DNA of 64,000 nucleotides, taken from an uncultured virus (IMG/VR IMGVR_UViG_3300012147_000007). Its lineage: Duplodnaviria; Heunggongvirae; Uroviricota; Caudoviricetes. Location of the stretch: positions 1 through 64,000 of the IMG/VR virus record IMGVR_UViG_3300012147_000007. One strand, written 5' to 3'. The notes beneath the pieces are model-generated. The model ran no database searches. It was not told where the DNA came from and worked only from the letters and a program-made list of their open reading frames with translations. Both the position numbers and the translations under genes were made by a program. Positions 1 to 64,000 of this stretch are shown here, piece by piece. Within the stretch, counting starts at the first letter, position 1, and every line of letters begins with the position of its first letter.

Positions 1-360
1 CAAATATCCTCCAACGGTTGGGTTAAATCCCTCTGGAATCGAAGTCAACCTGTTCAAGTACAAACCTTCTCCAACAGTTGGGTTAAATCCCTCTGGAATC
101 GAAGTCAACCTGTTCAAGTACAAACCTTCTCCAACAGTTGGGTTAAATCCCTCTGGAATCGAAGTCAACCTGTTCAAGTACAAATATCCTCCAACGGTTG
201 GGTTAAATCCCTCTGGAATCGAGGTCAACCTGTTCAAGTACAAACTTCCTCCAACGGTTGGGTTAAATCCCTCTGGAATCGAAGTCAAGCTGTCCAAGTA
301 CAAACTTCCTCCAACGGTTGGGTTAAATCCCTCTGGAATCGAAGTCAAGCTGTCCAAGTC
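1..360. repeat. 60-bp tandem coding repeat, 6 copies visible
   Basis: First six sequence lines nearly identical; encode LRR units. Confidence 0.97.
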
Positions 361-441
361 CAAAGTTCCATTTATTTTAACTTCACCAGTAAACTGCTCT
401 TCAGTTAAATTGTATTCCTTGCAAAATTCTTTTTTATTCAT
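1..441 (-). CDS. Leucine-rich-repeat protein (3' end outside window)
   Basis: ATG at 441; hand translation MNKKEFCKEYNLTEEQFTGEVKINGTLDL then 20-aa repeats (D/N)(S/R)LTSIPEGFNPTVG(GS/GY/EG)LYL, open to window edge. Confidence 0.9.
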   Translation of the reverse strand, partial: MNKKEFCKEYNLTEEQFTGEVKINGTLDLDSLTSIPEGFNPTVGGSLYLDSLTSIPEGFNPTVGGSLYLNRLTSIPEGFNPTVGGYLYLNRLTSIPEGFNPTVGEGLYLNRLTSIPEGFNPTVGEGLYLNRLTSIPEGFNPTVGGYL

Positions 442-525
442 AATGTTTTTTTCTTCAGAAACCCAATCATCACCGCATGTGTGGTTGGGTTATTGACATT
501 ATACGCAGTAAATCAAAAAATGTTC

Positions 526-795
526 TTAATCTTCAGAAGCATTTTTCTGCATCTCTTCCACAAAGTTTCCAAAATGCAACACCAAAGCGGGTTCATAACC
601 AAACATTTTAAATGGATGCTCTGAAGCAAGTATCACATCCATCGGAGATTTAGGATACCAACTTTCAGCTTTTTCATCACCCACTATTTTTCTCAAATAC
701 TTATCAAACTCAGGCCACATTTCATCGAGACCATCATTACTCAACTCAACACCTGGGTATTGAATTCTTACAAAATGTCTAAAACAATCTTTCAT
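526..795 (-). CDS. hypothetical protein
   Basis: 89-aa ORF preceded by AAC-N-CGTATAA promoter motif. Confidence 0.7.
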   Translation of the reverse strand: MKDCFRHFVRIQYPGVELSNDGLDEMWPEFDKYLRKIVGDEKAESWYPKSPMDVILASEHPFKMFGYEPALVLHFGNFVEEMQKNASED

Positions 796-840
796 TCTAC
801 TTTATACGTAAAATAATTAAAAATGTTTCAGAGATAGCGG

Positions 841-1647
841 TCAGATTGTATAATTTTCATCCCACTCCCTAATTTTCTCTTTCAATTCTTCTAACGTTAT
901 TGAACTATCGTAGTTCTTGACATTATTATCACTATGTTTCATCAACCCGCAGTTTGCTGGGTGAGCTATTATCTCTGGAGCAACCTTATTAATAAAACCA
1001 TCTCTTACACTATACGAATGGTCTCTACTGACCCCGTTAATATTATTTCCTTTATTTGATGGGCTGTACCAACCATGTTGTTCAATCAATGTGAAATTAA
1101 ATTCTTCTTTAAAATCTCTAACATCAAACTTAAACTCACACGCAGGCCGATAAGCCTCGTAATATTCCATCCTACAATCGTCACAAATCAACTTATGCTT
1201 CTTGGATACTTTAAATTCATCACAATATCTACACTTCTTTTTTCCATTCACTTTTTTGGTTCTTTTTTCTATACTAATTCCACCTTTCCATCTTGAATTA
1301 TTTTCTCCACTATTCTTTTTTATTGTTTCATCACTTACTACATGCCCAAAAAGACTTTCTCCTATCTTTTTTTTAGTTTCATTACTATGAGTACTTCCAA
1401 AATTATTAAATGAAGCAGAACAAGAACTTGAACAGAATTTTCTTTTTGATTTAATTAAATCAAAAAAACTTACACCGCAGTTATTACAACTATATTCTTT
1501 ATGATTAATGATATTCAACCCTAATCTATAACACCTATTTCTAACACTACTTTTAGTGACCCCTATAACTTGAGCAATATCTTCATGTTTTTTACCAATA
1601 AGAATTAATTTCCTTAACTCTTCATCCAAATTTTTACTCCATCTCAT
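841..1647 (-). CDS. Homing-endonuclease-like protein (HTH, Zn finger, NUMOD3-like, HNH-like C-terminus)
   Basis: CxxC...FCSSSC, HSNETKKKIGES, SRDH..SV..GF...IAHPANC motifs. Confidence 0.75.
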   Translation of the reverse strand: MRWSKNLDEELRKLILIGKKHEDIAQVIGVTKSSVRNRCYRLGLNIINHKEYSCNNCGVSFFDLIKSKRKFCSSSCSASFNNFGSTHSNETKKKIGESLFGHVVSDETIKKNSGENNSRWKGGISIEKRTKKVNGKKKCRYCDEFKVSKKHKLICDDCRMEYYEAYRPACEFKFDVRDFKEEFNFTLIEQHGWYSPSNKGNNINGVSRDHSYSVRDGFINKVAPEIIAHPANCGLMKHSDNNVKNYDSSITLEELKEKIREWDENYTI

Positions 1648-1702
1648 ATTAATAAATATGATAAAAAAAGCAAAAACAAGATTTCGAGCCAGTATGATTT
1701 TG

Positions 1703-1774
1703 AGACAGCGAAGGGATTCAAACCCTTATAACCACACTTTGCAGGTGCGTACCTTATCAATCGGCCACGCTGTC
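1703..1774 (-). tRNA. tRNA-Cys (GCA)
   Basis: Cloverleaf GACAGCG/CGCTGTC, loop CT-GCA-AA, U73. Confidence 0.9.
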
Positions 1775-1787
1775 TTATATTTTATTG

Positions 1788-1872
1788 AGGTCAGGGAGGG
1801 ATTCAAACCCCCGATGGGCTTGCGCCTACAGATTTGCAGTCTGTCGTCTTCAATCACTCGAACCACCCGACC
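1788..1872 (-). tRNA. tRNA-Cys (GCA) with long variable arm
   Basis: GGTCGGG/CCTGACC, ACAGA-CTGCAAA-TCTGT, variable arm GGC-GCAA-GCC, U73. Confidence 0.85.
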
Positions 1873-1891
1873 TTATAAAGGGGAAAGTCAA

Positions 1892-2563
1892 TTAAGACCT
1901 TCCACCTTTACAGATTATATCAGCTGCACAAGTTGCAGCCCAAGAGTTAGGCTTAAACCTTACTCTGTATCCTAATCCCTCAAGATGCGCTTTTGCAGCA
2001 GCATAAACAATGTGGGACCTGTTCTTTGGAATACCTGGAGACTTACCTGCTCTGATAAGTTCTTTTTGCCAAGAAGTCCAACCAGCATCTGGGTTAATGT
2101 CAATATCAATATCAACTAACTTGGTTTGGTTTGACTTGTAACCTTTAGCAACAGCTTCTTCTGGTGTCATCCTCTTGTACTTCCCTTCAAGCTCTCTCTC
2201 AAAGTATTCTCCAAGTTCGAAAAGCCTTTCGGTTTCATGCCAGATTCTTTGGAAAATAGATGAAGTCAAATTCTTTCTGTGAAGCTCTTTGTCTTTAACT
2301 TTGTTTCCAGTCTTGCTGAATTTAACTTGGTTACCAGAAATAAGCTCTCTATTGAAAATGTAGTGTACACCGTCATTTCTGTCGTTATCGTAAAACGCTA
2401 CAACATCTGCATACATAATTTTTCTACCATTTCTTCTTACATCAGAGTCGCATCCAATGTAAACAGTTTCTCCTGGAAATTTCTCAATGTGTCCTCTAAC
2501 GTACTCACCAAGGTCAGCAATTATTTCACCTCCAAATTTCTTAAATACTCTTTCTTCCATCAT
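1892..2563 (-). CDS. RNase H-like YkuK/DUF458 family protein
   Basis: VYIGCDS ... RIWHE ... DIDIN ... FKPNSWAATCAAD. Confidence 0.8.
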   Translation of the reverse strand: MMEERVFKKFGGEIIADLGEYVRGHIEKFPGETVYIGCDSDVRRNGRKIMYADVVAFYDNDRNDGVHYIFNRELISGNQVKFSKTGNKVKDKELHRKNLTSSIFQRIWHETERLFELGEYFERELEGKYKRMTPEEAVAKGYKSNQTKLVDIDIDINPDAGWTSWQKELIRAGKSPGIPKNRSHIVYAAAKAHLEGLGYRVRFKPNSWAATCAADIICKGGRS

Positions 2564-2654
2564 TTCTTCTTTTTTTAGTAGTCCTAAAAAGTTGTCAGTT
2601 TTTTCCAGTCTAATTCATCATTATTACTTGTTTTTTGTTTTTAAATTTGCGCAT

Positions 2655-2692
2655 AAAAAAAAGCCCAAACTATTCGAGATAGCTTGAGCTTA
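2655..2692 (-). terminator. Attenuator terminator of Cys leader
   Basis: AAGCTCAAGCTAT...ATAGTTTGGGCTT followed by T run. Confidence 0.85.
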
Positions 2693-2715
2693 AAATTTCT
2701 TTTATTATTATAAAT

Positions 2716-2826
2716 CTACTTCATAACACTCAAACTAACGTTTTTTTTGCAAAACGGACATACCCCTTCCAGGCCGCAATCAATCGCTTGCGAAGTTGGT
2801 CTCCAATATGTCATGTTAGTTTTCAT
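2716..2826 (-). CDS. Leader peptide (3 Cys), putative attenuator of tRNA-Cys unit
   Basis: MKTNMTYWRPTSQAIDCGLEGVCPFCKKNVSLSVMK*; its TAGTTTGAGT can pair with the terminator 5' arm. Confidence 0.8.
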   Translation of the reverse strand: MKTNMTYWRPTSQAIDCGLEGVCPFCKKNVSLSVMK

Positions 2827-2848
2827 CTGTTTATAAATATATTATTTT

Positions 2849-3124
2849 TTATCCAAGCAGCAATCCGCTCTTTTTTTCTTGTTTTTTTGCATCTTTCCAT
2901 TTCCATCCGAGGAAGAATCTGGTACACGCTCTATGAAACCAATTTGGCTTCTTTGTATAGTTGAAGACGATTGAACCTTCTACTTGGTTGCTTCCTGTTA
3001 TATCATATCCTCCAACAACTGGTGGTGGAGTGTATATTTTAACATCTGCAACATCAATTGCTTCATCAATTTCTGGCTTTTTTCTTTCACCAGAATATTC
3101 TTGTTCTTCCCAATATATATTCAT
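2849..3124 (-). CDS. hypothetical protein
   Basis: 91-aa ORF, C-terminal KKPNWFHR...LGWKW motif. Confidence 0.65.
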   Translation of the reverse strand: MNIYWEEQEYSGERKKPEIDEAIDVADVKIYTPPPVVGGYDITGSNQVEGSIVFNYTKKPNWFHRACTRFFLGWKWKDAKKQEKKSGLLLG

Positions 3125-3201
3125 ATTGTAAATATATAAAAATAATATTTAATATCAAATTAATAACCTTTTATTTACGCAGGGACTTATATTATTAATT
3201 G

Positions 3202-3275
3202 TGGGCCCCATCAGACTCGAACTGATAACCTTTTCATTATGAGTGAAATACACTAACCAATTGTGTTAGAGGCCC
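3202..3275 (-). tRNA. tRNA-Ile2-type (CAT)
   Basis: GGGCCTC acceptor, CT-CAT-AA loop; Ile2 rather than Met inferred from acceptor stem. Confidence 0.8.
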
Positions 3276-3285
3276 TTAAATTTTG

Positions 3286-3362
3286 TCGGGAAGGTGAGAT
3301 TCGAACTCACATGTAACCAATTACCCTTTCTACAAGATATAAGCTTGAGGGGATACAACCCG
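3286..3362 (-). ncRNA. D-armless tRNA-like RNA, anticodon TAT (Ile)
   Basis: CGGGTTG-TA-TCCCC-TCAAG-CTTATAT-CTTGT, 21-nt variable region, canonical T arm. Confidence 0.7.
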
Positions 3363-3404
3363 ATACATATGTCTATTTCACTTTCCATTTTATTTATTTT
3401 TTTG

Positions 3405-3502
3405 TGGACAATACGAGAATCGAACTCGTATCTCCAGTTTGCGCTATCCTGTGTGGTTGCACTTCATAGCCTTCACCGATTTACCAATTAATCTAATTGC
3501 CC
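3405..3502 (-). ncRNA. tRNA-like RNA with G3:U70/A73 and expanded anticodon domain
   Basis: GGGCAAT/ATTGTCC-A, normal D and T arms, ~40-nt insert in place of anticodon arm. Confidence 0.7.
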
Positions 3503-3507
3503 TTTTG

Positions 3508-3577
3508 TTGGTGTAGAGGGACTCAAACCCCCGACCCCCTGAATTACAGGTGCTCTAATCAACTGAGCTATACACCG
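3508..3577 (-). ncRNA. tRNA-like RNA with shortened anticodon arm
   Basis: C1:A72 mismatch, normal D/T arms, 13-nt arm CCTG-TAATT-CAGG. Confidence 0.7.
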
Positions 3578-3621
3578 AACTCTTCAATCGCCTTAAGTCG
3601 ATTTCCGAGCTACTTAAGTAG

Positions 3622-3704
3622 TAGTGACGGTGGGAATTGAACCCACTTTGTACTTACGTACCCACGTTATCAGCGTGGTGCCTAAACCATCCAGCCCCGT
3701 CACT
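3622..3704 (-). tRNA. tRNA-Ile (GAT) with long variable arm
   Basis: CCACG-CTGATAA-CGTGG, variable arm GTAC-GTAA-GTAC. Confidence 0.85.
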
Positions 3705-3715
3705 ATAAAAACTCT

Positions 3716-3952
3716 TTAGAAGAGTCTTTCTATTTCAATCCAAGTATAGGAATAAACTCCATTTTGAACTGGTATTCTTTTGCTAATATCCGCTCTTAAC
3801 ACTTTGAACATTGGATACTCTACCAAAAATCTTTCAAGCGCCTCGCTTGGCGTTATCATGTCTCCATCAAAATCAACAAGCCCGCCAACTACTTCCCACT
3901 TGTGTGATTGCCTCCATGTAGTGCAAATACTAAATAAAATATACTCTTCCAT
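3716..3952 (-). CDS. hypothetical protein
   Basis: 78-aa ORF. Confidence 0.6.
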   Translation of the reverse strand: MEEYILFSICTTWRQSHKWEVVGGLVDFDGDMITPSEALERFLVEYPMFKVLRADISKRIPVQNGVYSYTWIEIERLF

Positions 3953-3959
3953 TGCTCTA

Positions 3960-4730
3960 TTAATTCTTTACTTCATCTAAAATATTATATTTTAAACACC
4001 ATTTTCTAACTGTATTATCAGAAACTGCATACTTATTTCCAACCCTTGTAAAATATTTAAATTTTTTAAAATCATCCAATAGAACCATTTTGTTTGGTAT
4101 TCTGCTTTTTCTTTTACAATTATATTCTTTGCACCACTTTTTAATTACACCCAATGAAACCCCTAAGTGTTTAGATAATTCTAAATCACTTTTAAATTTC
4201 GAAAATACCAACACAAATTCTTCTTTATTTATTTTTGGTAAAATATTTATTTCACTAATTACCTTTCCAAGTTTTTCATATTCTCTTTTTATTTTATGAC
4301 ATCTTTTATAATTACCACCTTTAGGGGTTAATCCAGTTTGTATTAATGACTTTCTCATATTCCAGTCATTAATCAACAAATATTCTAATAATTTTTCATT
4401 ACTAATTTTTTCTTTTTTTATTTTATTTCTACCCCTCCAATTACTTGTTAAACCATGGCAGTTTGGACATAGACACTCAAGGTTTGTTTTTTTATTATTT
4501 GTATTATCCCCATCAATGTGATTAATTTCCAAAGGTATATTACACCCTTGCCATTTATTTAATTTACATTTTTTACAAGTTCTTTTATTTTCATATATAA
4601 TATATTCTCTAATCATATCCCAAGATAAATCATCAAAATTTTTACTTAAAATATATTCTTCACGTTTTTTTCTTTCTTCTAAATTATATAACTCCTTTTT
4701 TTCACTAATTCTTAACCACTGACTTGACAT
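3960..4730 (-). CDS. HNH endonuclease with C-terminal HTH
   Basis: LEINHIDGDNTNN..NLECLCPNCH. Confidence 0.9.
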   Translation of the reverse strand: MSSQWLRISEKKELYNLEERKKREEYILSKNFDDLSWDMIREYIIYENKRTCKKCKLNKWQGCNIPLEINHIDGDNTNNKKTNLECLCPNCHGLTSNWRGRNKIKKEKISNEKLLEYLLINDWNMRKSLIQTGLTPKGGNYKRCHKIKREYEKLGKVISEINILPKINKEEFVLVFSKFKSDLELSKHLGVSLGVIKKWCKEYNCKRKSRIPNKMVLLDDFKKFKYFTRVGNKYAVSDNTVRKWCLKYNILDEVKN

Positions 4731-4816
4731 AATATTTGTTTTTTATTATAAATATTATGAAAAAAGTAAAAGTTCGATTTTTTGTTAAATTAATTCGAAC
4801 TTTTACTTTAAATTAG

Positions 4817-4889
4817 TCTCCCCGATAGGACTTGAACCTATTCTCTTTCGATTAAAAGTCGAAGGCTTCCCCTGTTAAGCTACGAGGAG
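4817..4889 (-). tRNA. tRNA-Lys (TTT)
   Basis: TTCGA-CTTTTAA-TCGAA, full cloverleaf. Confidence 0.9.
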
Positions 4890-4905
4890 GTTTTTAATTC
4901 TTTCG

Positions 4906-4977
4906 TGAACCCACCGAGAGTCGAACTCGGTTCCATAGATTAAGAGTCTATAGCATCACCACTAATGCTTTGGGTCC
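4906..4977 (-). tRNA. tRNA-Lys (CTT)
   Basis: ATAGA-CTCTTAA-TCTAT. Confidence 0.9.
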
Positions 4978-5027
4978 AGAATATGTTTATTATCAAGGCC
5001 TGCAACTCTATTGCTTGAGCAAGCCTC

Positions 5028-5063
5028 TTAACGTTTCTTATATTTCATCTTTTTATATTTCAT
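5028..5063 (-). CDS. Lys-rich mini-ORF upstream of tRNA-Lys pair
   Basis: MKYKKMKYKKR* followed by hairpin GAGGCTTGC...GCAGGCCTT. Confidence 0.5.
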   Translation of the reverse strand: MKYKKMKYKKR

Positions 5064-5078
5064 TTTCTTTCTTTTTTG

Positions 5079-5151
5079 AGCTGTTGACAGGGGTCGAACC
5101 TGCGACATCTTCATTACAAGTGAAGTGCTCTACCAACTGAGCTACAACAGC
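5079..5151 (-). tRNA. tRNA-Thr (TGT)
   Basis: CTTCA-CTTGTAA-TGAAG. Confidence 0.92.
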
Positions 5152-5169
5152 ATATTATTATTTTTCTTG

Positions 5170-5242
5170 AGCTGGAGATGGGTCTCGAACCCACAGCCTA
5201 CTGCTTACAAAACAGTCGCACAACCAATCGTGCTCCTCCAGC
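5170..5242 (-). tRNA. tRNA-Thr (TGT)
   Basis: ACTGT-TTTGTAA-GCAGT. Confidence 0.88.
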
Positions 5243-5248
5243 ATTTTA

Positions 5249-5929
5249 TTACCAAGATTTTCCTTCTTTATAATTTTTTCTTCTTCTCTTTCTTCTTCTA
5301 CTATACCTACCATCCCCTTCTGATATAGCTTTCCAACTTTTAGTTAATGCATGATGATTTGGGCATAAAATCTGCAAATTATCTACTTTATTATTATCTG
5401 GATTACAATCTACATGATGCAACTCCAGCGGTATTTTACCTGAATATTTATTTACCTCTTTCCATCCGCACTCCATGCATTTTTCTCCATGTATAGATAT
5501 AAGATAAGTCTTATAAATTTTGGTATGCTCAGTAGTATATTCTCCTTTTTCTATTTTATCAAAAATCTCTTTTCTTTGAAATTCTTGTTGACACTTATTA
5601 TTACAATATTTCTTATTTCCATCTATCTGCTCTTTACAGTTTGTACAATTATTAAACTTTTTTCTTTTTCTATTGTTATAACTCACCCCACATGATTTGC
5701 AACAAAACTTTTTTGGATTAGACTTATTAACTTCAAACCCACATTTACACTCTAAACAACTCCTATCCTCACTACTTGAATTATGTTCTGAAAATTTAAC
5801 TCCAGATTTATTCATTTTATTCCTAACAGAATCAACACTCCTATTTAATTCTTCAGCTATATGATGAAATCTAAACCCATCTATAACAAGCTTTTTAGCT
5901 TTTTCAAACTCTTCTTTGCTCCATTTCAT
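5249..5929 (-). CDS. HNH endonuclease
   Basis: LELHHVDCNPDNN..NLQILCPNHH. Confidence 0.9.
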   Translation of the reverse strand: MKWSKEEFEKAKKLVIDGFRFHHIAEELNRSVDSVRNKMNKSGVKFSEHNSSSEDRSCLECKCGFEVNKSNPKKFCCKSCGVSYNNRKRKKFNNCTNCKEQIDGNKKYCNNKCQQEFQRKEIFDKIEKGEYTTEHTKIYKTYLISIHGEKCMECGWKEVNKYSGKIPLELHHVDCNPDNNKVDNLQILCPNHHALTKSWKAISEGDGRYSRRRKRRRKNYKEGKSW

Positions 5930-6009
5930 ATCTATCTATTTTATAATAAATAGTTAAAAATAATGAGCTTTCAAAATTATTCGAAAACTATACCACTTTC
6001 ATATACCAG

Positions 6010-6083
6010 AGCCTTGTATGGGACTCGAACCCATCTTTCAGACTTACCGAATCTGTACATCAATCCAACAATGCTTACAAGGC
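6010..6083 (-). tRNA. tRNA-Thr (GGT)
   Basis: CAGAT-TCGGTAA-GTCTG (C33). Confidence 0.85.
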
Positions 6084-6109
6084 ATATTTCAAATAACTTT
6101 TACTTTTTG

Positions 6110-6195
6110 GGTGAAAGATGGGTTCTGACCCCACGACCTCCCGATTCACAGTCGGGCGCTCTACGACTTTCGTCTCCAGCTGAGCTACAATCACC
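6110..6195 (-). tRNA. tRNA-His (GTG), D-loop hairpin insertion
   Basis: G-1/C73, CCCGA-CTGTGAA-TCGGG, GAC-GAAA-GTC in D loop, T loop GTCAGAA. Confidence 0.8.
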
Positions 6196-6232
6196 ATATT
6201 AAATTAAAAAGAACTTTTTCTTTTTTTTGTTG

Positions 6233-6306
6233 AGGACCCACCGAGACTCGAACTCGAAATCGCAGATTAACAGTCTGAAGTGATAACCAATTTCACCATA
6301 GGTCCT
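6233..6306 (-). tRNA. tRNA-Asn (GTT)
   Basis: CT-GTT-AA loop, cloverleaf. Confidence 0.88.
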
Positions 6307-6315
6307 TAATTTATT

Positions 6316-6774
6316 TTATTTACTCTTTTCTATTTCTTCATGTATTTCAGCATGACAATTAGAACACACTAAAATACATTTATCTAATTCTTTTTTTACT
6401 TTTTCCCAAGACCTCGTATAACCTTTGTGACCTATACCAAATTCTTTTTCATTTGGGTTTAAATGATGAAACTCTAAAGCTCTACTACATTTATTATACC
6501 CACACCTTTCACAACAACCACCTTTATACTCAATTGACAATTGCTTAACCTTTTTCCTTCTATTTTGAACTGCTTCAACATTTTTCTTTCTTTTATCTTC
6601 TTTTTGAAGGGGTGATAAAGTTCTTTTACTTACATATTCTAACACTGTAGTTTTACTCACTCCAAACTCTTTAGCTACAATCCTTGATGATTTTCCAGAA
6701 TTATACTCTTTTTTAATTAATTTAATTAGTTCTTCACTAATTTTTTTTCCTTTTTTACTTTTTAATTCGTCCAT
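6316..6774 (-). CDS. HNH endonuclease with N-terminal HTH
   Basis: YKGGCCERCGY..ALEFHH..KCILVCSNCH. Confidence 0.9.
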   Translation of the reverse strand: MDELKSKKGKKISEELIKLIKKEYNSGKSSRIVAKEFGVSKTTVLEYVSKRTLSPLQKEDKRKKNVEAVQNRRKKVKQLSIEYKGGCCERCGYNKCSRALEFHHLNPNEKEFGIGHKGYTRSWEKVKKELDKCILVCSNCHAEIHEEIEKSK

Positions 6775-6828
6775 AATATTAACTTTGTTTGTTAAAAAAT
6801 AGGACTAAATTTTTCAAAGCATCACTTG

Positions 6829-6900
6829 CGACTCCAACGGGGCTCGAACCCATAACAAATGATTAACAGTCAAACGTGATACCAATTTCACCATAGAGTC
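6829..6900 (-). tRNA. tRNA-Asn (GTT)
   Basis: GACTCTA/TGGAGTC-G, CT-GTT-AA. Confidence 0.88.
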
Positions 6901-6949
6901 ATATTTCAAATTTTAAGATTCTGAACGTTTCTCAAAAACCTTTGGACAC

Positions 6950-6978
6950 AAAAAAAGCCCGACCTATTGGCCGAGCTT
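6950..6978 (-). terminator. Attenuator terminator of Asn/His/Thr/Lys/Ile leader
   Basis: AAGCTCGGCC-AATA-GGTCGGGCTT plus T run. Confidence 0.9.
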
Positions 6979-7004
6979 CTGTATATTTTAAATTGTACTT
7001 GTGA

Positions 7005-7115
7005 TTAAATTAGTTCATCACTTCCATTTTTGCTTATACATAGCTCGACCATACCATTTTGCTTTTTATTGCAAATCGTATTATTAATCGTTGTATGTAT
7101 ATTTAATGAGTACAT
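7005..7115 (-). CDS. Leader peptide (N/I/H/T/K block), putative attenuator
   Basis: MYSLNIHTTINNTICNKKQNGMVELCISKNGSDELI*; TGGTCGAGCTATGTATA complementary to TATACAGAAGCTCGGCCA. Confidence 0.85.
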   Translation of the reverse strand: MYSLNIHTTINNTICNKKQNGMVELCISKNGSDELI

Positions 7116-7160
7116 TGTGTTTCTTTTTTCTAAATAGTAATTAAAAATTCTTTTTTTGTT

Positions 7161-7232
7161 TTCTTCTACGCAAATATATAACTTTTGTTCTATTAAATCC
7201 AAATCTTTTTTAAAGAAATATTGAAAATAATT
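7161..7232 (-). promoter_or_regulatory. Promoter module shared with 21560-21632
   Basis: Near-identical ~70-bp block containing GAACA-N-TATATTTGCGTAGA. Confidence 0.75.
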
Positions 7233-7294
7233 CGTAACTGCTTGATAATCAAATAAAAAGGGAGTAAACTTTTTTTCACTCCCTTTCAATTATT

Positions 7295-7594
7295 TTACCT
7301 GTTTGGCTGTGGTCTACGTGTCCACGTTCCATTTTCAAGTCTGTAAACTCCTTGTTTAACCCATTTCTCCCAGCCGTTAGATTTGATTTTGAAGTGGTCC
7401 TCCAAGTGTGATACAGTAAAATTCCAGGATTCGAATCGACCTAAGCCTGATTCATCTCTCGCTATCCTGATAGCCTCTTGTTCCGATTTCTCTCTTGTCC
7501 AAGCTTCTGGTGTAGAAGTTTCGATGTAGAAAGAGGGGGCACGATGGCCAGCGCTGTGCTGGGTATCCACCCTCCATAATCTTAGTTTATTCAT
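7295..7594 (-). CDS. hypothetical protein
   Basis: 99-aa ORF. Confidence 0.65.
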   Translation of the reverse strand: MNKLRLWRVDTQHSAGHRAPSFYIETSTPEAWTREKSEQEAIRIARDESGLGRFESWNFTVSHLEDHFKIKSNGWEKWVKQGVYRLENGTWTRRPQPNR

Positions 7595-7671
7595 AATATG
7601 AATTTAATCCATTGACTAAATCCAAGTTATGTGCTATCGAGGTAATATGTTTTTGTGTTCTTCATGCGTTT

Positions 7672-8406
7672 TTAAATAAGTATTTTTTTTGTAATCTCAT
7701 CCCAACGTGCCTCAAGCATTTTGCAATAAGCAATTTTATTTAGTCCATATGCACTAAGACCAAATGCGTCATTCATTTCTATAAGAAGCGTTTTTCCATC
7801 TGCAGTAACTCCGAAATCAATTGAGTAAGCCATTGGCTGAACTGCATAATCTCTTATTGCAGACTCAATAATACTATAATCTGGAGATATAGTAAAGTCC
7901 CCAGTATAATTCTTGCTCCCTATAAGACCTCCATTTAATACAAAACATCTATACTCTGTGACAAAATCAACACATTCTGACACTATCAAAGGAGTGTTCG
8001 GATTGCATCTAAGCTTCGCTTGCAACAAGTCATGCTTTGATTTAACTACATAACCAGTAAACAACTTATGCTGATATAGCGGCTTTATAAAGAAAGGAAA
8101 AGCTCCTTCTGTTTTAGAATATTCTTCAACATCTTTAAATTCCATTTCAAAAACTTTTCTTCCCATATATTCTGGAAGGTGGTGATGCGGATTATCTATC
8201 CTTGGCTGAAGTATGTGAAGCTCATCAAATATTTTTCTGATTGTATTGATTCCTCCTACAACAATTGGGTTTGTACTATGATTAATTTCCTCTGAATTTT
8301 CAAAACCAATCACTCTATATCCCATTTGCCCAAAACCAGCAGCGGCTTCATAACAGTTAACGCTTAAGAATTTATTCCCAGCTCTTTGTATATAGACTTC
8401 TCTCAT
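7672..8406 (-). CDS. ATP-grasp protein (DUF4343/R2K-like)
   Basis: FFIKP..KLFTG, EYRCFV, YSIDFG...LLIEMND. Confidence 0.85.
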   Translation of the reverse strand: MREVYIQRAGNKFLSVNCYEAAAGFGQMGYRVIGFENSEEINHSTNPIVVGGINTIRKIFDELHILQPRIDNPHHHLPEYMGRKVFEMEFKDVEEYSKTEGAFPFFIKPLYQHKLFTGYVVKSKHDLLQAKLRCNPNTPLIVSECVDFVTEYRCFVLNGGLIGSKNYTGDFTISPDYSIIESAIRDYAVQPMAYSIDFGVTADGKTLLIEMNDAFGLSAYGLNKIAYCKMLEARWDEITKKILI

Positions 8407-8474
8407 TATTCAAATTTAGTAAAAAAAGGGGGAAACTAAAATATTAATTTCCCCTTTCTCTTATAAGATGGTTT

Positions 8475-8855
8475 TTAGAACGGTAAATCATCCGCAGCTT
8501 GAGCTCCTGGAGCTGCTACTGGCGTTTGGTTTACTGGGGCCTCTGTTGGCGCAGAAGCTGCCGCAGGAACACCTGCTTCAATTCTCCACATGTCAAGAGA
8601 GTTCCAATATCTTACGTTACCTTGAGCATCAGGTTTCCCTTCTCTACCTCTAAGGTTGTAGTGTACTGTTACATCACTTCCTACTGTGAATGTGCTCAAC
8701 GCATCGCACTTATCGTTTGTTGCTTGAACTGTGATATGTTGTGGGTATTGACTATCTGCATCAATAGTTACAACAAATTCTCTTACTTTAAAAGTATCAG
8801 AAATGTTTTTCACTTCGTTTAATACTTTAATTTTTCCTGTTAATTCATTAGACAT
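8475..8855 (-). CDS. DUF3127 family (OB-fold, SSB-like)
   Basis: FKVREFVV..QYPQ..YNLRGRE..YWNSLDMWRI, DDLPF tail. Confidence 0.85.
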   Translation of the reverse strand: MSNELTGKIKVLNEVKNISDTFKVREFVVTIDADSQYPQHITVQATNDKCDALSTFTVGSDVTVHYNLRGREGKPDAQGNVRYWNSLDMWRIEAGVPAAASAPTEAPVNQTPVAAPGAQAADDLPF

Positions 8856-8929
8856 AATCTTTCTTTTTTATTTTCTTTAAATTATTATATTTTAATATAC
8901 AGAATTCCAGTACTAAAATCAAGTATTTT

Positions 8930-9160
8930 TTACTTTTTTTTCACTTTTTTTTCTATTCCAAAATCATAATTATACCACGCCCTCTCGTGAAGGTAATATA
9001 AAACAAATTTTATGATTACATCTGCAGCTCCAATAGACAAACCAGCCTTAATATCTCCCGTAACTCCCCAAGCAAGAAAAAAACTTGTCAAGGATGCAAT
9101 TATTCTCCAAGTTATAGCTTTGAATAAATGTCTTTTCCTATCTATATTTGGTTTAGTCAT
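8930..9160 (-). CDS. DUF2061 family membrane protein
   Basis: RHLFKAITWRII...YYLHERAW. Confidence 0.85.
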   Translation of the reverse strand: MTKPNIDRKRHLFKAITWRIIASLTSFFLAWGVTGDIKAGLSIGAADVIIKFVLYYLHERAWYNYDFGIEKKVKKK

Positions 9161-9755
9161 TGATTAAGTATTTTGCCACATCCTCTTGGATTGATTCGTC
9201 TACAAGCTCTTTCCAGTCATCATTTCCATCAATGATTGATTGACGAATCTTTGTTGCCGAAATCCAAGCCAGGTTATCTGGTGGTGTAAACTCGTTTATT
9301 TCGTATCCAACACCACGACCATAATTAACAGACTCAATATCTGGAATTACCACAACTTCAACATCATCACCCTTTGCTTCATGATATTTTTCAATCATTG
9401 AAACCGTTTGTTCTGTTGTAAATGGATTCTTTTCATCTGGCTGAATGTCTCTTACCATTATAAGAGCTGGAATACCTTCGTCCAACTTTTGTTGAACCAA
9501 TGAAATATGCCCTTGATGGTAAGGCTGGTATCTTCCAACGAAAATAGCTCTCTTCTTATCTTTGTTTGGTGTTGGGTTTCCTCCATGGTTTTCTTTAGAC
9601 CACTTACTTGAATCTATTGGTTCCATGTTCATCTGCGTCAAAACTTTATCAACGCATTGCTCAACGCTAAACTTCCCAGCCTCTAAAACAATATCTGGAT
9701 TGTTTGGCTCTTCATACGGTGAGTCAATTCCTGTAAAATTAGGAATAATACCAGA
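9153..9755 (-). pseudogene. 5'-truncated adenylylsulfate kinase C-terminus fused to cytidylyltransferase-like domain
   Basis: IPNFTGIDSPYEEP.NPD (CysC C-terminus) then FVGRYQPYHQGH (HxGH); P-loop half missing, no proper start. Confidence 0.7.
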
Positions 9756-9921
9756 CCTTCTCGATATATAAACCAGAGAAAGCTCCTTTAAATCCGAAAG
9801 AGGCTGCTCCAGTTTCTTCACAACCCATCTCAACAAGTTGATTAAGCCTCTTTCTGGTTAGTTCATTACTTTCTTTTCCCATATGAGAAAACACAAACTC
9901 TTCAACTTCTATCTTGCTCAT
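9739..9921 (-). CDS. hypothetical protein, probably 3'-truncated
   Basis: ORF ends where the CysC-like fragment begins in another frame. Confidence 0.5.
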   Translation of the reverse strand: MSKIEVEEFVFSHMGKESNELTRKRLNQLVEMGCEETGAASFGFKGAFSGLYIEKVWYYS

Positions 9922-9989
9922 ACTAAATTACTTTATAAAAAGTTATACGCAAAAAAAAGAGGAATGTTCTAAATTCCTCTTATAATTTT

Positions 9990-10304
9990 TTAGCACCAGT
10001 ACCAATTTCCCCAAGTACATCTCCAGGCGTATCCAGAATAATGCTGAGTGTACCACCCGTTGTTGCCCCAAACGTATACATATCCGCTATATTGTTCTTG
10101 ATACCATGTTGTAGCTCTACACTTTCTTTTAACAATAGCATTTCCCCAATTGTCATATCCAACAATTACATTTTGCCACTGAGTCCAAGATTGACCTTGA
10201 TATTGATAAACTCTACCTGTAGACCAATTACTTTGTGCATCAGCTGCAAATGTCATACCCACAACAAGAGCAAGTGTCAGCATTAATTTTTTTAATAATT
10301 TCAT
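9990..10304 (-). CDS. Small secreted Trp/Tyr-rich protein
   Basis: Signal peptide MKLLKKLMLTLALVVGMTFAADA. Confidence 0.7.
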   Translation of the reverse strand: MKLLKKLMLTLALVVGMTFAADAQSNWSTGRVYQYQGQSWTQWQNVIVGYDNWGNAIVKRKCRATTWYQEQYSGYVYVWGNNGWYTQHYSGYAWRCTWGNWYWC

Positions 10305-10359
10305 AATTTTATTTTTATAAATTTATAAAAAATAATAATAAAAATCAAATATTAAAAAA

Positions 10360-11075
10360 TTACTTTTCAGATTTCAATTTTATACCACAAGCTCTTTCAA
10401 ACATTTCATATTGCTTAATAACATTTTTCCACATTTTATTTTTCATACCTTTTCCCCATTTAGTATTGAATTCAGCAGAATCAAGAAACTTTCTTTGAGG
10501 TTTAACAAAATCTAAAAAATCAAGACCAATCTCACTCGATAAACCTGCGATATTTTGATGAATCCAATTATACTCAAAAACTTGCATTAAGTCAGCATCT
10601 CTAATTATACCTTGCCTAATGTTTAAATCTTTACCATCAATTTCATAAGGATATTGTGTAGCATCAATTATTTCATTAACTGAATCCAAGTCAACCTCAA
10701 TATCTTCAGATTCAATAAATAATTTTATTATTTTTTTTGAATTTTTAATATTTACATCATCCGTCTTCTTACCTCCTGAGTGATTTACATCATGAAAAAT
10801 GGCAGCTATTAATAACTCTCTTAATTCTTTTTCGCCAGAAACACCTTCCTCTATAGCTCCAATATAACAGTATTTCAACACTGTTAAAAGATGATTTAAG
10901 TTATGATAAGGTTTATCGTTAGAATTGCTATTGATGATAATATATTTAAAAGCTTTTTAAGATAATCATATTTATCTATAATCTCAATTGCTTCTAATTT
11001 TGTGTCAACCTTTTTTTCTCCTTCATTTATAAAACCTCCTGTACCAGAAAAGTATCTGCATTCTTTGTTTTTCAT
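10360..11075 (-). CDS. HD-domain phosphohydrolase (PDEase-like), 1-nt frameshift near 10955
   Basis: KPYHNLNH upstream in frame, AAIFHDVNH, IIRDADL; ATG at 11075 joins via an A run. Confidence 0.75.
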
Positions 11076-11122
11076 TCATTTATAATATTATAAAAATAAT
11101 GCATAAAAATCAAATATTTGGA

Positions 11123-11165
11123 CAAAAAAAAGGCTAAACAACTTTGAAGTTATTTAACCTTTTTG
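11123..11165 (-). terminator. Terminator after large ncRNA
   Basis: AAAAGGTTAAATAACTT...AAGTTGTTTAGCCTTTTTTT. Confidence 0.8.
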
Positions 11166-11173
11166 GTTTTAAA

Positions 11174-12110
11174 AGCCTGAGTTTACAGCATTTATTAGCG
11201 TCCTTTAATGACCTTACCCACATCATCTTGCGGTTAATCAATGTATCCACGCACCCTTTCAGGTGGTATACGCCAGTCTCGATACCTATGGGGTATCATT
11301 CCTATCGTGCAATCTAACTCTGTATTTTCCACCTACACTATCTTGCCAGACATATGCGAGCTTTCGTTACAATCGACACCCACCTTGCGAGGATGAATGA
11401 CTCCCTGATTCTGCCGAAGCATCCAGGGTCTGAGAGACCTTTTAATATACACGCCCATGAGACTTTCACTTTTTTTCTGTTTATAGTAAAAACCAGCCAT
11501 GCCAAGGCTAATATATACTGCATGAGATATACAGTACGAAGAGACGTGCCCACAGGAGTGGTTTCATAACTTTTTGGTTACAAAATGCCACACGCCTCTC
11601 TGTTAGTCTATGCTGACCAACAATTAAACCCGAATTACTTTCTACGAATAGTTAAGTAACCAAATCCAAATGAGATGAAGCCCTTGCGTTTCTTACACGC
11701 TCGAACAACACAACTAAGCTTTTCCTTTTCATCAGCCGAAGCCAACTTTTTTTGCAAAATTTCTAATGCTCAACTACCATTTTTAATCTCATGATAGTTT
11801 ACCTTGTCCAGGTAAGTACTCACTTATTGCATAGGTGTCCAACAGAATAAATTCTGAAGGCGAGGGTGACACCCCCTTTTATAGCTTGTTACCAAACTTT
11901 ATCTTCCCACAAGGGGCTTGCAATGATTTTCATCACCACGAGACTCTACACAGCCTCAAAATGATTGTTATTTGAATTGTAAAAGCTGGTTCATGTTACA
12001 TAACCAATTTAAAAGCGAAGGACTCTGCTATATTTCATACAGTTGAATGTTTGTCCCATTCTCACTTTCCTCACTTACTCTTACTGTCGAATGGACCTAA
12101 ACATTTAGAC
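11174..12110 (-). ncRNA. Large structured ncRNA, GOLLD-like
   Basis: ~940 nt without credible ORF, raised GC, many GNRA/UUCG hairpins, 3' end CTGTAAACTCAGGC, next to tRNA-like genes; family call from recalled motifs. Confidence 0.65.
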
Positions 12111-12230
12111 CAATAACAATTTTTTCAATATTTTTAATTCAAAGAACGTTTCCTTTTGTCTTGCGACTCTGCAAAGCTAAACTATTTATTAACACAATGC
12201 AAGCTTTTTTTAAAAAAAATAAAAACTTTT

Positions 12231-12869
12231 TTATTTTCTACCTTTTTCCCAACCTTGTTGAGTATGGTTTTCCAACTCATGTTTTTTTATTTTCTTGTTT
12301 TCTCCATCTCTGGTAATCCAACAAGTTCCATACTGAGAGTTCTTCCCCCCTTTTCCAAGACCCTTCTTTGATTCGCTCATCAATTTCTTTGTCTCTTCTG
12401 TATGACTCTTTCCACTCCAATCGTATTGCTTTACCTTGCCTAATACATGTAGTTTTTTCATATTTTTAGAAGCTTTTTCACTATGCCACTTAGCATACTC
12501 TTTATCTTCCTTTAATTTAATAGTATGTACTTTTCCTCCACGTTTACCACCTTTTGAAGAGGATTTAATATTTAAAAATCCACCTTGACCTCCAACCATA
12601 AGATTCATACAATCTTTTTTTGCAATCTCATTTAGGTTGACAACCTCCTCCTCTCTCCTCTTCAACTCTTCTCTGGAATCTAAAAACTCCAGTATTTCTC
12701 TCTCATGGTTTTCTTCACCATGCTTGTTTATGGAATATCTCAGTCTTTTTCCTGAACCCAAATAACCATCTTCTAAATTGTCTGTTGAGTGCATTCCAAT
12801 GTAATACTTGCCACTCAGCAAGTTTGTCGTCTTGTAAATGAAGTGAAACTTCTTTTCTTTTCTTGGCAT
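12231..12869 (-). CDS. GIY-YIG (Seg-like) homing endonuclease, NUMOD3
   Basis: FIYKTTN..KYYIGMH..GYLGSG; HTEETKKLMSE. Confidence 0.9.
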   Translation of the reverse strand: MPRKEKKFHFIYKTTNLLSGKYYIGMHSTDNLEDGYLGSGKRLRYSINKHGEENHEREILEFLDSREELKRREEEVVNLNEIAKKDCMNLMVGGQGGFLNIKSSSKGGKRGGKVHTIKLKEDKEYAKWHSEKASKNMKKLHVLGKVKQYDWSGKSHTEETKKLMSESKKGLGKGGKNSQYGTCWITRDGENKKIKKHELENHTQQGWEKGRK

Positions 12870-12921
12870 AACCTATCTGTTTAAAGATAAATAGTACAAA
12901 AAAGTACAAAATCGACTAAGG

Positions 12922-12992
12922 GAATCCATACGGGATTCGAACCCGTGCCTCCTGCCGAAAGGCAAGCGCTCTATCCGCTGAGCTAATGGACA
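12922..12992 (-). ncRNA. tRNA-like RNA, anticodon loop reduced
   Basis: Arg-like D arm, arm CTTGCC-TTTC-GGCAGG, canonical T arm. Confidence 0.7.
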
Positions 12993-13076
12993 CATCACCT
13001 TAATATCGTTCTACTAAAACTATCTTCAGGCTCCATTCACAACATTAGTAGGGTTGCTTCAGGACTTTTTTTAAAG

Positions 13077-13176
13077 TGGCGAAGGGAGGATTCGAAACCT
13101 CCGACCCCCAATGCTGTCCATTCTTTCACAAGAACAACTAACACACTGGTGCTCTGACCAACTGAGCTACCTCGCC
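13077..13176 (-). ncRNA. Met-like tRNA body with elongated anticodon arm
   Basis: GGCGAGG/CTTCGCC-A; ~42-nt arm capped by TTCTT-GTGA-AAGAA. Confidence 0.75.
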
Positions 13177-13218
13177 AAATGATGATGTAGTCACTTACGC
13201 AGCAACACCATCAATTTT

Positions 13219-13605
13219 TTAGACTTTCAAAAAAGGCATAACCCCTTTCAATACATCTAAATGGGTCAAGATGACATTTGCATTAGCATCAGCTTTCAGC
13301 AGAACCTCAAGTGATGGATAATACGTTATATCTCTTTCTTCCATTTCCTCCCACCCATAACATGAACAGTGACCACCTGATACCGCAGCCTATTGCCCTG
13401 AGGCAGTGAACCCGTGTTGAGTAACCCACTCTTCGTAATCATCAAGTTGATAACCATCAGCCATTACAACCCATAGTACATCTCCTAAAGCGAATTGAAT
13501 TCTGTCGATGTTCTCAATACCTGTTTCCAAGTATTTAGGACCACCCCAGTTATTCATTCCTGCTTGAGCCGAAAGTGCTTCTTCAAATGTTTCAAATTTT
13601 TTCAT
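13219..13605 (-). CDS. Hypothetical protein with in-frame TAG (codon 72)
   Basis: Frame continues 56 codons past TAG 13390-13392: GQ*AAVSGGHCSCYGWEE...PFLKV; GHCSCYG is a recurrent phage motif. Confidence 0.7.
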
Positions 13606-13805
13606 GATAATATCTTTTTTAGTTAGTATTAGACTTTTCCTAAAATATTATCGCTTCCTTATTTAAAGTTTGAAGAAATACGCTTCAGCAACAACTTGGT
13701 CTTCTGTTTGAGCGCAACGTTAATTACAAGCAAATCGTAATACACCTTGTTATTGCTGAATATTTTTAATTTTCAATATGTCAATGAACTTTTAGAACCG
13801 TTGTT

Positions 13806-13965
13806 CTAAAAAAACAAAACGCTTTGAAAGATGTAACCTTAGTCCCTTCTGCCCTATTCTGGCGGGAGCCTGAGAATGTGTTCTTATGGTACAGTCCATC
13901 GGCCTTAGTCACTCTATCGTGAGCTTTTCTTAATCTCGTCACCGAGGTATTTCGTTTTGTTTTCT
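13806..13965 (-). ncRNA. Structured RNA resembling a glycine-riboswitch aptamer variant
   Basis: Closing stems AAACAAAACG/CGTTTTGTTT and ACCTCGGT/ACTAAGGT; GCCGATGGA...TTCTCAGGC...AAGGGAC. Confidence 0.4.
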
Positions 13966-14044
13966 GTTTCTTTATACGGGCAAAGATATATAATGTTCTA
14001 CTAATTACCAAAAGAATTTTAATCTTTTTTTAAACCACTATAAA

Positions 14045-14362
14045 TCAACCGTTTGGATACTTACTTTTTAATTCAGCAAGAACCCTTCTTTCTTCAAGTT
14101 CTTTAATATCCTTAGCTTCTTGGGTTGCTGCAGCATCATCTGCTGCAAATAAACCATCAATATCTAATTCGCCCTTATTTTCACTCACTTCATACAAAGT
14201 AGCTCTTTGAATGTTATCTCTTCCGAAATATTCAATTTTTTCTCTCACTTTATTTCCAAGCTCTTCTTCAGAAAATGCTTCAAATTCAACAATAGTTTCT
14301 CCACACGATATAGTGTAGTCACATCCGTTACCTTGATATAGGTGTAATAATAATTTTGCCAT
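14045..14362 (-). CDS. hypothetical protein
   Basis: 105-aa ORF, GCDYTISCG motif. Confidence 0.75.
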   Translation of the reverse strand: MAKLLLHLYQGNGCDYTISCGETIVEFEAFSEEELGNKVREKIEYFGRDNIQRATLYEVSENKGELDIDGLFAADDAAATQEAKDIKELEERRVLAELKSKYPNG

Positions 14363-14363
14363 C

Positions 14364-15104
14364 TTAATCTAATTTTTCTAATTTCTTTAATATCTTAGGA
14401 TTGAACTCATCGACCCTATCATTTCCAAACCTAATTGAAAGTCCGTCCTCTCTTGTGTTCTTAATGACAAAACCTTTTAGTCCTATAAATGCACCATATT
14501 CTACTCGGTCATCTCTATCCATTTTCTTTTCATCAAGCATAACCCAATCATTCCTCTTTACTTCTTCAAGAATATTGTCAGTCTTTACTGTATGCCTGAA
14601 CTTTCCTTTGAAATACTCCAGCATCACATGAATTCTATCACTATGAAGGTATCCAAGTTCTCCAACCTGCTCAGAATCTGGCATCTCACGACCCCATGGT
14701 TCTCCAGTCAACATAACACTCGAACAAACAGAAGTTGTAGGTCTAACGTAATGCCACCCATCTCTATGAGGCATATCATAATACATGCTACCTTGTGATA
14801 TAATCGTAGAGAATACCTCTGGTTCTTCAAGACCTTCTCCGAATCCTACACCCATTTCATATTCTCCTTCAAGCACATGAATAGCGCTTGGCCAAGGGTG
14901 AGGATGAAACAAAGACTCCCCTGCAGCGCAAGGATGAATAAAGTGTAAAAACAATCTATGATTTCCCAGTTGACACCAAAGCCTTTCAACGTGTGGTGGA
15001 TGGTAATTTACATCTACTGATTTCCATATAGAAGCGTCACACAAAAGGTCATACAATTTAACTCTTTCAATCTGTTGTAGTTTTTCTATAAAAGTCCTTT
15101 CCAT
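14364..15104 (-). CDS. Cupin-like protein
   Basis: LFLHFIH..FHPHPWPSA..GEYE..WHYV. Confidence 0.6.
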   Translation of the reverse strand: MERTFIEKLQQIERVKLYDLLCDASIWKSVDVNYHPPHVERLWCQLGNHRLFLHFIHPCAAGESLFHPHPWPSAIHVLEGEYEMGVGFGEGLEEPEVFSTIISQGSMYYDMPHRDGWHYVRPTTSVCSSVMLTGEPWGREMPDSEQVGELGYLHSDRIHVMLEYFKGKFRHTVKTDNILEEVKRNDWVMLDEKKMDRDDRVEYGAFIGLKGFVIKNTREDGLSIRFGNDRVDEFNPKILKKLEKLD

Positions 15105-15178
15105 ATCTAATAGCAAAAGTATGGAATGTTTGAATGAATACCAAAAATATAAACCTATTTATAAGAAACTTTTTTATA

Positions 15179-16690
15179 ATGGACAATATTGAACTTGAAA
15201 ATGAAATAGAACTAAGGATGAATCCTCACGACTTTTCCTTATCTACAGGGGGCTTAATAGATATAATGAATGAATACGATTTATCTGAGCATGATGTAGC
15301 CTTTGTTTATAGTAAAATAGTAGAAAGAAAAAGAGAAGAACTTGTAGATACCTCAAAAGATGTTATCAAATATTTTAGAGATAAAGGAAATCACTACCCT
15401 TCATTTAATGAGTTCAAAACAGTTTTTAAACAATACGGTCCTACTTTTGTAGACGACAAAATTCTAAGAGATATGCACAGGAGAGAAACACGAGATTCAA
15501 ACCAAATTTCAATGTTTGAAATCAGAAAAATGATTAGAGAAGGGCTTGGTTCTATGTGGAGCGAGTTTGACCCAGAAGAATTTGAAGGTGATGCAAAAAA
15601 AGCTGCAATGCAAGACATTGGAGACGAATTTGAAGAGCTTGGCACTACTAAGTACGAAAAAGGTATGGACAAAGATGAGTTCATAGGAAACCTTGACAGA
15701 GTTAAGTTAAATTTACCAAGCGATGAAGAAGAGTTCGAAAGAATCTCCAGCATGATGAAAAAGAAAAAAAGCCATGAGGACCTATTTGGAGCAGGTACAT
15801 TGAATGAGGAAGGGATTGGTCAACAAGGTTTATTTAAACCACAAGACTCTCAAGGAAATGACATAAACCTTAAAGCTCTTGTCACAAACTTGGAAGGGAC
15901 AAAGAAAGGTCGTGTGCTTGGATTTGGAGATGATGGACAAGGAAACCAAACTATAAGAGTAAGCTGGGCATGGCCTATGGATATGAAATTCACAGCACCA
16001 GAAGAAATGGGAGACAAAGTAGAAATGGCAGCCGACCTTATTGTTCAAGGAATGAACGAGAACAATGGAGAAGCTGGAAGAAACAACTTAAGAGCCGTTG
16101 AAGTTACTTATGTTGACGGCACAGTTATACCAACATCAATGGCTGCTCATCTATCAGACGAAGACATTAAAGCCTATTTTGAACCAGGTAAACTATTTAA
16201 CATCGGAAGTGTTGAAGATAATATGCAAGCAGTACAATCAATAAATATAATAAGAGAAGATATGGACAACTTAAATGAAAATGAAGAAGTGGTTATGGCC
16301 ACTGGAATGCTAAACAAAGCGCTTATGGACTTTCACAACGCAGGAGGAAGCAAAGAGTCTGCACAACAACAGCTTGATTCTGTTTTTGTTGGCTCAGACA
16401 GCGAATGGTCTACTCATGTAGATGCTATGAAATCAAAATACCCCGACATGTACCAAGATGGTATTGAGGAAGCGAGAGGTCTTGGTCATGGAGTTAAAAA
16501 TTCAGGAGATAGAAATGTTAAAAGAAGTAATGATAATTCTCACGCTCCAGTAACAACTCTTCCAGAAGGTAGAACTCTTGATTCTAAAATCAAAACTTTA
16601 TCAGAAAGCGCTCCTACAAAGAAGGACCTTTTAAACTTCATTAGCGAACAAGCAACAAAGCTTGCTAAAGATATTAGAGAAGGTAAATAA
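15179..16690 (+). CDS. Acidic probable virion/internal head protein
   Basis: TATTTAT upstream, IRKMIRE motif, repeated L(N/S)E. Confidence 0.7.
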   Translation: MDNIELENEIELRMNPHDFSLSTGGLIDIMNEYDLSEHDVAFVYSKIVERKREELVDTSKDVIKYFRDKGNHYPSFNEFKTVFKQYGPTFVDDKILRDMHRRETRDSNQISMFEIRKMIREGLGSMWSEFDPEEFEGDAKKAAMQDIGDEFEELGTTKYEKGMDKDEFIGNLDRVKLNLPSDEEEFERISSMMKKKKSHEDLFGAGTLNEEGIGQQGLFKPQDSQGNDINLKALVTNLEGTKKGRVLGFGDDGQGNQTIRVSWAWPMDMKFTAPEEMGDKVEMAADLIVQGMNENNGEAGRNNLRAVEVTYVDGTVIPTSMAAHLSDEDIKAYFEPGKLFNIGSVEDNMQAVQSINIIREDMDNLNENEEVVMATGMLNKALMDFHNAGGSKESAQQQLDSVFVGSDSEWSTHVDAMKSKYPDMYQDGIEEARGLGHGVKNSGDRNVKRSNDNSHAPVTTLPEGRTLDSKIKTLSESAPTKKDLLNFISEQATKLAKDIREGK

Positions 16691-16697
16691 ATTAAAT

Positions 16698-17405
16698 ATG
16701 AATTTAGTAGAACAGCTGGCTAAAATATTAAAACCAATACTATCTGAAGAATTGGAACCAGAGGGCGCTTCATACAAATCTACTCTTAATAGAATATCTG
16801 AATTGTCAGATGAGATTAATGATTTGATTGACGAATCGGATGACCTACCTTCTTGGATTCAAGATAAGATTACAATAGCAAATCACAATATGGATGCTAT
16901 TCTTGGTTATTTTAAATCTCAAGAACTTGACGAAGAGTCAAAAGGTCTTTGGGCAAATATTCACGCCAAGAGAAAAAGAGGAGAATCTCCTGCTAAAAAA
17001 GGAGAAAAAGATTATCCAGATAAAAAATCATGGGACAAAGCTTCTAAGTCAGAATCTCTTTCAGAAGAAGAATATAATGAAGCATGTTCAATAATGGAAA
17101 GAGTATCTTTCATGTCTGAAGGAGATAAGTTCGGCTTTAAAGAGATTGATGCTCCAGAATTAAATGAAGCTGAATACCAAGGTAGAAAAGTTGAGCTGGG
17201 AAAACCTACAGCAGGTGATGTCAAAAAATTTAAAGTATACGTTAAGAATGATAAAGGAAACGTAGTTAAAGTAAACTTTGGACAAAAGGGTGTTAGAATT
17301 AAAAAAAATAACCCAGAAAGAAGAAAGTCATTTAGAGCAAGACACAACTGTGAAAACCCAGGACCAAGATGGAAGCCGAGATATTGGTCTTGTAAAAAAT
17401 GGTAA
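16698..17405 (+). CDS. Modular probable virion protein
   Basis: GLWANIHAKRKRGE module and EAEYQGRKV...RRKSFRARHNC...YWSCKKW module. Confidence 0.75.
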   Translation: MNLVEQLAKILKPILSEELEPEGASYKSTLNRISELSDEINDLIDESDDLPSWIQDKITIANHNMDAILGYFKSQELDEESKGLWANIHAKRKRGESPAKKGEKDYPDKKSWDKASKSESLSEEEYNEACSIMERVSFMSEGDKFGFKEIDAPELNEAEYQGRKVELGKPTAGDVKKFKVYVKNDKGNVVKVNFGQKGVRIKKNNPERRKSFRARHNCENPGPRWKPRYWSCKKW

Positions 17406-17406
17406 A

Positions 17407-18106
17407 ATGAAAAAAGTAATCTGCAAAAATTGTGATTGGAAATGGGATATAGAAAAGGATGACAAAAACCCTTACTTATGTCACAAATGTGGGTACGATA
17501 ATAAGAAAGATAAATTTGACTACAAAGCTCTTAATAAATGGAAGAGTGATAATGGAATCAAAGAATATATAATAGACATCAGAAAAATAATACAGGAAGA
17601 ATTTGAAAAAATTTTTAAAATTGATTATCCATACCATAAAATCGAAAAGCTAGTAGATTATTATAAGGAAGAGTTTGATGATTATATGGATAAACAAGGG
17701 TGGAATATATTTCAATCCGATTCACCTTCGCTTTTATGATAAATATAATACTGATGGTGATTATTTTTGGCAAATTCAAGTTGTAGATGAGCCATATGGA
17801 GAAGCTGGATTCTATGACCAAGATAAAAATGCTGTTATTGGAATTTCTACAGACCAAGAAGCTATAGGGCTTGCTAGAAAAACAGGCCTCATGGTTGATG
17901 ATGATGGAGTTGTGTTTGGATTTCAAGGACATTCACTTTTATCTGAAGAAATTAACTTGCCGATAGAAATTGGTGATGAAATTTTAACTGGACGATTCAA
18001 AAACAAGAAGACTAAAATTAAATCTATTGATAAAAACGATAAGGGCGACTTAACAATTAATGATAAGCCTGCTCTTAAGTTTAGAATACCTAAAAATACA
18101 AAATAG
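17407..18106 (+). CDS. Probable virion protein, frameshift near 17700
   Basis: CxxC..CxxC, DIRKIIQEEF; continues in the 17675-18106 frame. Confidence 0.6.
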
Positions 18107-18163
18107 AATTAAACAATCCTACCAAAATCTCTTTTACCAACTTTCATTATTTGACTCCGCATG

Positions 18164-18237
18164 TACCGATGAAGGGTTTCGAACCCTAAGCCTTATCCTT
18201 ATGAGGGATACGTACTAACCTATTATACGACATCGGC
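18164..18237 (-). tRNA. tRNA-Met (CAT)
   Basis: TATCC-CTCATAA-GGATA. Confidence 0.85.
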
Positions 18238-18272
18238 ATGTGATGGATTGATAGCTCCATCGGGCATTTTCC

Positions 18273-19360
18273 TTATGAGAATCCATTGTTCTTCTTCCAC
18301 TGCTCATGCTTTTGCTCAACACTATACATGAAAGAACCTCCTGGAATTACCTTCGCATCTGGGAATCCGTTTTCTGTTGTCAAAACAGATTCTGATTCTT
18401 TTATTGCACCAGTAAACTTTCCAGCACCTTTCTTATTTTCAATATTACCTGTTGAAGGATTGTATTAAAATTAATTTTTACTTTTTTTAGTTTATTTATT
18501 AATAAACCAAATATGAAACCTAAATATACAAACGAACAACTTAAACATGCTAAGTCTTTTGATAAATTACCATTAGAATGTTATGAATGTAATAAAGATT
18601 TTTTTATAGCAAAGACGCACATCAAAGATGCTAAAAATCCAAATTGCAAAAGAACTGGTGAATTTTGCTCAAAACAATGTTTGTCTTTATCAAAAAAAAC
18701 AAAAGCTAAATATAATTGTCATAACTGCGGAAAAGAATGTGAAAAAAAGATTTCTCAAATAAAACTATCAAAATCAGGTTATAATTTTTGCTCAAGGAGC
18801 TGCACATCATCTTATCATATGAAAAACAAAAAATACGGCACAAATAGGTCTAAATTAGAACAGTGGATTGAAATTCAATTAACAAAATTATACCCAAATC
18901 TTAAAATATCTTATAATGACAGGCAAATTTTAAATCCTTTGGAATTAGATATATTTATCCCAGAATTGTCAATAGCATTTGAATTAAACGGCATTTTTCA
19001 TTATGAACCCATATTTGGACCTGAAAAGCTAAATAAAACTCAAACTAAAGATTTCAACAAACACAAACTTTGCTTTGATAAAAGGGTGGATTTATGTGTA
19101 ATTGACACATCAAGTCAAAAATATTTTAAAGAACAGACATCTAATAAGTTTTTAAATATAATTATAAAAATTATTCAAGAAAGATTTTAATTCTATGTAA
19201 CTTATTTGAACAAATAATCCGTTCTAACACCACCCTTAGGCTCAATAAACTCTACCATATAAGACTGTTCAGTTCCATCATTCATATGAACAATCAAGTT
19301 ACCAGTTTCATCTCGGTTCACTAAAAAATTCTTTCTCACCTCTTCTCTCTTGTCTTTCAT
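18273..19360 (-). pseudogene. Hypothetical gene split by an opposite-strand endonuclease
   Basis: 5' half 19202-19360 (MKDKREE...GGVRTD), startless 3' half 18273-18464 (YNPSTGNIENKKGAGKFTG...). Confidence 0.65.
18513..19190 (+). CDS. Zn-finger + PD-(D/E)XK-like homing endonuclease
   Basis: FCSRSC, RSKLE, ELDIFIP..AFELNGIFHY; paralog of 43994-44695. Confidence 0.85.
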   Translation: MKPKYTNEQLKHAKSFDKLPLECYECNKDFFIAKTHIKDAKNPNCKRTGEFCSKQCLSLSKKTKAKYNCHNCGKECEKKISQIKLSKSGYNFCSRSCTSSYHMKNKKYGTNRSKLEQWIEIQLTKLYPNLKISYNDRQILNPLELDIFIPELSIAFELNGIFHYEPIFGPEKLNKTQTKDFNKHKLCFDKRVDLCVIDTSSQKYFKEQTSNKFLNIIIKIIQERF

Positions 19361-19406
19361 GACTTTTGTTTTTAAAATTATATTTTATTTCATTATCGAA
19401 CAAATG

Positions 19407-19480
19407 AGCAGGTAGACGGGATTGAACCGTCTCTATTCCAGATTGGAAATCTGGCGCACCACCATTTATGCGTTACCTGC
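19407..19480 (-). tRNA. tRNA-Gly (TCC)
   Basis: CCAGA-TTTCCAA-TCTGG, U73. Confidence 0.9.
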
Positions 19481-19485
19481 GTTTG

Positions 19486-19640
19486 TGGACATGGGAGGAA
19501 TTAAACCCAAGACGTAAATCTCGCTTACTTTGCTCCTGAAATGACTAATGCGCACTTATCAATTCACTCACGTTTCAACCCTTAGCTTTCTTAGCACCAA
19601 CACCAAAGTTGGGACGGTTCATCTCACCGCAAGCATATCC
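19486..19640 (-). ncRNA. 155-nt RNA with tRNA-like ends
   Basis: GGATATG/CATGTCC-A, degenerate T arm, GCTTGC/GTAAGC stem enclosing several hairpins. Confidence 0.55.
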
Positions 19641-19675
19641 ATATTTGCCTATTTATAGTCGTAGCAAGGACTTTG

Positions 19676-19748
19676 AGCGAAATGTGGGAATCGAACCCCG
19701 TCTTCTCCTTGGAAGGGAGACGCTTTCAGCCATTAAGCTACATCTCGC
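19676..19748 (-). tRNA. tRNA-Gly (TCC), possible 8/4 fold
   Basis: GCGAGATG/CATTTCGC, TCTCC-CTTCCAA-GGAGA, short T stem. Confidence 0.8.
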
Positions 19749-19953
19749 ATATGGAGTCATTTATACACAGCTCCTGAGTGTTTATTTTACTTATTAAGAT
19801 TTTTTAATTTATCTTTCTTATTGTCCTCTTGGGTAATTCTTAATCTTGCTGCGAAGTCCATTTGTGAAATTAGTTTTTTAATCCTATCAGGGTCTTCATT
19901 TTCTTTATTTTTCATAGTTTGGTTTTTAACAATATTATAGCCTTCAACTTTTG

Positions 19954-20037
19954 TGGGGGTGGTTGGATTCGAACCAACTCAGACCTATGCCAATGGTGTT
20001 ACAGACCATCCCAACTCTCCAACTTTGGCGCACCCCC
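19954..20037 (-). tRNA. tRNA-Tyr (GTA)
   Basis: ATGGT-CTGTAAC-ACCAT, long variable arm. Confidence 0.88.
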
Positions 20038-20163
20038 AGTTTACGAAATTTCTTTTATTTTCAGTTTGCGGATTTCGTAATCCCATTTCTGCTATTCTTA
20101 ATTTGTCAGGGAACAAAGCACTGACAAACGTCTTGTCTGAATTGTAAAATTCATTTCCCTTAG

Positions 20164-20236
20164 TGGAGGTGGTCGAAATCGAATCGACCTCAGGAACATT
20201 GCAAATGTTTCTCGCCAGCCTTGGACATGCACCCCC
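20164..20236 (-). tRNA. tRNA-Ala (TGC)
   Basis: G3:U70, TT-TGC-AA. Confidence 0.85.
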
Positions 20237-20296
20237 ATTGCGCTATGGTGGAAAGTACTTTCCTATGGTTACCATAACTTATTTATCCGCTTTTTG

Positions 20297-20374
20297 TGGA
20301 GAAATAGGGAGTTTAACCCAGTTCAGTCGCTCCGCTAAGCTGTTACACAACATTAACTGAATACTTAAATCTCC
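20297..20374 (-). ncRNA. Degenerate tRNA-like RNA
   Basis: GGAGA/TCTCC-A ends, GGGTTAAACTCCC T-like arm, TTCAGTT/GACTGAA stem. Confidence 0.45.
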
Positions 20375-20375
20375 A

Positions 20376-20893
20376 TTATTTATTATTTTTCATAATTTCA
20401 AAGTACTTCTGATTCCTCAATCTTTTTTTCTTGTCGATTCTATTTCTAAAATCTTTAAGAAGAGGTTCTGGAATCTGGATGCCCCTCTTTTGGAACTCTC
20501 CTAATATTTCTTCCTCTGTAAATGTCCAGTCGCAAATTCCATCGCTCCACTGGTCCACCCAAAGACCAAAACTTCTTTTTCCACTCATTACAGCTTTGAC
20601 GATATTCGGATGTCTTGTCCTTATCACTGTATTCCTCTTGATGTCTCCGTTTTCAACTTGCCTAAAGCAATATTTACCTTCTTCACCATTTGGGTCAAAC
20701 TCAGTTTCTATTATTGAGCCTGAGAATTCTAATAACCCACTTCTATAGCTCTTAAGAAAAAATATAAACATTTCATTGAAGTTATCAGAATATTTTCTAA
20801 GCTTCCTGTTTTTTCTACTTCCTACTTTCTTTTTTTGCTCATCAAGCCTACTTAACTTCTGGCTCCCAAGCGGTGTTCTCCTTGCTCTTTCAT
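20376..20893 (-). CDS. hypothetical protein (start probably frameshifted in an A run)
   Basis: Long ORF; nearest ATG at 20893 is one base out of frame. Confidence 0.6.
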
Positions 20894-20930
20894 TTTTTCT
20901 AAATTTATAAATTAATTTAACATTACCCAG

Positions 20931-21003
20931 CGGTCCCGAACGGATTCGAACCGTCAACCATCTCGCAGACAACGAGCTACACTACCAATTGTGCTACGGG
21001 ACC
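20931..21003 (-). tRNA. tRNA-Asp (GTC)
   Basis: TT-GTC-TG loop, G73. Confidence 0.85.
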
Positions 21004-21009
21004 TTATTG

Positions 21010-21083
21010 TCTAAGTGACAGGGGTCGAACCTGCGGCCTGAGCGCCCCAAACGCCCCACTCTACCAAACTGAGCTACACCTAG
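21010..21083 (-). tRNA. tRNA-Pro (TGG)
   Basis: C1:G72, TT-TGG-GG. Confidence 0.9.
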
Positions 21084-21091
21084 ATATTTTG

Positions 21092-21167
21092 CGGTCTATA
21101 CGGTTTTCGAATCCGTCTGATATTCCTCCGTGACAGGGAGGTGGACACCCAAGCATCCCCATAGACC
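21092..21167 (-). tRNA. tRNA-Asp (GTC)
   Basis: CCTCC-CTGTCAC-GGAGG, G73. Confidence 0.85.
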
Positions 21168-21178
21168 ATTTTTTTAAG

Positions 21179-21254
21179 TCTGATGAGCTGGATTTGAACC
21201 AACGTGCTGCAATTTCCAAAATTGCCGAGATAAGCCTGACTCCTCTATCACCAG
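21179..21254 (-). tRNA. tRNA-Pro (TGG), A37
   Basis: GCAAT-TTTGGAA-ATTGC. Confidence 0.85.
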
Positions 21255-21331
21255 ATATTTTACTTTAATTTCCAAGATGTCAATTTTTTACTTTCGAAAG
21301 ACTCAGTGACGTTTCACAAAAGTCTATAAAC

Positions 21332-21365
21332 AAAAAAAGCTCGGTCCTTTTTGGAACCGAGCTTT
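21332..21365 (-). terminator. Attenuator terminator of Pro/Asp/Ala/Tyr/Gly/Met leader
   Basis: AAAGCTCGGTTCC-AAAAA-GGACCGAGCTTTTTTT. Confidence 0.9.
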
Positions 21366-21391
21366 AAACTATTCGTTTAGATATTATATTA

Positions 21392-21511
21392 TCAAACTTT
21401 AAGTTTATGCAAAACGATTCCGTCCCTGCTGCAATCATCTGCCGCTGGCGCCCCCATATAGCCCATCGGGTTAATTGAAGTGTTCTCGTTATATGTATAA
21501 ACTTTTTCCAT
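21392..21511 (-). CDS. Leader peptide (PMGYMGAPAADD block), putative attenuator
   Basis: MEKVYTYNENTSINPMGYMGAPAADDCSRDGIVLHKLKV*. Confidence 0.85.
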   Translation of the reverse strand: MEKVYTYNENTSINPMGYMGAPAADDCSRDGIVLHKLKV

Positions 21512-21646
21512 TTGAATTTGTTTCTCTTTTTTCTAAATAGCAGAAAATTTCTTTTTCCGCTTTCTTCTACGCAAATATATAACATTTGTTCTATTAAATC
21601 CAAATCTTTTTTAAAGAAATATTGAAAATAATTTTGAACCTCTTGA

Positions 21647-22280
21647 TTACCAGCAGTTTATCTCACGATAAAATTTTTCGAAATTTTTCATTTCTTGTAT
21701 TGTGTAGCCGTATCTCTTTCTATTATGCTCTAAAGACTTCTTAATATCACCATCTTTATTCCTTAAAGTTGATGCCTTCCAATCAACAAGCATTTCAATT
21801 CTATCAAGTGGTTGCATTTCCTTTAGCAATAAGTACATCAGCAGGAGTCCATACAGCAACCATGTCAACACCTATTTTCTTACGTTTTCCAGTTTTAATA
21901 GTCTTACCATCAGAAGTAACTTTCACTACGTCTCTTGTTTCAGTGTATCCAGTATTATACTTAATAGAAGCATCTGTATTCTCGCTTGCAGCGATGAAGT
22001 TAATTGCCTCTGGGTTATAAGTTGTTTCATCTGTGTTTACAGGGATTCCATTATCAGCAGCCCATTTTACAACGATATTCCAGTCACCATCTCTAATAAC
22101 GGTAGCACATGTCATACCTCTTGCATTTTGAGGGTCTTGCTTAACAGATGGTGGAGCCATGAATTGGTCCTCACCTAATGAACGTCCACATGAGTATATA
22201 ATCTCAGCTGTGTAGTCATTACCTAATCTTGATAACTGTTCGTTAGCTCCTGCAAGCCATGCTGGACCATAATCACCCAA
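21647..22280 (-). pseudogene. Two fused gene fragments (second resembles DUF5662 C-terminus)
   Basis: Overlapping ORFs without ATG starts; IEMLVDWKAS..KDGDI..S. Confidence 0.45.
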
Positions 22281-22362
22281 TTGTTTATTTAATTAATTAT
22301 TAGTTTAGCGACTACAAAATAAGCCAAAATTTACAACCTATGCAAATTTTAGCCTATATTTT

Positions 22363-22830
22363 TTAATACTTCATTGGAAAGTCTTCCAAATCTTGGTATA
22401 CAATTATTTTACATGAATCATTTTCGATTACAATATCTAAGTGAGTTCTTACTTCAGTAGCATTAATTTCTGCTATATAAACAAGAGTCTTAATGCCATC
22501 TTCATCATACATTTTCTTAGGCTTACCAAGTTTGTATCCGAACTGCATTTTTTTATAGTGCTCAAGAATAACATCTTCACCGTGTAGGTCAATGCTCATT
22601 TGAGAAGTAAACGCCAGCATAGTTTCATACTCGCCTTGTATATACAAAGTTTGGAAGAAGTTTCCAAAATCGCTTCCATATATCAAAGCAGGATTAGAAA
22701 AAGGTTTATTTTCTAACTCAGAAGAGCTATCTTTAGCTGTAACCAATGGACCTGGGCCTGGCTTTATTTCAAGCTCATCACATGACACAGTGATTAAACA
22801 GACTAATAATATGTAAATATAGTTTCTCAT
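22363..22830 (-). CDS. Lipoprotein
   Basis: Signal peptide ending ITVSC. Confidence 0.75.
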   Translation of the reverse strand: MRNYIYILLVCLITVSCDELEIKPGPGPLVTAKDSSSELENKPFSNPALIYGSDFGNFFQTLYIQGEYETMLAFTSQMSIDLHGEDVILEHYKKMQFGYKLGKPKKMYDEDGIKTLVYIAEINATEVRTHLDIVIENDSCKIIVYQDLEDFPMKY

Positions 22831-22891
22831 AATATTATCTTGTACGTATAAAAGTTAAAAAATGTTTCAAATTTTTATAGAAAAATACTAA

Positions 22892-23526
22892 ATGTCTATT
22901 AAACTCAACATATTAGAGTCTAAAAAACTATTAACTATCTAATGTCTGATGTTGATTTTAAGGAAGAGTTTGCTGTAGAGTATAGCTCTATATTTGAGAA
23001 GCACTTAAGAAAACTATTGAATGACGGGCCTATACTTAAGCAAGCTTGCAAGGATAGGTTTGGTAAGTTACTTGAACCAGATGAAGAGAAAGAGCCTGAG
23101 TACCCAGAATCGGGTTCTGGCGAAAACGTTGCTCCAGGACCAATCTTGTCAGACTCTAAAGAAGTAGTTGTGTATACTGGCCCAAAAACAGAAAACAAGG
23201 AACCAGCTTTGCTATTGGTGGGAGACCCTGAAAAAGTAAAACACCTATAAAGAAAAATTGTTCAAAAGACACATCCAGACAAAGTGAATAGCGATGCGCT
23301 AAATGAACTTTACTATAAAGCTACAAAAGCTAATAAGTCGAAAGACCTTCTAGCTCTATACTCTATTTGTAATGAGCTTGGAATTAAGTTCAATATTACT
23401 GATAAAGAAATTGCTATAATTAAGAACAGACTTCTTGCGATAAAACAACAACAAGAAAGGTTTGAGAAAAGCCACTTATGGTTATGGGCAAACATAGAAG
23501 ATGATAAACAAAAAAGGAAATACTAA
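22892..23526 (+). pseudogene. J-domain-like (HPD) protein, disrupted
   Basis: KHL*RKIVQKTHPDK with in-frame TAA 23248-23250 plus frameshifts near both ends. Confidence 0.6.
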
Positions 23527-23556
23527 AACACTTCCTTCTTAATAACGCTCCTATGG

Positions 23557-24375
23557 TTAAAGGTTTGTTTTAACATACTCTGTCAAAGCCTCAACATACT
23601 TTTCAATATCAGCGTGATAGAACCCTACTGAGTTCATGCATCCACACTCAATGATATAATACCTCATATCACCATCTTCATGTCTTACACTTGCTATATC
23701 AATAGCTATGACCTCATGTGGAGCATACTCACTTAGTCTGTCTTCAACAAACTGAATCATATCTGCTGGAATGTCTTCTCCAGACTTTGAAAGTCTAAAG
23801 TTCTCTCTGTACCTTGAACTGGTTACTACCTTTCCATCTACACAATAATTTCTCCACTCTTTATGTATGTTGTAAGCTGGGCCAACAAGTATTTTAGAAT
23901 CTTCATTCAACGGACCTTCGTACTTAATCATGCGCTCAATCATGTCCATGATTTCATATTCATTAGCTGCTGTGCCATCAAACTCTTTTCCATCACCATC
24001 TGGTCTAACAAACAAAGTTATACATGGATTGCTTCTGTCATTATCAAGAAATTCTGAAACCTTCATTATCTCAGCTCCAGATGAAAGCATGTGTTCACCC
24101 CACTTATTAATATAGTTCTCCATAGAGAAAGTATCTGGATTATAAAACAACCCAACTGGATTCAATTGCTCATGAAGATTATTCATAAAAGTAGTTGAGC
24201 CATAATAAATATTCTCATACTCATCATCAACTGGAAACTCTGGTAATTCATCTGAAAAAGGAACTACTATAACTTCTACGTGCTCAATACCCAGTTTATC
24301 ACAAGCATCTTGAAATTGGTTCCTGTCGTTTTCTGCTATCAGGTTGTCCTGAATAATCCACCTCACTTTCTTCAT
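23557..24375 (-). CDS. ATP-grasp protein (DUF4343/R2K-like)
   Basis: FVRPDGDGKEFDG, EWR, IDIA..IIECGCMNSVGFY. Confidence 0.85.
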   Translation of the reverse strand: MKKVRWIIQDNLIAENDRNQFQDACDKLGIEHVEVIVVPFSDELPEFPVDDEYENIYYGSTTFMNNLHEQLNPVGLFYNPDTFSMENYINKWGEHMLSSGAEIMKVSEFLDNDRSNPCITLFVRPDGDGKEFDGTAANEYEIMDMIERMIKYEGPLNEDSKILVGPAYNIHKEWRNYCVDGKVVTSSRYRENFRLSKSGEDIPADMIQFVEDRLSEYAPHEVIAIDIASVRHEDGDMRYYIIECGCMNSVGFYHADIEKYVEALTEYVKTNL

Positions 24376-24698
24376 TATGAATCAAAATTTAAAGGCCTAC
24401 CCGTTTTGTCACACTCTATTATAAACGGACCAAGCATTGCGTTTTTATATTGCTCTTTTTTGCAGTGACTACACTCATAACTCCAAACACCATTCTCTAA
24501 TTCATAAGAATAAGATTCTGAATGAGATAATTCATTTCCGCATGAACACCAGTTTAAAGAATGCTTCCACCCTTCTGCTTTCTCAAGCTTTGTTCCTTTT
24601 ACAAAATCAGTATTTATAATCCATTCGCTATTAACGAAGTAATAAAGATTTCCTGTTAGTTTTCTAAACCAACTCAATTGTCTTAAATATCGTTTCAT
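24375..24698 (-). CDS. Zn-ribbon hypothetical protein
   Basis: CSCG..ECSHC. Confidence 0.65.
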   Translation of the reverse strand: MKRYLRQLSWFRKLTGNLYYFVNSEWIINTDFVKGTKLEKAEGWKHSLNWCSCGNELSHSESYSYELENGVWSYECSHCKKEQYKNAMLGPFIIECDKTGRPLNFDS

Positions 24699-24699
24699 A

Positions 24700-25494
24700 T
24701 TATTTAACTGTCATATGAGTTTCCCAGAACTTGACAGACTTTTCGAAATTGTCTTCAATTTCCTTCATCTCTGTTTGGTACTTCACAACATCACTGTTGT
24801 ATTTCTTCATTAATTCTGATTCCTCTACAAGATTTGGCTTCACTGGAGGAACTGGAAGTTTCATTCCACTACCACCCATTGATAGGTCCATGTAATTTCT
24901 CATCATTGTAATTGGCTTCATTGGCTCCTCTCTCGGAGTCATCTGACCAAGTATTGCAACAACACCCCAATCGGCATCAAAAGGCTCTGACTTCTCAAGA
25001 CCGATTGCGTCAACTCCACCTCTTGCTAAAGTTTTCTCATAATCAATCAAAGCTTCTTTGTCCATCTGCGCCTTGCTGTAAAGAACAGTGATTGTGTATT
25101 TTGCCACTGGCTTGCCAAATGGAAGCTCAAGCCATCTTGATAACACTGGCCATTCACCTTTTCTTCTTGATGAATATCCGCTTCTAACAAAAGGGTAGTG
25201 TGCTAACTCAAAAGGAATTGCTCCAGCTTTAGCATCAGTTATGTTTGCCATAACAAGAAGTTTACAGAACGGAGCATATCCATCAAGAATGTTAACACGA
25301 ACATGCCCATCTGATTTATCAATCATTCTATCTTCTGGTTTGTCAAAGTATAGATTTTTAAAACCATTAAGATGTTGTTCAAAATCTACTGGTTCTAAAT
25401 TTAGAATTTTTGTTCCACCAAAGTCTTGGTCGAAATGTCTTAAGGCGAAATCACTAATCTTGATTGTGCCCAATCTTTCTGTTTGTTCTTTCAT
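24700..25494 (-). CDS. DUF3228 family protein
   Basis: LDGYAPFCKL, SGYSSR..E.PVLSRW, LYS..Q, EEPMKPITMMRN. Confidence 0.8.
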   Translation of the reverse strand: MKEQTERLGTIKISDFALRHFDQDFGGTKILNLEPVDFEQHLNGFKNLYFDKPEDRMIDKSDGHVRVNILDGYAPFCKLLVMANITDAKAGAIPFELAHYPFVRSGYSSRRKGEWPVLSRWLELPFGKPVAKYTITVLYSKAQMDKEALIDYEKTLARGGVDAIGLEKSEPFDADWGVVAILGQMTPREEPMKPITMMRNYMDLSMGGSGMKLPVPPVKPNLVEESELMKKYNSDVVKYQTEMKEIEDNFEKSVKFWETHMTVK

Positions 25495-25777
25495 TATTTT
25501 TTAATGTTTAAAGTAGTTGGCTCTATTCCCTTTTCGGTCTTAATAAATAGGACTGCATCATTTGTTGCTTTATTGTCTTTTACTAAATAAGCAAGAGTCC
25601 CACAACACTCTGTAGAACCTATATGATTTACATATCTGTGATTACACACAAAACACTCAACTGTTATATCATTGTTTTCCATTGCACGAATTTACGAAAT
25701 AAAAAAAGGGGAACCAAATTAATGATTCCCCTTTTATACGTCATAAAACTTAAATTGTTCCATTTTGGAGCAACTAC

Positions 25778-26095
25778 TTAGTGAATAAAGTAAACTGAGC
25801 CTTTTTCTTCATCACACGTTAAATATTGAGGGCTTCTAAATAAATTTGGACCGCAGTGGTGTGTGTTTGCTGAAATATATAGCTCCACTATCTCATTATG
25901 AGAGTTTCGCACTTTGCATACCCATCCGTCCTGTATTCTTTTAGCATCCTCCAATGCTTTTAATTGATAATTATATCCTTTTTCACATTCATAAAGGGTC
26001 TCGCCCTTCTTGATGTTACTAATTTCTAAGTAGTAATCTACCCAGTTTTCGCCTAAATCGCATTCGCTCGGCTTGATAAAATTTGTGTTTTTCAT
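25778..26095 (-). CDS. hypothetical protein
   Basis: ORF, ATG at 26095. Confidence 0.6.
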   Translation of the reverse strand: MKNTNFIKPSECDLGENWVDYYLEISNIKKGETLYECEKGYNYQLKALEDAKRIQDGWVCKVRNSHNEIVELYISANTHHCGPNLFRSPQYLTCDEEKGSVYFIH

Positions 26096-26256
26096 AACTT
26101 TAAATGTTAATTTTTCAAAGAACTCGTATAACTTTTTATACATCTATAAATAGTTACATAAACGAAAAACGGGGTAAAAAACACTAAATGTTAATAAAAA
26201 AATGGCACTAATTTTAGTGCCATTTTGTCAGTATTAGTATGTTAGTTTTCAGCCTT

Positions 26257-26574
26257 TTAAACAGTAGTAATGCTGGCTTGGTTTTTGCTATTAAGCATCT
26301 CATTATATAAAATTGTCTGATTTGTCATTACGAATTTAATGTTTTCGTAAATCGGCTCTTGAGAGACATGTGTTCTACGAGCCTCTTTAAGCGTTGGTAC
26401 AATTTCCTCCATAGTTTCTTTAAGGTATTCTGATTGCTTTTCTGGCTTGAAGCCTCCAACCATTGTCAATAGATTATGAACTCTATCAAAACCTTTTGCA
26501 AGAGAGGCGATTGGACAAGTAGCTAAGTTTGCAAAATAAGTAACTGCTGGAATCTTAACCCCATTTATTACCAT
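26257..26574 (-). pseudogene. C-terminal fragment of HD-domain (RelA/SpoT hydrolase-like) protein
   Basis: ASLAKGFDRVHNL.TM....EYLKET; N-terminal HD part absent. Confidence 0.5.
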
Positions 26575-26863
26575 TTAACCCAGTTTTCTCAGTATAAATT
26601 TCATTCCATTCTTCTAAGTTTAAAATATTATACCCACTTGTTAGTAAAGTAACTTTGTAACAATTATCTCCAAAATGTTTTGCATAATCTAAATTAATCG
26701 AAAAATAATCAATGGGCTTCTTGGTTTTATCATAAATACCATCAACACAAGTATATACAATAGTTTTACCAAAACCCCTCACCTTTTCTATCATTTCCCT
26801 TATTTCCATATTCTTTTTATATATAAATATTCTAAAATTAGACCTCCACTAAACAAACCGTAC

Positions 26864-27576
26864 TTGTGCTAACAGCGTATATAAGAAATGACACATAAAC
26901 ATTCGTACTAAATTTAAACTTTCTGCAAGTGCCACTTCTCATATACGCAAAACGTTACCCACCATTAAGGTAGTTCGGTAACAACATAGTTTATAGCCAT
27001 ATTTATTTCAGTTTCAATCTGAAATTTAAAGCCCTTAAATTCATACACTTTTTTATCCTTTACTTTTTCAAGGCTATATTTTTGCAATAGTTCATATATT
27101 TCAGAAAGTGAAATACTGCTTACATTTGCTTTTATATTTAAATTTATTGTCATCATATCTTTCAATTTAACGGTGGGTAACACTACCTAAAAACAAGTTC
27201 GTGCCTCACCAATTTTTAGCCTAAACGTTATGTGCCATACTAAAACAACCATATAGCATCACAAAACCCATACTTTATACGAGCCTCTTTCCAAAATTCT
27301 GCTTCTGCAAATTCAATACATTGGGTTTTAACTTCAAATTTTTCTAACCAACGTACTTTATCAGTAATTTCACCTCTTGCAATTCCATCACGCTTGTCGA
27401 TGTAAACAAATGGTTCTACAATAAATTTACGTTTACATAAAAAAGTACGGCACATAACATTGTATAAACCCAATGCCTTTAGTGCTTTTTTGATATGATA
27501 TTTCATAATTTTAATTTTAGTGTTGTTAATTAAGTTCATTGATAGGCACTGTGTTTATACCTACCGTTACCTGCAA
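26864..27576. repeat. Three attC-like palindromic elements separating small ORFs
   Basis: TAAC...CGTTA imperfect hairpins; GTTACCCACC(26954)/GGTGGGTAAC(27172) and GTTATGTGCC(27227)/GGCACATAAC(27449). Confidence 0.65.
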
Positions 27577-27742
27577 GTTTTAAAAAGAAAAAAGCCCTTC
27601 CCATCAACCGACATGCTATACAAACACCCAGCAATGCTATGACTTTCAATAAACTCAATCTTGTGACCAGCAATTTCATAAACTTTAATTTCATCAAGTT
27701 CAAACTCATCTTTCTTTCCAAAAAGTCTTTTCCAAAAACCCA

Positions 27743-28546
27743 CTATTTTCTGTTCATAAATTCATATCCATACCACTTATACTTGCTGTAATCAACAAGT
27801 TCTGCAGGCTTCCAGGTTTTTGTCCAGTGCTCATCAGTTTTAACGTGACCCTGGCGAACCAGTTTGAACAAATTGTTGAATTCGTTATGATGCACGTCAA
27901 GAACTCCAGCGTTTCTACTATCGTATCCTTCAATGTTTCTAATCACAAATCCTTCAGATGAGTCAGCTCCAGTATCAAGGTCGTATCCACCAAGCAACCC
28001 TGGAGTATCAACACTTTCAACCCAAGTCATTCCCAGATTCTCTTTTAACCAATTGTCAAGCAAAACATCTTCATCAACATCATCACGATAAAAATCTTTC
28101 AATGTTGTTTTAATAGGAATCACTGGAACCGTTGGAAAATCAAACATGGCAGCGTAGAACTGGACTTCCTCCCAAGATAACCACTTGCCATTTTCTCTGG
28201 CAGCGAATACATAATAATAAGATTCAAGATTCTTGTAAGCAACAGAGTGAATTCCATACATGTTCTCGCCAAACAATTCAAGCTTACCAAGGTCATTTTT
28301 AATCAACTCCCAGCGTTCACGCATTGGCTTATCCCAAGGATGTGCTGTTGGAGTAACATGACTTCTGGCAAATACTCCTTCTTTTTTGAAGTGGTTATTT
28401 TGTCCATCAAGCTTTTCTGTCATTACAAGCTCTGGCATTTCAGCAAAAGCCTTGACGTAACCCTTAGGCATGAAGCGGTCATCAGATGTCGTTCCGAGCG
28501 AAATCTTTGCATGAAGGCATCTTCCATATTTATCCTAGCTACTCAT
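27743..28546 (-). CDS. RNA ligase (Rnl2-like) with in-frame TAG at codon 4
   Basis: TEKLDG, FGE, EGFV; ATG 28546 coupled to upstream stop (TAATG); MSS*DKYGRCLH..GTTSDD. Confidence 0.85.
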
Positions 28547-28734
28547 TATTTTAACTTTTTCTTAATCCTACAAAGTTCGAGATATACCTCTTCAACCTCT
28601 TCTATAAATTCATCACTATAATCTCCGCTTCCCCATGTTTCTGGGTCCAGAAATTCTCTTAAATCCTTAACAGCATCACGAACATTAGCTCTGACACTTT
28701 CTATTTTCTCATCTGCTGTTGTAGTTGCACTCAT
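28546..28734 (-). CDS. hypothetical protein
   Basis: 62 aa, translationally coupled on both sides. Confidence 0.7.
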   Translation of the reverse strand: MSATTTADEKIESVRANVRDAVKDLREFLDPETWGSGDYSDEFIEEVEEVYLELCRIKKKLK

Positions 28735-29201
28735 CTTCTTATTCCTTTTTTGTATAATTTATAACTATTCTCTACATATAGATAATCGTAGTTGTCAAGG
28801 CACCTATAAAGATTCGTTCTCAGAATATTTATATCATACTTGAAGTGTTCTTCGATTCCTCTGGTTATGTCATCAATTATAACAAAATAATCAACATCAT
28901 TATCGTCAATCCAGTGCTGAATTTCATCAGCTCTTCCATTGTCAAGTTCTGGTGTTAACCCGATTACTTCAGCTTCAATTCCTCTTTTTTTGAATAGGTC
29001 TTGAAATACTTCTAAGCTTCTCGTTTTTCTCCAGGTTGATGAAACTACAATCTTACCATCAATGTGATTGGTTATTTTATTTAATGCATCAATTGCTGCA
29101 GGTTCAAAAAGGTGACCATCAACATCTCTATTTTCTGTTGAGTTTCCCATCTTTAACCAAGAAGCCAACACTCCGTCTATATCTAAAAATACTATATTCA
29201 T
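28731..29201 (-). CDS. HAD phosphatase (Swiss-Army-knife RNA repair-like)
   Basis: FLDIDGVL, IVVSSTWR, R.DEI..W, FVIIDD. Confidence 0.85.
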   Translation of the reverse strand: MNIVFLDIDGVLASWLKMGNSTENRDVDGHLFEPAAIDALNKITNHIDGKIVVSSTWRKTRSLEVFQDLFKKRGIEAEVIGLTPELDNGRADEIQHWIDDNDVDYFVIIDDITRGIEEHFKYDINILRTNLYRCLDNYDYLYVENSYKLYKKGIRR

Positions 29202-29242
29202 TATACGCAAATATAATTAAAATGTTCTTTTCGTGAAAGGGT

Positions 29243-30169
29243 TTATTGATTTTTATTATCCAACCTGGATGCTGGCCTTTTAATATCCCAATGCTTTGGC
29301 ATATATTTAGGCTTCATTGTGTCAATGAAATGTTTTCTCCACATTTCTACAAATGCCTGAATTGAATCTGGGCCTTCAAGTATTAATTTCTCAACAACAA
29401 TCTCTCCATGAGATTTCATCTTCTTAGCTTCATCGTAACTAATTTCAATTAAGTTATCAATTACTTTTTGAGTTACATTTTTCCTTCCAGTGTAGATTCT
29501 AATCTTTTCTTTATGGTCATCTAATTTATCTTTAGGGATTTGGTCTCCATGATTTTTAATTGCATGCGCAGATTTTATAGCATAAAATAATTCATGATTT
29601 ATAGTTGAGCTACCTTCAAGAGGAGCATTGTATTTCTTTGCTAATTTTATCTTTAGCTTATCAGCAACTCTCTCGTACTCATAATGCTCATTACTTCTTA
29701 TCGGAACTATGTCATGAGAATTAGCGCTCTTATATTCTTCTGGAAAATACTTTCTGTAGCAATATGGAGAAATGTGATGTGTTGTCAATGACTCAAGAAT
29801 TTTACTTCCAGTTACAACACACCTATTTTTCTTTTTAGATAAAGAATACTTATCTCCCTTATTCCCTTCATCTTTAGGTTCAAAGTTAAATTGTATCTTT
29901 CTACTTTTCATTTTAACTGAAAAAATAGTAAACAAGAAATTTAAAATAGGATTTATATGCTTTATCTCGAAAGCTAAAGGTTTCTTGGTTTTTTCATCAA
30001 CACGACTAAGGTACCAGTCAATTTTTTTATCAACACAGAGAAACATTAAATTACCATCTGGAGAATAAACTCTACAATTTACATAGATTTCATTCTTTCT
30101 CGAATTACCATTATACTTAAGAAAGTTTTGAGCTTTAGAGTCGTAGGATGTTGTTTTGGATTTTCTCAT
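29243..30169 (-). CDS. HNH-like protein resembling EXD2 C-terminal domain
   Basis: YVNC...PDG....C..KK..WYL; HHISPYCYRKYFP..KS.NSHDIV; WRKHF..MKPKY. Confidence 0.7.
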   Translation of the reverse strand: MRKSKTTSYDSKAQNFLKYNGNSRKNEIYVNCRVYSPDGNLMFLCVDKKIDWYLSRVDEKTKKPLAFEIKHINPILNFLFTIFSVKMKSRKIQFNFEPKDEGNKGDKYSLSKKKNRCVVTGSKILESLTTHHISPYCYRKYFPEEYKSANSHDIVPIRSNEHYEYERVADKLKIKLAKKYNAPLEGSSTINHELFYAIKSAHAIKNHGDQIPKDKLDDHKEKIRIYTGRKNVTQKVIDNLIEISYDEAKKMKSHGEIVVEKLILEGPDSIQAFVEMWRKHFIDTMKPKYMPKHWDIKRPASRLDNKNQ

Positions 30170-30222
30170 ATGCAATTATACGACAAAAAAAACAATTATG
30201 TTCTAAAGTGTTGATAAAAAGT

Positions 30223-30837
30223 TTAAAAATCTTTTTCTTGTGGGAACTCGTGAGGGCCATCGCTAACGCTAATATTCAAGGAGTGTCCTCCAGTTTTTTC
30301 TTTAGGAAACTCTCTTGGTTGACCTGGTTTCAAACCATTGCCTCCAATTGACATATCAATTTCTTCAATATCATCTCTGTTAATACCACCTTCGTTTGCT
30401 GCGAGATAATCAGCAGTTCCTTGAAAGGTTTTAATTCCATATCTATTGTCAATTCCATGCTCTTTTATGAACCAACCTTTTGGAACTCTCATGGATGCTT
30501 CTGCAGCAAATCCTGGTATTGGATACCAATCTCCTTGAGTTTTGGAGCCCGTACCTTTCATAGAACTGTAAAACAATACAACCGTGCCGTCTGGGTATCC
30601 TACTTCAGCAAGAGCTCTTCCACTTCTTTCTCCAGTAGATAAAACTTGCAAACCTGCAATATTGTCTGAATAGTTATTATCAAGCTTTGCGCCTGTTGAT
30701 TTTAACTCAGCCAACTTATCATATATCTTTATAGGTGGAAAGTCGTAATTCTTGTCGTTAGTCGTGTGTCCTTCATTCATGACTACGAATATAGAACTTT
30801 TTTTTAACTCTTCTCTTATTATTTTTCTAATATCCAT
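30223..30837 (-). CDS. Probable virion protein (DIRKIIREE leader)
   Basis: N-terminal motif shared with neighbours. Confidence 0.7.
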   Translation of the reverse strand: MDIRKIIREELKKSSIFVVMNEGHTTNDKNYDFPPIKIYDKLAELKSTGAKLDNNYSDNIAGLQVLSTGERSGRALAEVGYPDGTVVLFYSSMKGTGSKTQGDWYPIPGFAAEASMRVPKGWFIKEHGIDNRYGIKTFQGTADYLAANEGGINRDDIEEIDMSIGGNGLKPGQPREFPKEKTGGHSLNISVSDGPHEFPQEKDF

Positions 30838-31841
30838 CATAACAACCAATCTGCATTAGGATTATAACTTATTAAGTCTCCGTTGAAGTACTTCTTAAGC
30901 ATCTCTTCGTGATTAACCTTAGGAATATCTGGCATTGCCATTTGTTGACCTTGCATTCTAATGTATTCTTCTCTTAATTTTTGGTAACTTGCGCTTCCTG
31001 GACCAATCCAAGACTTAGCTTCTTTGCACCAAAAAAGTTTATCATCAGCTATTCCAAAATGCTCAACCATGGTTCTATGACACTTGCTTTTAGTTTCAGA
31101 AAGGTCAACATGCTCCGCTATTCTAAAGTTTGTATTAAACAAAGTATTAAAACTCTTAAGTAAATCATTCACTCTTCTATAGGTGTGATTTTCCATATTA
31201 AAGCTCTCGCCTTCAAGAAGGACTGACTCTTGGTCTATTTGAATTTGGTTTCTATGATTTAACTTTATATCCTTTGGTTTCACTTCACAAAACAAATACA
31301 TCATAAGAGATGTGTGAACTGATTCATAAAACTGCTCCTTACCAGAAGGTTTTCCACTCCTATCAAGAAGTCTGTTTTTTTTGATTGCGTAACCCATTGT
31401 CTTCTTTTCAAGTTGGGTCATATTGTCTTGCATTGGATATGTGGTCCTACTCGCTCTCACTGGAAGTCTGTCAATATTATCAACTCCTATGTCATGAAGG
31501 GTTGCTGCTTTTCCGCCAACTCTAAATGAAGAATCTTCAGCTTGAGAGCTCTCAATCACGCTTTCACTCTTCGGGTCGTATGAATTGTAGGTATTTATAA
31601 TTGACTTAACATTCATTTCTGGAATGCCGAGAAACTTTGATGCACCTTTGATGTTTGACTCAGTAATAGACTTTGGGTCAACCTCACAAAGTTCTTGTAG
31701 GTAATATTTTTGATTTGTGTTAAAATCCCACTTTAAGTGGTTGAAAGTTGTAGGTACAGGAACTGAAGCATAACCCTTATAATAAGATTCGCTCAACACG
31801 GTCTTTTGAACCTCTTCCCTTATTAGCTTTCTTATATCCAT
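30837..31841 (-). CDS. Probable virion protein (DIRKLIREE leader)
   Basis: 334-aa ORF. Confidence 0.75.
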   Translation of the reverse strand: MDIRKLIREEVQKTVLSESYYKGYASVPVPTTFNHLKWDFNTNQKYYLQELCEVDPKSITESNIKGASKFLGIPEMNVKSIINTYNSYDPKSESVIESSQAEDSSFRVGGKAATLHDIGVDNIDRLPVRASRTTYPMQDNMTQLEKKTMGYAIKKNRLLDRSGKPSGKEQFYESVHTSLMMYLFCEVKPKDIKLNHRNQIQIDQESVLLEGESFNMENHTYRRVNDLLKSFNTLFNTNFRIAEHVDLSETKSKCHRTMVEHFGIADDKLFWCKEAKSWIGPGSASYQKLREEYIRMQGQQMAMPDIPKVNHEEMLKKYFNGDLISYNPNADWLL

Positions 31842-31843
31842 TA

Positions 31844-32455
31844 TTATTCACCAACACTTATTGTAAATAAGGTTCCAGTTGGAGTATCCATTGTTGGAGT
31901 ATCTACAATCTTTTCAGCAACCTCATTGATTCCTCCAAGAATATCTAAAAGAGACTGCTTAGCTCTTATGTCGCTTACATACTTTGCAGTACCCATTAAG
32001 TCCTGCTTAATTTCGTCATCAATTTCAGCAGCTTCGTAATCACCACTTTCAAAATCATCAAGACCTTTTCCTACTCTTATGTATTTTAGATTGTCGTTAA
32101 TGTAGTTTTCTATAACATCACCATCAAGTTCCCAATCGCCTAAATCAACATCAGGCATTCCGTCTTCATCATATCCATTAAAAGCCTCCTCTCTATCTGC
32201 ATATTCTGCATAATCATCATTATCTTCTAACTCAGTGTTGTAGACATAAAGTCTTCCTTTTTTATCTTTTACAATTGCAAAACCAGCATTACCTGCATAC
32301 CAGATTACTTCAAAGCTTATTTCGCTTGCAGTATTTCCCTTTCTTGTGTTGTCAGTTTGGTTCCATGGTGCAGATGAATCGTACTGAGCTCCTGCTGGAT
32401 AGTTCTCATTTAGAGCTTTCCTAATTTCTTGTTGTATAATTTTCTTAATATCCAT
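31844..32455 (-). CDS. Probable virion protein (DIKKIIQQE leader)
   Basis: LNE-NYPAGAQYDSSAPWN. Confidence 0.75.
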   Translation of the reverse strand: MDIKKIIQQEIRKALNENYPAGAQYDSSAPWNQTDNTRKGNTASEISFEVIWYAGNAGFAIVKDKKGRLYVYNTELEDNDDYAEYADREEAFNGYDEDGMPDVDLGDWELDGDVIENYINDNLKYIRVGKGLDDFESGDYEAAEIDDEIKQDLMGTAKYVSDIRAKQSLLDILGGINEVAEKIVDTPTMDTPTGTLFTISVGE

Positions 32456-32457
32456 GT

Positions 32458-32799
32458 TTAATCAATGTTAACTTCCCCAAGTCTTTTAGCCACTTCTGAC
32501 TTAACTTCTGGAGATGATGTTTTAAAATAACTTTGTACTGCTTCGTTTATGTGCTTCAATGCCTCGCTTAGATGTTTGTCAACTTCTGGGTTTGTTCCAG
32601 ACAAACCTAATTGCTCTTTAACTTTTTTCGATGAACCCTGAATATCTTGCATGAATGATAGACCAGCTGAAACTTGGGCCTCAAAAGCCTCATAGTCCTG
32701 ACGGTCATGATACTGCCTTTCTTCTGCAGCATAGTCATAATCCTCACTAATAAATTTAGCTATTTCTTCTGATACTATTTTTCTAAGATTTTTTTCCAT
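32458..32799 (-). CDS. Probable virion protein (LRKIVSEE leader)
   Basis: TATTTAT upstream. Confidence 0.7.
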   Translation of the reverse strand: MEKNLRKIVSEEIAKFISEDYDYAAEERQYHDRQDYEAFEAQVSAGLSFMQDIQGSSKKVKEQLGLSGTNPEVDKHLSEALKHINEAVQSYFKTSSPEVKSEVAKRLGEVNID

Positions 32800-32832
32800 A
32801 ATCAAGCTTTAATATAAATAGGATAAAAAATC

Positions 32833-33207
32833 CTATTTAGCATCATAAAGCTTGTTATCTTGCGCCAATACTCTGGCTACATTTTCTACTTTTTCTAAAG
32901 TATCCTTATACACGAAAGAGTCGTGCTTATATGGGTTATAGTATATTTCTCTAAACTTAGAAACATCCATTCTTTCGTCAAGACACCTATAAGAACAAGG
33001 CTCAACATAAGCGTGAACACCTTTTCTCTTGTCTCTAATAACTTTCTGCCTTCCAGCTTCATATATCTTGAAGTTGCAGTTTTCAAGCATCGCAACAGAG
33101 ACTCTATCGGTCACACGGTAGCCACGCCTCTCCTGGAGATACGATTGAATTGAGAAATTTCCCTTGTGTAGATTTCGATATACCCTAAACGGCTTTATCT
33201 TCTTCAT
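32833..33207 (-). CDS. Conserved phage hypothetical protein
   Basis: RVYRNLH..GRQKV...K.VHAY..YNPYK. Confidence 0.75.
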   Translation of the reverse strand: MKKIKPFRVYRNLHKGNFSIQSYLQERRGYRVTDRVSVAMLENCNFKIYEAGRQKVIRDKRKGVHAYVEPCSYRCLDERMDVSKFREIYYNPYKHDSFVYKDTLEKVENVARVLAQDNKLYDAK

Positions 33208-33261
33208 AATGCAAATGTATAGTTTTTAATTAAGGAAAATTACCTACTAAACCATGTTTTT

Positions 33262-33531
33262 TTACATATAAGGCTTGCTGATTATACAAGCCTCCTCCAC
33301 ACTCTTCTTTGCTTTTCCAACTTCTTTTGAAGCTTCGTTTAGAGCTTTGGCCAACCTATTTCGTCCACCCTTCGTATCTTCCATTGAGTCGAGGAATAGT
33401 TTTCCAGATAATCTATCTAATAAATGTTCTAAAGATTTATAATGAAGATTACTGATGTCATCAGCAAGCTCATTTATTGTGCCATCGTATTTCTCAACTT
33501 CTTTCTTGTGTTTTTGACATGTGTTTCTCAT
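33262..33531 (-). CDS. hypothetical protein
   Basis: 89-aa ORF. Confidence 0.7.
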   Translation of the reverse strand: MRNTCQKHKKEVEKYDGTINELADDISNLHYKSLEHLLDRLSGKLFLDSMEDTKGGRNRLAKALNEASKEVGKAKKSVEEACIISKPYM

Positions 33532-33588
33532 ATAATAATATAATAAAAAATATATTTATAATCAAGAACTTCTTTGCGCATATGGCGG

Positions 33589-34293
33589 TTAAGATTCTTT
33601 GATTTTATTAATTAAAATAATTAAATCTTCATCAGAATGTCTATTTTTCATATAGTTAACACCCAAAACAACCCATCTAACATTGTTTTTTATATAGCCT
33701 AATTTGTTATCAACCCTATCTAAAGAAGCTGTTTCATAAATCTTAGTATCACTTTCTCTATTAGGCAATTTAATAGATATACCTGTAATTCCACACAACC
33801 CATTCTGCTCATCAAATAGTACTTCTAAATATTTACTATCCAAATCACACTCATAACCTTTTTTCTTAGACCTTTGAATTACTCCTTGTAAATAACAAGA
33901 AAAAGGATTGAAGGCTAGGGCGCCAAAACACTTACTTGAACAGGTGTTTTTATCTTTAATGTCTTTTTTGCTTTTAAAGTATTCTTTACCACAAATATAA
34001 CATGATACAGGATGTATTCTATTAGATTTAATGTGATTAATAGTAATGTTTGGATAAATATTCTTTAAAGATTCGTATTTGTTTAAATGACTTTTATTTA
34101 TAGTATCACTATTTCTATACTCACCAACCTGCTTTAGCACTTTAAGTTTGTTTTCTAAATAATGCTTGTGCCTATATTTTTTATGACAAGACTTGCAAAT
34201 TGACGATAAGCCGCTTTTCTTGCTTTTGTTTTTAGAAAAATCATCTATAGTTCTTTTAACATTACATTTTGGACATTTCTTTATTTTACACAT
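33589..34293 (-). CDS. Homing-endonuclease-like protein
   Basis: CPKC..CKSC; QNGLCGITG..ASLDRVDNKLGY..NV. Confidence 0.8.
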   Translation of the reverse strand: MCKIKKCPKCNVKRTIDDFSKNKSKKSGLSSICKSCHKKYRHKHYLENKLKVLKQVGEYRNSDTINKSHLNKYESLKNIYPNITINHIKSNRIHPVSCYICGKEYFKSKKDIKDKNTCSSKCFGALAFNPFSCYLQGVIQRSKKKGYECDLDSKYLEVLFDEQNGLCGITGISIKLPNRESDTKIYETASLDRVDNKLGYIKNNVRWVVLGVNYMKNRHSDEDLIILINKIKES

Positions 34294-34328
34294 ATCTATA
34301 TTTTATAATAAATAGTGTTAAAATTTAA

Positions 34329-34377
34329 AAAGCCTCCAAACACGCTATGTGTTGATATAACGTGTTTGGAGGCTTTT
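34329..34377. terminator. Long inverted repeat after tRNA-Trp
   Basis: AAAAGCCTCCAAACACG...CGTGTTTGGAGGCTTTT. Confidence 0.75.
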
Positions 34378-34378
34378 G

Positions 34379-34456
34379 CGCAGATGTCAGGATTCGAACC
34401 CGAACAGAATTAACACGGGGTTGGAATCCGCTTAGCTCACCAATGCATGCACCTGC
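34379..34456 (-). tRNA. tRNA-Trp (CCA)
   Basis: GCGGA-TTCCAAC-CCCGT, G73. Confidence 0.8.
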
Positions 34457-34488
34457 GTATATTTTGTGACCGAGGGAGGACTCAAACA

Positions 34489-34986
34489 TTAATCAATTAT
34501 CCCTCCATGTATTTCTCTATGACAATTTGAACATACTAAAATGCATTTATCTAATTCTTTTTTTACAGAATCAGTTAATTTTAAAAGTTTAATTCCACCC
34601 AGTTGAAAATCTTTTTCTTTCGGGTCGAGATGATGAAATTCCAATGCTCCACAATATTTATCATATCCGCACTTTTCACAACACCCTCCTTTATATTTAA
34701 CTGCAATAATTTTAAACCCCCTTTGCCTTTCAACTGTTTGCTCGTTAGTACAAGGCTTGCAATATGATGATGCTCCAGCCTTTCCTTTTCTTTGATAAAA
34801 TTCTACCAACTTCTTTTCTTTGCTACATCTCGGACACACTCTTTCTGTTTTTTCTCTGCTCTTACTTTTTAATTCATACTTCTTAAGCCAATACCTAATT
34901 GTAGTCTGACTTAAATTAAATTCATAACCCATTTGTCTTGTGGTCATTTTTTTATCAACCGACTTTTTTAACAACTCTTTTTCCAT
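34489..34986 (-). CDS. HNH endonuclease
   Basis: ALEFHHLDP..KCILVCSNCH; paralog of 6316-6774. Confidence 0.9.
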   Translation of the reverse strand: MEKELLKKSVDKKMTTRQMGYEFNLSQTTIRYWLKKYELKSKSREKTERVCPRCSKEKKLVEFYQRKGKAGASSYCKPCTNEQTVERQRGFKIIAVKYKGGCCEKCGYDKYCGALEFHHLDPKEKDFQLGGIKLLKLTDSVKKELDKCILVCSNCHREIHGGIID

Positions 34987-35036
34987 ACTAATAAATATGA
35001 AAAAAAAATATTATTTCATTTTGAGCTATAACTCTG

Positions 35037-35110
35037 AGGCCTTAGCGAGATTCGAACTCGCAACCTTTTGTTTAGGAAACAAAAACTCTGTCCAGTTGAG
35101 CTACAAGGCC
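35037..35110 (-). tRNA. tRNA-Arg (CCT)
   Basis: TT-CCT-AA, A20. Confidence 0.88.
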
Positions 35111-35113
35111 AAG

Positions 35114-35197
35114 TGATGCAAGCAAGCCAGGTTCTGCTCCTGGTTCCGCCTAAGCGGTATGCTCTGATGAACGTTCTTTTACAACATTACTCACATC
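35114..35197 (-). ncRNA. Multi-arm small RNA with 11-bp closing stem
   Basis: GATGTGAGTAA/TTGCTTGCATC, CCGC-TTAG-GCGG, CCAGG-AGCAGAA-CCTGG. Confidence 0.55.
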
Positions 35198-35199
35198 TT

Positions 35200-35282
35200 T
35201 GGTACACCAGGCGGGATTCCAACCCACATTTTCAGCTGCAATTACGGATAGCAATTTAGAAAAATGCCTCGGCTACTGGTGC
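35200..35282 (-). ncRNA. D-armless tRNA-like RNA, anticodon TCT (Arg), encoded CCA
   Basis: GCACCAG-TA-GCCGAG-GCATT-TTTCTAA-ATTGC, 23-nt variable region, T arm, ACCA. Confidence 0.65.
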
Positions 35283-35304
35283 TTATTTTTATAACTTTAT
35301 TTTT

Positions 35305-35878
35305 CTAAATATCTTTTTTTCTTGCAGAATTTTTATTCTTTGATTTATATGTATCTAACTGTGAATCGCAATTAGGACAAATTAATCGTAAATTATTTCT
35401 TAAATTATTACCAGCATCTCCATCTATATGGTCTAAAATAAAAACAATTTCCTTATCATTCCAAGTATTGGAATTATTACATATATCACATCTATTTTCT
35501 TGTTCTTTTAATATGTGAGATTTAATAAAATGCATATTTCTAACATAACAAAAATCACTTTGATTATTTAAGTAATTTTCATAAAATTTATTCTTTTTAT
35601 ATTTTTTTTCACATATTTTACCACAAAACTTTTGATTATAATGAGTTGTTAATTTAAACTCTTCATTACAATTAAGACAGTTTACCTCTTTTTTTATTCC
35701 TTTATTATGTGGCACATGCTCAGAATTAAACTTCTTTCTTTTTCTCTAACACAATACCTAATTTAATAGCATTTCTCCTTATTGTTGTATCAGAAACTTT
35801 ATATTTTTTAGCCACTTCAGTATAAGATAATTTTTCAACTATAATTAACTGATATAATTCTTCTTTATTGTATTTCAT
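35305..35878 (-). CDS. HNH endonuclease (frameshift in A run near 35740)
   Basis: LDHIDGDAGNN..NLRLICPNC; HTH N-terminus in adjacent frame. Confidence 0.8.
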
Positions 35879-35975
35879 ATTATAATTTTATTATAAATAT
35901 AAATATTTTTAACAAACCGATTACTAATGATAAATTGTTTTACACCTATGCATAATCGACTTGCAAACATATATG

Positions 35976-36049
35976 TGACTCCGATAGGATTCGAACCTAT
36001 AACCGTCAGGGTAGAAACCTGATGCGCTATCCAGTTGCGCCACGGAGCC
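35976..36049 (-). tRNA. tRNA-Arg (TCT)
   Basis: TCAGG-TTTCTAC-CCTGA, A20. Confidence 0.92.
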
Positions 36050-36055
36050 ATTTTG

Positions 36056-36142
36056 CGGAAGTAATGGGGCTCGAACCCATGCACCCCTTGCGGGGCCTAA
36101 TAACTTTCCAAGCTATCCTCTTTACCATTTGAGTATACTTCC
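36056..36142 (-). tRNA. tRNA-Ser (GGA)
   Basis: TT-GGA-AA, long variable arm, G73. Confidence 0.9.
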
Positions 36143-36149
36143 ATTAATA

Positions 36150-36241
36150 TGGCGGAGAGAGAGAGATTCGAACTCTCGATACCAGTTTCCCAGTATAACA
36201 CCTTAGCAGGGTGCCGCCTTCAACCACTCGGCCACCTCTCC
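36150..36241 (-). tRNA. tRNA-Ser (GCT)
   Basis: CT-GCT-AA, long arm, CCA. Confidence 0.93.
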
Positions 36242-36250
36242 GTATTTTTG

Positions 36251-36323
36251 TGGATTCAGCAGGATTTGAACCTGCAACCAACCCCTTTGCAAGAGCCGCT
36301 CTATCCAGTTGAGCTATGAATCC
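36251..36323 (-). ncRNA. Arg-like tRNA body with GCAA-capped anticodon arm
   Basis: A20 D loop; 18-nt arm GGCTCTT-GCAA-AGGGGTT. Confidence 0.7.
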
Positions 36324-36345
36324 AAGGGAACCATGTCTTCCCTCT

Positions 36346-36433
36346 TGGCGGTAGATATGGGGTTCGAACCCATGTTCCCTTTCGGGGCTACCTGTTTAGC
36401 AAACAGGCCTCTTTACCATTTGAGTAACCTACC
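36346..36433 (-). tRNA. tRNA-Ser (GCT)
   Basis: CCTGT-TTGCTAA-ACAGG, long arm, CCA. Confidence 0.9.
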
Positions 36434-36438
36434 AGTTG

Positions 36439-36520
36439 CACGGGGGTGAGGATTCGAACCTCACTCATCTTAAGGGAGCGACCCCTCAGATTTCCAGTGT
36501 AGCTACACTTCAAACCCCGT
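36439..36520 (-). ncRNA. tRNA-like RNA without canonical D/anticodon arms
   Basis: ACGGGG/CCCCGT, GTGAGG-TTCGAAT-CCTCAC, two tetraloop arms. Confidence 0.6.
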
Positions 36521-36528
36521 GTATATTG

Positions 36529-36617
36529 CGGAGGCGGCAGGATTCGAACCTGCGGACCCCTTTCAGGGCCACTGCTTTTCAAGAGCAGCGCAATAAACCA
36601 GACTCTGCCACGCCTCC
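36529..36617 (-). tRNA. tRNA-Ser (TGA)
   Basis: CT-TGA-AA, long arm. Confidence 0.93.
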
Positions 36618-36622
36618 GTATT

Positions 36623-36790
36623 TCAATTTTCTTCTTTATAACGTTTTATAAAGAACTCTCTTAATTCTTCCTTCCTTTTAATTGATGCCTTGATTCTCGC
36701 CACCTTTTCTGGAGAAGGGTCTGTATCAACTGTAAATTTGATTCCATTTTTCTCACAATAATCTGTCATTTCTTCAAAACAATTTTCCAT
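36623..36790 (-). CDS. hypothetical protein
   Basis: MENCFEEM... small ORF between tRNAs. Confidence 0.55.
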   Translation of the reverse strand: MENCFEEMTDYCEKNGIKFTVDTDPSPEKVARIKASIKRKEELREFFIKRYKEEN

Positions 36791-36804
36791 CTTTCTATTT
36801 TTTG

Positions 36805-36892
36805 CGGAGGGAGAGGGGGTCAAACCCTCAAGGCCGTTAAGCTCGCTGGGGTTCAAAACCAGTGCAGTCGTCTACTTTCTGCTTGCCCCTCC
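36805..36892 (-). tRNA. tRNA-Ser (TGA)
   Basis: TT-TGA-AC, long arm. Confidence 0.85.
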
Positions 36893-36906
36893 GTATTTTT
36901 TGGCAC

Positions 36907-36941
36907 AAAAAAAACCCTAATTCAAAAAGAACCAGGGTTTC
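36907..36941 (-). terminator. Attenuator terminator of Ser/Arg/Trp leader
   Basis: AAACCCTGGTTC-TTTTT-GAATTAGGGTTT plus T run. Confidence 0.88.
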
Positions 36942-36963
36942 AAATATTTTTATAACAGTATCG

Positions 36964-37056
36964 TTACATAACATTTTGACATACCAGTGTTCTTTCCGTA
37001 GCTCTATTCGAACTCGAACTCCATCTGGACCATCTATTTGTTATTACTGTTTTCAT
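36964..37056 (-). CDS. Leader peptide (RWSRWSSSSNR block), putative attenuator
   Basis: MKTVITNRWSRWSSSSNRATERTLVCQNVM*. Confidence 0.88.
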   Translation of the reverse strand: MKTVITNRWSRWSSSSNRATERTLVCQNVM

Positions 37057-37258
37057 CTTATTTCTAAATATAGGAAAAAAAGTTTATTTCTTCTTTCCTC
37101 GTGTTTTATTTTTATTATCGTCTTTACCTTTTTCTTTTTTAAGTTGTTTCATCCAACCTTCTAAGGCTTCTAAATTTGCGTGTGTGCTATTTACTGACAT
37201 CTAATTGTTTTCTTCTACGCAAATCTATAACAAATGTTTCAATAAATCAAATCTTTTT

Positions 37259-37528
37259 TTATTTTTTTTCAATCGACCTCATAGTTCCAAACCACTCAGC
37301 CCTTGATACTACTATAAAAAACGTAGGATTGTCATCATAAAACTTTTTTATAATTTGACAAATTTCAAACTCTTCTTTATCTTGAAAATAGGAAATAGCC
37401 TCATCAACAATAAAAGTTGGAGTTAATTCATTCGCAATTCTTTTACTAATGTCTTTTGCAACACTTGCAACACAATTGTAGAATAATATATCTTCCTTTT
37501 TAATATTTGATTTGCCCCTGATTCTCAT
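37259..37528 (-). CDS. hypothetical protein
   Basis: 89-aa ORF. Confidence 0.7.
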   Translation of the reverse strand: MRIRGKSNIKKEDILFYNCVASVAKDISKRIANELTPTFIVDEAISYFQDKEEFEICQIIKKFYDDNPTFFIVVSRAEWFGTMRSIEKK

Positions 37529-37531
37529 GAG

Positions 37532-37882
37532 TTAATATTTAACACCAGAATTTCTTCTTGGCTTCGAAGTTCTTTTTAATTTTTTAACTTTAGTATCTTG
37601 ATTTAATGTGGCACAAAATAAAGAAGTTGAACCTGGTTGCTGAAGCGGTATTGTTCCACTGTCTTCACAAAGAGGAACGTTCCATGGAACTGTTTTTGTA
37701 TTATCATAAATAAAAGGCTTAGCATCATCTTGGCTAAACCTGTCTGGAGTCACTTTGTCAAACACTAAGTCAAGATGGTCTTGAATAGTTTTAACCTGCT
37801 CAGGAGTCATTCCTTTCTCAAGCATATCTGGATTCATCTCAAGTGCTCCTTGTAGCCAATATGCAAACTCATTACTTCCCAT
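37532..37882 (-). CDS. hypothetical protein
   Basis: FAYWLQG..E..QVKTIQDHLDLVF. Confidence 0.7.
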   Translation of the reverse strand: MGSNEFAYWLQGALEMNPDMLEKGMTPEQVKTIQDHLDLVFDKVTPDRFSQDDAKPFIYDNTKTVPWNVPLCEDSGTIPLQQPGSTSLFCATLNQDTKVKKLKRTSKPRRNSGVKY

Positions 37883-37886
37883 TCTT

Positions 37887-38699
37887 TTAATTTTTATATT
37901 TCCAAATAAATCCACCAGAAGTTTTACTTCTTCCTTTTAAACAATTTACAATACTTGTTTTTTTAATTCCAGTTGAATTAGATGCATCACTAATGCTTTT
38001 GAAATCATTAATAAATTCACTGCTATTATCAAACTGAATTACTTCTAAAATATTATGTTTAGGAGGCTCAATATATTTATCAATTTTTATTTTAACTTTT
38101 CCATCTTTATATATCCACATAAACTCACTACATCTATAACCATTTCCTTTACAAACTTGAGTTATATTAGAATGACTTAAGTTTAATTTTTCTCCAGCAT
38201 CAACAGCAGATTCCCATTCTTTAATAAAGTTTCCCTCCAAATTATATTGCAAAATTGGTTTTTTAATAGAATCAAAATGTTTTCTAATAGCCTTTTTCCT
38301 ATTTCCATTTTTATCGTTTTGATTTATTTTTAAACCAAATCTTGCTTTTTTATTGTTAATATACTGCTGTTTGCTCCATGGTATTCCAATTCTTCCATAG
38401 GTTGCACCACCTTCTCCACCTTCTAAATGATTAGTTAAATCAAACAAACCACTATAATATTTAATCCAATATCTTTCTCGCTCCTGCCAATTATTTTTGC
38501 CACATTCTTCAATTAACTCTATTTTTGGAACTAATCCTTTTTTTATAACTGAATTAATCCATATAGCTGAATGATACTTGTTATACTTACTCCTATTAAT
38601 ATGAGACCTTAGTCTTTTTTTCATATTAGTAGTTTTTCCAATATATCTAATATCATTAATAATTGGGTCTTTTAAACAATATATAAAAATCTTTCTCAT
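37887..38699 (-). CDS. GIY-YIG endonuclease with NUMOD1 repeats
   Basis: FIYCLKDP..RYIGKT; IKEWESA; SGGFIWKY. Confidence 0.9.
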   Translation of the reverse strand: MRKIFIYCLKDPIINDIRYIGKTTNMKKRLRSHINRSKYNKYHSAIWINSVIKKGLVPKIELIEECGKNNWQERERYWIKYYSGLFDLTNHLEGGEGGATYGRIGIPWSKQQYINNKKARFGLKINQNDKNGNRKKAIRKHFDSIKKPILQYNLEGNFIKEWESAVDAGEKLNLSHSNITQVCKGNGYRCSEFMWIYKDGKVKIKIDKYIEPPKHNILEVIQFDNSSEFINDFKSISDASNSTGIKKTSIVNCLKGRSKTSGGFIWKYKN

Positions 38700-38797
38700 A
38701 TAAATAAATATGCTAAAAAATTAAATAAATTATTTTGCATTCATAATTATTCTTCTGCGTTCATGTTTCTTTATTATAAATAAATTTAAATTTTAAA

Positions 38798-39055
38798 TTA
38801 GAGAGCGTTTTCTTCAAGAAATTTCCATTTATCTTCCTCTTTTACCAACAAAACAAGAGCATGTCTCCATGCTTCAATCTCATCTCCTGACAACCCATGA
38901 ATGTAAACCTTCTCTCCCCAAAGTGCCTTAGCAAAATCTTCTCTGAAAATAATTGCATAAACATTTGTTCCATTTACTATTCTACCCAATTCATACTCAG
39001 CATCAGGACCTTTGTAGCCACCAGCTTTAGCTTTGGCCATTACTTTCTGGAAAAT
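38798..39055 (-). CDS. hypothetical protein
   Basis: IIFREDFAKALWGE. Confidence 0.6.
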   Translation of the reverse strand: MFQKVMAKAKAGGYKGPDAEYELGRIVNGTNVYAIIFREDFAKALWGEKVYIHGLSGDEIEAWRHALVLLVKEEDKWKFLEENAL

Positions 39056-39062
39056 GTCTAAT

Positions 39063-41174
39063 TTATTCACTATCTTTCTTTTTTGATTCAAGCATAACTA
39101 TGTTCCCTTGCTTATCTCCATACCTTTGTGTTAGAGTTTTTCTTGGACCTCCATTAGCATCTTCTTCTGAAAGAGCATCTGCAATCCTTTGCTTAAATGT
39201 GTGATAAGTGTCTTTATCTCTAAGAGCTATTGGTTTACCATATTCATCAATGAATTTTTTAACCTTCTTAGCATCCATTCTTGAGTGGGTTGACAAATAT
39301 TCACCAATCTTTAATAGAAGATATTTATTATCACTAAGTATTTTCGTACACTCCTCTTCGCACTCTCTGATAAGTTTTCTTGCCGCTTGCTCGGTAGCTT
39401 TTACGTTTTCTGTATTGAACATTGTGTTAGTGCTTGAACTCTTGTGTCCGTAAAACATTGGAACCTCGTCAAGCATACCAAAAATCTTAGCCATATTTAA
39501 AGCAACTGAAGTTGCACTTTCAAAATCTCCTCCAGTACCAACTCCAAGATTTTCTTCTCCAAAAATCATTTTCTCAGCAACAAACCCGCCAAGAGCTATG
39601 ATTATATACTTTCTTAAAGTATCTCTCGTGTCAATAGCTGGAAGCTCTGCTGCACAGTACCCTTCAGACATATTAGCTGTTCTACTAAGTATTTCTGTAG
39701 GAAGAATTTGAGCTCCATATATTGCTGCAACAGCATGTCCAGCTTCGTGTATTGCTACGTGAGCTTGCATTTCGTCTCCAGTAGATTTTCTTAGACTTTC
39801 AATTTTTAATTTAACTGGGAATTGTGATGTAGACAAAATCTCTCTACTACTATTTAGCATCTCTATTTTATGTTTTCCTCTGGTAAATTTCCACGAAACT
39901 ATTTTGACCGAACCTTTTGTTTCAATTATTTGCTCAATTACTTTTCCAACATGACTTTCTACAAGAGAATTTATAGTTGTAAAAACTGGCCTTGCTCCTT
40001 GCGTTGGCAAAACACCTTCTTTGTAAACAATTGTGTTTACTGATTCGTGAAATTCAATATCAATATCATATTCACTACTTATTTTTTCAACAAGCTTTTC
40101 TAACTCAAGAGATATAAGTTGCCTATAAACCTTAGAACTGAAGGCAGGATATATTATTTGACTATTTCCAAGCCTGGCAATTTGTTCTGCTCTAAACCTC
40201 TTTTGTAAGGCAGCTTTTATTTTTGGCATCGTAATCTTTAGAGAATGCTTATAAAACCTATCAGCATCACTATCTGGGTCAAAGTTGTTTGACATTTGAT
40301 ATGCTTCATCAACATTTCCAATAACAAAAATACAAGACTTAGAATAATCGAACTCCATTGGCTTAAACGCTCTATGCATTGTTTCATCAAGAAAAGTAAG
40401 AGACTCATTGTGGTCCATCGTCTTAAGGAACTCCTTCAACTCTCTCTCTGATAAAAATCTCGTTTCCCAAATTGACTGTATGTACCAATAGAAAACTGAA
40501 GGAACAAATAGGTCTTCCTTTTTTTCTTCTTCTTTTTCTTTCTTGTTTTTTGAATCCGTGCCATCTTCTTTGAAGTACTTTTCGTGATAACTCTTGTTTG
40601 ATGATATAATTCCCATCTTAGACTCAACTTTTCCGCTGTCTACACAGTCTTTTAACTTCAAGTAAAGATGATACACTCTACTTCCATAATAAGAACTCTG
40701 AAGGATTGAAATCTTTCCAGAATCTAATAAATCCCACATAGCTCTAAGTCCTGATTTATCAAGTTCTTCACCATTTTCGTTTATAGTTCTTCCAAGTTGG
40801 AATTCGTCAAACACAATTCCTATCTGGTGGCCTTCTCTGTTTTTTAACTCTTCTGAAAATGAATGAGCTAATTTTGTGTTATCTTGTGAAGCATAATCTC
40901 CAACATCAAACTTATAAAGACTGTCTTCCAAGCCAATGTGAAAGAAAAGTCTTTTTACCAACCTTGTCTTTCCTACTCCAGTCATTCCCCAGAGATTAAT
41001 AATTGTTGGTCTAATCTGCCCATTAGGAAAAAGATACCAAGGCCTCATTAAATCGACCACCTCATCAATGATGTCATCAAGCCCAACGAACTCCTTTTTC
41101 AATTCCACTTTGGCACTTTCTAATACCTCTTTTCTTCTAAGAAACCCCTTTTTATCTTCAGCTGAAATTTTCAT
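39063..41174 (-). CDS. AAA+ ATPase fused to peptidase M41 (FtsH-like, no TM segments)
   Basis: GMTGVGKT, VFDEFQ, HEAGH, LGGFVAE, GDFESAT. Confidence 0.85.
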   Translation of the reverse strand: MKISAEDKKGFLRRKEVLESAKVELKKEFVGLDDIIDEVVDLMRPWYLFPNGQIRPTIINLWGMTGVGKTRLVKRLFFHIGLEDSLYKFDVGDYASQDNTKLAHSFSEELKNREGHQIGIVFDEFQLGRTINENGEELDKSGLRAMWDLLDSGKISILQSSYYGSRVYHLYLKLKDCVDSGKVESKMGIISSNKSYHEKYFKEDGTDSKNKKEKEEEKKEDLFVPSVFYWYIQSIWETRFLSERELKEFLKTMDHNESLTFLDETMHRAFKPMEFDYSKSCIFVIGNVDEAYQMSNNFDPDSDADRFYKHSLKITMPKIKAALQKRFRAEQIARLGNSQIIYPAFSSKVYRQLISLELEKLVEKISSEYDIDIEFHESVNTIVYKEGVLPTQGARPVFTTINSLVESHVGKVIEQIIETKGSVKIVSWKFTRGKHKIEMLNSSREILSTSQFPVKLKIESLRKSTGDEMQAHVAIHEAGHAVAAIYGAQILPTEILSRTANMSEGYCAAELPAIDTRDTLRKYIIIALGGFVAEKMIFGEENLGVGTGGDFESATSVALNMAKIFGMLDEVPMFYGHKSSSTNTMFNTENVKATEQAARKLIRECEEECTKILSDNKYLLLKIGEYLSTHSRMDAKKVKKFIDEYGKPIALRDKDTYHTFKQRIADALSEEDANGGPRKTLTQRYGDKQGNIVMLESKKKDSE

Positions 41175-41253
41175 TGTCTTTTTTTTATGTAAAGATAGTC
41201 AATTCAATTCTATAAACAAAAAGAATCCTGAACAATTTGCTCAGGACTCTTTT

Positions 41254-41883
41254 TTACTTTAAAACCCACTGATAGTATCCAGGTTTTTTGTTGTTATCCA
41301 ATCTTTCAAATAAACCAGACTTATAAACACCATGTGTGTTATGCAGATTTGAGCCTTGCTCTTTTTCGTCTTTATCATACACCTTCCATGTATAATAATG
41401 ATGCATATTTGGTTTTAACTCTTTGTTGTCAACCTCTTTGTTTTGAAACCAGGTCCAACCATCTTTTGCATTGTCTGAATTTCTTTTTATGTTTTCATCA
41501 AAAAATCTCTTTTCCATTTCATACTCTTCATCCCAAGCTTCTTTTGCAATCTTCAAGATTCTATCCTCTCTTTCTTTTCTTTGCTCTGGGAATGAATATG
41601 TAAGTTCAAACTTAAACATCTTCTTAATGTTATCCCAATTATCTGGGTCATGTAAATCAAAGTGATGTTCAACAAAGCCATCAATATCTCTGCAATGCAA
41701 ATCTATCTTAGAACCTTTTGTTGAATATACGTAGTTTCCATCTTCATCAATGTATGAGTATGGGCCATCCCAGTATCCAGCTTTGTGTTCTGCGAAAACT
41801 GGGATTCCACCCTCCATTCTTATATGAGCATTACCTTCTGGGTCTGCCTCTTGAAGCATTTTTATAAATTCTGATGTTGTCAT
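41254..41883 (-). CDS. hypothetical protein
   Basis: 209-aa ORF. Confidence 0.75.
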   Translation of the reverse strand: MTTSEFIKMLQEADPEGNAHIRMEGGIPVFAEHKAGYWDGPYSYIDEDGNYVYSTKGSKIDLHCRDIDGFVEHHFDLHDPDNWDNIKKMFKFELTYSFPEQRKEREDRILKIAKEAWDEEYEMEKRFFDENIKRNSDNAKDGWTWFQNKEVDNKELKPNMHHYYTWKVYDKDEKEQGSNLHNTHGVYKSGLFERLDNNKKPGYYQWVLK

Positions 41884-42365
41884 TACTGTAAGATTTTTTT
41901 GATTTCTAACTTCAATGTTTCCGAATCAGAACTTGCGTCAATAAACCTTTTGACAATATCCCACTTAACTTTCATCTCTGCAGATGGTTTAACTGACTTA
42001 TGCTTCATCTCCTGACGGAACACATTGTTCTTAAGCATTCCAAGATGATTCTTTGTTGTAACCCAACTTGTGTCAGCCACCTTGACATTAACCTTTCCAC
42101 CTTCAATCGTAACCGCTACATAGTGTAGTTTACCATCAAATGTTGTTGAGAATACTTTGCAGTAATCTTCTTTAAAATCCTTGTCCCACACGTATTTCGT
42201 TTGGAAATAATGCTTCTCTGAAGCTTTTAGGTAATCCGATACCATCTTGTCTAATTGTTCTTGCGTAGGTATTACCTTCACTGATTTTTCTTTTTTCATA
42301 ACTTTTGTTTTTACTGTTTCTAACGTTTTCATAATTTTTGTTTTTAAATTTTTAATTGATTTCAT
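41883..42365 (-). CDS. hypothetical protein
   Basis: ORF coupled to next gene. Confidence 0.7.
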   Translation of the reverse strand: MKSIKNLKTKIMKTLETVKTKVMKKEKSVKVIPTQEQLDKMVSDYLKASEKHYFQTKYVWDKDFKEDYCKVFSTTFDGKLHYVAVTIEGGKVNVKVADTSWVTTKNHLGMLKNNVFRQEMKHKSVKPSAEMKVKWDIVKRFIDASSDSETLKLEIKKILQ

Positions 42366-42378
42366 TGTTTTTGATTTT

Positions 42379-42804
42379 TTATTGTTCACTGCATGGTGGG
42401 TGACCAAACTTGTGAAAGTACTTCAAGGGTCTTTTAAATTTACCATCAACCCAGAATCCCCACTTCCTTTTACTTCTTCCAGAGAATACGAGTGTCCAAC
42501 ACCCTCCTTCTGGTACATCCACATAATGAGCATGAGTTGCTTTTCTGTATCTGATAGAACCTGCTTTCATCAAGTCTCTTCCATCATTTGATACATCTGT
42601 ATAACTCCCTTTCAATACACATGTTAGGAATGACCATCCGTGGTCGTGCATGTACCTCTTGTCATCGCTTCTAATGAAATGATGAATTCTGATGGCGAAG
42701 AAGTGAAAATTAAATATCCATCTATACGCATAAGGGCACTCTTTTTCTCCAAGAGCCTCATTCCACCTTACTTGAATTGGTCTGTATTTCTTAAACTTTT
42801 TCAT
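42379..42804 (-). CDS. Cupin-like protein
   Basis: IHHFIRSDD..HDHGWSF..GSY..H. Confidence 0.7.
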   Translation of the reverse strand: MKKFKKYRPIQVRWNEALGEKECPYAYRWIFNFHFFAIRIHHFIRSDDKRYMHDHGWSFLTCVLKGSYTDVSNDGRDLMKAGSIRYRKATHAHYVDVPEGGCWTLVFSGRSKRKWGFWVDGKFKRPLKYFHKFGHPPCSEQ

Positions 42805-43310
42805 TTTTCTAAATTTATAAGAATTGTGGGTACAGTTTTTCCATCCTCCATATAAGAATTATCTGGGAGGACTGTGATTGTGTAACTCTTATCTTCGAGC
42901 CACTTACGAAATTTAATTTGAAGTTCCGAATTTCCAGTCATCCAATAAGGAGACATGATAGAAATGATTTTTCCACCCTCTTTAACGCAATCATACATCT
43001 TCATGACATGTTCGCAGTCGATGTTGTCTTTGAAGTTTGGTGCGCCAATTACTCGGTCATATAAATACTTTGGTTTGAAGTCAAGAAAATTGCTCCAAAT
43101 AACATTGAACCCCTTATCTCTCAATACCTCTTTGCATTGCGAGTTAAGTTCAATACAATCCAAATCAATGTTTGGATTATGTTTAAGAATGCCTTCGGCT
43201 AATAAGCCAACTCCTGCAGATGGTTCAAGGACTTTGTGCCCATCTTGTATATCAGCCACCTACATGAAGTGGTCAATAACTGACTGTGTTGTTTCTCTTT
43301 TTGTTTTCAT
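42801..43310 (-). CDS. SAM-dependent methyltransferase-like protein with in-frame TAG at codon 17
   Basis: MKTKRETTQSVIDHFM*VADIQDGHKVLEPSAGVG; NPPF position reads APNF. Confidence 0.75.
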
Positions 43311-43326
43311 TTTTACTTATATTTAG

Positions 43327-43474
43327 TGGCACAGGGTGGGCTCGAACCAACGACCTCTGGGTTACGGTGAGTGAATCTTTTTCACTTTACACATACTACT
43401 CGCCTTATTACGTAATTCACGCTTTTGCTCGGTAACCTTATCTCCAGCGCTCTAACCAACTGAGCTACTACGCC
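43327..43474 (-). ncRNA. Met-like tRNA body with ~75-nt insert in anticodon loop
   Basis: GGCGTAG/CTGTGCC-A, canonical D and T arms, insert closed by GGTTAC/GTAACC. Confidence 0.75.
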
Positions 43475-43525
43475 TGGTGCCGCAGGGAGGAATGACCCTC
43501 CACTTTATAGCCTGATGGCTGCAGC
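43475..43525 (-). ncRNA. ~50-nt mini-tRNA with encoded ACCA
   Basis: GCTGCAG...TATAAAG-T-GGAGG-GTCATT-CCTCC-CTGCGGC-ACCA. Confidence 0.65.
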
Positions 43526-43531
43526 GTGTTG

Positions 43532-43583
43532 TGGGAGAACCAGGATTCGAACCTGAGATTGATACCTTACATATCTTTCTCCC
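43532..43583 (-). ncRNA. 52-nt tRNA-like RNA lacking one arm
   Basis: GGGAGAA/TTCTCCC-A, GATAT..GTATC hairpin, CAGG-TTCGAAT-CCTG. Confidence 0.65.
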
Positions 43584-43588
43584 ATTTG

Positions 43589-43726
43589 TGCCCGTGAGTG
43601 GATTCGAACCAAAGAACTCTTTTCCCACTTTGTTGCAACGTTTCGGAATCGAGTGCAAGAATATACCAACTGTTACTCCTCACAATTAAACGTTATCATT
43701 GCGTCTTGTAATCTTGCATCACGGGC
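43589..43726 (-). ncRNA. 138-nt RNA with tRNA acceptor stem and T loop
   Basis: GCCCGTG/CACGGGC-A, GGTTCGAATCC, TGCAAGA/TCTTGCA stem. Confidence 0.6.
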
Positions 43727-43731
43727 GTTTG

Positions 43732-43807
43732 TGGCGAATGAAGGGTTCGAACCTCCGACCTCTGCCATCCGAAGATGATAGCGCTCTACCAACTGAGCTA
43801 ATTCGCC
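43732..43807 (-). ncRNA. Met-like tRNA body with cUUCGg-capped anticodon arm
   Basis: CTATCATC-TTCG-GATGGCAG. Confidence 0.75.
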
Positions 43808-43856
43808 TGGTGCAGTGGGGAAGTTTGACCTCCCGCTTTATAACCGAGTCACTGCG
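43808..43856 (-). ncRNA. ~50-nt mini-tRNA with encoded ACCA
   Basis: GCAGTG...TATAAAG-C-GGGAG-GTCAAA-CTTCC-CCACTGC-ACCA. Confidence 0.65.
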
Positions 43857-43865
43857 TATGTTTTG

Positions 43866-43937
43866 TGGTCCATATCGGGCTCGAACCGACAACCTGCGGG
43901 GTTAGAATCCGCTGCTCTACCATTGAGCTAATAGACC
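43866..43937 (-). tRNA. Amber suppressor tRNA (CTA)
   Basis: Canonical cloverleaf; GCGGA-TT-CTA-AC-CCCGC. Confidence 0.85.
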
Positions 43938-43993
43938 TTGTTGTCCTTGGGGCTGGGATTTGAAAATTGTTTCTATTTATATAAAAACAAAAT

Positions 43994-44695
43994 ATGAAAC
44001 CACTATTCACCGACAAGGAATATAATTCTGCTAAATCAATGGACAAATTATCATGCGAGTGTTATTATTGCGAAGAAGCTTTTTATGAAATCAAGAAAAG
44101 AATCACAGAATTCAAAAAAGGAAACTCTACCAGAACATTGAAGTCTTGTTCTAAAAAAGAATGCAAAGCTAAGCAGCAATCAAAAACACACAATAAACAA
44201 AAGTTAGTAACATGTGAAAACTGCGATAAAGAGTTCTCCAAAACAAGAAGTCAAATTAAAAAATCTAATAATAACTTCTGCTCTCGCTCCTGCAGCGCAA
44301 CCCACAACAATAAAAACAAGACTCATGGTACTCGTAGGTCAAAACTTGAAGTATGGCTGGAGGAGCAACTTGCCTATCTGTATCCAGAGCTTAAAATTCA
44401 TTATAATCAAAAAGATGCAATAAATTCAGAGTTAGATATATACATACCAAGTTTTAACCTTGCAATTGAAATAAATGGTATTTTTCACTACAAACCTATA
44501 TTCGGAGAAGATAAGTTTAATAATATTATAAAAAATGACCAAAATAAATTACAAGCATGTATTGATGAAGGTATCGAAATAATATCAATTGATGTTTCTC
44601 AAATGAATTATTTCAAGCCAAAAAAGGCTCAAAAATACCTTGACATCATTTGTCAATTAATTAGCAATAAGTCAAAGAACATGTTAAAATCTTAG
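43994..44695 (+). CDS. Zn-finger + PD-(D/E)XK-like homing endonuclease
   Basis: FCSRSC, RSKLE, ELDIYIP..IEINGIFHY. Confidence 0.85.
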   Translation: MKPLFTDKEYNSAKSMDKLSCECYYCEEAFYEIKKRITEFKKGNSTRTLKSCSKKECKAKQQSKTHNKQKLVTCENCDKEFSKTRSQIKKSNNNFCSRSCSATHNNKNKTHGTRRSKLEVWLEEQLAYLYPELKIHYNQKDAINSELDIYIPSFNLAIEINGIFHYKPIFGEDKFNNIIKNDQNKLQACIDEGIEIISIDVSQMNYFKPKKAQKYLDIICQLISNKSKNMLKS

Positions 44696-44751
44696 TCACT
44701 CCATTGAGTGTGCAGCAACCACTACGTGCAAGTGTTTTAACTTTGGTTACC

Positions 44752-44828
44752 TCCTGGCGGCTGAGATTCGAACTCACGACCTCTATCAAATATCAGGATA
44801 GCGCTCTAACCAACTGAGCTACGCCAGG
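44752..44828 (-). ncRNA. Ile-like tRNA with 9-nt anticodon loop
   Basis: CTATC-CTGATATTT-GATAG. Confidence 0.65.
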
Positions 44829-44852
44829 TTGTTTTTATATTTCATCACATCA

Positions 44853-45281
44853 TTATGATGCTGTTTTTTTAATGTTATTAATATGAAAATTACTAACAGG
44901 GTCTTCTTTTATTCCTTGAGAATCAACCCACTGTTCGTAGTATTCTTTTTGAGCAAGACGTAAGCTACCTGTTAACCTACGAGCTTGGTCGCATGCTTCA
45001 ATAGCCATAGATGTTGCTTTATGATTTAAGTCTGGTTCACGAAATACAGAAACACACACTCCTCTTTGTCGAAGTTTTTCAACAAGAGACAATAAAGACT
45101 CTTCGTCTTCAATTGATAAACATGCTACGTATTGTGAATTTTCGTACCATTCCTTAAATTGGTCTGGATACTCGACTGCAAATTGAGACATTGCATGAGC
45201 CGATTGCGCAATTTGAGCTCCAGGATGCAAATCTCTTGTAACAACTATTCTAAGTTTTTCATTATTTTTTACCTATTTCAT
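44853..45281 (-). CDS. Peptidyl-tRNA hydrolase, Pth2-like, in-frame TAG at codon 3
   Basis: MK*VKNNEKLRIVVTRDLHPGAQIAQSAHA...FREPDL..T. Confidence 0.8.
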
Positions 45282-45349
45282 ATCTAAGTTATTTTTAATT
45301 ATTTTGGTGTTTATTTTTATACGTAAAAATTTATAAAATGTTTCTATAA

Positions 45350-46462
45350 TTATAAACTTTCTATTAATTGACTCATTTTCTTTAACAAATCTTCATTATA
45401 TGCAATTCTTAATAATTTAATTTCACTTTTACTACAGTAATCAGTTTTAATGCTATCGTTTATTTGCGTTAATTCCAATGCTTTTTCTCCCCCAAAATAA
45501 TCAATAGACTTAAAATGTTGCCTACCATCAAATTCAATACAAATATTGTAATCAGGCAAGTAAAAATCAAATGGTAACTCCATTATATTCCTACATTCTT
45601 TAAATTTCTTCTGCCTTTCAAATTTTATTAAATTTTCTTTTAATAATTTTGAAATCCTTTTTTCTCCCTTTGACTCATTGCAATGTGGACAACCAATACC
45701 TCTAATGTGATGTGTTGGCACCTGCTCAAATTCATCGTGAACTGGGCAAATTATTTTTATTTTTGTTTTAGAGTTAATATATTTAACAAAAGAATAATCA
45801 TATTTATTCTCATGAATCAAATGTGACTCCATTATAAAATATTCTTGTGATTTTTTAAGCTTATCAGCACGCTCTATTATAGCGCATTTATTACAACCAC
45901 GCCCAGATAAATGGTCATGAGGAGTTTGTTGAAATTGTCCATGATTTGGACAAATTATTACAATTGGTTTTTTTGAATTGTTATATTCCGTAAAAGAGTA
46001 ATCATATTTATTTGAATGGACACTTTGAGCTCTTACTTTGAAATCTTCGAGAGTTAACTTCATTCTATCATTCCCACACGATGGACAACCCCTATTAGAT
46101 AGGTGATTCAAAGGCATTTGATTAAATTCTCCATGATTTTGACAAATTATTGTAACTGGAGTTTTATAATTCTTATAATTTACTTTGCTATAATTGTAGC
46201 AATCACCATGAATTGATATTGCTTTTTTTACAAATTCTTCTTTTGATAAGGATTGTTTGTATGATTTTTTTAAGTTTCCACAACCTGGACAACCAACCCC
46301 ATTAGCGTGATGAAAAGGCAATTGATTAAACACTCCATGAACTGGACATTTTATATCTATTTTAGTTCTTGCATTTTTATATTCTACAAGACTATAATCG
46401 TAAAAATTATTATGAATTTTTTGCGCCTTTTTAATGAAGATGTTTTTGTTTTTTTCTTTCAT
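45350..46462 (-). CDS. Homing endonuclease with DUF723-like repeats and PD-(D/E)XK-like domain
   Basis: 4x YDYS..Y....IICP.HG.F.Q; SKGE, LPFDFY, IEFDGRQH. Confidence 0.88.
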   Translation of the reverse strand: MKEKNKNIFIKKAQKIHNNFYDYSLVEYKNARTKIDIKCPVHGVFNQLPFHHANGVGCPGCGNLKKSYKQSLSKEEFVKKAISIHGDCYNYSKVNYKNYKTPVTIICQNHGEFNQMPLNHLSNRGCPSCGNDRMKLTLEDFKVRAQSVHSNKYDYSFTEYNNSKKPIVIICPNHGQFQQTPHDHLSGRGCNKCAIIERADKLKKSQEYFIMESHLIHENKYDYSFVKYINSKTKIKIICPVHDEFEQVPTHHIRGIGCPHCNESKGEKRISKLLKENLIKFERQKKFKECRNIMELPFDFYLPDYNICIEFDGRQHFKSIDYFGGEKALELTQINDSIKTDYCSKSEIKLLRIAYNEDLLKKMSQLIESL

Positions 46463-46489
46463 ACTAATAAGTAGTAAAAAATTTTCAAC

Positions 46490-46564
46490 AAGTTGTGCGC
46501 CAGGATGAATATCACGTATTGTGACTATTCTTAATTTTGAATTATTAATCTATAAGTTTTTCAT
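46490..46564 (-). pseudogene. Displaced 5' remnant of Pth2-like gene (also with early TAG)
   Basis: MKNL*INNSKLRIVTIRDIHPGAQL. Confidence 0.8.
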
Positions 46565-46697
46565 AACTTGTTTTTATAATTTGTTTCTTTCAATTATATA
46601 TACGCAAATATAAGACAAAATGTTCTATAAATGCAAATCTTTTTTAATCTTTTTTTACAAATCCCTTATTTTACTGGGACTGTAGAGTAAAATTTTT

Positions 46698-46940
46698 TTA
46701 GTCTTCACTGCTCCCGTTTGCAATCATTTTGATGATGAACGCAATTATATGAGCAATCAACCATCCAATTCCAAGGTCTGCATAAACAATATAATACATT
46801 ATAAGCAGCCTTGGAAACACTAACGAACCCAATACATCAAAAAACAAAGGGACATTGTTATGCGGAATTCCTCCAGCAAGATAAGCTATAAATAAACTTA
46901 TCCTTGGAAAGAACAAACTGAATAATAGTAATAACGTCAT
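46698..46940 (-). CDS. Small membrane protein
   Basis: Hydrophobic, two FPR motifs. Confidence 0.7.
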   Translation of the reverse strand: MTLLLLFSLFFPRISLFIAYLAGGIPHNNVPLFFDVLGSLVFPRLLIMYYIVYADLGIGWLIAHIIAFIIKMIANGSSED

Positions 46941-47467
46941 TAAAGCAATCTTTTTAGTACCGCATCCCAATCTGGATACTCCTCATTTCCAAACATTATG
47001 TGCTCACCAATGAACTCTCCAGCTCCATACTTAACTCTGTCATCAATTAAATAATGCCCCATGTAGTGACCTTTATGGAAGGATAGGTCCATTTTCTTAT
47101 AGAAGGTAGGGAAATGTTCTTCAACCCACTTTCTCTTATCAGAGAAACAACTTATATTCCCCCAAGATGGTGCAGACACAAAACATAACTCATATTTACC
47201 TGAGTTTTCAAGTATCTCAATCGCCTCTTTTGCTCCTGGATATAGAGGCAGGTCTTTATAAAAACCTTTAATATGCCTGTATTCACTCCTGTCAGCAAAC
47301 TCTCTAAATGTAAGTCCCATTTTTTTAGCCTCTTCTGTTGCTTTAGGAACAAAATCTGCAACAACACCATCCATATCAATCCATACCATCTCTTTTCCAC
47401 CATGCACTTTTGTTAGTGCATCCATGATTTCTTCAACAGTCTCTTTACTTAAATAACTTTTAATCAT
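46940..47467 (-). CDS. 5'(3')-deoxyribonucleotidase (NT5C, HAD)
   Basis: IDMDGVVADF, K..WV, YLIDDR. Confidence 0.88.
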   Translation of the reverse strand: MIKSYLSKETVEEIMDALTKVHGGKEMVWIDMDGVVADFVPKATEEAKKMGLTFREFADRSEYRHIKGFYKDLPLYPGAKEAIEILENSGKYELCFVSAPSWGNISCFSDKRKWVEEHFPTFYKKMDLSFHKGHYMGHYLIDDRVKYGAGEFIGEHIMFGNEEYPDWDAVLKRLL

Positions 47468-47470
47468 ATC

Positions 47471-48040
47471 TTATATATTACAATCTTCACACATCTCTGA
47501 AATAAACTCCGTTCTGTGCAATAAATCAGTTCCGCATGATTTGCAATAACCAAGCCCGTTCTTACCATTACTTTTAACTCCAGCTTTTTCAAGCAAATAC
47601 TCTGTTACTTGCTTCCAGGTTTTAAATTTCCCTTGATGTCCGAACCTCATGAATTCTCCTCTAAACTTTGTTTGTCCATGAATGTCCCAGTCATCAATAA
47701 GGTAATCACCTTCTTCTCCAATTCTCTCTTTCTTTGGAACCAAGTTTAAATTCTCAAGAGCCTCAAAGCCAACGTTATCCCTAACCCAGACCGCTTTTTC
47801 TGTATAAGAACCAAGATTGTAAACAGAAGGCCTTGTGCAGAACGCCATATCATAATGCTCTCCAAGAACTTTCCAAGCTTCTAAAAAACCTGGCATTGGC
47901 TCCATACTTGAGAAGAAGCCTATAATTGATTGAGGGTATTGATAATCTGGATACTTAGCTTTATATTTATTCAACTGCTTACTGAATTGGACCGCTGTAT
48001 CATCCATGTCTATGTATACTGTTGGTTTTCCGTCTACCAT
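47471..48040 (-). CDS. 5'(3')-deoxyribonucleotidase (NT5C, HAD)
   Basis: YIDMDDT, EKAVWV, YLIDD. Confidence 0.85.
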   Translation of the reverse strand: MVDGKPTVYIDMDDTAVQFSKQLNKYKAKYPDYQYPQSIIGFFSSMEPMPGFLEAWKVLGEHYDMAFCTRPSVYNLGSYTEKAVWVRDNVGFEALENLNLVPKKERIGEEGDYLIDDWDIHGQTKFRGEFMRFGHQGKFKTWKQVTEYLLEKAGVKSNGKNGLGYCKSCGTDLLHRTEFISEMCEDCNI

Positions 48041-48135
48041 ATCTATTCTCTTTTTTATAAATTATCACATTCCAATCTCCACCAGCAAATATAATAAAAA
48101 ATTTTAACTATTTATAATAAAAAACAAATTAAATT

Positions 48136-48849
48136 ATGGGAAATATAGGGATTTACAAAATTACAAACAAATTAAATAAAAAAATATACATAGGAAGTTC
48201 TATGAATATAAAAGCAAGAATATCTAAACACAAATCGCAATTAAGAAATAACAAACACAAAAACAGTCATCTACAAAACTCATGGAATAAATACGGAGAA
48301 GATAATTTTAAATTTGAAGTCGTAGAAACTGTTGATAGTTTTGAGTTACTATTAGAAAGAGAGCAATTCTATTTAGATAACACAAAAAACAAATATAACA
48401 TACTTAGCAAAGCATACGCAAGTTATGGCTACAAGCACTCTGAAAAAACAAAAAAACTTTTAAGCGAGCTTGGAAAGATGAAAACTGGAGATAAAAACCC
48501 ATTTTATGGCAAAACTCCTTCAAAAGAATCAATAGAAATAATTAGAAATATAGGAAAATCTCAAACTGGAGATAAAAACCCATTTTATGGCAAGCACCAC
48601 ACCAAGGAGTCTAAAGAAAAAATGTCAAATTCTCTTAAAGGAAGAAAAATGCCTGAATCATTTTTAGATAAACAAAAAGGAAACACAAGGGGAGCTAAAG
48701 AATTTTCAGTCACAACACCAAGCGGTACTATGTTTACTATTGTAAATTTAACAAAATTTTGCAAAGAAAACGACCTTAACCCAAGAAACGCAATTGCAGC
48801 TGTAGCTGCTGATAGAAAATACAAGGGATATTATTTTAAGAGAATTTAG
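48136..48849 (+). CDS. GIY-YIG endonuclease, NUMOD3
   Basis: GIYKITN..YIGSS; NPFYGKHHT. Confidence 0.92.
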   Translation: MGNIGIYKITNKLNKKIYIGSSMNIKARISKHKSQLRNNKHKNSHLQNSWNKYGEDNFKFEVVETVDSFELLLEREQFYLDNTKNKYNILSKAYASYGYKHSEKTKKLLSELGKMKTGDKNPFYGKTPSKESIEIIRNIGKSQTGDKNPFYGKHHTKESKEKMSNSLKGRKMPESFLDKQKGNTRGAKEFSVTTPSGTMFTIVNLTKFCKENDLNPRNAIAAVAADRKYKGYYFKRI

Positions 48850-49327
48850 ATTTATATTTTTCTATATTTTTAAAGTCATTTTCCCACACCACAATAGTCA
48901 CATCTTCATTAAGTAGTTCTTCTGATATTATTTTTTCTATAACATAAAAATCACCACCCGCAAGCCCAGAGCCTATAAGAGGTAAGCCAATTTTCTTTCC
49001 AGAAAATTCAGACTTCATCGCTTTCATACACCCTCTAATTGCATCATAATCAGCATTTATGTTTCTACCTTTGTAGTCCCACTGAGTGTACATGTTTAGA
49101 ATTGTGATATTATCATTAGACCATTGAGTATAAGTTCCAAGCTTACCTTTATCTGCAAAAGCAGAAGCTTTATCTGCAGAATAAGCCTGTGGATACTTTC
49201 GCTTGACTGTAAGGGCGATACCCGCTCCAAAAACACAATAACAATTACAGCCATGTGCTATTACGTCAAAATCTCTTTCCGCATCTCTTACAAGGTCTCC
49301 TTTTGTATATTTAATTTCATGCTCCAT
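48836..49327 (-). CDS. Macro-domain (ADP-ribose processing) protein
   Basis: KGDL..IAHGCNC..GAGIA..PLIGSGLAGG. Confidence 0.88.
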   Translation of the reverse strand: MEHEIKYTKGDLVRDAERDFDVIAHGCNCYCVFGAGIALTVKRKYPQAYSADKASAFADKGKLGTYTQWSNDNITILNMYTQWDYKGRNINADYDAIRGCMKAMKSEFSGKKIGLPLIGSGLAGGDFYVIEKIISEELLNEDVTIVVWENDFKNIEKYKSKFS

Positions 49328-49381
49328 AAGCACAAATGTAAACAAAAAAAAGCGAATCATCTAATAATTCGCTTTCTAATT

Positions 49382-50032
49382 TTAAAACAACCTACGCTGC
49401 TTGTGTTTAATTGTTATCTCTCCATAAAGTAGAGCATCACTCTTATCTCCGCAATCTCCATAATCAAAATCTCTAAAGGCTTTAATTTCAGTCACCTCAC
49501 ACTCTGGTATTAATATAGTCTTAACTGTAACTCCAGTTGGGTCAAGAATATGAATTTTAACTTCTCCAACTTTAGGAGACCCTTCGAGTTCTTTAAGTTT
49601 TTCACAAATATCAATTTCAGCATTAGGAAACAGCATCAAAACTCTAAAAGAAGAATAATCATCTTTTATAATCTTTTTTGAATGGGCTAATTTTTTTTCA
49701 GAGTGAACATCTGTTCCAACATATTTATACGACTGAAAGAAATAAGGTGGTATGCCTGGAAATTCTACTTTAAATCTATTTTTTCTATAAGGCTCATACT
49801 CAGGCACTGGCTCAAATAATCTTGTTCCCTTTTTTTTATCATCTTCAAACTTAAAGTATTTTACTTCTGGCTCTTCATCTGGACCTTCTGTGAAAGGTTT
49901 TTTCCCTTTAGTCCAATTTATTTTACCAGTATCTGAACTTTGATGTATTCTTCTAAATTCCCCTTCTTTTCCTTCTTCTGGTTTCATAAATGTTTTATTA
50001 AACCACTCTTTTACTTTATCTACTCTTTTCAT
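49382..50032 (-). CDS. Protein with tail-tube-like C-terminal domain
   Basis: EPYRKNRF.VEFPGIP..LDPTG. Confidence 0.45.
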   Translation of the reverse strand: MKRVDKVKEWFNKTFMKPEEGKEGEFRRIHQSSDTGKINWTKGKKPFTEGPDEEPEVKYFKFEDDKKKGTRLFEPVPEYEPYRKNRFKVEFPGIPPYFFQSYKYVGTDVHSEKKLAHSKKIIKDDYSSFRVLMLFPNAEIDICEKLKELEGSPKVGEVKIHILDPTGVTVKTILIPECEVTEIKAFRDFDYGDCGDKSDALLYGEITIKHKQRRLF

Positions 50033-50107
50033 AATATGATGTTTTTTAATTATAAGCATGTTGTACCGCTTTTTTAATAACTATTTATTAAAAAAAATAG
50101 TAGACTT

Positions 50108-50374
50108 ATGAAAAACAAAAAAGACTTTTTAGACGGAGACCATTCTTTCAAGAAATGGTTTTCAATAATGTGGAAAAACGGTTACATATTCTTGTTTTTT
50201 TGCTTTTTAGCAATAACAATAGTGGGAGCATTTTTCTCTGAACGATTTGAATTTGACCCAGAAGAAAATTGGAACTGGTTTATGGCTGGATTTGGCGTTC
50301 TTGGCATGAGCCTTATTGCTTATAAGGGATTTTGGCAATTCTGGAACGACCTTAAAAACGGAAGAAGCAGATAA
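50108..50374 (+). CDS. Small 2-TM membrane protein
   Basis: Two hydrophobic stretches. Confidence 0.7.
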   Translation: MKNKKDFLDGDHSFKKWFSIMWKNGYIFLFFCFLAITIVGAFFSERFEFDPEENWNWFMAGFGVLGMSLIAYKGFWQFWNDLKNGRSR

Positions 50375-50397
50375 CAAAACAAATAACAAAACATAAT

Positions 50398-50811
50398 ATG
50401 AAAAGACAACAAAACATCATATATAGAATGCTTGCTTACATAGGCGAATCTGTATATGACAAGAAAGGTGGAAAGGTTTCATCTACAAGAATGGCATCTT
50501 ATTTTATACTTGGAGGTATATTGACATCAATGCTTCTCCTTGTTGGAATAGAGCTCATTAATGCTATTATTATGTGGAAGCAAGGGCTTGGGTATGTTAT
50601 ACCAGGAGAACACATAACAATATTTGGTATGGTCCTGGCTCATCACCTTACTCTTCTTGGTATTAACAAATATGCAGAAAGAAAAGTGGATGTTGCTACA
50701 CAAGACAAACTTAGGTCTCATAACCAAATTAACCCAAGAGACATACCCACAGAAGTTCCTGACTCTCCAAAAGATATAGAGGAAGGTCCAAGCGACTCTA
50801 ATATGGAATAA
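50398..50811 (+). CDS. 2-TM membrane protein (holin-like?)
   Basis: GKVSSTR then two TM segments. Confidence 0.6.
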   Translation: MKRQQNIIYRMLAYIGESVYDKKGGKVSSTRMASYFILGGILTSMLLLVGIELINAIIMWKQGLGYVIPGEHITIFGMVLAHHLTLLGINKYAERKVDVATQDKLRSHNQINPRDIPTEVPDSPKDIEEGPSDSNME

Positions 50812-51182
50812 ATTAAAAAGACTCGAATTATCGAGTCTTTTTTTTGTCTTGTAGGTAAGTGTTGTTTTCTAAAATTAGAAACATGTTTTCGGTATTCTGA
50901 CAATGCTCTAAAAACATCTTCCTGTCATCAAAAGATAGTGAAAAAAACTCTCCCTGAAGCTCTCTTCCATCTTCGTCCTCTTGTGATATTGTAAATATGA
51001 AACAAAAATACAAAATCATAATTGATAAATCAAATTTATTTTAAAGTTTTTTATTTTTTTTTAAAAACCCAGACAGCCAGGGCGTTTGCGGCAATATAGG
51101 ATTTGTTAAAAAAATTTTAACCAAATTGGAAAGCTCCAGAAAAATGCTTACTATTTATAATAAGAATCTAAAAAAACAATAT

Positions 51183-51458
51183 ATGTCAGAAGAAGAAAAA
51201 AACTCAGAAAACTCAGAAAACGAAGAGTTAATGCAAGAGCGAGAGTCAGATGGTGGAAGCGCTATGGAATTAGGTTATTTAACAACCGCAATTCTTGACT
51301 ATTATGAAACAACAGCAACTGAAGGATTTGATGAAGGAGAAGGTTGGAAGGCTGGAAGCGAGCATGACAAAAGAAAAAAAGGAGTAGAAATTCCTGCTGA
51401 TTTAAACGCAGAAATAAAAAAAGCCTTTATAGTTCAAATTAAAAAATTTCAAAAGTAA
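51183..51458 (+). CDS. hypothetical acidic protein
   Basis: ATG after TATTTAT motif. Confidence 0.65.
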   Translation: MSEEEKNSENSENEELMQERESDGGSAMELGYLTTAILDYYETTATEGFDEGEGWKAGSEHDKRKKGVEIPADLNAEIKKAFIVQIKKFQK

Positions 51459-51461
51459 AAT

Positions 51462-52289
51462 ATGTTTGAGGACAATAACCTATGGTTTTTCTTATTCGCT
51501 GTAGTACCAGCAATATTATACTCTCTGTTCATTTATCACAGAGCGCCAAAGGGTGTTGTTAAAAAAAGACCAATGTGGAGTTACATAATTATTGGACTCT
51601 TGTCTATTCAAATACTCAAAACTATTCATTTCTTATTCCCTCACATTCACAAACACATTGAATACCACGCAGTCGCACACGACCTTGGTGGGGGTAGACT
51701 TATATTATCAGAAGAACCTACTATATGGGCAATATTTGTATTTGCATTCTTCCAGGTTGCATTCTTTGAAGAAATATCTAAGTGGTTTGCATTCAGAGTA
51801 GGTAATGCAGTAAGAGGAGATACCAGAGATGGTAGAGATTCAGCATTTGCTGTAATGTTCTATTCTGTTATGATTGCAGTAGGATTCGCAGTATTCGAAA
51901 ACATTCACTACGTTAGCAGAGTTCTTTGGGGTGACCTTCAAGGAGTTGACCCGAACGAGATGTTAATGATTAGGTCAATCAACTCAGTTGTGGTACACAT
52001 GCTTAGCGGTCTATTTATGGGATACTTCATCGCTCTTGGTAGAAGATGTAAGAATATATTCAAACATGCAGGATATACGATGCTGGGACTATTAGCGGCC
52101 ACTCTATTTCATGGACTCTATGACTTCAATCTTATGAAAGGGGTTACTGATGCAGATTTTGTAAGCATCTTAGGTCTTGACTTCCATATTGTTAACAACA
52201 TTATGATTATAGGAGCTCTTATTGTTTCTTGGTTCATGGGAAAACATCTTCTAAAAGTTGACTACAACAACAAAGGTTTATTGAGGTAA
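51462..52289 (+). CDS. PrsW-family intramembrane glutamic protease
   Basis: FEEISK, GFAVFENIHY, H, HGLYD; multi-TM. Confidence 0.88.
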   Translation: MFEDNNLWFFLFAVVPAILYSLFIYHRAPKGVVKKRPMWSYIIIGLLSIQILKTIHFLFPHIHKHIEYHAVAHDLGGGRLILSEEPTIWAIFVFAFFQVAFFEEISKWFAFRVGNAVRGDTRDGRDSAFAVMFYSVMIAVGFAVFENIHYVSRVLWGDLQGVDPNEMLMIRSINSVVVHMLSGLFMGYFIALGRRCKNIFKHAGYTMLGLLAATLFHGLYDFNLMKGVTDADFVSILGLDFHIVNNIMIIGALIVSWFMGKHLLKVDYNNKGLLR

Positions 52290-52811
52290 CAATAGAGCGC
52301 CACTCTTAATCAAAGCTGGCAATTCATCAAACAAACAATTTAGCAAATCAAACAAGCTTAATTTAGCGTTTGATTTTATTGATGCGCCTTCGCTAATAAA
52401 TTCTATGCTTTCATCAATATAAACAGGAAGTCCTGAAATGTTTTTGATGCCATCTCCAGCTGCAGTTTTAACAAACTCAATCTCTGGAGTCATATACACA
52501 AACTCTTTATCGTCTTCTAACTCAATTCTAAATTTCTTATAGACTCTAATTGCTTTATACTCTATTGGTAACTGTGTTGCTGATACAAGCGCTCTAACAA
52601 CTTCGTATTCTTCAGAAAAAACGCTCCTAACCAAACCTTTGGCATCATAGAAAAAGTGAATTAAATCAGCGCAAGTTATACTCTCTCCAAGCTCTACATC
52701 CAACATAAGTATGCTTGAAAGAAATTCTGACTTGTCTTCTAATTTAGACAAGTCAGCAAGTTCTCCTCCAATAGATACTCTGCCTCCAGAATCTATTTTT
52801 AACATTCTCAT
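52278..52811 (-). CDS. hypothetical protein
   Basis: 177 aa, coupled to Clp ATPase. Confidence 0.75.
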   Translation of the reverse strand: MRMLKIDSGGRVSIGGELADLSKLEDKSEFLSSILMLDVELGESITCADLIHFFYDAKGLVRSVFSEEYEVVRALVSATQLPIEYKAIRVYKKFRIELEDDKEFVYMTPEIEFVKTAAGDGIKNISGLPVYIDESIEFISEGASIKSNAKLSLFDLLNCLFDELPALIKSGALLLPQ

Positions 52812-54823
52812 GATTTAGCTACTATTTTATTATTCTTCTTATCGAATGATAACTTAATTTTAGTTCCCTCAGGAAGATTGTCGTTAAGAATAGCTTTTGC
52901 AATCACATTCTCCACGTTTTGAGTAATAGCTCTCTTAAGAGGTCTTGCTCCATATTCTCTATCGTAACCTATCTCTACCAAATAATCCTTAGCAGCTTTA
53001 GCGATAGTGATTTCGTAACCTTTTTCTGAGATTCTATCAATTGTTTTCTTGATTTCAAGCTCTACGATTTTAGCAATATCTTCTTCGCTAAGAGGGTTGA
53101 ATACAATTTTTTCATCAATTCTATTTATCAACTCTGGTCTAAGGTGTTTTTTAAGTTCAATACCAACTATTTCAGCAATATTTGCATGCTCATCATTGTT
53201 AACTCCAAAACCAAGAGTTTTCTTGCCCATTATCTTATCAGTACCAATATTTGATGTCATGATGATAATAGTGTTCTTAAAATTAATTTCTCTTCCTGTA
53301 GCATCAGTTAAAATACCATCATCAAGAATTTGAAGGAAGATGTTAAAAATATCTGGATGCGCCTTTTCAATCTCATCAAAAAGCAAAATAGAGTATGGCT
53401 TGTTTTTAACAGCCTCAGTAAGTATACCTCTATCTTCGTGACCTACATATCCTGGAGGTGAACCAATAAGTTTAGTTACATTGAATTTCTCCATGTACTC
53501 ACTCATATCAAATCTAATAAACGCATCTTCGCTGTCAAACATAAAATTAGACAATTGCTTCGCTAAGTGTGTTTTACCAACACCTGTTGAACCTAATAAT
53601 AAAAATGATGCAATTGGCTTATTAGGGTCTTGAATACCCAACCTCGAACGTTGTATTGCTTCGCAAACTTTTTCAACTGCTTCATTTTGACCAATAACTG
53701 TTTTTTCAAGATAGCTCTTCATGTTGATTAATCTCTCGTTTTCATTATCTGTCATCTTTGTAATAGGAACTCCAACGTGATTAGCGATTACTTCTGCGAC
53801 ATCCTGAACGGTTACAACCACTCTTGTTTCTCTAAGCTTTTCTTCCCACTTAATAGTTTCTTCTTCTATCTTCACGAGCATTGCTCTCTCTTTGTCTCTA
53901 AACTTTGCTGCATCTTCGTATTTTTGACTCTTTGCAGCATCGCTCTTCTTTTCCTGGATTCCTTCAAGCTCTTTTTCAAGTTTCTTGATTCCTTCTGGAA
54001 CTGGCGTGTTATTCAACTTAACTCTTGAACCTACTTCGTCCAATGCGTCAATAGCTTTATCTGGAAAGTTTCTGTAATTAACATACCTATCAGTAAATTC
54101 AACACACTTCTCAAGAACTTCATCAGAATAAATCACATTGTGATAATTCTCATACCTTTCTCTAAGCTGCTTTAGAATCTGTAAAGTCTCTTCTGGCGAA
54201 GGGATGTCTACATAAATTTTTTGAAATCTTCTTTCAAGAGCGGAATCGCTCTCAATAATCTTCTTGTACTCATCAACCGTTGTAGCACCGATTACCTTAA
54301 TCTCACCTCTGGCAAGCGCTGGCTTGATGATGTTTGATGCATCCATAGAGCCAGATGCTCCACCTGCTCCAACTACATTATGAAGCTCATCAATGAATAT
54401 AATTACATCTGGACTTCCTTTTACTTCTTTTAAAAGGTCTTCCATGCGTTGCTCAAATTCGCCTCTATATTTAGTTCCAGATACAAGTGAGGTAAAATTA
54501 ATCTCAACTATTCTTTTGTTAAAAAGCCATCTATCAACTTGCTTGTTAGCGATTCTTAAAGCAAGACCTTCTGCGATAGCAGTTTTACCAACTCCAGCCT
54601 CTCCTACAAGTACAGGGTTATTTTTCTTTCTCTTATTGAGGATTTGAACTAACTTGTCAACCTCTGCATCTCTACCAACAACAGGGTCAAGTCCACCTTT
54701 AGTGGCCAACGCTGTTAAATCCTTTCCATAATGGTCAAGGATTGGAGTTTTGCTCTTACTATTCTTTTTGATTCTATCTGTATTAGAATCATCGTCTTCT
54801 GGTCCAAAAGCTCTTCTGTCCAT
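52808..54823 (-). CDS. clpC: ClpC-like ATPase lacking N-terminal Clp repeats
   Basis: LDPVVGR, GEAGVGKT, KYRGEFE, UVR middle domain, GSTGVGKT, GSPPGYVG, GARPL. Confidence 0.92.
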   Translation of the reverse strand: MDRRAFGPEDDDSNTDRIKKNSKSKTPILDHYGKDLTALATKGGLDPVVGRDAEVDKLVQILNKRKKNNPVLVGEAGVGKTAIAEGLALRIANKQVDRWLFNKRIVEINFTSLVSGTKYRGEFEQRMEDLLKEVKGSPDVIIFIDELHNVVGAGGASGSMDASNIIKPALARGEIKVIGATTVDEYKKIIESDSALERRFQKIYVDIPSPEETLQILKQLRERYENYHNVIYSDEVLEKCVEFTDRYVNYRNFPDKAIDALDEVGSRVKLNNTPVPEGIKKLEKELEGIQEKKSDAAKSQKYEDAAKFRDKERAMLVKIEEETIKWEEKLRETRVVVTVQDVAEVIANHVGVPITKMTDNENERLINMKSYLEKTVIGQNEAVEKVCEAIQRSRLGIQDPNKPIASFLLLGSTGVGKTHLAKQLSNFMFDSEDAFIRFDMSEYMEKFNVTKLIGSPPGYVGHEDRGILTEAVKNKPYSILLFDEIEKAHPDIFNIFLQILDDGILTDATGREINFKNTIIIMTSNIGTDKIMGKKTLGFGVNNDEHANIAEIVGIELKKHLRPELINRIDEKIVFNPLSEEDIAKIVELEIKKTIDRISEKGYEITIAKAAKDYLVEIGYDREYGARPLKRAITQNVENVIAKAILNDNLPEGTKIKLSFDKKNNKIVAKS

Positions 54824-55181
54824 AATTATCTCTTTAAATGTTTGTAAAATTTAAGAATTTTAATCCAAAAAACCAAGAGAAAACAAAAGGTTCTGTATAT
54901 TTTTTAAATTACTCCTTTAACCTTTTATATACCAGCTCTATAAAGATTATCTTTTCATTATCTTTTAGAGCACCTATAGATTGTACATCGTATTTTTCTG
55001 TTGGATATGTTCTTCTGATTTTGTCCCAAAAGAATTCGAAACCTTTTTTCTCTATCTCATTTGTAGTAATTGAGATTACCACCTTTTCCATCGTTTTTAA
55101 TACTAAATCCATAATTTCTAAGTTTCCTATAAATAATCAGAAGAAACCAATAAATCACTGTATAAGCAAACTAAAAAATGG

Positions 55182-55529
55182 CTAAACTCCTAAATTTGAA
55201 TAAAATTGATGATTTTCTTTCAAATTGTTGATAACTATTTCTGCTATGTCGAGAATATTAAAGAGACTTCTCTTTGCTTTTTCCACATAAATACCTTTAA
55301 CAAATTCCTCCATTGGAAATCCGTATAGGTCATTGTTTTCAGAAACTTCATCCCAATTCATCAAATAATCTTCTTTAGTGTCTATTTCCTCTGGAAGCCT
55401 TACGATGTCATCTTTCTTGTGATAAGGAAAACTATTGTGACCACCAACTACCGAATGAGATGGGTGTTCCTGCTGCATCGCCTCATGCAACGCTCGCCTT
55501 ATTTCTTCTCTTATTTCTTTTTCTTCCAT
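55182..55529 (-). CDS. Probable virion protein (IREE leader)
   Basis: IREEIRRALHE; TATTTAT upstream. Confidence 0.65.
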   Translation of the reverse strand: MEEKEIREEIRRALHEAMQQEHPSHSVVGGHNSFPYHKKDDIVRLPEEIDTKEDYLMNWDEVSENNDLYGFPMEEFVKGIYVEKAKRSLFNILDIAEIVINNLKENHQFYSNLGV

Positions 55530-55604
55530 TACCTATATAAATATGGCAAAAAAAAAAGGTAGACACATTGCCTACCTTTAATATTTTTAAACTAAAACTA
55601 TTTC

Positions 55605-57002
55605 TTATTTTGACACCAAGGAAACAACGTTCTTAGCTTGCTCATAGCTCATTGTAATTTTTACATTATCCTTGTCATTCATGTCAGTAATTGATAATAG
55701 ATTACAAACGGTAAGGAAATTATCTACAACCCTCTTATCATATACGATATTTCTTGACTCAATATCTTTAATCAAACCTTTTATTGGAGGTATAGTATCT
55801 CCAATAACTCTTTTACCATCTAAGAACAAAGTATCCAATAAGCTCATGTAAATAGGATTTGACTCTATACCCTGAAGTATTGCTGCAAAACTTTTCTTTG
55901 GTTCATCTTTTTTTTCGAATTCACCATTTTCACCTTCAACATACTCAGCTACTTCTTCGCTTTTTTCTTCTGGGAAATCATGACCAAAATCAAGAATTTC
56001 AGAGTCAGCATCCACGCTATTAATTGCATCAACAATTTTTTTCTGCCTTTCATCAGAGTTTTCTATTGCCTCATCTAAATCGGTTTCTTCAACCAATTCT
56101 TCTATCACCTCTTCTGGTTCATGTTTTTTGAATCTGTCTCTTAGACGGCCTAAAAACCTTTTTTTATCATCTTCTGGCAGCCTGTTTCCTTCATTGTTAG
56201 CATCATATATGTTGCTGGCAAATATAACCAACAACACAGCCAATGGGTCAAATACAAATATAAGCATTAATATGAACCAGTTTATAATATCATCCATAGG
56301 CCTATCAAGAACTGTTGACATATATTTAAGTGGCCCTATTTCTGTAGCTATGTCTGAATTTTGAAGGTCGAGTATTTCGATGTCTAAATCTCCAATCTCT
56401 TGATTTATCACATTTACTTTTAAAGCAATAGTATCCAGTTCAGCTTGAAGCTTTTGAATCTCCTCTGTTGACTGCTCTATAAGAATTTGTGTTTTTTTAG
56501 CACTACTGCTCCAGCCTTTATTATAAAGCGAATCAAGACGAGCCTCCTGCTGAACCCTTGTGTCATTAAGTAAAGTAACTCTATCAGATTTTGATGTCTT
56601 GATTTCGTCAATACCAGCGATTTGAGTTTGCTTCTGCTCTTGTTGCTTCTCTATCAACTCTATTTTACCTTGAATTTTGTCTAATTGAATTGACGTTTCA
56701 GAGTAAGCTCCTGCCAGGAACCCATAAATACCTGAACTGGTAATAAGCATTACAGCCAACACCATAGCTGTTAGCGTGTATTTCATCCACCACTTTGTCT
56801 TGGTCCAATATCTGTGAAGCGCTGCTGTAGTAGCAAGCTTACCAAACTCTATAAAGGATGCCATAATGATAACCTCAAGAGCGGCACCACCAAATAATTT
56901 AGACAATCCTGAAATAGAAAAGTACGCTGCAGAACCAGCGAGACCAAGAGCCGCCAACACTATAAGTAGCGTCCAAAAGTACTTATTAAAGAATTTTTTC
57001 AT
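55605..57002 (-). CDS. Membrane-anchored coiled-coil protein
   Basis: 3 TM, long coil, EIGPLKY, IFVFDPLAV. Confidence 0.8.
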   Translation of the reverse strand: MKKFFNKYFWTLLIVLAALGLAGSAAYFSISGLSKLFGGAALEVIIMASFIEFGKLATTAALHRYWTKTKWWMKYTLTAMVLAVMLITSSGIYGFLAGAYSETSIQLDKIQGKIELIEKQQEQKQTQIAGIDEIKTSKSDRVTLLNDTRVQQEARLDSLYNKGWSSSAKKTQILIEQSTEEIQKLQAELDTIALKVNVINQEIGDLDIEILDLQNSDIATEIGPLKYMSTVLDRPMDDIINWFILMLIFVFDPLAVLLVIFASNIYDANNEGNRLPEDDKKRFLGRLRDRFKKHEPEEVIEELVEETDLDEAIENSDERQKKIVDAINSVDADSEILDFGHDFPEEKSEEVAEYVEGENGEFEKKDEPKKSFAAILQGIESNPIYMSLLDTLFLDGKRVIGDTIPPIKGLIKDIESRNIVYDKRVVDNFLTVCNLLSITDMNDKDNVKITMSYEQAKNVVSLVSK

Positions 57003-57047
57003 ATGCAAATTTAAGATTTTTAAACATAAAAATCAAATAAAAATAAC

Positions 57048-57476
57048 TTATTTTTCCCCTGGAGCAAGGTCAGTGTGAGAGTTGTCTCCTATCCCGTGCT
57101 TGCGCTTGAAGTTGCTAAGTATTTTTATAAGAAATGATGTTGGCCTACCTTGAGTTTCGCCATTAGGCCTAAGGTTATCTAAGTGTTTCATTGTCCACTT
57201 ATTCGGTCTTCCATCTGGAAGTATGTATTGTTCATTATTATGATACCATCTTTGACCATCCCATACATACAAAGGATGTTGTTCTCCATAAGAATACGCT
57301 GCATACATTTGACCAAGGTCTCCCAAATCTTCACCATAAGTGTGTGAGCCAACGAAGTTTTGTCTATTCGCAACTTCCTCTGCAGCATCTTTATTGGAAA
57401 TTCTTTCTTCCTTATAAAGTTCTTCTTTGAAAACTTTCGAAAACTCTTCGTTTACTATGTCTGTAAGCTTTTTCAT
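57048..57476 (-). CDS. hypothetical protein (IVNEE leader)
   Basis: 142-aa ORF. Confidence 0.7.
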   Translation of the reverse strand: MKKLTDIVNEEFSKVFKEELYKEERISNKDAAEEVANRQNFVGSHTYGEDLGDLGQMYAAYSYGEQHPLYVWDGQRWYHNNEQYILPDGRPNKWTMKHLDNLRPNGETQGRPTSFLIKILSNFKRKHGIGDNSHTDLAPGEK

Positions 57477-57590
57477 ACAAAAATCATTTAATATAAATAG
57501 TCTAAAAAAAAGGTGTCATAAGCCGTTATTCTATAAAAAAGGCAACATTATTTTTAAATTTACGTATATAATATATACCTTTAAAGTAAT

Positions 57591-57986
57591 ATGGGACTAA
57601 AATACAAACTTAGAAAACTACGAGTAAGGCTCAAAAAATCTAAAGATAAAGACTTAGCTTTGGATGACGTTCAAGAAAAAGCTATTGCAGTTGTTATTCA
57701 AATGATTAACAGTAGCAGTAGCGAATTAATCATGGACCCCAAAAATTCAAGAAAAGGCGTTAAAAATAAAGACTCATTCATCTGCATTAGAAGACATAAA
57801 TTAACTATTATTAATGGAGGATACCCTTATGATGTACCTATTGATGACAGGATTCATGACCATATTACAGAAAAATTCTACGAAAAACTAACAAGAAGAT
57901 TTAATGCAATTGATTGCCAAATTGATTCTATGGTAAAAGAGAATTTAGACACCATAAAAGATAATCTAAAAAATAAAGAATCTTAA
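57591..57986 (+). CDS. hypothetical protein
   Basis: 131 aa after AAC..CGTATA motif. Confidence 0.75.
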   Translation: MGLKYKLRKLRVRLKKSKDKDLALDDVQEKAIAVVIQMINSSSSELIMDPKNSRKGVKNKDSFICIRRHKLTIINGGYPYDVPIDDRIHDHITEKFYEKLTRRFNAIDCQIDSMVKENLDTIKDNLKNKES

Positions 57987-58048
57987 ATTTTCCAAACATT
58001 TTCTTTTTGTTTACGTATAACTTAATTGAACCAATAGAACATTAAGTT

Positions 58049-58690
58049 ATGCTATACTATTTTGATAAAGAAAAACTTGAATATAGATTTGCTAAAAAAT
58101 CATTAGCAATAATTGTCACATCAACTCTATTGCTAATTGCAGTTGCTGTACTCTTTATAAGCTCGCTAATGGCTAATAAAAGAGTTGAGAAGAAAATTAA
58201 TGAAAATCCGAACATTATCAACCTATCCTCAATGGAGCCAGAGGAAATTATAGTCGTTGTCAATAACGCTGATGAATTCTCTGAAGAAAAACTTAAAAAC
58301 TATATTCTTGAGTTAAATATTAAATTTCCAGACATTGCGTTTGCACAAGCGAGATATGAAAGCGGAAACTGGGGGACCAATCCTGGCGCTAATATGTTTG
58401 AGAAAAACAATAACCTTTTTGGAATGAAGTGTGCGACCTCAAGAACAACAACTCACAAGGGAGAGCAAAATGGTCACGCTTATTATAGTCACTGGAGAGA
58501 AAGTGTTATTGACTATGCTATGTGGCAGGATGCCTACGCAAGAGATTTGAAGACCAGAGAAGATTATGTCGCTTACCTCAAGAGGGTGTATGCCGAGGGA
58601 ACATATGTTTCTATCATGCAAATCGTCAAAGAGGTTAGAAAAAAATACCCAGAACTTTACGTCAAGTCTTATCCAAAATTAGATAAATAA
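58049..58690 (+). CDS. Glucosaminidase (GH73-like) with N-terminal TM
   Basis: AQARYESG, NNLFGMK, AYYSHWRESV.DY. Confidence 0.8.
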   Translation: MLYYFDKEKLEYRFAKKSLAIIVTSTLLLIAVAVLFISSLMANKRVEKKINENPNIINLSSMEPEEIIVVVNNADEFSEEKLKNYILELNIKFPDIAFAQARYESGNWGTNPGANMFEKNNNLFGMKCATSRTTTHKGEQNGHAYYSHWRESVIDYAMWQDAYARDLKTREDYVAYLKRVYAEGTYVSIMQIVKEVRKKYPELYVKSYPKLDK

Positions 58691-58745
58691 AAAAACCCTC
58701 CAGCATTGCTGAAAGGTTCTTTTAATTTAATAAACAAAACTTAAT

Positions 58746-59255
58746 TTAGAATGGTAAATCATCCTGTGCTTTTGCGTTAGCAAAATCATTTGTTGCAACA
58801 TACTCCTTAGTTTGCGCTTGAGCCTCTGCAACTGGTGCATTAGCTTTTTGTGCTGGAGCAGAGTTTTGTGCTGGAGCAGAGTTTTGTGCTGGAGCAGCGT
58901 CAGTACCGTTAGCTTTTGTTCCAGTGAACAAAATTTTGTCAGCAACTACTTTAGTAGAATAAAAAGTAACCTCTTGACCATTAACTTCTTTTACGTAGCT
59001 ATCAGTCTTTAATTTACCTTTTACGATAAACCCAGTTCCTTTTTTTCCATAACTTCCTAAGAAATTAGCAAGACCATTCCAAGCCTCAACCTTAACCCAT
59101 TCAGTAGTTTGAACTCTATCTCCACCAGCTTTAGGCGCATAAGAGTCGTTAATTGCGATAGACATGTTTGCAACAGCCTTATCACCATCTAATTGTTTTA
59201 CTTCTGCATCAGCACCTAAAGTACCCATGATAGTAACATCGTTTAATCCATTCAT
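58746..59255 (-). CDS. ssb: Single-stranded DNA-binding protein
   Basis: LNDVTIMGTLGADAE, TEW, KGKLKTDSY, DDLPF. Confidence 0.92.
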   Translation of the reverse strand: MNGLNDVTIMGTLGADAEVKQLDGDKAVANMSIAINDSYAPKAGGDRVQTTEWVKVEAWNGLANFLGSYGKKGTGFIVKGKLKTDSYVKEVNGQEVTFYSTKVVADKILFTGTKANGTDAAPAQNSAPAQNSAPAQKANAPVAEAQAQTKEYVATNDFANAKAQDDLPF

Positions 59256-59388
59256 GATTTTTAATTTTAAATTATTATTTGTTTCACTTAATTAGACTAC
59301 AAATCTATGTCACTTTTAGTTAACATCCAAATTTATTTTGACTTTTTTGATGTATTTATTAGAAACAACTCATTAACATTACCAAACA

Positions 59389-60789
59389 ATGAACAAAGAC
59401 GTTAAAAAAATAATTTCAGAAGCATTCAATGAACTATATAAAGATTTGATTTCTGAAGCAGAAGCTGGTATGAATCCTGCAGACAAAGCAGCAGCAGATA
59501 AAATGATTGCAAGAGTTAAAACTTATGGAGATGCAAGTGGGTTCTCAAACAATGGAGCAAACACAAAGCAGAATGATGTTTTTAACTACATATTAGATGC
59601 GCTTATTTCTGAATACAAAAGTACAGAAGACCAAAATACTAAGCAAAAAATTAAAAATGGTATCCAGGGAGCTTTTTTCCCAGCAATGAATGCAGATGGA
59701 AGACCCAACAAGACATTAAATGTACTTATGGGAAAATGGCCAGGAAAAGATAGAGATGCAGTTCAAGATGCTGCAGCTTCAGCGTATGAATCATTCATGA
59801 AAAACTTTGATGGGTTTATAGACAAATACACACCTGGAGCTGGAAGTAGTTTTGGTGGAATTGTTTTAAACAACTTGAATTCTAAAATGTATGATGTAAT
59901 TCAAAAAGGATTTAGAGGAAAAGGCCTTGGTGGAACTCAGGATACTTATTCAAGAGCTGGAAACAGCATGGGCTCTATGGATGACCCTTATGGAGACGAT
60001 AGCACACTTGGAGCGACAATGGCTGACCCAAACTCATTAGGAGCAGACAATGACACTGAAGCATCAATATCGGAAGACCAAGATTTATTGGCAATCGTTA
60101 ATGGATGGCTTAAGAATAATGTTTCAGAAAAACAATACATCGCCTTTAGAGAACTTACAAAAGGATTTACTCCAAATGAAGTTGCTGAAGATTTCCCAGA
60201 GCATTTTGGAATTGGTAAAGATGTTTCAAGAAATTTCGCACAATTACTTTCGAGAAAAGAAAAAGATGAAGATGGAAACACTGCCCTTACGCTTGACAGA
60301 CTTAGCGACATGCTTTCTTATGCAAAGAAAAGAGATATTGACTTGAAAAACATAGTTCTTAAAAATCTTAGACAAACTATCTCTCAAGACCCAAGCTTCT
60401 CTGGGGATGGAAAACGTTCTTACGTATCTTCTCCTGAAACAAAAGCGGCTCTTAAAGATTTGAGCGATTCAATGTATGAACTTGGTCCAGATGTTTTAAG
60501 CAAACTTGGAGTTAAAGATAAAATTGATTTCCAAAATGGAGCTCAAATTTCAAAAATTATAAACAAACTTACTGTCCTTGGATTGGAAAGTGAGGTTCGT
60601 GATATTGAAGATGCTTGGGCTGATGTTAAAAGAACAAGAGATGCCTCAGCTGATTATGGTAAAGTAACTAACTATGCCGACAAAGTAGATGAAAGCGGTA
60701 TCGCAGGAATGTTTGAAGGACTTGATGTCTATGATGGTTTCGATATAGAAATTCTTATGAACAGAGTTATGCAAAGATTATCAAAATAA
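59389..60789 (+). CDS. Sigma-70/ECF-like factor with virion-protein-type N-terminus
   Basis: Region 2-like DAVQDAAASAY..YTPGAGSSFGGIV..YDVIQK; region 4-like SEKQYIAF...GFTPNEVAE; VKKIISE leader. Confidence 0.55.
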   Translation: MNKDVKKIISEAFNELYKDLISEAEAGMNPADKAAADKMIARVKTYGDASGFSNNGANTKQNDVFNYILDALISEYKSTEDQNTKQKIKNGIQGAFFPAMNADGRPNKTLNVLMGKWPGKDRDAVQDAAASAYESFMKNFDGFIDKYTPGAGSSFGGIVLNNLNSKMYDVIQKGFRGKGLGGTQDTYSRAGNSMGSMDDPYGDDSTLGATMADPNSLGADNDTEASISEDQDLLAIVNGWLKNNVSEKQYIAFRELTKGFTPNEVAEDFPEHFGIGKDVSRNFAQLLSRKEKDEDGNTALTLDRLSDMLSYAKKRDIDLKNIVLKNLRQTISQDPSFSGDGKRSYVSSPETKAALKDLSDSMYELGPDVLSKLGVKDKIDFQNGAQISKIINKLTVLGLESEVRDIEDAWADVKRTRDASADYGKVTNYADKVDESGIAGMFEGLDVYDGFDIEILMNRVMQRLSK

Positions 60790-60839
60790 ACTTAATTTTA
60801 TAAAATTAGAAAAGACACCTCATTGGGTGTCTTTTTTTG

Positions 60840-61058
60840 TTATAACAACAATGCTTTAAAGTTTTGATTGTCTATCTGCTGAGGAACCCCATCGACAAGT
60901 TTATAAATATTAAGGTCTGAATCAAATAGAACTAAATCATAATTCATATCTTCTTCTGTAAGAATTTTGTCATTCTCCATATCCTTAATTCTCACGATGT
61001 GCCTCTTGAGTCTTGACGCAAACATTTTATCAACTTTATCGTGAAATTCTTTATTCAT
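60840..61058 (-). CDS. hypothetical protein
   Basis: 72-aa ORF. Confidence 0.6.
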   Translation of the reverse strand: MNKEFHDKVDKMFASRLKRHIVRIKDMENDKILTEEDMNYDLVLFDSDLNIYKLVDGVPQQIDNQNFKALLL

Positions 61059-61075
61059 AAGTTAATGTACTAAAT

Positions 61076-61624
61076 TTATTTATTATCGTATTTTGATTTT
61101 TTAGCTTTTGCGTAAATACCAATCGGTAAAATTATAATACCAATAATCAATGGTAAAGTACAGATGCCTAAAATTAACCACGCATTAGCGACATATCTTT
61201 GTGCATACCAAGGTTTTGATGCATCCATCTCATCTTCTTTAATTTTTTGCATATTCTGTGCATATTTAACCTCAAATTCAACATCGGATAATTTAACAAT
61301 TTCAGATAAGTATTTTGTTAAATCTTGGAGATGATAATTCGCATTTTGGACCTCAATTGAGTTATCAAAAGAGCCAAGCTTACGTCTAATCTCAATTGTA
61401 ATTTTCGTGCTTATATCTGAAATTTTAGTCATATTAAAGTCAATATAGACACCTAATGATAAACCCTCAAAGCATTCAAGAATAACTTGGTTAAGAATGT
61501 CATTCTCATCATGAATTCTATATTTACCATCGGATGTGATATAAATTTTAGAAATAGATGATTTTACTTTTTCTATTGGGAAATCAATTGTGATTTCTTT
61601 CTTTGGATTTAGAATGCTAATCAT
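61076..61624 (-). CDS. hypothetical protein with C-terminal TM
   Basis: 182-aa ORF. Confidence 0.75.
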   Translation of the reverse strand: MISILNPKKEITIDFPIEKVKSSISKIYITSDGKYRIHDENDILNQVILECFEGLSLGVYIDFNMTKISDISTKITIEIRRKLGSFDNSIEVQNANYHLQDLTKYLSEIVKLSDVEFEVKYAQNMQKIKEDEMDASKPWYAQRYVANAWLILGICTLPLIIGIIILPIGIYAKAKKSKYDNK

Positions 61625-61743
61625 TTTTACTTTTTTGTTTTTAAATTATTATTACTTATTTATACGTTAAATTTAAAGAAATGTTTCATGATTTCTAAAA
61701 AATCAGTTTACAAAGATAATAAATTTTTAATTAAACGAATAAT

Positions 61744-61890
61744 TCAAAATTTATTATCTTTAGTTTTAGTATTGACATGCACAACATTAGAATAATCATA
61801 CCCATCATTCCTATCATTCCTATCATTCCTATTATTCCAGTTACCAGAGTCTTTCAGTTTCTGTAAAAATTCTTTAGTCTTGTCTGTCAT
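61744..61890 (-). pseudogene. Remnant of DUF723-like endonuclease with 9-bp repeat expansion
   Basis: EFLQKLK..(RND)3GYDYSNVVHVNTKTK. Confidence 0.5.
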
Positions 61891-61907
61891 ATATTAAGTC
61901 AATTAAA

Positions 61908-63422
61908 TTATTCATAAATCATAAAATATAGTTTATGCTTTGAGCGACTAACAGCTACGTAATGAATATTCTTAGACTCTTCATCTTTTTCAGTAAAAGA
62001 AACTCTCTCCAGGCGTTTTTTTCCAAGCTTGTCGTAAATTCCGCACTCCTGAAGAACTTCTGGAGAAACAGAATTAACAACAACACACTCATCAAACTCA
62101 CGCCCTTTACTCTTGTGTATTGTAGTAATAAATTTCTTAGACTTTTTGAACTGCTCTATGAACGTCATTAATTGGGCATCATTTTCGAAGTGACCCTTGA
62201 AGTTATTCATTTTACCTCTAAGGTGAGAATCTACATCTCCTCCTTTGTATTTCTTAATATCAGCATCGTTGATGAAATTGAAGTACTTCATTGGAACCTT
62301 CCTCTTTAGCAGTTCTTTCTCAAGTTTTCTAATTGTAGCATTTGTCCTAACCAGCACAACAACTTCTCCTGGTTGTTTCAACAATTCAACAAGCTCATCT
62401 AACCTAAGCATCACTTTCCTGTCAACATCACCTTTGTCTGCGCTATTTGCAGTCGCTGTAAGAGACGAATACTTATTTGAGTTCTCTACAATCAACTCAT
62501 CACTTCTAAAGTTGACAGAGAGGCTCATTTCGGTAACATCACGCCTTTTCTTTAGCATTGACTCAAGTTTGCTACAGTTTGCTCCAGAGTATCCATAAAT
62601 ACTTTGATTACGGTCACCAATTAAATAGTAATACTTAGCATTTAACGAAAGAAGTGTTTGAAGCTGTATAGTACTCGTATCTTGATACTCATCTACAAAT
62701 ATGTAATCATACTTATCTCTAAACATCTTAAGCCACTTATTCTCTCTTAATAAATCACGAACCTCAATAAGCATGTCAGAAAAATCTCTTTTCTTTGTTA
62801 CTCTTAAGAATTTTCTGTAATCATTATAAAACTGAGGAACTGGAGCCTTTACATTATCAGCAGACTGCAACTTAAATGAACCTATAGCTGAAGACAGCTG
62901 TTCAGCATCTTCATACATGTTTGCAATAAGTTCAAAGTGAGCCTCTTTTTGTTCTTTAGTAGCGTGACTACTTGGTTTATGCTCTTGTCTGAACCAGTTT
63001 AAAAACTCATAAAATGACGCTATCGCTTTATACTTTTTCATACTGGCAAGCAAACTATTAGAGAATGCATGTATAGTAGTAATCGTACAACCCTGTCCAT
63101 GAGAACTTACTTTCTCACGAACTTGAATCCCTGCAGACGCAACCCTTTCTCTAAGCTCATCAGTGGCAGCTTTTGTGAAACTGAAAAATATAATCTTGTT
63201 TGGGTCAACACCTCTATCAACAAGAGACTTTAACCTTTGAACACAACTGAATGACTTTCCTGAACCAGCTGTTGCCGCAAGTATTAAAGAATCTTTTTCT
63301 GAATAATTTATAAATGCACTCTGCTCATCTGTATATTGAATCTCTGATTTTTTTGCGTGCGATGTACCTTCGAATAAATCAACTTGACCTCTGTCTATTG
63401 TAATTTCTTTCTTTTTTCCCAT
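61908..63422 (-). CDS. UvrD/Rep-like SF1 helicase
   Basis: ATAGSGKS, VDEYQD, GDRNQSIY, TIHKSKGREF, YVAVSR. Confidence 0.93.
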   Translation of the reverse strand: MGKKKEITIDRGQVDLFEGTSHAKKSEIQYTDEQSAFINYSEKDSLILAATAGSGKSFSCVQRLKSLVDRGVDPNKIIFFSFTKAATDELRERVASAGIQVREKVSSHGQGCTITTIHAFSNSLLASMKKYKAIASFYEFLNWFRQEHKPSSHATKEQKEAHFELIANMYEDAEQLSSAIGSFKLQSADNVKAPVPQFYNDYRKFLRVTKKRDFSDMLIEVRDLLRENKWLKMFRDKYDYIFVDEYQDTSTIQLQTLLSLNAKYYYLIGDRNQSIYGYSGANCSKLESMLKKRRDVTEMSLSVNFRSDELIVENSNKYSSLTATANSADKGDVDRKVMLRLDELVELLKQPGEVVVLVRTNATIRKLEKELLKRKVPMKYFNFINDADIKKYKGGDVDSHLRGKMNNFKGHFENDAQLMTFIEQFKKSKKFITTIHKSKGREFDECVVVNSVSPEVLQECGIYDKLGKKRLERVSFTEKDEESKNIHYVAVSRSKHKLYFMIYE

Positions 63423-64000
63423 TTTAAAATTTCTTTTTCTAAAATCGCTTCAATATTTTTCTTATCATAATATGGTATTCTTAAAAGCTTTTTATTTGTT
63501 TTTTTGCAAAATTCATTTTTTATAGAATCATTTTCTTTAATCTTTTTAAAGTTCGAATCACTCTTTTTTGAAATTGTGAATCTGGGCTCAAAATGCTGCT
63601 CTCCATCATATTCAATGCACATATCATAATTTGGAAGGTAAAAGTCAAATGGAAGGTAGTTAATATTCTTACATTCATCAAATTTCTTTTGAGATTCATA
63701 TAAAACCCTTTTGTTATCCAAGAATCTTTTGACCTCCCTTTCTCCGTGAGACAATCTACACCTTGGACACCCTTGTCCAGCTTTATGTTTCCCTGGAGAC
63801 TGTTCAAAAACGCCATGATTTTCACAAATTATTTTAACTTTAGTTTTATCACCAACATATTCAACTAATGAATAATTATAATTATCTCCATGTACTTCTG
63901 CAAACCTTTTTATAGCATCAGATTTATCGTCTGTTTTCTCTTCTTTTGCACAACAAGGACATCCTATACCTTTTAAATGATTCCATATACATTGCTCAAA
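63395..64000 (-). CDS. DUF723-like repeat homing endonuclease (5' end outside window)
   Basis: Frame open to window end; GCPRC, SHGE, LPFDFY, IEYDGEQH. Confidence 0.85.
   Translation of the reverse strand, partial: FEQCIWNHLKGIGCPCCAKEEKTDDKSDAIKRFAEVHGDNYNYSLVEYVGDKTKVKIICENHGVFEQSPGKHKAGQGCPRCRLSHGEREVKRFLDNKRVLYESQKKFDECKNINYLPFDFYLPNYDMCIEYDGEQHFEPRFTISKKSDSNFKKIKENDSIKNEFCKKTNKKLLRIPYYDKKNIEAILEKEILKWEKRKKLQ

Follow-up and report, generated by a model that had tools for sequence, protein, structure and literature searches.

The window analysed here, a 64,000-nucleotide stretch of the genome of a large uncultured lake phage (IMG/VR IMGVR_UViG_3300012147_000007), carries its tRNA blocks on the minus strand, as it does the promoters, leaders and terminators described below. 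ARAGORN identified 29 tRNAs in the window, every one of them on that strand, and Rfam added more, including a tRNA-His with anticodon GUG (6110–6194). At a lowered ARAGORN threshold we also recovered a tRNA-Ala with a G3:U70 pair (20163–20236), an odd tRNA-Ser (36804–36892) and a weak tRNA-Trp-like gene (34378–34456), the last of which scores 24 bits in Rfam, under the cut-off. A tRNA with anticodon CUA raised the idea of stop-codon recoding, but decoding TAG as an amino acid makes the open reading frames (ORFs) scarcely longer, and the idea was dropped.

Three of the tRNA operons are each headed by a promoter, a short leader ORF and a strong intrinsic terminator. Unit L2 has a two-box promoter of the Bacteroidota type (7171–7203), a 36-codon leader ORF (7005–7115) with a 14-codon run of Asn, Ile, His, Thr, Cys and Lys codons, a predicted antiterminator strand within that ORF (7041–7052; ORF bases 64–75) starting approximately 12 bases after the codon block, and a terminator (6953–6980). 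Its operon (3201–6900) holds tRNAs for Asn (two), His, Thr (three), Lys (two) and Ile, a Met/Ile2-type tRNA and several odd tRNAs, with homing-endonuclease-like ORFs scattered among them. Unit L3 comprises a promoter (21572–21604), a 39-codon leader ORF (21392–21511) with a 12-codon run of Pro, Met, Gly, Tyr, Ala and Asp codons, and a terminator (21336–21365), followed by an operon (18163–21254) of Pro (two), Asp (two), Ala, Tyr, Gly (two) and Met tRNAs, the Met gene being an uncertain member that sits past plus-strand ORFs. In unit L4, the promoter (37220–37251) is separated from a 30-codon leader ORF (36964–37056) by an extra 38-codon ORF (37084–37200), which is unlike the operon in composition and absent from a distant relative, whereas the L2 and L3 leaders start 40–60 bases past their promoters. 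The L4 leader has an 11-codon block, nine codons of which specify Arg, Trp or Ser, and one Cys codon later; its terminator (36911–36941) lies 12–18 bases upstream of the first tRNA-Ser-like gene of an operon (34328–36892; Ser six times, Cys, Arg twice and the weak Trp-like tRNA) that itself ends with a strong terminator (34329–34376). Among contigs from four DNA sequencing runs, two contigs in two of the runs retain 37008–37280 but carry 93 unlike letters in place of 36917–37007, and one run gave no contig at L4; as depth was low throughout, this variation was not counted as evidence.

The promoters of these three units share a 16-base core with exactly three copies in the 117-kb contig, one before each of L2, L3 and L4, and L2 and L3 are nearly identical over approximately 110 bases of promoter and 5′ leader. 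The three terminators rank first (L2), second and fourth in two terminator scans. A common layout had been proposed from the sequence alone for four units; it holds for these three (promoter, 30–39-codon ORF, strong terminator) but not for L1, which lacks the shared promoter and has a protein gene before its tRNAs. There, a 36-codon leader-like ORF (2716–2826) with three scattered Cys codons and a scan-predicted terminator (2661–2691) precede a cargo (1702–2563) consisting of a YkuK/DUF458 RNase H-like gene (1892–2563) and then two tRNA-Cys genes (1787–1872 and 1702–1774), such that a 223-codon gene separates the terminator from both tRNAs. The tRNA groups at 12920–13176, 43326–43937 and 44752–44828 in the window have no such leader.

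Correspondence between leader codons and tRNA cargo

The match between leaders and the tRNAs behind them is far beyond chance. Among 628 small ATG-initiated ORFs in all six frames of the contig, the L2, L3 and L4 leaders have the longest runs of codons for their own tRNA sets (14 against 11 for the next best ORF, 12 against 5, and 9 against 6, respectively), although residues outside the set do occur inside the blocks, for example Asn in L4. The Ser codons of the L4 leader sample all three Ser anticodon types. The sequence-only reading was right about a mid-ORF match in these three units but overstated it in L1, where the three Cys codons are scattered and Cys makes up only 3 of 35 residues.

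Two further units, L5 and L6, found after the hypothesis had been set, lie outside the window in a near-identical 195-kb record of the same phage. One has a leader rich in Leu, Phe, Arg, Gln and Val followed by Phe, Val, Leu and Arg tRNAs, while the other has seven consecutive Gln codons followed by four tRNA-Gln genes. Across the whole phage each of the six leaders scores highest against the tRNA set of its own unit, with a total that only 1 of 720 permutations of the sets reaches, and nearly all set codons are readable by the anticodons of their own unit (3/3, 17/19 for L2, 15/16 for L3, 12/12 for L4, 18/20 and 7/7). Jointly, the six modules cover tRNAs for 19 of the 20 amino acids, Glu being the exception.

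The same correspondence recurs in other phages, in which the earlier reading had suggested looking for co-variation of leader and tRNA content. Five units occur in a distant relative, which shows 52% identity in the neighbouring protein; their sequences differ from those described here but their composition matches their cargo, and four of the five leaders score best on their own set (1/120 permutations reaches the total). Related loci were gathered with an alignment of homologues of the RNase H-like protein, as a search with the single protein returned the same phage only. A closely similar L1-like ORF, in which two Cys codons are conserved, occurs at 16 of 23 related loci, and in relatives with a tRNA-Leu behind a Cys-type terminator the leaders are rich in both Leu and Cys, suggesting that the composition of L1-type leaders co-varies with cargo. 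In the cultured Cellulophaga phage phi4:1, two units are clear and a third is weaker. Its annotated gp076 was considered as a leader and set aside, because it has no terminator and only 4 of its 32 residues belong to the set; another ORF, located upstream of tRNA-Tyr, is the better candidate. Phage T5 has no such units. Scanning IMG/VR with a 15-base promoter core returned 111 loci; the extended promoter was present at only four, all of them nearly the same as the window in sequence. A scan by the shared ORF-start motif gave 119 loci with 48 regex matches and 26 short ORFs, none with a tRNA within 400 bases.

Alternative RNA structures and unit geometry

The L2 family provides the clearest view of the RNA, as its leader ORF is kept in seven relatives. 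The L2 antiterminator duplex (−18.0 kcal/mol) is reached by none of 300 shuffles. Across seven sequences, 97.6% of 84 cells in the terminator helix are paired (0/500 shuffles reach this), with compensatory changes, and 95.2% of 63 cells in the antiterminator are paired, with two pairs changed on both sides; slid-partner controls for the latter reach at most 54%. The compensatory base changes that the earlier reading proposed seeking are present in both helices, in counts that draw on only seven sequences. RNAalifold additionally predicts a conserved hairpin pairing the codon block with the antiterminator strand; this anti-antiterminator hairpin is invariant among the seven sequences and thus has no covariation support. 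Together these would form three mutually exclusive conserved helices in the arrangement of the trp attenuator. DNA identity among the relatives is 86–90% in the 5′ part of the ORF, 58–73% in the neighbouring gene and 47–80% in the 3′ part of the ORF plus spacer, and constraint in the L2 leader acts on the RNA rather than on the peptide.

Elsewhere the picture is more varied. A segment complementary to the 5′ arm of the terminator had been reported for all four units of the window; L2 and, more modestly, L1 (9/300 shuffles) uphold this, but the pairings in L3 and L4 are not beyond chance (104/300 and 84/300 shuffles as good). In the one distant relative in which counterparts of L3–L6 were compared, those of L3 and L4 do have a clear antiterminator duplex (1–3/300). 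The L5 and L6 duplexes are likewise modestly beyond chance (reached by 18/300 and 12/300 shuffles), and the single-sequence fold of L5 contains the helix between codon region and antiterminator. Overall, antiterminator duplexes are matched by at most 18/300 shuffles in 11 of the 14 units tested. Curated Rfam leader and T-box families gave no leader-region match at gathering score and, for bases 1–45000, none even at E up to 0.05.

The spacing of the elements is also informative. In L4 and L6 the gap from terminator to first tRNA is 12–18 bases (9–18 bases across all close-spaced units), too short to accommodate another promoter, and their tRNAs therefore need read-through. In L2, L3 and L5 the gap is 55–83 bases and contains conserved small hairpins, where a second promoter or a processing role may reside.

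Proposed control of the tRNA operons and alternatives

We think it probable that these units are ribosome-mediated leader-peptide transcription attenuators placed before phage tRNA operons, which would tie tRNA transcription to decoding speed. A host-type promoter would initiate transcription, and the short ORF, with its block of codons read by the operon's own tRNAs, would then be translated. If decoding is fast, the terminator would fold and RNA polymerase would halt before the tRNA genes; if matching charged tRNA is scarce, a ribosome stalled in the block would free the antiterminator strand just downstream, which would pair with the 5′ arm of the terminator and allow the tRNA block to be transcribed. 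The new tRNAs would relieve the stall, closing a negative feedback loop. Such a switch presupposes close coupling of translation to transcription in the presumed Bacteroidota host. We infer leader translation, conditional read-through, the direction of the switch and the cause of any shortage from sequence; the sensor itself would react alike to a shortage of decoding capacity from whatever cause. The attenuator layout first suggested for the window is strengthened by the codon match recurring in previously unseen units and by the predicted mutually exclusive helices of the L2 family, but is weakened by the lack of a convincing antiterminator in L3 and L4.

The same hardware might be specific to defence, as the earlier reading had it, detecting when anticodon nucleases cut host tRNAs and then switching on nuclease-resistant phage replacements. 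We regard such a narrow role as unlikely, as the tRNAs cover 19 of 20 amino acids, whereas to our knowledge the targets of anticodon nucleases span far fewer. Two further features of the window, a gene for an RNA ligase and a coding sequence for a HAD domain of RNA-repair proteins, make tRNA damage a plausible pressure, and some viruses are described as encoding tRNAs that counter tRNA-cleaving immunity (PMC12409363). However, no defence or anti-defence gene was linked to the units, and nuclease damage is not separable here from codon-usage mismatch, host shut-off or starvation.

It is improbable that the coupling runs in the opposite, positive direction, with an efficiently translating ribosome close behind RNA polymerase suppressing the terminator so that tRNA blocks would be expressed while their codons are being read without difficulty. 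The leader stop codons do lie only 21–31 bases ahead of the terminator stems, but this distance exceeds the reach of a ribosome on the stop codon, given the established size of its footprint. Although ribosomes close to a terminator are reported to be capable of suppressing termination (PMC4824070), the predicted pairing of codon block with antiterminator strand in the L2 family fits the classical stall-induced switch, and positive feedback gives no reason for codon matching module by module. Least credible of all is that the small ORFs with their terminators form small genes or small-RNA units in their own right, with tRNAs transcribed from other promoters and the composition match a by-product, for while L2, L3 and L5 do have 55–83 bases of promoter room with conserved elements, this leaves unexplained the match in both phages (6/6 and 4/5 leaders; 1/720 and 1/120 permutations), the units with 9–18 bases between terminator and tRNA, and the conservation of only the codon-block half of the ORF.

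Relation to known attenuators and significance

Leader-peptide attenuation as proposed here closely resembles the multivalent attenuators of enterobacterial amino-acid operons, in which the thr leader senses Thr and Ile, and the ilv leaders sense Ile, Leu and Val. Common to both are a short translated leader (predicted in our case), a block of control codons that spans several amino acids, and an intrinsic terminator. Antiterminator and anti-antiterminator helices that exclude each other are predicted here for the L2 family, and the geometry also agrees, with a predicted antiterminator strand beginning approximately 12–15 bases past the block. In contrast to the thr and ilv systems, which control biosynthetic enzymes, the phage units would regulate tRNA genes, and the signal would therefore be relieved by the product itself, a feedback on tRNA supply. 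They also differ in being phage-borne, in numbering four to six modules per genome and in their presumed Bacteroidota host, which lacks Shine-Dalgarno sites. The E. coli pheST attenuator, with its pheM leader, likewise controls a component of the translation machinery through the decoding of matching codons, but governs one aminoacyl-tRNA synthetase and senses one amino acid, whereas the phage units would govern tRNA genes for many. T-box riboswitches similarly sense tRNA status and choose between terminator and antiterminator; unlike the phage units, they contain no ORF and recognise uncharged tRNA by direct binding, and no T-box match was found here. Finally, L1 recalls the leaderless mycobacterial short ORFs with consecutive Cys codons that are described as Cys-responsive attenuators of operon mRNAs (bioRxiv 10.1101/834739); compared with the polycysteine ORFs of that description, the two to three Cys codons of L1 stand apart from one another, and its cargo is an RNase H-like gene with tRNA-Cys. 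The cargo of tRNA genes, small ORFs and homing endonucleases places these units outside the described classes of attenuator operon, because it consists neither of amino-acid biosynthesis nor of aminoacyl-tRNA synthetase genes, and our search of the published literature found no account of translation-coupled attenuation of phage tRNA genes.

These observations bear on what phages gain from tRNA genes and on how such genes are regulated. Tentatively, the tRNA arrays of Bacteroidota phages might be modular, self-sensing systems of decoding capacity, in which stalling on its own codons switches each block on, and whose main role could possibly be to replace, as needed, host tRNAs that anticodon nucleases destroy or that disappear after host shut-off. 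As the design is present in the cultured pair of phi4:1 and Cellulophaga baltica, it is already open to laboratory tests. If true, this would be the first case of tRNA genes under translation-coupled attenuation, with decoding speed feeding back on tRNA supply, and nature would here have provided a sensor that gauges translation capacity through several codons at once. The finding would yield testable predictions of when phage tRNAs are made, as well as a way to read the many small ‘hypothetical’ ORFs annotated within phage tRNA arrays.

Anatomy and cargo of the leader units

The sequence-only reading had placed a codon-matched leader-peptide attenuator at the head of four tRNA clusters, and three of these have the anatomy that it described, in which a promoter, a short leader ORF and an intrinsic terminator precede the tRNA genes: L2 (Asn, His, Thr, Lys and Ile; ORF 7005-7115), L3 (Pro, Asp, Ala, Tyr, Gly and Met; ORF 21392-21511) and L4 (Ser, Arg and Trp; ORF 36964-37056). 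A 16-base promoter core occurs exactly three times in the 117 kb contig, solely ahead of these units, and L2 and L3 are nearly identical over ~110 bases as far as the start codon and divergent beyond it. Between each ORF and the strong terminator behind it lie 22-26 bases (the terminators rank 1st, 2nd and 4th in terminator scans), and the first tRNA is a further 55 (L2), 83 (L3) or 12-18 bases (L4) away. Every leader also has a six-base A/T motif 8-40 bases 5' of its start codon (e.g. 7130-7137, 21533-21540, 37065-37072); the same motif, which may act in translation start or as a phage-specific promoter, stands ahead of 27 of 93 long ORFs, or about three in ten long genes.

The proposed match between codon block and operon tRNAs holds against a control set of 628 ATG ORFs of 20-70 codons from all six frames of the contig: L2, L3 and L4 each contain the longest run drawn from their own set, i.e. 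the amino acids of the operon's tRNAs, with 14, 12 and 9 residues versus 11, 5 and 6 in the next best ORF. Codon by codon, too, the unit's own anticodons can read nearly everything that specifies an amino acid of the set, and the five Ser codons of the L4 block cover all three Ser anticodon types.

The fourth unit, L1 (Cys; ORF 2716-2826, terminator 2661-2691), is unlike the others and did not bear out the description, as it lacks the shared promoter core and its Cys codons number just three, scattered along the ORF. Its terminator is separated from the two tRNA-Cys by a 223-codon YkuK/DUF458 RNase H-like gene, and with an own-set match of 3/35 residues the window L1, taken alone, matches its cargo weakly. 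A very similar ORF of 31-37 codons with two conserved Cys codons, together with its terminator, lies 5' of the RNase H-like gene at 16 of the 23 related loci, a tally that includes mutually identical loci. In more distant relatives tRNA-Leu is found immediately 3' of the Cys-type terminator and the leaders are rich in Leu and Cys alike, a co-variation of leader content with cargo.

Of the disputed tRNA identities, tRNA-His is real, with anticodon GUG in the Rfam alignment, and tRNA-Ala, found with a lowered threshold, has the G3:U70 pair. For tRNA-Trp the CCA anticodon is present, but the gene is only weakly Trp-like (24 bits); its place in the operon is the site of two good tRNA-Trp genes in a distant relative. 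Three window tRNA groups (12920-13176, 43326-43937 and 44752-44828) have no leader. One tRNA is of amber-suppressor type (anticodon CUA; 43865-43937, minus strand), and a CUA-anticodon tRNA occurs in the distant relative too; ORF lengths in the contig do not point to a sense reading of TAG. Many odd tRNA-like genes on the minus strand (3285-3577, 6110-6194, 12920-13176, 35200-35282, 43326-43686), with D-loop or anticodon-loop insertions of 9-74 bases, two-base anticodon calls or weak arms, could represent tRNAs that carry introns, have degenerated or act as decoys.

Units beyond the window and in other phages

The part of the phage beyond the window holds two further tRNA clusters, which serve as an out-of-sample test. 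L5 has a close variant of the promoter and a 34-codon ORF, 20 of whose 33 residues are Leu, Phe, Arg, Gln or Val, followed by a terminator and tRNAs Phe, Val, Leu, Arg, Leu and Leu; L6 has a 26-codon ORF with seven Gln codons in succession and then a terminator, 18 bases after which four tRNA-Gln start. All six leaders of the phage score highest on their own set, and among 720 permutations only the true assignment attains the observed total. A variant of the tRNA promoter also lies directly 5' of a tRNA-Leu, with neither leader ORF nor terminator (G001 139266-139383; L121:4266-4383), and because the Gln leader comes after this tRNA-Leu, a tRNA transcript can have an internal attenuator.

The distant relative, a 154 kb record with 52% identity in the neighbouring protein, retains the operon order and has five leaders of different sequence and matching composition. 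Four of the five score best on their own set, the fifth operon being truncated by the contig end, and the total is attained by just 1 of 120 permutations. Cellulophaga phage phi4:1 (NC_021788.1), which is in culture and belongs to another genus, has two clear units and a weaker third: in one, a 22-codon ORF carries an 11-residue run in which every amino acid belongs to one of the seven tRNAs that follow (Pro, Glu, Gln, His, Leu, Leu and Arg), and in the second 23 of the 26 residues of a 27-codon ORF fall within the set of the next eleven. The annotated phi4:1 gene gp075 (L283, 9792-9911) begins within a promoter-like repeat, and the leader there is likely the in-frame GTG ORF L283:9828-9911 rather than full gp075; the leader 5' of the first tRNA (L283:8868-8936) is unannotated. 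Coliphage T5, with 23 tRNAs, yielded zero terminator-then-tRNA units by the same script.

Predicted alternative RNA structures of the leaders

Among seven L2-type leaders aligned from relatives, the terminator helix is paired in 97.6% of 84 cells, two of its pairs having both partners altered, and 0/500 shuffles were as good. A nine-pair antiterminator joins the terminator 5' arm to a strand within the ORF ~12 bases past the codon block; it is paired in 95.2% of 63 cells, again with two such double changes, while slid registers reach at most 54%. RNAalifold predicts an additional, invariant hairpin in which the codon block pairs with the antiterminator strand, and the combined helices match the 1:2, 2:3, 3:4 layout of the trp attenuator. 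DNA identity is 86-90% in the 5' part of the ORF, 58-73% in the neighbouring gene and 47-80% in the 3' part of the ORF and the spacer; the constraint therefore bears on codons and RNA rather than the peptide.

Pairing of the terminator 5' arm with the ORF was compared with 300 shuffles per unit, counting shuffles at least equal to the real duplex. The counts were 0 for L2, 9 for L1, 12 for L6 and 18 for L5; 1, 1, 1, 2 and 3 for the five units of the distant relative; 5 for a Cys/Leu-type unit of a third relative (G003); and 10 and 32 for two units of phi4:1. Window L3 and L4 gave 104 and 84, and therefore have no convincing antiterminator; in the distant relative, the counterparts of both units show clean antiterminators of 8 pairs.

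Between leader terminator and first tRNA lie two small conserved hairpins (window 6901-6952 and 21255-21335, minus strand; elsewhere L121:517-573, L133:5819-5900, L139:5886-5949, L141:793-861, L143:6270-6340 and L126:7592-7656). The first has a nearly constant four-base loop on a stem of 5-10 pairs with unit-specific spelling, and the second a GNRA-type tetraloop, followed by a conserved A/T-rich stretch right 5' of the tRNA. These elements, which may serve as a signal for processing or folding, are missing where terminator and tRNA are 12-18 bases apart.

Phage setting and proposed mode of action

The contig (117 kb, G+C 35%), whose first 64 kb form the window, represents a phage also present in a near-identical 195 kb IMG/VR record (78% complete by the record's own estimate) and in a 364 kb metagenome contig; the sequencing runs containing it are lake and salt-lake metagenomes. 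In the window the minus strand carries the genes and all 29 ARAGORN tRNAs, and an Rfam search returned 32 tRNAs and one GOLLD RNA, full length and between tRNA clusters (11174-11600, minus strand; 169 bits versus a gathering score of 150). There are 20 coding-strand matches to a two-box promoter pattern of Bacteroidota type, versus 4-6 in controls and a mean of 4.0 in simulated sequence. This excess and the A-rich, G-poor regions upstream of start codons are compatible with a Bacteroidota host.

Neighbouring genes include homing endonucleases, an RNA ligase adjoining a HAD domain of the ‘Swiss army knife’ RNA-repair type (27743-28471 and 28731-29201, minus strand), and two R2K ATP-grasp proteins just upstream of tRNA regions (7672-8406 and 23557-24375, minus strand); the ligase, HAD domain and ATP-grasp pair hint at a tool-kit for repairing RNA or tRNA.

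Full-text searches of mainly open-access literature listed no account of leader-peptide attenuation of tRNA genes. Judged on sequence, the units most likely work by classical stall-induced antitermination, with translation, termination and read-through of the leaders as putative steps: slow decoding of a block's codons would lead to transcription of that block's tRNAs, whose products would then relieve the ribosome stall. The trigger could equally be tRNA cleavage by host defences, a poor fit of phage codon use to the host tRNA pool, host shut-off or starvation.

Follow-up and report, generated by a model that had tools for sequence, protein, structure and literature searches.

The window analysed here comprises 64,000 nucleotides and is the first 64 kb of a 117-kb contig of a giant phage from lake water, with a genome of 34% G+C; the same phage is also found on a 195-kb viral contig, and its FtsH-like protein on a contig of up to 364 kb.

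Organisation of the module A locus

On the minus strand of this window, a short open reading frame (ORF) and an intrinsic terminator precede an array of tRNA genes, and we refer to this arrangement as module A. All module A features are on the minus strand and they are given below in the direction of transcription, together with the genes that flank them.

Ending at 7295, minus: ORF of 99 codons, upstream of the module A promoter
7287-7256, minus: terminator-like hairpin after the 99-codon ORF
7156..7212, minus: shared promoter block, with the -33 element TTTG at 7203-7200, a 21-nt spacer and the -7 box TAtaTTTG at 7178-7171
7123..7137, minus: conserved block just 5' of the leader start codon, from the alignment of modules A, B and C
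7115-7005, minus: leader ORF of 36 codons plus TAA (ATG at 7115, TAA at 7007-7005), with the putative translation MYSLNIHTTINNTICNKKQNGMVELCISKNGSDELI
7062..7103, minus: candidate regulatory run, codons 5-18, AAT ATA CAT ACA ACG ATT AAT AAT ACG ATT TGC AAT AAA AAG
7084..7100, minus: candidate region 1, which would pair with region 2 if the run is ribosome-free, from the full-length minimum-energy fold
7035..7051, minus: region 2, putative 5' strand of the antiterminator, codons 22-27, 15-17 nt
6968..6985, minus: region 3, putative 3' strand of the antiterminator, overlapping the 5' arm of the terminator
6950..6980, minus: intrinsic terminator, stem 6980-6953, 11-12 bp with 6 G-C pairs, loop AATA, T7
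6901..6949, minus: spacer of 49 nt from the terminator to the first tRNA
6936-6933 (TTTG) and 6914-6907 (AAAATTTG), minus: near-consensus promoter-like site in the spacer, 7/8 match
3201..6900, minus: tRNA array, presumed to be regulated
6900-6828, minus: tRNA-Asn GTT, head of the array
6774-6316, minus: HNH endonuclease ORF between tRNA genes, resembling HNH genes of many unrelated phages
6305-6232, minus: tRNA-Asn GTT
6194-6110, minus: tRNA-His GTG with a small hairpin insert in the D loop, found by Rfam only, its anticodon read from the loop
Within 6083-5078, minus: tRNA-Thr GGT, then two tRNA-Thr TGT
5929-5249, minus: HNH-like ORF between the Thr GGT and Thr TGT genes
4977-4905, minus: tRNA-Lys CTT
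4889-4816, minus: tRNA-Lys TTT
3704-3621, minus: tRNA-Ile GAT
3577-3508 and 3502-3405, minus: two odd tRNA-like genes
3275-3201, minus: CAT tRNA, candidate reader of ATA
1872-1702, minus: two Cys GCA genes, beyond another gene and a terminator-like site

The promoter block is present in four copies in the window (7156-7212, 21557-21613, 37205-37261 and 46590-46646; repeat family D3) and heads module A as well as two further modules, B and C. It fits the Bacteroidetes consensus TTTG/TANNTTTG with a G at -5, as that consensus is given in PMC6847099, and on this basis we place a putative transcription start near 7166. The ATG at 7115 is the first after the promoter, with none between this start site and 7115. 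A short ORF behind a promoter is a mark of leader-peptide attenuators, and the 36 codons that follow the TTTG/TAnnTTTG promoter at 7203-7171 would correspond to it. The stretch upstream of the leader start is A-rich with an A at -3; in Flavobacterium, initiation is favoured by an A at -3 and by A-rich leaders, according to PMC6847099. A longer, TTG-started frame of 94 amino acids was considered as a gene and rejected, because it has no Pfam match and because its start falls inside the upstream terminator hairpin (7287-7256), before the promoter.

The sequence-only reading of the locus had named two Lys tRNAs, TTT and CTT, and an Ile GAT and a CAT tRNA as lying downstream of the leader, and all four genes are present at the positions listed above. 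The promoter-like site in the 49-nt spacer suggests that there may be a second, unregulated start in front of the array, which therefore may not depend on readthrough alone. A block, TTTTG.GAAACGT., is located between the terminator and the first tRNA at 6915-6938 and 21295-21318 of the window and at about 2660-2690 of record L036 (all minus strand), corresponding to modules A and B and to a single module from a phage whose FtsH-like gene has 42% identity. Each of the three spacers has AAATAT as its last bases, immediately ahead of the tRNA. Insert-bearing tRNA genes occur at 6110-6194, 3405-3502, 13077-13176 and 43327-43474 (minus strand) and, apart from the His GTG gene, are 98-148 nt long; they are Rfam finds that aragorn misses or calls intron-bearing.

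Codon run and predicted competing helices of module A

Codons 5-18 of the leader translate as NIHTTINNTICNKK, and thirteen of the fourteen residues are N, I, H, T or K, as had been claimed from the sequence, with both AAA and AAG and both ATA and ATT among the codons. All fourteen codons are served by downstream tRNAs if Cys is counted, and thirteen otherwise. Over codons 2-18, 14 of 17 residues belong to the set of amino acids of the array against an expected fraction of 0.33 (binomial P 4.9e-05). A stop-free stretch of 14 codons with at least 13 N, I, H, T or K is encountered only once in the six frames of the 64-kb window, and twenty dinucleotide shuffles of the window contain on average 0.15 such places.

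The terminator has a calculated energy of -16.7 kcal/mol and its stem begins 25-26 nt past the leader stop codon. Between the segment 7051-7037 and the terminator's 5' arm (6982-6969), the predicted pairing has an energy of -17.5 kcal/mol, compared to -7.1 ± 1.8 kcal/mol for the shuffled null (z -5.9), and none of 500 dinucleotide shuffles paired as well. The long antiterminator that had been proposed for 7051-7035 is thus supported by the calculation. The duplex between regions 1 and 2 reaches -9.0 kcal/mol (z -1.26) and 0.108 of shuffles are as good, which is not significant; this helix is seen in the full-length minimum-energy fold and is outcompeted by the pairing of regions 2 and 3 in the nascent fold. 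Module A combines a short ORF, a cognate codon run, an intrinsic terminator before tRNA genes and a predicted antiterminator that shares a strand with the terminator, four of the features that define a leader-peptide attenuator.

We folded the nascent RNA as a transcript that ended just before the 3' arm of the terminator and carried a ribosome with a realistic footprint. With the A-site at any of codons 8-18, nine of the eleven bases of the terminator arm are predicted to pair with region 2, whereas five do so with the A-site at codon 20 and none with the A-site at codons 24-28. Folding with a 5' mask gives a probability of 0.81 that the arm is paired for positions up to codon 17 and of 0.13 at codon 20. 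Co-transcriptional folding had been suggested as a check of the attenuator, and in these models the antiterminator is kept only with the A-site in the run and is lost once the ribosome passes its end. Nascent RNA that is left untranslated is also predicted to be antiterminated (P 0.81).

The situation at the end of the ORF is less simple. The sequence-only reading had cautioned that region 2 lies about ten codons before the stop, which makes it less obvious how a terminating ribosome would block it, and this caution was well founded, as region 2 spans codons 22-27 and the stop is codon 37, leaving a gap of 30 nt. The rule of trp-type attenuators, by which a ribosome on the stop codon masks region 2, fails here since region 2 is outside the footprint with the A-site at codons 32-37. 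The terminating ribosome does not cover region 2 and the blocking must therefore be steric or kinetic. With the A-site at codons 32-37, the antiterminator re-forms if helices are allowed across the ribosome; if they are disallowed, region 2 folds onto region 1 (7100-7084), leaving the terminator arm unpaired. From these models we infer that the terminating ribosome could act as a wedge between regions 2 and 3 while regions 1 and 2 refold behind it. Full-length minimum-energy folding was also tried as a test of the switch. In such folds the terminator is kept under every ribosome mask in modules B, C, G1 and G2, under all masks but one in module Cp, and mostly in module G3, and this retention in most modules implies that the switch has to be kinetic. 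We rejected full-length folding as the wrong model for a kinetic decision.

Related modules in this and other giant phages

Two paralogous modules are present in the same genome, each ahead of a different set of tRNA genes.

21613-21330, minus: module B, promoter, leader and terminator, preceding Pro, Asp, Pro, Asp, Ala, Tyr, Gly, Gly
Within 21613-21330, minus: module B leader MEKVYTYNENTSINPMGYMGAPAADDCSRDGIVLHKLKV, with the stretch MEKVYTYNENTSINPMGYMGAPAADD...
37261-36905, minus: module C, promoter, leader and terminator, preceding Ser (five genes), Cys, Arg TCT, Arg CCT, Trp
Within 37261-36905, minus: module C leader MKTVITNRWSRWSSSSNRATERTLVCQNVM, with the stretch MKTVITNRWSRWSSSSNR...

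For modules B and C, the pairing between leader and terminator arm is not above chance, with 0.678 and 0.398 of shuffles as good, respectively. Between the promoter and the leader of module C there is a small ORF, MSVNSTHANLEALEGWMKQ..., at 37084-37200 (minus strand), and in a relative (record L027, 13072-13161) it is conserved as ...LECLEGWIRQ....

Orthologues of module C were reached through the adjoining FtsH-like gene on one viral and eight metagenome contigs, at 44-72% protein identity. All of their leaders have the form MKT..N(R/I)WS(S)RWSS.., and the W/S/R run is kept in composition and not in order; their terminator stems differ by paired changes, and the tRNA genes that follow are Ser/Arg/Trp. 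Four modules ahead of different arrays were found in a 326-kb phage, where the FtsH-like gene shows 42% identity. We also reached four more giant-phage records through the ATP-grasp gene that adjoins module A, and applied an automatic screen for a terminator within 450 nt of a tRNA together with an ORF of at least 15 codons that ends 10-50 nt before the stem; this identified 12 further modules in three of the four records. One of these 12, from a 360-kb phage, is the positional counterpart of module A, likewise located after the ATP-grasp gene; it precedes an array of His, Trp, Ser, Asn, Arg and Ile tRNAs, and its leader is altered to match this different array.

326-kb phage: leader QPQPQHQHQ, before Pro, Pro, His, Gln, His
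326-kb phage: leader YKKYKNY, before Tyr and three Lys
326-kb phage: leader MEAMLWSVAEAVEVDD, before Ala, Glu, Leu, Val, Trp, Asp, Met
326-kb phage: long N/T/I/S/R/L/G/F leader, before 21 tRNA genes for the same amino acids
Screen-found: leader LSLSLSLSLSLS, before Leu, Ser, Ser, Ser, Leu, Leu
Screen-found: leader NNNNQQQYQQNNY, before three Asn, Gln, Tyr, Gln, Gln
Screen-found: leader ITRIIRIRRR, before Ile and three Arg
Screen-found: leader HIHKHQIWH, before Trp/His
360-kb phage, counterpart of module A: leader ISIHINSIMNWRRNSS

In total, 29 modules were found in 15 records, 26 of them in 14 other giant-phage records in addition to A, B and C. The device is not universal, since in record G006 (L140-L143) no leader was found at any of the nine array heads that were read; there, TTGACA/TATAAT-like promoters stand directly before the arrays and no terminator intervenes. 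Other searches extended the set no further. ATP-grasp relatives with 79-82% identity are on metagenome contigs; alignment of the ATP-grasp protein against genome contigs returned relatives of 31-40% identity in Firmicutes MAGs and one 56-residue partial match at 52%, which were left unused, and a search with the single protein returned the same phage only. A distant DNA search of 6000-9000 against GenBank phages matched the HNH gene and nothing else. Scans of viral contigs with the promoter pattern gave the same phage, one close strain, and unrelated phages that have a generic promoter but no leaders, and the contigs from four DNA runs that cover 6600-7700 were identical or derived from the module B promoter, with no informative variants. 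A search for RNA runs covering 5200-9000 returned none.

The match between leaders and arrays was assessed with 20 candidate ORFs (7 + 13, from five records). For 17 of these the own array ranked first, and for module A it was the best of the 20; the exceptions were one ORF at rank 3, one with a match limited to six residues and one overlapping decoy ORF. None of 200,000 random reassignments of leaders to arrays reached the observed sum of 68.9, the largest random sum being 36.3, and for the first seven modules the true assignment alone, one of 5040 permutations, reached the observed match. Of the 72 leader codons that belong to six-fold families, 62 can be read by the anticodons of the own array, compared to 46.9 expected, and several leaders sample each isoacceptor family of their array.

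The modules also share their architecture. Just after the run lies a stretch that is complementary to the terminator's 5' arm, with p <= 0.05 in 6/8, 2/9 and 8/12 modules (16 of 29 overall), the orthologue set being above 0.05 in seven of its nine modules. In all modules the predicted pairing of the arm is 0.6-0.9 with the A-site in or before the run and is calculated to drop after the ribosome passes. Stop codon and stem are 20-41 nt apart in each of the 29 modules, and for 26 the range narrows to 20-31 nt. In eight modules only 7-19 nt separate the terminator from the first tRNA, too little for a promoter to fit in between, so that these arrays are reachable by readthrough only. A Cys codon occurs a few codons after the run in 24 of the 29 leaders, often as TATGT, and in several it lies inside or beside region 2; it could reflect a structural constraint or a pause signal.

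A candidate attenuator of tRNA genes

Taken together, we consider it likely that module A is a ribosome-mediated leader-peptide transcription attenuator that gates the phage tRNA array through stall-dependent readthrough. This interpretation, which had been put forward without database searches, gains support from the comparison, namely the paralogues, the 26 further modules and the absence of an equally good match in 200,000 reassignments. The start site, the translation of the ORF, the stalling and both outcomes of the switch are the parts that we infer. In such a scheme, a strong promoter of host type would start the transcript and its first AUG would open a 36-codon test ORF, in which codons 5-18 would sample the codons read by the downstream tRNAs (Asn, Ile, His, Thr, Lys and perhaps Cys). 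When the charged tRNAs are scarce, the ribosome would stall in the run and leave region 2 (7051-7035) free to pair with region 3 (6985-6968) as it leaves the polymerase, so that no terminator forms and the tRNA genes are transcribed. When decoding is fast, the ribosome would unwind region 2 and come to rest on the stop codon, which separates regions 2 and 3; region 2 would then refold with region 1 behind it, the terminator (6980-6953) would form and the array would be off. Since the new tRNAs would relieve the stall, supply would follow demand.

A leader that senses decoding could also act after transcription, through the processing or stability of the precursor or through an RNA or peptide in trans like rnTrpL/peTrpL, the terminator being constitutive and leaky. 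Trans roles of attenuator-derived RNAs and peptides have been published (PMC6614838, PMC7298713), and several modules have no significant antiterminator; against this, 16 of the 29 modules have a significant complementary segment, whose position tracks the end of the run, and the leader peptides are conserved across arrays in composition and not in sequence, and we regard action after transcription as unlikely. The polarity might instead be reversed, such that efficient translation of the leader favours readthrough because the coupled ribosome hinders the terminator as in pyrBI, in a positive feedback. The preference of full-length folds for the terminator in most modules and the tightly conserved stop-to-stem spacing of 20-41 nt would agree with this, and RNA that is untranslated or slowly translated is not the sole state that needs explanation. 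However, a ribosome positioned on the stop codon extends only some 9-12 nt past it, too short a distance to cover a hairpin whose stem is 20-41 nt away, and an arm-complementary segment inside the ORF just after the run fits stall-dependent antitermination; a reversed polarity thus seems very unlikely.

We find it hardly credible that the arrangement is a coincidence, in which tRNA genes with their own promoters merely follow a common small gene, or a non-coding spacer, that carries a terminator. In its favour, a genome this rich in AT (34% G+C) commonly encodes N, I, K and T, there is a promoter-like site after the module A terminator, and one related record has leaderless arrays. Nevertheless, the run is the single one of its kind in the six frames of the window, the match recurs in 29 modules and was not equalled in any of the 200,000 reassignments of the 20-ORF test, and eight modules have no room for a separate promoter.

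Multivalent attenuators are known from enterobacteria, the ilvGMEDA leader having Ile, Leu and Val codons and the thr leader Thr and Ile codons. The phage modules resemble these in their promoter, short ORF, codon run for more than one amino acid, alternative hairpins with a strand in common, and intrinsic terminator. They differ in that the genes they would regulate encode tRNAs and not biosynthetic enzymes, so that the product itself would relieve the signal, and in that their leaders sample up to 13 kinds of amino acids. Moreover, region 2 of the phage leaders falls within the ORF and precedes the stop by 4-10 codons, no significant helix joins regions 1 and 2, and the element is phage-borne with signals of Bacteroidota type. 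The selection of the antiterminator over the terminator by a ribosome stalled at cognate codons would be shared with trpL, hisL, pheL (PMC3082878) and leuL. The trp leader has its region 2 covered by the terminating ribosome, and its untranslated RNA is terminated by way of the helix of regions 1 and 2, whereas in module A the stop is 30 nt past region 2 and the untranslated nascent RNA is predicted to be antiterminated. T-box riboswitches likewise use a terminator and an antiterminator to report on tRNA charging, but they bind uncharged tRNA directly, without an ORF, and control synthetase and amino-acid genes, unlike the ORF before tRNA genes of module A. The T-box family (RF00230) has no match in the window at the gathering score and none at E <= 10 in 6880-7300. 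No Rfam leader family is among the 33 gathering-level matches in the window; Leu_leader (RF00512, 25.5 bits against a cut-off of 50) and Thr_leader (RF00506, 15.3 against 55) are both below threshold. Leader-peptide attenuation has long been known for amino-acid genes, and a search of open-access full text and bioRxiv found no published account of leader-peptide control with tRNA genes as the target.

If the proposed attenuation is true, the regulated product would be the sensed molecule and the circuit a direct supply-on-demand loop, which would explain the timing and dosing of tRNA genes in giant phages that carry 30-60 of them. The leaders would provide a prediction, readable from sequence, of the tRNAs that a phage expects to run short, and would constitute natural, modular devices that gauge decoding speed for as many as 13 amino acids simultaneously; as a recurring design, with 29 modules in 15 records, they can be tested with short synthetic constructs. 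The tRNA sets of phages have been proposed to counter host defences that cut tRNAs (PMC10264068); this idea offers a reason for having phage tRNAs on demand, and it differs from the present proposal in that it appears to concern tRNA sequences and not a sensor of their transcription. We suggest, as a tentative idea to which we give somewhat less than an even chance, that in giant phages with Bacteroidota-like hosts every tRNA array has a separate sensor matched to its codons, often to each isoacceptor family, and that these sensors together detect and repair an attack on the tRNA pool. An array would be on when the host's tRNAs for its codons become scarce, as might follow from host shut-off or from defence nucleases that cut anticodons.

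Several other elements were observed along the window. Positions 1-420, at the start of the contig, contain a tandem repeat with a 60-nt period in five overlapping copies (family D1). A tRNA with the anticodon CTA, a reader of TAG, is encoded at 43865-43937 (minus strand) and is also present in records L038, L040, L042-L045 and L053, which hints at recoding of TAG; none of the 29 leaders ends in TAG. Between tRNA blocks, at 11174-11600 (minus strand), there is a full-length match to GOLLD RNA (RF02032) with 169 bits against a cut-off of 150.

Follow-up and report, generated by a model that had tools for sequence, protein, structure and literature searches.

The window, a 64,000-nucleotide stretch comprising positions 1 to 64,000 of IMG/VR record IMGVR_UViG_3300012147_000007, contains four intact genes that each carry an in-frame TAG codon, the 5' remnant of one further such allele, and a tRNA gene with the anticodon CUA, all on the minus strand. 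It derives from a large phage of lake-water metagenomes, which is represented by a 117 kb record within a 195 kb record, and the same locus is found on a 364 kb contig. The GC content of the phage is about 34%, and its genome encodes many homing endonucleases. An earlier sequence-only reading had reported five TAGs, one each in genes for a Pth2-like protein, an RNA ligase, a methyltransferase and a protein with a GHCSCYG motif, and one in a pth remnant; all five were recovered at the positions given below, and each is in frame on translation. The five TAGs are identical in the IMG/VR records G001, G004 and G005, and contigs (not raw reads) from three other lake-water runs have no differences at the methyltransferase and Pth2-like TAGs, the sites that they cover. 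Two diverged relatives (G002 and G003) and one complete genome (G006) were also compared. Gene callers cut such genes short or, in some database translations, silently render the TAG as Q.

The tRNA(CUA) gene, a predicted amber suppressor (43865..43937, minus strand), is 73 nt long and forms a canonical cloverleaf by ARAGORN, with one A-C mismatch at the base of the anticodon stem; it scores 63.2 bits against Rfam RF00005, and G001 has an identical copy. Comparison with 82 phage tRNAs yielded no isotype signal for its amino-acid identity, and no RNA run was found to contain the locus. The gene is adjoined by a Rfam-supported tRNA-Lys(CUU) gene (43731..43807, minus strand) and lies, as had been proposed, between two of the TAG-containing genes, those for the methyltransferase and the Pth2-like protein.

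The Pth2-like peptidyl-tRNA-hydrolase gene (44853..45281, minus strand) has an ATG start at 45281 and a translation beginning MK*VKNNEKLRIVV, in which the asterisk is a TAG at codon 3 (45273-45275) followed by GTA; the next canonical start is a TTG at 45230. The read-through product matches PF01981 (PTH2) with 39.9 bits (cut-off 23), residues 9-109 covering positions 2-114 of the 115 in the profile, whereas a product begun at the TTG would cover 13-114. An AF2 model (mean pLDDT 72.5) has the Pth2 alpha/beta fold, and among the Foldseek matches listed the 11 best-ranked are archaeal or human Pth2/Bit1 proteins or annotated conserved proteins (E 7e-8 to 6e-6, target TM 0.65-0.70). Judging from the model, the N-terminal strand (residues 10-15), encoded upstream of the TTG, is required by the Pth2 fold. 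Directly 3' of the gene is a tRNA-Ile(GAU)-like gene (44752..44828, minus strand; ARAGORN with introns allowed, Rfam 43 bits). The remnant (46463..46564, minus strand) is the 5' end of a second Pth2-like allele, MKNL*INNSKLRIV..., with a TAG at 46550-46552 followed by ATT, and it resembles the MKNL* alleles of loci L107 and L114. It is in frame with a homing-endonuclease-like ORF downstream (45350..46462, minus strand; Pfam matches to DUF723, a treble-clef finger and CapR), which separates it from the intact gene.

On the other side of the tRNA(CUA) is a small N6-adenine-methyltransferase-like gene (42801..43310, minus strand), translated as MKTKRETTQSVIDHFM*VADIQ, with a TAG at codon 17 (43260-43262) followed by GTG. 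No Pfam family scores above its cut-off, the best being PF05175 (MTS) with 20.1 bits against 23. The AF2 model (pLDDT 89.8) has a class I fold with M.TaqI as the best Foldseek match (E 1e-11, query TM 0.76-0.79), CamA also being matched, and hits to PDB profiles of Erm, KsgA and TaqI methyltransferases begin at residues 6-9. The SAM motif LEPSAG.G is invariant in 26 sequences. N6-adenine methyltransferases have the catalytic motif (D/N/S)PP(Y/F/W); the corresponding position here reads GAPNF, a non-canonical tetrad in which P91 is invariant and F93 nearly so. All of the 12 relatives (78-99% identity) keep the TAG, with synonymous changes in the codons on either side, and the DNA upstream of it evolves as coding sequence: variable sites in the 15 codons 5' of the TAG fall 4/2/8 by codon position, mostly in the third, and the 16 codons 5' of it are conserved at the protein level and match, in alignments, the N-terminal helix seen in solved methyltransferase structures. 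In the model this helix spans residues 9-19 and includes codon 17. The codon after the TAG is GTG, GTT, ATT or ATG among the relatives, and with a GTG directly after the TAG in the window a shorter product is possible.

The RNA ligase gene (27743..28546, minus strand; PF09414, 82.2 bits, cut-off 27) is translated as MSS*DKYGRCLHA, with a TAG at codon 4 (28535-28537) followed by GAT. The lysine motif of nucleotidyl transferases is KxDG, and is present here as EKLDGQN. A KY.R..H motif is found near the N-terminus of 115 of the 120 listed homologues, preceded by exactly five residues in about 108, so that the family N-terminus is M plus four residues and then KY.R..H...SLGTTSDDRF; the window matches it only from the ATG 5' of the TAG, and there is no start codon between the TAG and the motif. 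The G002 homologue has the same ATG and a serine at the TAG position, and relative to G002 the stretch of 21 codons from the TAG to the next ATG is conserved, with changes mainly at third positions. The terminator of this gene is also a TAG (27743-27745, followed by T), and reading through it would add 68 codons. Directly upstream lies a HAD domain of 'Swiss Army Knife' RNA-repair proteins (28731..29210, minus strand; PF18143, E = 9.7e-27). Pfam, homologues and PDB profiles thus agree with the earlier suggestion that family-typical N-termini lie upstream of the next usable start in the Pth2-like, RNA-ligase and methyltransferase genes.

In the gene for the GGHCSCYG-motif protein (13219..13605, minus strand), which reads ...GFTASGQ*AAVSGGHCSCYG, the TAG is at codon 72 (13390-13392) and is followed by GCT. 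The G003 homologue (64% identity) has Trp at this position and distant family members have L, F, Y or I; TGG and TAG differ by one transition. That all of these genes form a suppressor-dependent set had been the central proposal of the sequence-only reading. Comparison supports this well for the Pth2-like and methyltransferase genes, for which the contigs and homologues compared show no sense codon at the site, but the set is not uniform. In the RNA ligase and the GHCSCYG protein the TAG is lineage-specific, being replaced by Ser in G002 and by Trp in G003, respectively.

For the Pth2-like gene we surveyed 61 loci, forming 38 clusters at 90% identity; these clusters are not phylogenetically independent, so that the significance is at most that given by the P values. 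An in-frame stop is positioned just before the first beta-strand in 28 of the 38. It is TAG in 26, TAA in two and TGA in none, whereas among the 233 ordinary terminators of ORFs in these loci only 27 are TAG (binomial 1e-22, shared ancestry not corrected). A start codon lies 1-5 codons 5' of the early stop in 26 of the 28 clusters, and ATG, GTG and TTG are all absent between the stop and the anchor in 22. The stop is directly followed by ATT in 15 clusters, by GTG in two and by ATA in one, and elsewhere by GTT, GTA, GGA, AAT or AGT; the +4 base is a purine in all 28 (baseline 0.68, P = 2e-5). The same early-TAG pattern is present in mycobacteriophages Bxz1 and Myrna and in three huge-phage records (LR756500/501/504).

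In 29 of the 38 clusters the flank of the Pth2-like gene includes a tRNA(CUA) gene, in most cases immediately 3' of it. Downstream tRNAs of any kind occur in 31 clusters; the first of them is tRNA(CUA) in 20, and in seven more tRNA(CUA) comes second after a tRNA-Ile. The synteny of these seven clusters is that of the window's close relatives, in the order Pth2-like, tRNA-Ile (GAU; UAU in one), tRNA(CUA). CUA accounts for 31 of 113 tRNAs in the Pth2-like loci and for 1 of 40 genome-wide in G001, and in G003 the TAG-bearing copy is flanked by two tRNA(CUA) genes. The linkage also holds in 8 of the 10 clusters of the subfamily that has no early stop. Nine clusters have no tRNA(CUA) in the flank, three of these with less than 250 bases of downstream flank, and the complete genome G006 has the Pth2-like TAG and a tRNA(UUA) without a tRNA(CUA). 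Ochre suppressors read UAG too. The Pth2-like TAG and its linked tRNA(CUA) are kept across very distant phages.

Stop usage in 142 crude genes of the phage is 115 TAA, 14 TAG and 13 TGA. For an in-frame TAA that had also been claimed in the window we found no convincing case: one candidate proved to be tandem NT5C genes and was rejected, and a second matched no family. Internal stops of intact genes are TAG in four of four instances, against an expectation of 0.28 TAG for single-base nonsense changes (0.277^4 = 0.006). The base after the TAG is G in all four and in one of 13 terminal TAGs (Fisher p = 0.002), the next base of terminators being mostly A or T. Data presented in PMC6266110 indicate that a +4 purine enhances amber suppression in E. 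coli.

These patterns suggest that context-dependent amber suppression by the phage tRNA probably gates these genes. The phage, which encodes a tRNA(CUA), would use the standard code, and the four intact genes would reach full length through this tRNA or equivalent UAG read-through. Suppression would be partial and context-dependent, acting on internal TAGs followed by a purine (G here), while terminator TAGs, mostly before A or T, would still terminate. Two layers may be distinguished. The first would be an old conserved module, a Pth2-like gene with TAG at codon 2-6 and a tRNA(CUA) tens to hundreds of bases after it, which in this clade is joined by the small methyltransferase gene and its codon-17 TAG. 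To the second would belong the recent, lineage-specific TAGs in the RNA-ligase and GHCSCYG genes, which look like those that accumulate once a suppressor exists; we propose that they are tolerated because the suppressor is present. We infer that tRNA(CUA) decodes the TAGs, and hence that the hydrolase and methyltransferase would be made only with an active suppressor. The hydrolase might in addition recycle peptidyl-tRNA arising from drop-off or read-through, or feed back on suppression. A timing or stress switch, or a response to RF1 loss, as earlier suggested, would be a conceivable purpose of the gating. Counting against gating are the use of TAG to end 14 of 142 crude genes, the TAA in two clusters, the nine of 38 flanks without tRNA(CUA), the anticodon-stem mismatch, and the post-stop ATT, ATA or GTG, which can act as starts, in 18 of 28 clusters. 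As read-through of the RNA-ligase terminator adds 68 codons, an efficient suppressor would also be costly.

The post-stop codons raise the alternative that the early stop closes a leader mini-ORF of 1-5 codons with re-initiation right after it, such that there is no read-through and the tRNA(CUA) is a mere member of the cluster. We consider this unlikely, although the 15 ATT, two GTG and one ATA codons favor it, as do the GTG, GTT, ATT or ATG after the methyltransferase TAG and the two clusters with TAA. In Bxz1 and Myrna a Shine-Dalgarno-like GAAGG/GGAGG lies 7 bases before a GTG that follows the TAG, and gp154 is annotated from that GTG, so that post-stop initiation is possible there and at the methyltransferase. 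However, any stop would serve a leader and TAA dominates AT-rich phages, yet TAG is used in 26 of 28 clusters compared with 27 of 233 ordinary stops, and the next codon is a non-start in the window (GTA) and in other clusters (GGA, AAT or AGT). The 16 codons before the methyltransferase TAG are conserved as protein and match a solved N-terminal helix, and tRNA(CUA) linkage persists in the subfamily that lacks the early stop. Re-initiation also does not account for the GHCSCYG TAG at codon 72 or for the RNA ligase with no start between TAG and KY.R..H.

A still less likely explanation is that the TAGs are inactivating or near-neutral lesions, devoid of regulatory meaning, in accessory genes that the phage can do without. 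Indeed, the TAGs of the RNA-ligase and GHCSCYG genes are missing from the relatives whose DNA was compared (Ser in G002, Trp in G003), the latter site is hydrophobic across its family and reachable from TGG by a single transition, and the genome contains a true Pth2-like remnant as well as its many homing endonucleases. But none of the four genes has a second lesion and their frames are open to normal length, the Pth2-like and methyltransferase TAGs are kept over deep divergence, the internal stops are four of four TAG and four of four followed by G, and the sequence is identical across several assemblies.

Phage-wide reassignment of TAG (genetic code 15) is known from Lak, crAss-like, Agate and other phages, which have suppressor tRNAs and read TAG as Gln (bioRxiv 10.1101/2021.08.26.457843; PMC9523058). 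As described there, these phages share with ours a tRNA(CUA), low GC, a preference for TAA (115 of 142 here) and internal TAGs, and the idea that the suppressor gates expression and lets TAGs accumulate is one that we also apply. Some ORFs in our phage are longer with TAG as sense, and some database gene callers put Q at TAG. Full reassignment is nonetheless very improbable: TAG remains a common terminator, not below TGA, and a supported internal TAG is present in only 4 of about 248 crude genes of G001 (78% complete by CheckV), none of them structural, comparison with G002 and G003 giving no others. In the recoded phages, as described, internal TAGs are spread over many genes, chiefly those for structure and lysis; here they are in accessory translation and RNA-repair genes, and the conserved client is one tRNA-adjacent gene. 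A search of G001, G002 and G003 detected no release-factor gene, and the term 'peptidyl-tRNA hydrolase' does not occur in bioRxiv 10.1101/2021.08.26.457843. Closer to our phage is Xanthomonas phage XacN1, a standard-code, tRNA-rich jumbo phage with an orphan tRNA(CUA) and a peptidyl-tRNA hydrolase gene, in which read-through of 18 terminal TAGs was examined and no target genes of the suppressor were reported (PMC5852040); the candidate targets here are internal TAGs near 5' ends, which would be invisible to a test of terminal read-through. Sequencing or assembly error is extremely improbable: the window is a metagenome assembly cross-checked by contigs instead of raw reads, but the TAGs agree across the records and runs noted above, and dozens of unrelated assemblies, as well as cultured phages, have the same codon at the equivalent position.

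The arrangement extends to cluster C mycobacteriophages. Bxz1 (NC_004687.1) gp154 and Myrna (NC_011273.1) gp84, both annotated 'peptidyl tRNA hydrolase', are homologues with 34-37% identity that lie in a tRNA cluster with a tRNA(CUA) 130-306 bases downstream, labeled 'tRNA-OTHER' in the Bxz1 record, and both have a start codon and a TAG immediately 5' of the annotated GTG start. Unlike in the window, the TAG is followed in these phages by a GTG with a Shine-Dalgarno-like sequence, and their hydrolases could be made without read-through. A full-text search, including one specific to mycobacteriophages, found no description of the linkage between Pth2-like genes and tRNA(CUA), although most subscription journals fall outside its coverage and one may exist.

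Two known systems invite comparison. The bar minigenes of lambda are ORFs of 2-5 codons ending in a stop that yield peptidyl-tRNA for recycling by Pth and are toxic in pth mutants; a mini-frame with a stop likewise opens the hydrolase gene here, although the minigenes are free-standing, whereas this mini-frame continues without a break or a change of frame into the hydrolase. Autoregulation of prfB, the gene for release factor 2, works through an in-frame UGA and a +1 frameshift, and prfB resembles the Pth2-like gene in that an early conserved in-frame stop lets translation sense the termination machinery, with a product that acts on termination or peptidyl-tRNA; here the stop is UAG, there is no frameshift, a dedicated tRNA lies alongside, and feedback would be hypothetical. 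By analogy it is possible, and we offer this tentatively, that the early-UAG Pth2-like gene and adjacent tRNA(CUA) act together as a self-contained module for translational control in large phages rich in tRNAs, ranging from jumbo phages of lake, soil and marine origin to mycobacteriophage Bxz1. Synthesis of the hydrolase might then report the balance between suppression and RF1 termination, as in prfB, and the hydrolase might clear or limit the peptidyl-tRNA by-products of suppression.

In kind, the phenomenon is a variant of known phage stop-codon suppression. Amber suppressors without a known target occur in many standard-code large phages, and the tRNA-adjacent Pth2-like gene with UAG at codon 2-6 is a conserved candidate target, with a methyltransferase built in the same way in one clade. 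The question is now open to direct experiment, for which Bxz1 or Myrna on M. smegmatis is a tractable system. The phage described here offers a concrete example of a stage between the standard code and TAG recoding, and the control module, if true, would be the first conserved client of orphan amber suppressors in standard-code phages and a likely initial step toward full TAG recoding.

Translation of the window places all five TAG triplets of the sequence-only reading in frame and at the positions it gave: 45273-45275 (codon 3 of the Pth2-like gene), 28535-28537 (codon 4 of the RNA ligase gene), 43260-43262 (codon 17 of the methyltransferase gene), 13390-13392 (codon 72 of the GHCSCYG gene), and 46550-46552 in a Pth2-like 5' remnant. 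Its further claim, that family-typical N-terminal sequence lies upstream of the next usable start in the first three genes, is borne out by profile, homologue and model comparisons. After its TAG, the Pth2-like gene first offers a canonical start at the TTG at 45230, use of which would drop strand 1 (residues 10-15 of the model) as well as positions 2-12 of the PF01981 profile.

Profile scans found Pth2-like loci on viral contigs (21) and metagenome contigs (42), and Mycobacterium phages account for 206 of the 212 records that tblastn found among cultured phages. After exclusion of L034 and L035 (both identical to L036), of L130, whose N-terminus lies beyond the contig end, and of L146, a weak partial match, the set comprises 61 loci, which form 38 clusters at 90% identity. 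An early in-frame stop just before strand 1 is present in 28 of the 38 clusters, being TAG in 26, TAA in two and TGA in none, against 27 TAGs among 233 terminators of ORFs of at least 100 codons at the same loci; the +4 base after the early stop is a purine in all 28, and because the clusters share ancestry, binomial and purine probabilities drawn from these counts overstate independence. A start codon lies 1-5 codons 5' of the early stop in 26 of the 28 (the exceptions, L096 and L125, lack one within 8 codons), giving the mini-frames MK*, MKK*, MKNL*, MKDT*, MT*, MS*, MI*, MNT*, MKR*, MN*, MLCI*, M*, V* and MKLNH*. Between the early stop and the anchor there is no ATG, GTG or TTG in 22 of the 28, with a start present there in L103, L104, L115, L119, L120 and L096. 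The copy in the relative G003 is 43% identical, reads MKDT*IKNDSKLRV and is flanked by two tRNA(CUA) genes. Among huge-phage records, LR756500 has MK*I, LR756501 has MS*I and, deeper in the gene, a second TAG-ATT, and LR756504 has MT*I. L105, a 364 kb metagenome contig, has a Pth2-like locus that matches that of the window at 99%, the TAG apart.

The ten clusters that lack the early stop belong mostly to a gut-phage subfamily (RLYVL...VQGGHA). Three gut-phage relatives without it (L097, L138 and L139) have an internal stop where their relatives have Trp or Lys (LEHKD*NNEY), and carry tRNA(UCA) nearby together with tRNA(CUA); from their sequences, these phages may be TGA-recoded. In the window, an ORF resembling DUF723/treble-clef/CapR endonucleases (45350-46462, minus strand) lies between the intact gene and an MKNL*-type Pth2-like 5' fragment (46463-46564), which is a different allele and with which the ORF is in frame. 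The arrangement looks like a homing-endonuclease insertion that carried donor flank with it.

The candidate amber suppressor, tRNA(CUA), is the single tRNA with this anticodon found by ARAGORN (43865-43937, minus strand), which counts 29 tRNA genes for the window, every one of them minus-strand, and 40 for the longer record G001, counts in which unusual tRNAs may be missed. It occurs in the retrieved flank of 29 of the 38 Pth2-like clusters (21 of 28 with the early stop, 8 of 10 without). Among the 31 clusters with any tRNA downstream, it is the closest one in 20. In seven more (L106, L109, L112, L113, L115, L118 and L119) the order is Pth2-like gene, tRNA-Ile, tRNA(CUA), the last about 100 bases away. 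The Ile anticodon is GAU, or UAU in L115; in four of the seven (L106, L109, L118 and L119) tRNA-Ile(GAU) accompanies a gene that reads TAG ATT, such that the two tRNAs would decode both codons, which may be coincidence. In the window the distance to the Pth2-like gene is 916 bases because an extra plus-strand ORF (43994-44695, 233 aa, no family match) separates tRNA(CUA) from a tRNA-Ile(GAU)-like gene with a 2-nt insertion (44752-44828, minus strand). This ORF is probably an insertion, since in close relatives tRNA-Ile and tRNA(CUA) are only about 80 bases apart.

Three of the nine clusters without tRNA(CUA) have less than 250 bases of downstream flank. Another, L086, comes from G006, a complete genome of 353 kb with a TAG-bearing Pth2-like gene and no tRNA(CUA), which encodes instead an ochre suppressor, tRNA(UUA), as well as a tmRNA and one RF-1-domain ORF, possibly ArfB-like, near the gene; positions noted in G006 (L147-L164) are 142604-142968, 147282-147590 and 188241-188313, with 60 tRNAs besides. 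Other minus-strand tRNA genes of the window are unusual in form: a tRNA-like gene at 43326-43474 (Rfam, 41.5 bits) has 65 nt inserted after the anticodon, one at 13076-13176, adjoining the GHCSCYG gene, has a 25-nt insertion, and a 73-nt tRNA at 12920-12992 has a six-base anticodon loop, for which ARAGORN names no isotype. Attempts to assign an isotype to tRNA(CUA) conflicted. No isotype emerged consistently from likeness to tRNAs of the same phages, or from comparison of 34 suppressor tRNAs with 82 reference tRNAs (Arg 8, Met 6, Phe 6, and others), and residues aligned to the TAGs differ between genes (Ser for the RNA ligase, a Trp or hydrophobic residue for GHCSCYG, K/N/E/Q for distant methyltransferases). 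The 'Q' at this position in database homologues (MKQISNN..., MSSQDKY..., ...FMQVAD) was rejected as evidence for CAG because the contig of one of them (P0001, locus L111) reads TAG, the Q being the gene caller's translation.

In the methyltransferase gene, TAG is present at codon 17 in 12 of 12 loci that include it (78-99% identity), followed by a codon that varies between GTG, GTT, ATT and ATG. The 15 codons 5' of this TAG vary at 4, 2 and 8 sites by codon position, mostly the third; counted across all pairs, 191 codon differences are synonymous and 115 non-synonymous. Alignment matches residues 6-27 with the N-terminal helix region of Erm, KsgA and TaqI, and in the structural model (pLDDT 89.8) a helix at residues 9-19 spans codon 17; in distant homologues the residue opposite the TAG is K, N, E or Q. 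The model is closest to the catalytic domains of M.TaqI and CamA, GAPNF occupies the position of the catalytic motif, and the best Pfam match falls short of the cut-off. From the model, the protein is predicted to be N6-adenine-methyltransferase-like and to be without a recognition domain.

The next start in the RNA ligase gene is Met22. The motif KY.R..H...SLGTTSDDRF is found in 115 of the 120 homologues listed, preceded in about 108 by exactly five residues, as in the window, and the 65% identical RNA ligase of the relative G002 has the same ATG start, with differences in this stretch mainly at third codon positions. The TAG falls at a variable, polar position, mostly Ser, given as 'Q' (TAG or CAG) in the five closest database proteins. 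That of the GHCSCYG gene aligns to Trp in G003 and to L, F, Y or I in more distant members. From these alignments we regard the RNA-ligase and GHCSCYG TAGs as younger events. The published idea, put forward in 10.1101/2021.08.26.457843, is that the presence of a suppressor can let TAGs build up, and these two TAGs fit accumulation of that kind.

The main rival explanation is that the start and early stop constitute a leader mini-ORF, with translation of the protein beginning at an ATT or GTG that follows the stop. ATT follows the early stop in 15 of the 28 Pth2-like clusters and GTG in two, the others having GTA (3), GTT (2), AAT (2), AGT (2), ATA (1) and GGA (1), and GTG directly follows the methyltransferase TAG in the window. 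Two cultured phages have the stop immediately after the start codon: Bxz1 reads GAAGGC ATG TAG GTG, with tRNA(CUA) 306 bases downstream (labelled 'tRNA-OTHER' in its record), and Myrna GGAGGC GTG TAG GTG, with tRNA(CUA) 130 bases downstream. In both, the spacing of a purine-rich stretch suits the GTG that follows TAG, and a promoter-like TTGACA...TAC(T/A)GT would also permit leaderless initiation at the ATG or GTG that precedes it. A leader mini-ORF is weakened by the near-exclusive use of TAG, by the several lineages, the window included, in which the codon following the stop is not a start codon, and by the internal TAGs of other genes. All four internal TAGs of the window are followed by codons beginning with G (GTA, GAT, GTG and GCT), whereas the base after 13 terminal TAGs is A in 7, T in 4, G in 1 and C in 1 (Fisher p = 0.002 for G); the remnant's TAG is followed by A. 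PMC6266110 describes higher amber suppression in E. coli when a purine follows UAG.

A changed code fares less well. Among 142 stops of a crude gene set, built from longest ORFs and a codon-usage score and not by a real gene caller, 115 are TAA, 14 TAG and 13 TGA, and the RNA ligase itself terminates with TAG. A scan of G001 and comparison with G002 and G003 place internal TAGs in about 4 of 248 crude genes and yielded no further convincing one. The TAG terminators (14/142) and the small number of internal TAGs (about 4/248) argue for the standard code with a suppressor, not code 15. The release-factor family PF00472 is absent from G001, G002 and G003. Coding-potential candidates at 39098, 50081, 25196 and 58300 are not convincing as internal stops, and the TAG at 116070 of the parent record G000 was rejected, as it divides two same-frame genes and a patatin domain begins after it. 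A TAA candidate at 46940-48040 (minus strand) proved to be two tandem same-frame NT5C-like 5'-nucleotidase paralogues with a single TAA between them, and one at 37259-37915 has no family match. G001 may also have an in-frame TAA at 191228-191230, beyond the window, within the gene for a Clp-type ATPase, visible only by alignment with G003 (DIIIY*LDLGAVMAG versus KRIFSLDLASIVAG). Overlapping plus-strand ORFs at 15134-18106 (518, 247, 153 and 143 aa), within a minus-strand region, may be the frameshifted gene meant by the sequence-only reading; they match no Pfam family above the cut-off, the sole match being DUF5754, below it, to the 247-aa ORF.

The TAGs are not an artefact: the regions bearing them are identical in G001, G004 and G005 (6426/6426 and 6507/6507 bases), and the methyltransferase TAG (X3 record 9, X4 record 17) and the Pth2-like TAG (X3 record 16) show 0 differences in contigs from other metagenome runs, a check on assembled contigs, not raw reads, in three further runs, perhaps of one sampling campaign, with low-side joints (side 21, likeness 80), probable tRNA-gene cross-matches, left out.

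The parent record G000 is linear, 117,229 bp long (CheckV 53%), with the window as its initial 64 kb, and lies wholly inside G001 (195,333 bp), with 117,220 bp aligned and 0 mismatches. The window has about 34% GC, most of its genes are on the minus strand, and its accessory region is typical of large phages by Pfam (AAA+/FtsH-like, ClpB-like, UvrD helicase, SSB, ATP-grasp and several GIY-YIG/HNH endonucleases), with an RNA-repair pair of HAD_SAK_2 and RNA ligase. DNA of this phage occurs in lake-water metagenome runs, with no RNA run among those listed, and a megablast of 8 kb of the window against cultured phages gave no match. Bacteroidota proteins share about 70% identity with the RNA ligase, and no Shine-Dalgarno sequences precede the genes inspected, which together hint at a Bacteroidota host. 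The ligase lies directly 3' of a HAD domain of the kind found in 'Swiss Army Knife' RNA-repair proteins (27743-29210, minus strand), and its sequence suggests gain from Bacteroidota, or a host in that phylum.

Our proposal of amber suppression has as its basis the conserved UAG, its conserved linkage to tRNA(CUA), coding-type evolution 5' of the UAG and the +4 purine. The phage tRNA would decode the internal UAGs in competition with RF1, so that output of the Pth2-like enzyme and the methyltransferase would be proportional to the activity of the suppressor; at terminal TAGs in A/T contexts, translation would mostly still end. One step further, the hydrolase would handle peptidyl-tRNA generated by read-through or by drop-off at weak stops, or else would feed back on suppression. 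A role in translation rescue fits its neighbours, the tmRNA and RF-1-domain ORF in G006 and tRNA clusters elsewhere.

What the first reader, a model, noticed from the sequence alone, without database searches (positions are those of the whole stretch)
21332..21511. Pro/Asp/Ala/Tyr/Gly/Met leader attenuator
Twelve consecutive codons (PMGYMGAPAADD) use only, and all of, the six amino acids whose tRNAs follow at 18164-21254. The block is GC-rich in an AT-rich genome, so it is not compositional noise. GGGACGGAATCGTTTTG (21410-21426) can pair imperfectly with CTAAACGA and TCGGTTCC of the terminator arm. This ORF is absent from the supplied track.
Basis: partly seen in the sequence, partly recalled or inferred. 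Interest (0 to 1): 0.9.

Follow-up and report, generated by a model that had tools for sequence, protein, structure and literature searches.

The report
Leader-peptide switch before phage tRNA genes
A tiny gene written in the codons that the tRNA genes just behind it read, followed by a transcription stop signal, probably lets this uncultured phage make those tRNAs only when ribosomes read these codons slowly, a control known for amino-acid genes but not found in print for tRNA genes.

Summary
A 39-codon ORF (21511..21392, minus strand) sits between a repeated promoter and a strong intrinsic terminator (21365..21336). Nine tRNA genes follow, for Pro, Asp, Ala, Tyr, Gly and Met. Codons 15-26 use exactly those six amino acids.

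It is not a one-off. The window holds two more such units and a near-identical longer record holds two more, one with seven Gln codons before four tRNA-Gln genes. Four diverged relatives repeat the design, and leader composition changes with array content.

- **Codon matching:** in a test that chooses neither ORF nor frame, the true pairing of upstream region and array ranked first in 4 of 5 genomes. Pooled, 0 of 20,000 permutations reached it.
- **Antiterminator:** a segment just after each codon run pairs with the terminator's 5' arm (16 of 26 units at p<0.05; swapped terminators 0 of 20,000). For this unit alone the pairing is no better than shuffles.

Best reading: ribosome-stalling attenuators that sense tRNA supply and gate phage tRNA transcription. 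Nothing here is experimental. Ten literature searches found no such control of tRNA genes. Earlier notes of this scan report the same idea on other DNA.

The parts
21572..21604 (-). Promoter of unit A, with two boxes of the kind recalled for Bacteroidota. It lies inside a repeated element, 21518-21620.
   Evidence: The pattern scan found it. Copies of 21518-21620 lie at 7115-7219 (90% identical), 37209-37259 and 46601-46647. The boxes are conserved upstream of leaders in five genomes.
21531..21540 (-). Conserved A/T-rich box in the 5' leader, about 20 nt before the start codon. It may help translation start.
   Evidence: Seen and aligned across units. Its function is inferred only.
21392..21511 (-). 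Leader ORF of unit A: 39 codons plus a TGA stop.
21434..21469 (-). Regulatory codon run, codons 15-26. It contains only Pro, Met, Gly, Tyr, Ala and Asp codons.
   Evidence: By strict wobble, 11 of the 12 codons are readable by the downstream tRNAs.
21410..21426 (-). Candidate 5' strand of the antiterminator. The core is 21415..21421 and it starts 13 nt after the run.
   Evidence: It pairs with the terminator's 5' arm in the nascent-RNA fold. As a duplex it is not significant alone (p=0.40, p=0.43). An ortholog in relative G002 has a 10-bp partner at the same place (p=0.002).
21329..21365 (-). Intrinsic terminator: a 12-bp stem, a 6-nt loop and a T run.
   Evidence: Hairpin energy is -18.1 kcal/mol.
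18163..21254 (-). The tRNA array that unit A would gate: Pro, Asp, Pro, Asp, Ala, Tyr, Gly, Gly, Met, with a few ORFs in between.
   Evidence: The promoter pattern scan found no second promoter inside the array.
6947..7203 (-). Unit B. Promoter 7203..7171; leader ORF 7115..7005; run of 14 codons for Asn, Ile, His, Thr, Cys and Lys at 7103..7062; antiterminator strand 7050..7042; terminator 6979..6954.
   Evidence: duplex -16.1 kcal/mol, p=0.001; run of 14; 1 of 594.
1702..6900 (-). Array of unit B: Asn x2, His, Thr x3, Lys x2, Ile, Met, Cys x2, plus some weaker tRNA-like genes.
   Evidence: tRNA-His at 6110-6194 comes from the Rfam alignment.
36912..37251 (-). Unit C. Promoter 37251..37220; a first small ORF; leader ORF 37056..36964; run of 9 codons for Arg, Trp and Ser at 37035..37009; terminator 36940..36912.
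   Evidence: run of 9; 1 of 594. The antiterminator duplex gave p=0.04.
34378..36892 (-). Array of unit C: Ser x5, Cys, Arg x2, Trp, plus one doubtful call with anticodon atc. The first tRNA starts about 20 nt after the T run.

Best explanation
The ORF at 21511..21392 is the leader of a ribosome-mediated transcription attenuator that gates a phage tRNA array.

**Proposed mechanism**
1. Transcription starts at the repeated promoter (21604..21572). A ribosome translates the leader while RNA polymerase moves on.
2. If the codons of the run (Pro, Met, Gly, Tyr, Ala, Asp) are decoded fast, the ribosome runs over the segment just after the run. The terminator hairpin (21365..21336) then forms and transcription stops before the tRNA genes.
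3. If the matching charged tRNAs are scarce, the ribosome stalls in the run. The segment just ahead of it (about 21426..21410) stays free and pairs with the terminator's 5' arm. Polymerase then reads through into the Pro, Asp, Ala, Tyr, Gly and Met tRNA genes.

**What this gives the phage.** Each tRNA sub-array gets its own negative feedback on the decoding of its own codons. The phage has at least five such modules. Three are in this window.

**Shown:** the anatomy, the codon-to-array matching, its covariation across genomes, and family-wide complementarity between leader and terminator arm.

**Inferred:** that the ORF is translated, that stalling occurs, the direction of the switch, and that readthrough is the only source of array transcripts.
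For: **1. Anatomy.** Promoter, short ORF, terminator and tRNAs lie on one strand. The promoter element recurs before the other units.

**2. Matching within this phage.**
- Longest runs of leader codons readable by the unit's own array are 9, 14, 9 and 7 for units A, B, C and E.
- For A, B and C, 1 of 594 control ORFs reaches the run, and that ORF is the leader itself. For E, 0 of 594 do.
- At amino-acid level, the true pairing of 5 leaders with 5 arrays ranks 1 of 120.

**3. Codon-level specificity**.
- The Arg codons in unit C's run are AGA, and its array holds the tct anticodon.
- Unit D uses CGT, and its array holds acg.
- Unit B has both Lys codons and both Lys anticodons.
- Unit C's run samples all three Ser isoacceptor classes.

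**4. Blind test.** Units D and E lie beyond this record's end, and I read them after forming the hypothesis. E has seven Gln codons before four tRNA-Gln genes. D is rich in Leu, Phe, Val and Arg before tRNAs for those four.

**5. Covariation in relatives G002, G003, G005 and G006**.
- The leaders differ in sequence from ours but keep the matching composition.
- Where arrays are split or regrouped, the leaders follow: Leu+Cys, Lys+Ile, Gln+Phe+Arg+Val.
- Cys appears in a leader where Cys tRNAs lie in its array.

**6. Test with no choice of ORF or frame** (26 automatically found units).
- The true pairing ranks 1 of 720, 1 of 6, 1 of 120, 4 of 5,040 and 1 of 120 in the five genomes.
- 20 of 26 upstream regions score best with their own array.
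- Pooled, 0 of 20,000 permutations reach the observed value.

**7. Antiterminator.**
- A segment 40-75 nt upstream of the terminator pairs with its 5' arm. 16 of 26 units reach p<0.05 against dinucleotide shuffles (Fisher 4.8e-14).
- Swapping terminators within a genome gives 0 of 20,000.
- In all 8 units studied closely, the fold of the nascent RNA with a ribosome stalled in the run pairs 6-12 bases of the 5' arm.

**8. No room for a separate promoter.** In units C and E the first tRNA starts within about 20 nt of the terminator's T run.

**9. Rare codons.** Run codons favour rare G-ending synonymous codons. Mean RSCU is 1.12 against 1.49 +/- 0.08 expected, and G is the third base in 18 of 53 against 12% in the genome. 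This fits a sensor tuned to slow decoding.
Against: - **Weak antiterminator in this unit.** For unit A the antiterminator duplex is no better than shuffles (p=0.61 over the whole leader; p=0.40; p=0.43).
- **Other non-significant units.** 10 of 26 units do not reach p<0.05.
- **No anti-antiterminator.** No consistent hairpin between the run and the antiterminator strand was found. Without a ribosome, the antiterminator is still the minimum-energy fold in 5 of 8 units.
- **Equilibrium favours the terminator.** With the 3' arm present, the terminator is in the minimum-energy fold in 8 of 8 units. The switch would therefore have to work kinetically.
- **Unit D.** Its consecutive-run statistic is not significant (run of 3; 139 of 594 control ORFs reach it), although 14 of its 33 codons match.
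- **Imperfect match in unit A.** One codon of the run (GGC) is not read by the array's Gly tRNA under strict wobble. Only 15 of the leader's 38 codons match overall.
- **Atypical tRNA genes.** Two tRNA genes of this array (Ala and the second Asp) are atypical.
- **Possible own promoter.** The 80-nt spacer between terminator and first tRNA in unit A could hold a promoter of a type I did not scan for.
- **Related genomes.** The five genomes are related, so they are not independent samples.
- **No direct data.** There is no expression, ribosome or 3'-end data. The host is unknown.
Confidence: 0.8

Rival explanations
1. The switch is the same but the signal is amino-acid supply (tRNA charging), not the amount of tRNA. 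The phage would be reading host starvation, as classical attenuators do.
For: A ribosome stalls for lack of charged tRNA whatever the cause. The sequence cannot tell the two causes apart. The anatomy is that of classical attenuators.
Against: Making more tRNA does not relieve a shortage of amino acids, so the regulated genes do not fit that signal. The leaders match at the level of codon and isoacceptor, not only amino acid (Arg AGA versus CGT, both Lys codons, three Ser classes). They also favour rare G-ending codons. Both points suggest decoding by particular tRNAs.
Confidence: 0.2
2. The small ORF and terminator are a stand-alone unit (a small-protein gene or small RNA) and the tRNA arrays are transcribed from their own promoters. 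The codon match would serve some purpose other than transcription control, for example a translated test mRNA whose stability or product reports tRNA supply.
For: Unit A has an 80-nt spacer before the first tRNA. In relative G002 a protein gene lies between terminator and array. The antiterminator of unit A is weak.
Against: In units C and E the first tRNA follows the T run within about 20 nt. No second promoter of the shared type lies inside the arrays. Complementarity between leader and terminator arm is specific to each unit's own terminator (0 of 20,000 swaps), which a stand-alone gene would not need. Orthologous peptides keep composition but not sequence, which argues against a folded protein.
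Confidence: 0.08
3. A mechanism without ribosomes: the codon run in the leader RNA binds the anticodons of the tRNAs directly, like a T-box, and this decides termination.
For: The run is by construction complementary to the anticodons of the downstream tRNAs.
Against: No T-box or other known leader family matched at E<=1 or at gathering score. The runs always lie in frame in an ORF with a start codon at a conserved distance from a conserved upstream box. Triplet pairing with many different tRNAs, without a structured platform, is not known to be stable (established knowledge).
Confidence: 0.03
4. Chance. The terminator merely ends the upstream genes and the ORF is a meaningless open frame.
For: Short ORFs are common in AT-rich DNA: one search listed 110 ORFs of 20 aa or more in 7 kb.
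Against: A promoter lies between the upstream genes and the ORF. The tests gave 1 of 594 or 0 of 594 control ORFs, rank 1 of 120 and 0 of 20,000. The design recurs in five genomes.
Confidence: 0.01

Closest known systems
Leader-peptide transcription attenuators of amino-acid operons (trp, his, phe, leu, and the multivalent thr and ilv leaders). Names recalled; principle as in the abstract of PMC1183508 and passages of PMC3082878.
   Same: A promoter-proximal short ORF, a cluster of regulatory codons cognate to what the operon supplies, an intrinsic terminator, and a competing antiterminator exposed when the ribosome stalls. As in the thr and ilv leaders, several amino acids are read at once.
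   Different: The regulated genes are tRNA genes, not biosynthetic enzymes. The variable that can be corrected is tRNA supply. Up to seven amino acids are sampled per leader and the choice tracks the array. The antiterminator strand lies inside the ORF, upstream of the stop codon. No anti-antiterminator hairpin was found. It is carried by a phage, in five or more paralogous copies.
Leader peptides in front of aminoacyl-tRNA synthetase genes: leuS, trpS, alaS and thrS in Streptomyces lividans (PMC8079986, passages read); E. coli pheST (recalled).
   Same: Leader-peptide control of a component of the translation supply chain rather than of amino-acid synthesis.
   Different: Those control one protein gene with one amino acid each. 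Here the controlled genes are the tRNAs themselves, in sets.
T-box riboswitches (recalled).
   Same: They sense tRNA status and decide between terminator and antiterminator upstream of genes for tRNA charging.
   Different: A T-box binds one uncharged tRNA directly and needs no ribosome. No T-box match was found here, and the signal is read through an ORF.
The long tRNA array (trn operon) of Anabaena sp. PCC 7120, silent until translation is impaired (PMC8421152, passages read).
   Same: A set of extra tRNA genes that is switched on when translation falters.
   Different: There the control lies in direct repeats over the promoter, presumably a repressor site. The paper's text contains no 'attenuat', 'leader' or 'terminator'. 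It is one switch for the whole array, not resolved by codon family.
Drug-sensing leader peptides such as that of bmrCD (PMC4191407, search listing only) and the erm and cat leaders (recalled).
   Same: A ribosome stalled on a short leader ORF remodels downstream RNA structure.
   Different: In those, stalling is caused by an antibiotic and depends on the nascent peptide, not on a shortage of the tRNAs that the downstream genes encode.

Membership tests
Ribosome-mediated (leader-peptide) transcription attenuator | A short ORF between the promoter and the regulated genes, on the same strand | tested here: met
   The ORF 21511..21392 lies 60 nt downstream of the promoter's second box and 137 nt upstream of the first tRNA. 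The layout is the same in the other units.
Ribosome-mediated (leader-peptide) transcription attenuator | A cluster of regulatory codons cognate to what the downstream genes supply | tested here: met
   A 12-residue block uses exactly the six amino acids of the array. Only 1 of 594 control ORFs reaches the codon run. With ORF and frame not chosen, 0 of 20,000 permutations reach the observed matching.
Ribosome-mediated (leader-peptide) transcription attenuator | An intrinsic terminator between the leader ORF and the regulated genes | tested here: met
   12-bp stem plus T run at 21365..21329. Energy is -18.1 kcal/mol.
Ribosome-mediated (leader-peptide) transcription attenuator | An antiterminator that excludes the terminator and is left free by a ribosome stalled on the regulatory codons | tested here: inconclusive
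   For this unit the pairing is present in the nascent-RNA fold and well placed, 13 nt after the run. Its energy is no better than shuffles (p=0.40; p=0.43). For the family the feature is met: 16 of 26 units at p<0.05, Fisher 4.8e-14, swapped terminators 0 of 20,000.
Ribosome-mediated (leader-peptide) transcription attenuator | An anti-antiterminator or pause hairpin (1:2) that gives termination when the leader is not translated, as in the classical trp model | tested here: not met
   No consistent pairing of the run with the antiterminator strand was found. Without a ribosome the antiterminator persists in the fold of 5 of 8 units. Not every known attenuator has this element (recalled).
Ribosome-mediated (leader-peptide) transcription attenuator | Regulated genes are amino-acid biosynthesis, transport or aminoacyl-tRNA synthetase genes (all published members that I know or found) | tested here: not met
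   The downstream genes are tRNA genes, with a few small ORFs of unknown role. This is the point of novelty.
Ribosome-mediated (leader-peptide) transcription attenuator | Readthrough rises when decoding of the regulatory codons is slowed | not testable with these tools
   This needs in vitro or in vivo assays. No RNA run holding the stretch was listed.
T-box riboswitch | A match to the T-box covariance model (specifier loop, T-box sequence) | tested here: not met
   There was no T-box hit in 17500-22500 at E<=1, nor in the whole window at gathering score.
Anabaena-type stress-induced tRNA array | Tandem direct repeats over the -10 box and the transcription start that confer regulation | not tested
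   I did not look for such repeats. The promoter here is followed by a leader ORF and a terminator, which that system is not reported to have.

The most novel reading that the evidence does not exclude
The phage carries a panel of codon-family-resolved sensors of tRNA supply. Each sub-array of tRNA genes would be an independent module that fires only when its own codons are decoded slowly.

The natural trigger would be loss of host tRNAs during infection, through host anticodon nucleases and other tRNA-cutting defences or through phage-induced decay of host RNA. On this reading the attenuators are an inducible counter-defence that replaces exactly the tRNAs under attack. They evolve by co-variation of leader codons and array content.
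Probability: 0.3. Interest if true: 0.95.

Novelty: new variant of a known kind. Interest (0 to 1): 0.88.

Why it matters
**An open question about phage tRNAs.** Why large phages carry dozens of tRNA genes, and when they use them, is debated. The proposals (recalled) are codon-usage matching and escape from host tRNA-cutting defences. A built-in switch that ties each tRNA set to the decoding speed of its own codons would show that these tRNAs are made on demand. It would also give a direct handle: the leader tells which codons the phage monitors.

**A wider use for an old mechanism.** It would extend the textbook attenuation mechanism from amino-acid supply to tRNA supply. It would be an autoregulatory loop in which a tRNA represses its own gene through the ribosome.

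**A practical part.** It would offer compact, modular sensor parts (about 250 nt) that report decoding of chosen codons.

**Easy to test.** The design recurs with covarying leaders in at least five related uncultured phage genomes here. By unchecked notes of this scan it also recurs in many other genomes. It can be tested at once in a coupled transcription-translation system.

Tried and rejected
- **Known RNA families.** Rfam over 17500-22500 at E<=1 gave only tRNAs and sub-threshold noise: GibS at 32.8 bits against 115 needed, and L20 leader at 22.3 against 58.7. The whole window at gathering score gave tRNAs and one GOLLD RNA.
- **Similarity of the leader to tRNA genes or other parts of the genome.** Only the promoter part is repeated. 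The leader is therefore not a decayed tRNA copy.
- **GenBank phages.** DNA search matched only tRNA genes. The ClpB-like marker protein found nothing above 53% identity. I found no cultured close relative.
- **Synteny.** The upstream neighbour gene found one diverged relative (L018, 64%), but there the gene is not next to a tRNA array. I reached that genome's arrays through its handle instead.
- **Promoter pattern search in IMG/VR.** It returned only near-identical copies of this phage and one unrelated hit.
- **RNA evidence.** No RNA holder was listed. One run of uncertain type held 0.05 of the sampled words and I did not lay reads on it.
- **Classical 1:2 anti-antiterminator.** Not found.
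- **Choosing leaders by rule.** Both 'most upstream ATG' and 'longest ORF' pick a wrong frame in some units. I replaced the choice by a test that chooses neither ORF nor frame.
- **Script problems.** Both analyses were then run in another form.
- **Earlier notes of this scan.** There were none for this genome or for look-alike stretches.
- **Other tRNA groups in the window.** The groups at 12920-13176 and 43327-44828 have no such leader.

Full report
**What is at the site**

The window is the first 64 kb of a 117,229-base uncultured virus record with 34.4% G+C. All 29 tRNA genes that ARAGORN calls lie on the minus strand.

At 21511..21392 on that strand is a 39-codon ORF ending in TGA. Twenty-six bases after its stop codon lies a terminator-like hairpin at 21365..21336, with 12 pairs (6 G-C) and a 6-nt loop, followed by a T run. 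Its energy is -18.1 kcal/mol.

Eighty bases further on the tRNA genes begin: Pro, Asp, Pro, Asp, Ala, Tyr, Gly, Gly, Met, down to 18163. Two are atypical. tRNA-Ala (20163-20236) needs a lowered ARAGORN threshold. Rfam lists neither it nor the second tRNA-Asp.

Codons 15-26 of the ORF (21469..21434) use only, and all of, these six amino acids. The block is GC-rich, 0.52-0.53 against 0.34. That follows from the Pro, Gly and Ala codons.

**More than chance**

- The six amino acids make up 0.287 of the phage's long ORFs. A 12-residue window drawn only from them is expected at about 3e-7 (my arithmetic).
- Under strict wobble rules, 11 of the 12 run codons are readable by the anticodons downstream. 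GGC is not, which leaves a longest unbroken run of 9.
- Of 594 ATG-started ORFs of 20-60 codons in the record, only this ORF itself reaches 9.

**The decisive observation: the unit is repeated**

The 100 bases upstream of the ORF (21518-21620) recur at 7115-7219 (90% identical), 37209-37259 and 46601-46647. They contain two boxes spaced like the promoter consensus I recall for Bacteroidota (the consensus is recalled, not tested).

Two of these copies are followed by the same arrangement.

- **Unit B** (leader 7115..7005, terminator 6979..6954).
  - It has a run of 14 codons for Asn, Ile, His, Thr, Cys and Lys.
  - It precedes tRNAs for Asn x2, His, Thr x3, Lys x2, Ile, Met and Cys x2.
  - tRNA-His comes from the Rfam alignment.
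- **Unit C** (leader 37056..36964, terminator 36940..36912).
  - It has a run of 9 codons for Arg, Trp and Ser.
  - It precedes tRNAs for Ser x5, Cys, Arg x2 and Trp.

Each run is matched or exceeded by 1 of 594 control ORFs, and that ORF is the leader itself.

**A blind test**

A near-identical but longer record (G001, 195 kb) continues beyond the end of ours. It holds two more tRNA clusters. I located their terminators and tRNAs first and then read the upstream ORFs.

- One ORF has seven consecutive Gln codons, a mix of CAG and CAA. It stands before four tRNA-Gln genes with anticodons ttg x3 and ctg.
- The other is rich in Leu, Phe, Val and Arg codons. It stands before Phe, Val, Leu x3 and Arg tRNAs.
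  - For this second unit the unbroken-run statistic is not significant (run of 3; 139 of 594 reach it).
  - Even so, 14 of its 33 codons match.

With five leaders and five arrays, the true pairing ranks 1 of 120.

The matching holds at codon level:

- The Arg codons in unit C's run are AGA, and the tct anticodon is in its array.
- Unit D uses CGT, and its array holds acg.
- Unit B uses both Lys codons, and its array holds both Lys anticodons.
- Unit C's run samples all three Ser isoacceptor classes present downstream.

Run codons are also biased to rare synonymous codons. Mean RSCU is 1.12 against 1.49 +/- 0.08 expected. G is the third base in 18 of 53 codons, against 12% in the genome.

**Diverged relatives**

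One relative, G002, was reached through the upstream neighbour gene (64% identical). Three more, G003, G005 and G006, were reached through a ClpB-like marker (57-63% identical). All carry 40-56 tRNA genes in same-strand clusters.

In each, short ORFs ending just before terminators head the clusters.

- **Composition is kept, order is not.**
  - The counterpart of our leader in G002 is 42 residues long, and its order of residues differs from ours.
  - It is again built mostly of Pro, Ala, Gly, Tyr, Asp and Met.
- **Where arrays are regrouped, the leaders follow.**
  - A Leu+Cys leader stands before a Leu/Cys array (G005, G003).
  - A Lys+Ile leader stands before a Lys or Lys/Ile array (G005, G006).
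  - A Gln+Phe+Arg+Val leader stands before that set (G005, G006).
- **Cys tracks its tRNAs.** The G002 counterparts of units B and C lack Cys codons, and their arrays lack Cys tRNAs.

To avoid choosing ORFs by eye, I detected units automatically: a terminator, an ORF ending within 70 nt upstream of it, and a tRNA within 500 nt. This gave 27 candidates, 26 of them with arrays. Three look spurious and were kept in the tests.

I then scored the 165 nt upstream of each terminator in all three frames against the codon set of every array in the same genome.

| Genome | Rank of the true pairing |
|---|---|
| G000/G001 | 1 of 720 |
| G002 | 1 of 6 |
| G003 | 1 of 120 |
| G005 | 4 of 5,040 |
| G006 | 1 of 120 |

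Twenty of 26 regions score best with their own array. Pooled, 0 of 20,000 permutations reach the observed sum. The genomes are related, so this shows conservation with covariation, not five independent inventions.

**How it probably works**

The layout of promoter, short ORF with cognate codons, terminator and regulated genes is that of a ribosome-mediated attenuator. The missing element is an antiterminator.

- **The segment exists across the family.**
  - In the eight units studied closely, a segment starting 3-17 nt after the run pairs with the terminator's 5' arm.
  - Against 1,000 dinucleotide shuffles, p is 0.40, 0.001, 0.04, 0.005, 0.11, 0.002, 0.10 and 0.012. Fisher's combined p is 1.7e-7.
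  - Over all 26 automatic units, 16 reach p<0.05 (Fisher 4.8e-14).
  - Swapping terminators among units of one genome never gives as much pairing (0 of 20,000).
- **The geometry fits.**
  - I folded the RNA that is free when a ribosome sits in the run and the terminator's 3' arm is not yet made.
  - That fold pairs 6-12 bases of the 5' arm in all eight units.
- **This unit.**
  - Its duplex energy alone is no better than shuffles. The G002 counterpart has a 10-bp partner at the same position (p=0.002).

I infer the following switch. With fast decoding, the ribosome runs over this segment and on to the stop codon, so the terminator forms. When the ribosome stalls in the run, the segment is free just ahead of it, captures the 5' arm, and polymerase reads into the tRNA genes.

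Two findings limit this model:

- No anti-antiterminator hairpin was found. An untranslated leader would probably read through in 5 of 8 units.
- With the 3' arm present, the terminator is the minimum-energy fold in 8 of 8 units. The switch must therefore be kinetic, as in known attenuators.

Readthrough being the route to the tRNAs is supported by units C and E. There the first tRNA starts within about 20 nt of the T run. No further promoter of the shared type lies inside the arrays.

In unit A an 80-nt spacer leaves room for a promoter of another type.

**What it is like, and what it is not**

It works like the leader-peptide attenuators of amino-acid operons, especially the multivalent ones.

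The nearest published cases touching the translation machinery are leader peptides before synthetase genes (PMC8079986, passages; E. coli pheST, recalled).

It is not a T-box.

The Anabaena tRNA array also switches on under translational stress. It is controlled through promoter repeats, and that paper's text mentions no leader, attenuator or terminator (PMC8421152, passages).

Ten full-text searches found no leader-peptide attenuator of tRNA genes, in phages or cells. The library lacks most subscription journals, so older work could be missed.

Earlier notes of this scan report the same idea on other DNA: 77 notes in at least 71 genomes. One describes a 43-codon Pro/Ala/Gly/Tyr/Asp/Met leader that resembles the G002 unit. 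These notes agree with my reading. I formed it before seeing them, and I did not use them as evidence.

**Verdict**

- I file it as a new variant of a known kind: a known switch logic applied to tRNA genes in a phage, in multiple codon-matched copies.
- Confidence in the attenuator reading is about 0.8.
- Still open: whether the natural trigger is defence-driven loss of tRNA, and whether the leader is translated at all.

Noticed in passing
window 11174-11600 (-): A full-length match to the GOLLD RNA family (169.4 bits against a gathering score of 150). It lies between two tRNA clusters of the phage.
   Followed up: no
window 43865-43937 (-); relatives L113, L119, L108, L023; L111 (reverse strand, 2795-2867): A tRNA with anticodon cta, which ARAGORN labels Pyl, i.e. 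an amber-suppressor type. It is present in every relative examined. G005 also has a tRNA with anticodon tta. This raises the possibility of stop-codon recoding in this phage group. The five leaders in this phage end in TGA or TAA, not TAG.
   Followed up: no
window 21306-21317 (-), about 6923-6935 (-), and L015 about 3528-3545: A small hairpin with a conserved loop sits just after the terminators of units A, B and D. The stems differ between copies but stay complementary. It may be a processing or protein-binding site.
   Followed up: no
window 13820-14012 (-): Another promoter-like copy (14012..13981) is followed by about 160 nt of relatively GC-rich sequence that looks structured, ending in a T run. 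Then come a 71-aa ORF and two odd tRNA genes: one with a 25-nt intron call and one with an unreadable anticodon. There was no Rfam match.
   Followed up: no
window 18513-19190 (+) and 43994-44695 (+): Two paralogous ORFs of 225 and 233 aa lie inside tRNA arrays on the opposite strand. The first matches a zinc-finger family (zf-FCS, E=3e-7). They look like mobile genes, of the homing-endonuclease kind, inserted between tRNA genes. ORF 20376-20972 (-) also sits inside array A and has no Pfam match.
   Followed up: partly
window 52808-54823 (-) and 39063-41174 (-): The phage encodes a ClpB-like double AAA+ protein and an FtsH-like protein with a Peptidase_M41 domain. It also has a UvrD-type helicase at 61908-63422 (-).
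   Followed up: partly
L106 (reverse strand) about 1010-1062; L118 (reverse strand) about 1215-1268: In relatives G003 and G006 the Pro/Asp/Tyr/Ala/Gly leader seems to begin at an in-frame GTG about 50 nt upstream of the first ATG. That would give an N-terminus like those of the other leaders. The ATG-only ORF calls therefore truncate these leaders.
   Followed up: no
L015 7384-7466 and 7526-7606: In the Gln unit a tRNA-Leu (anticodon aag) lies between the promoter and the leader ORF. The leader mRNA would therefore be made as one transcript with a tRNA upstream of it.
   Followed up: no
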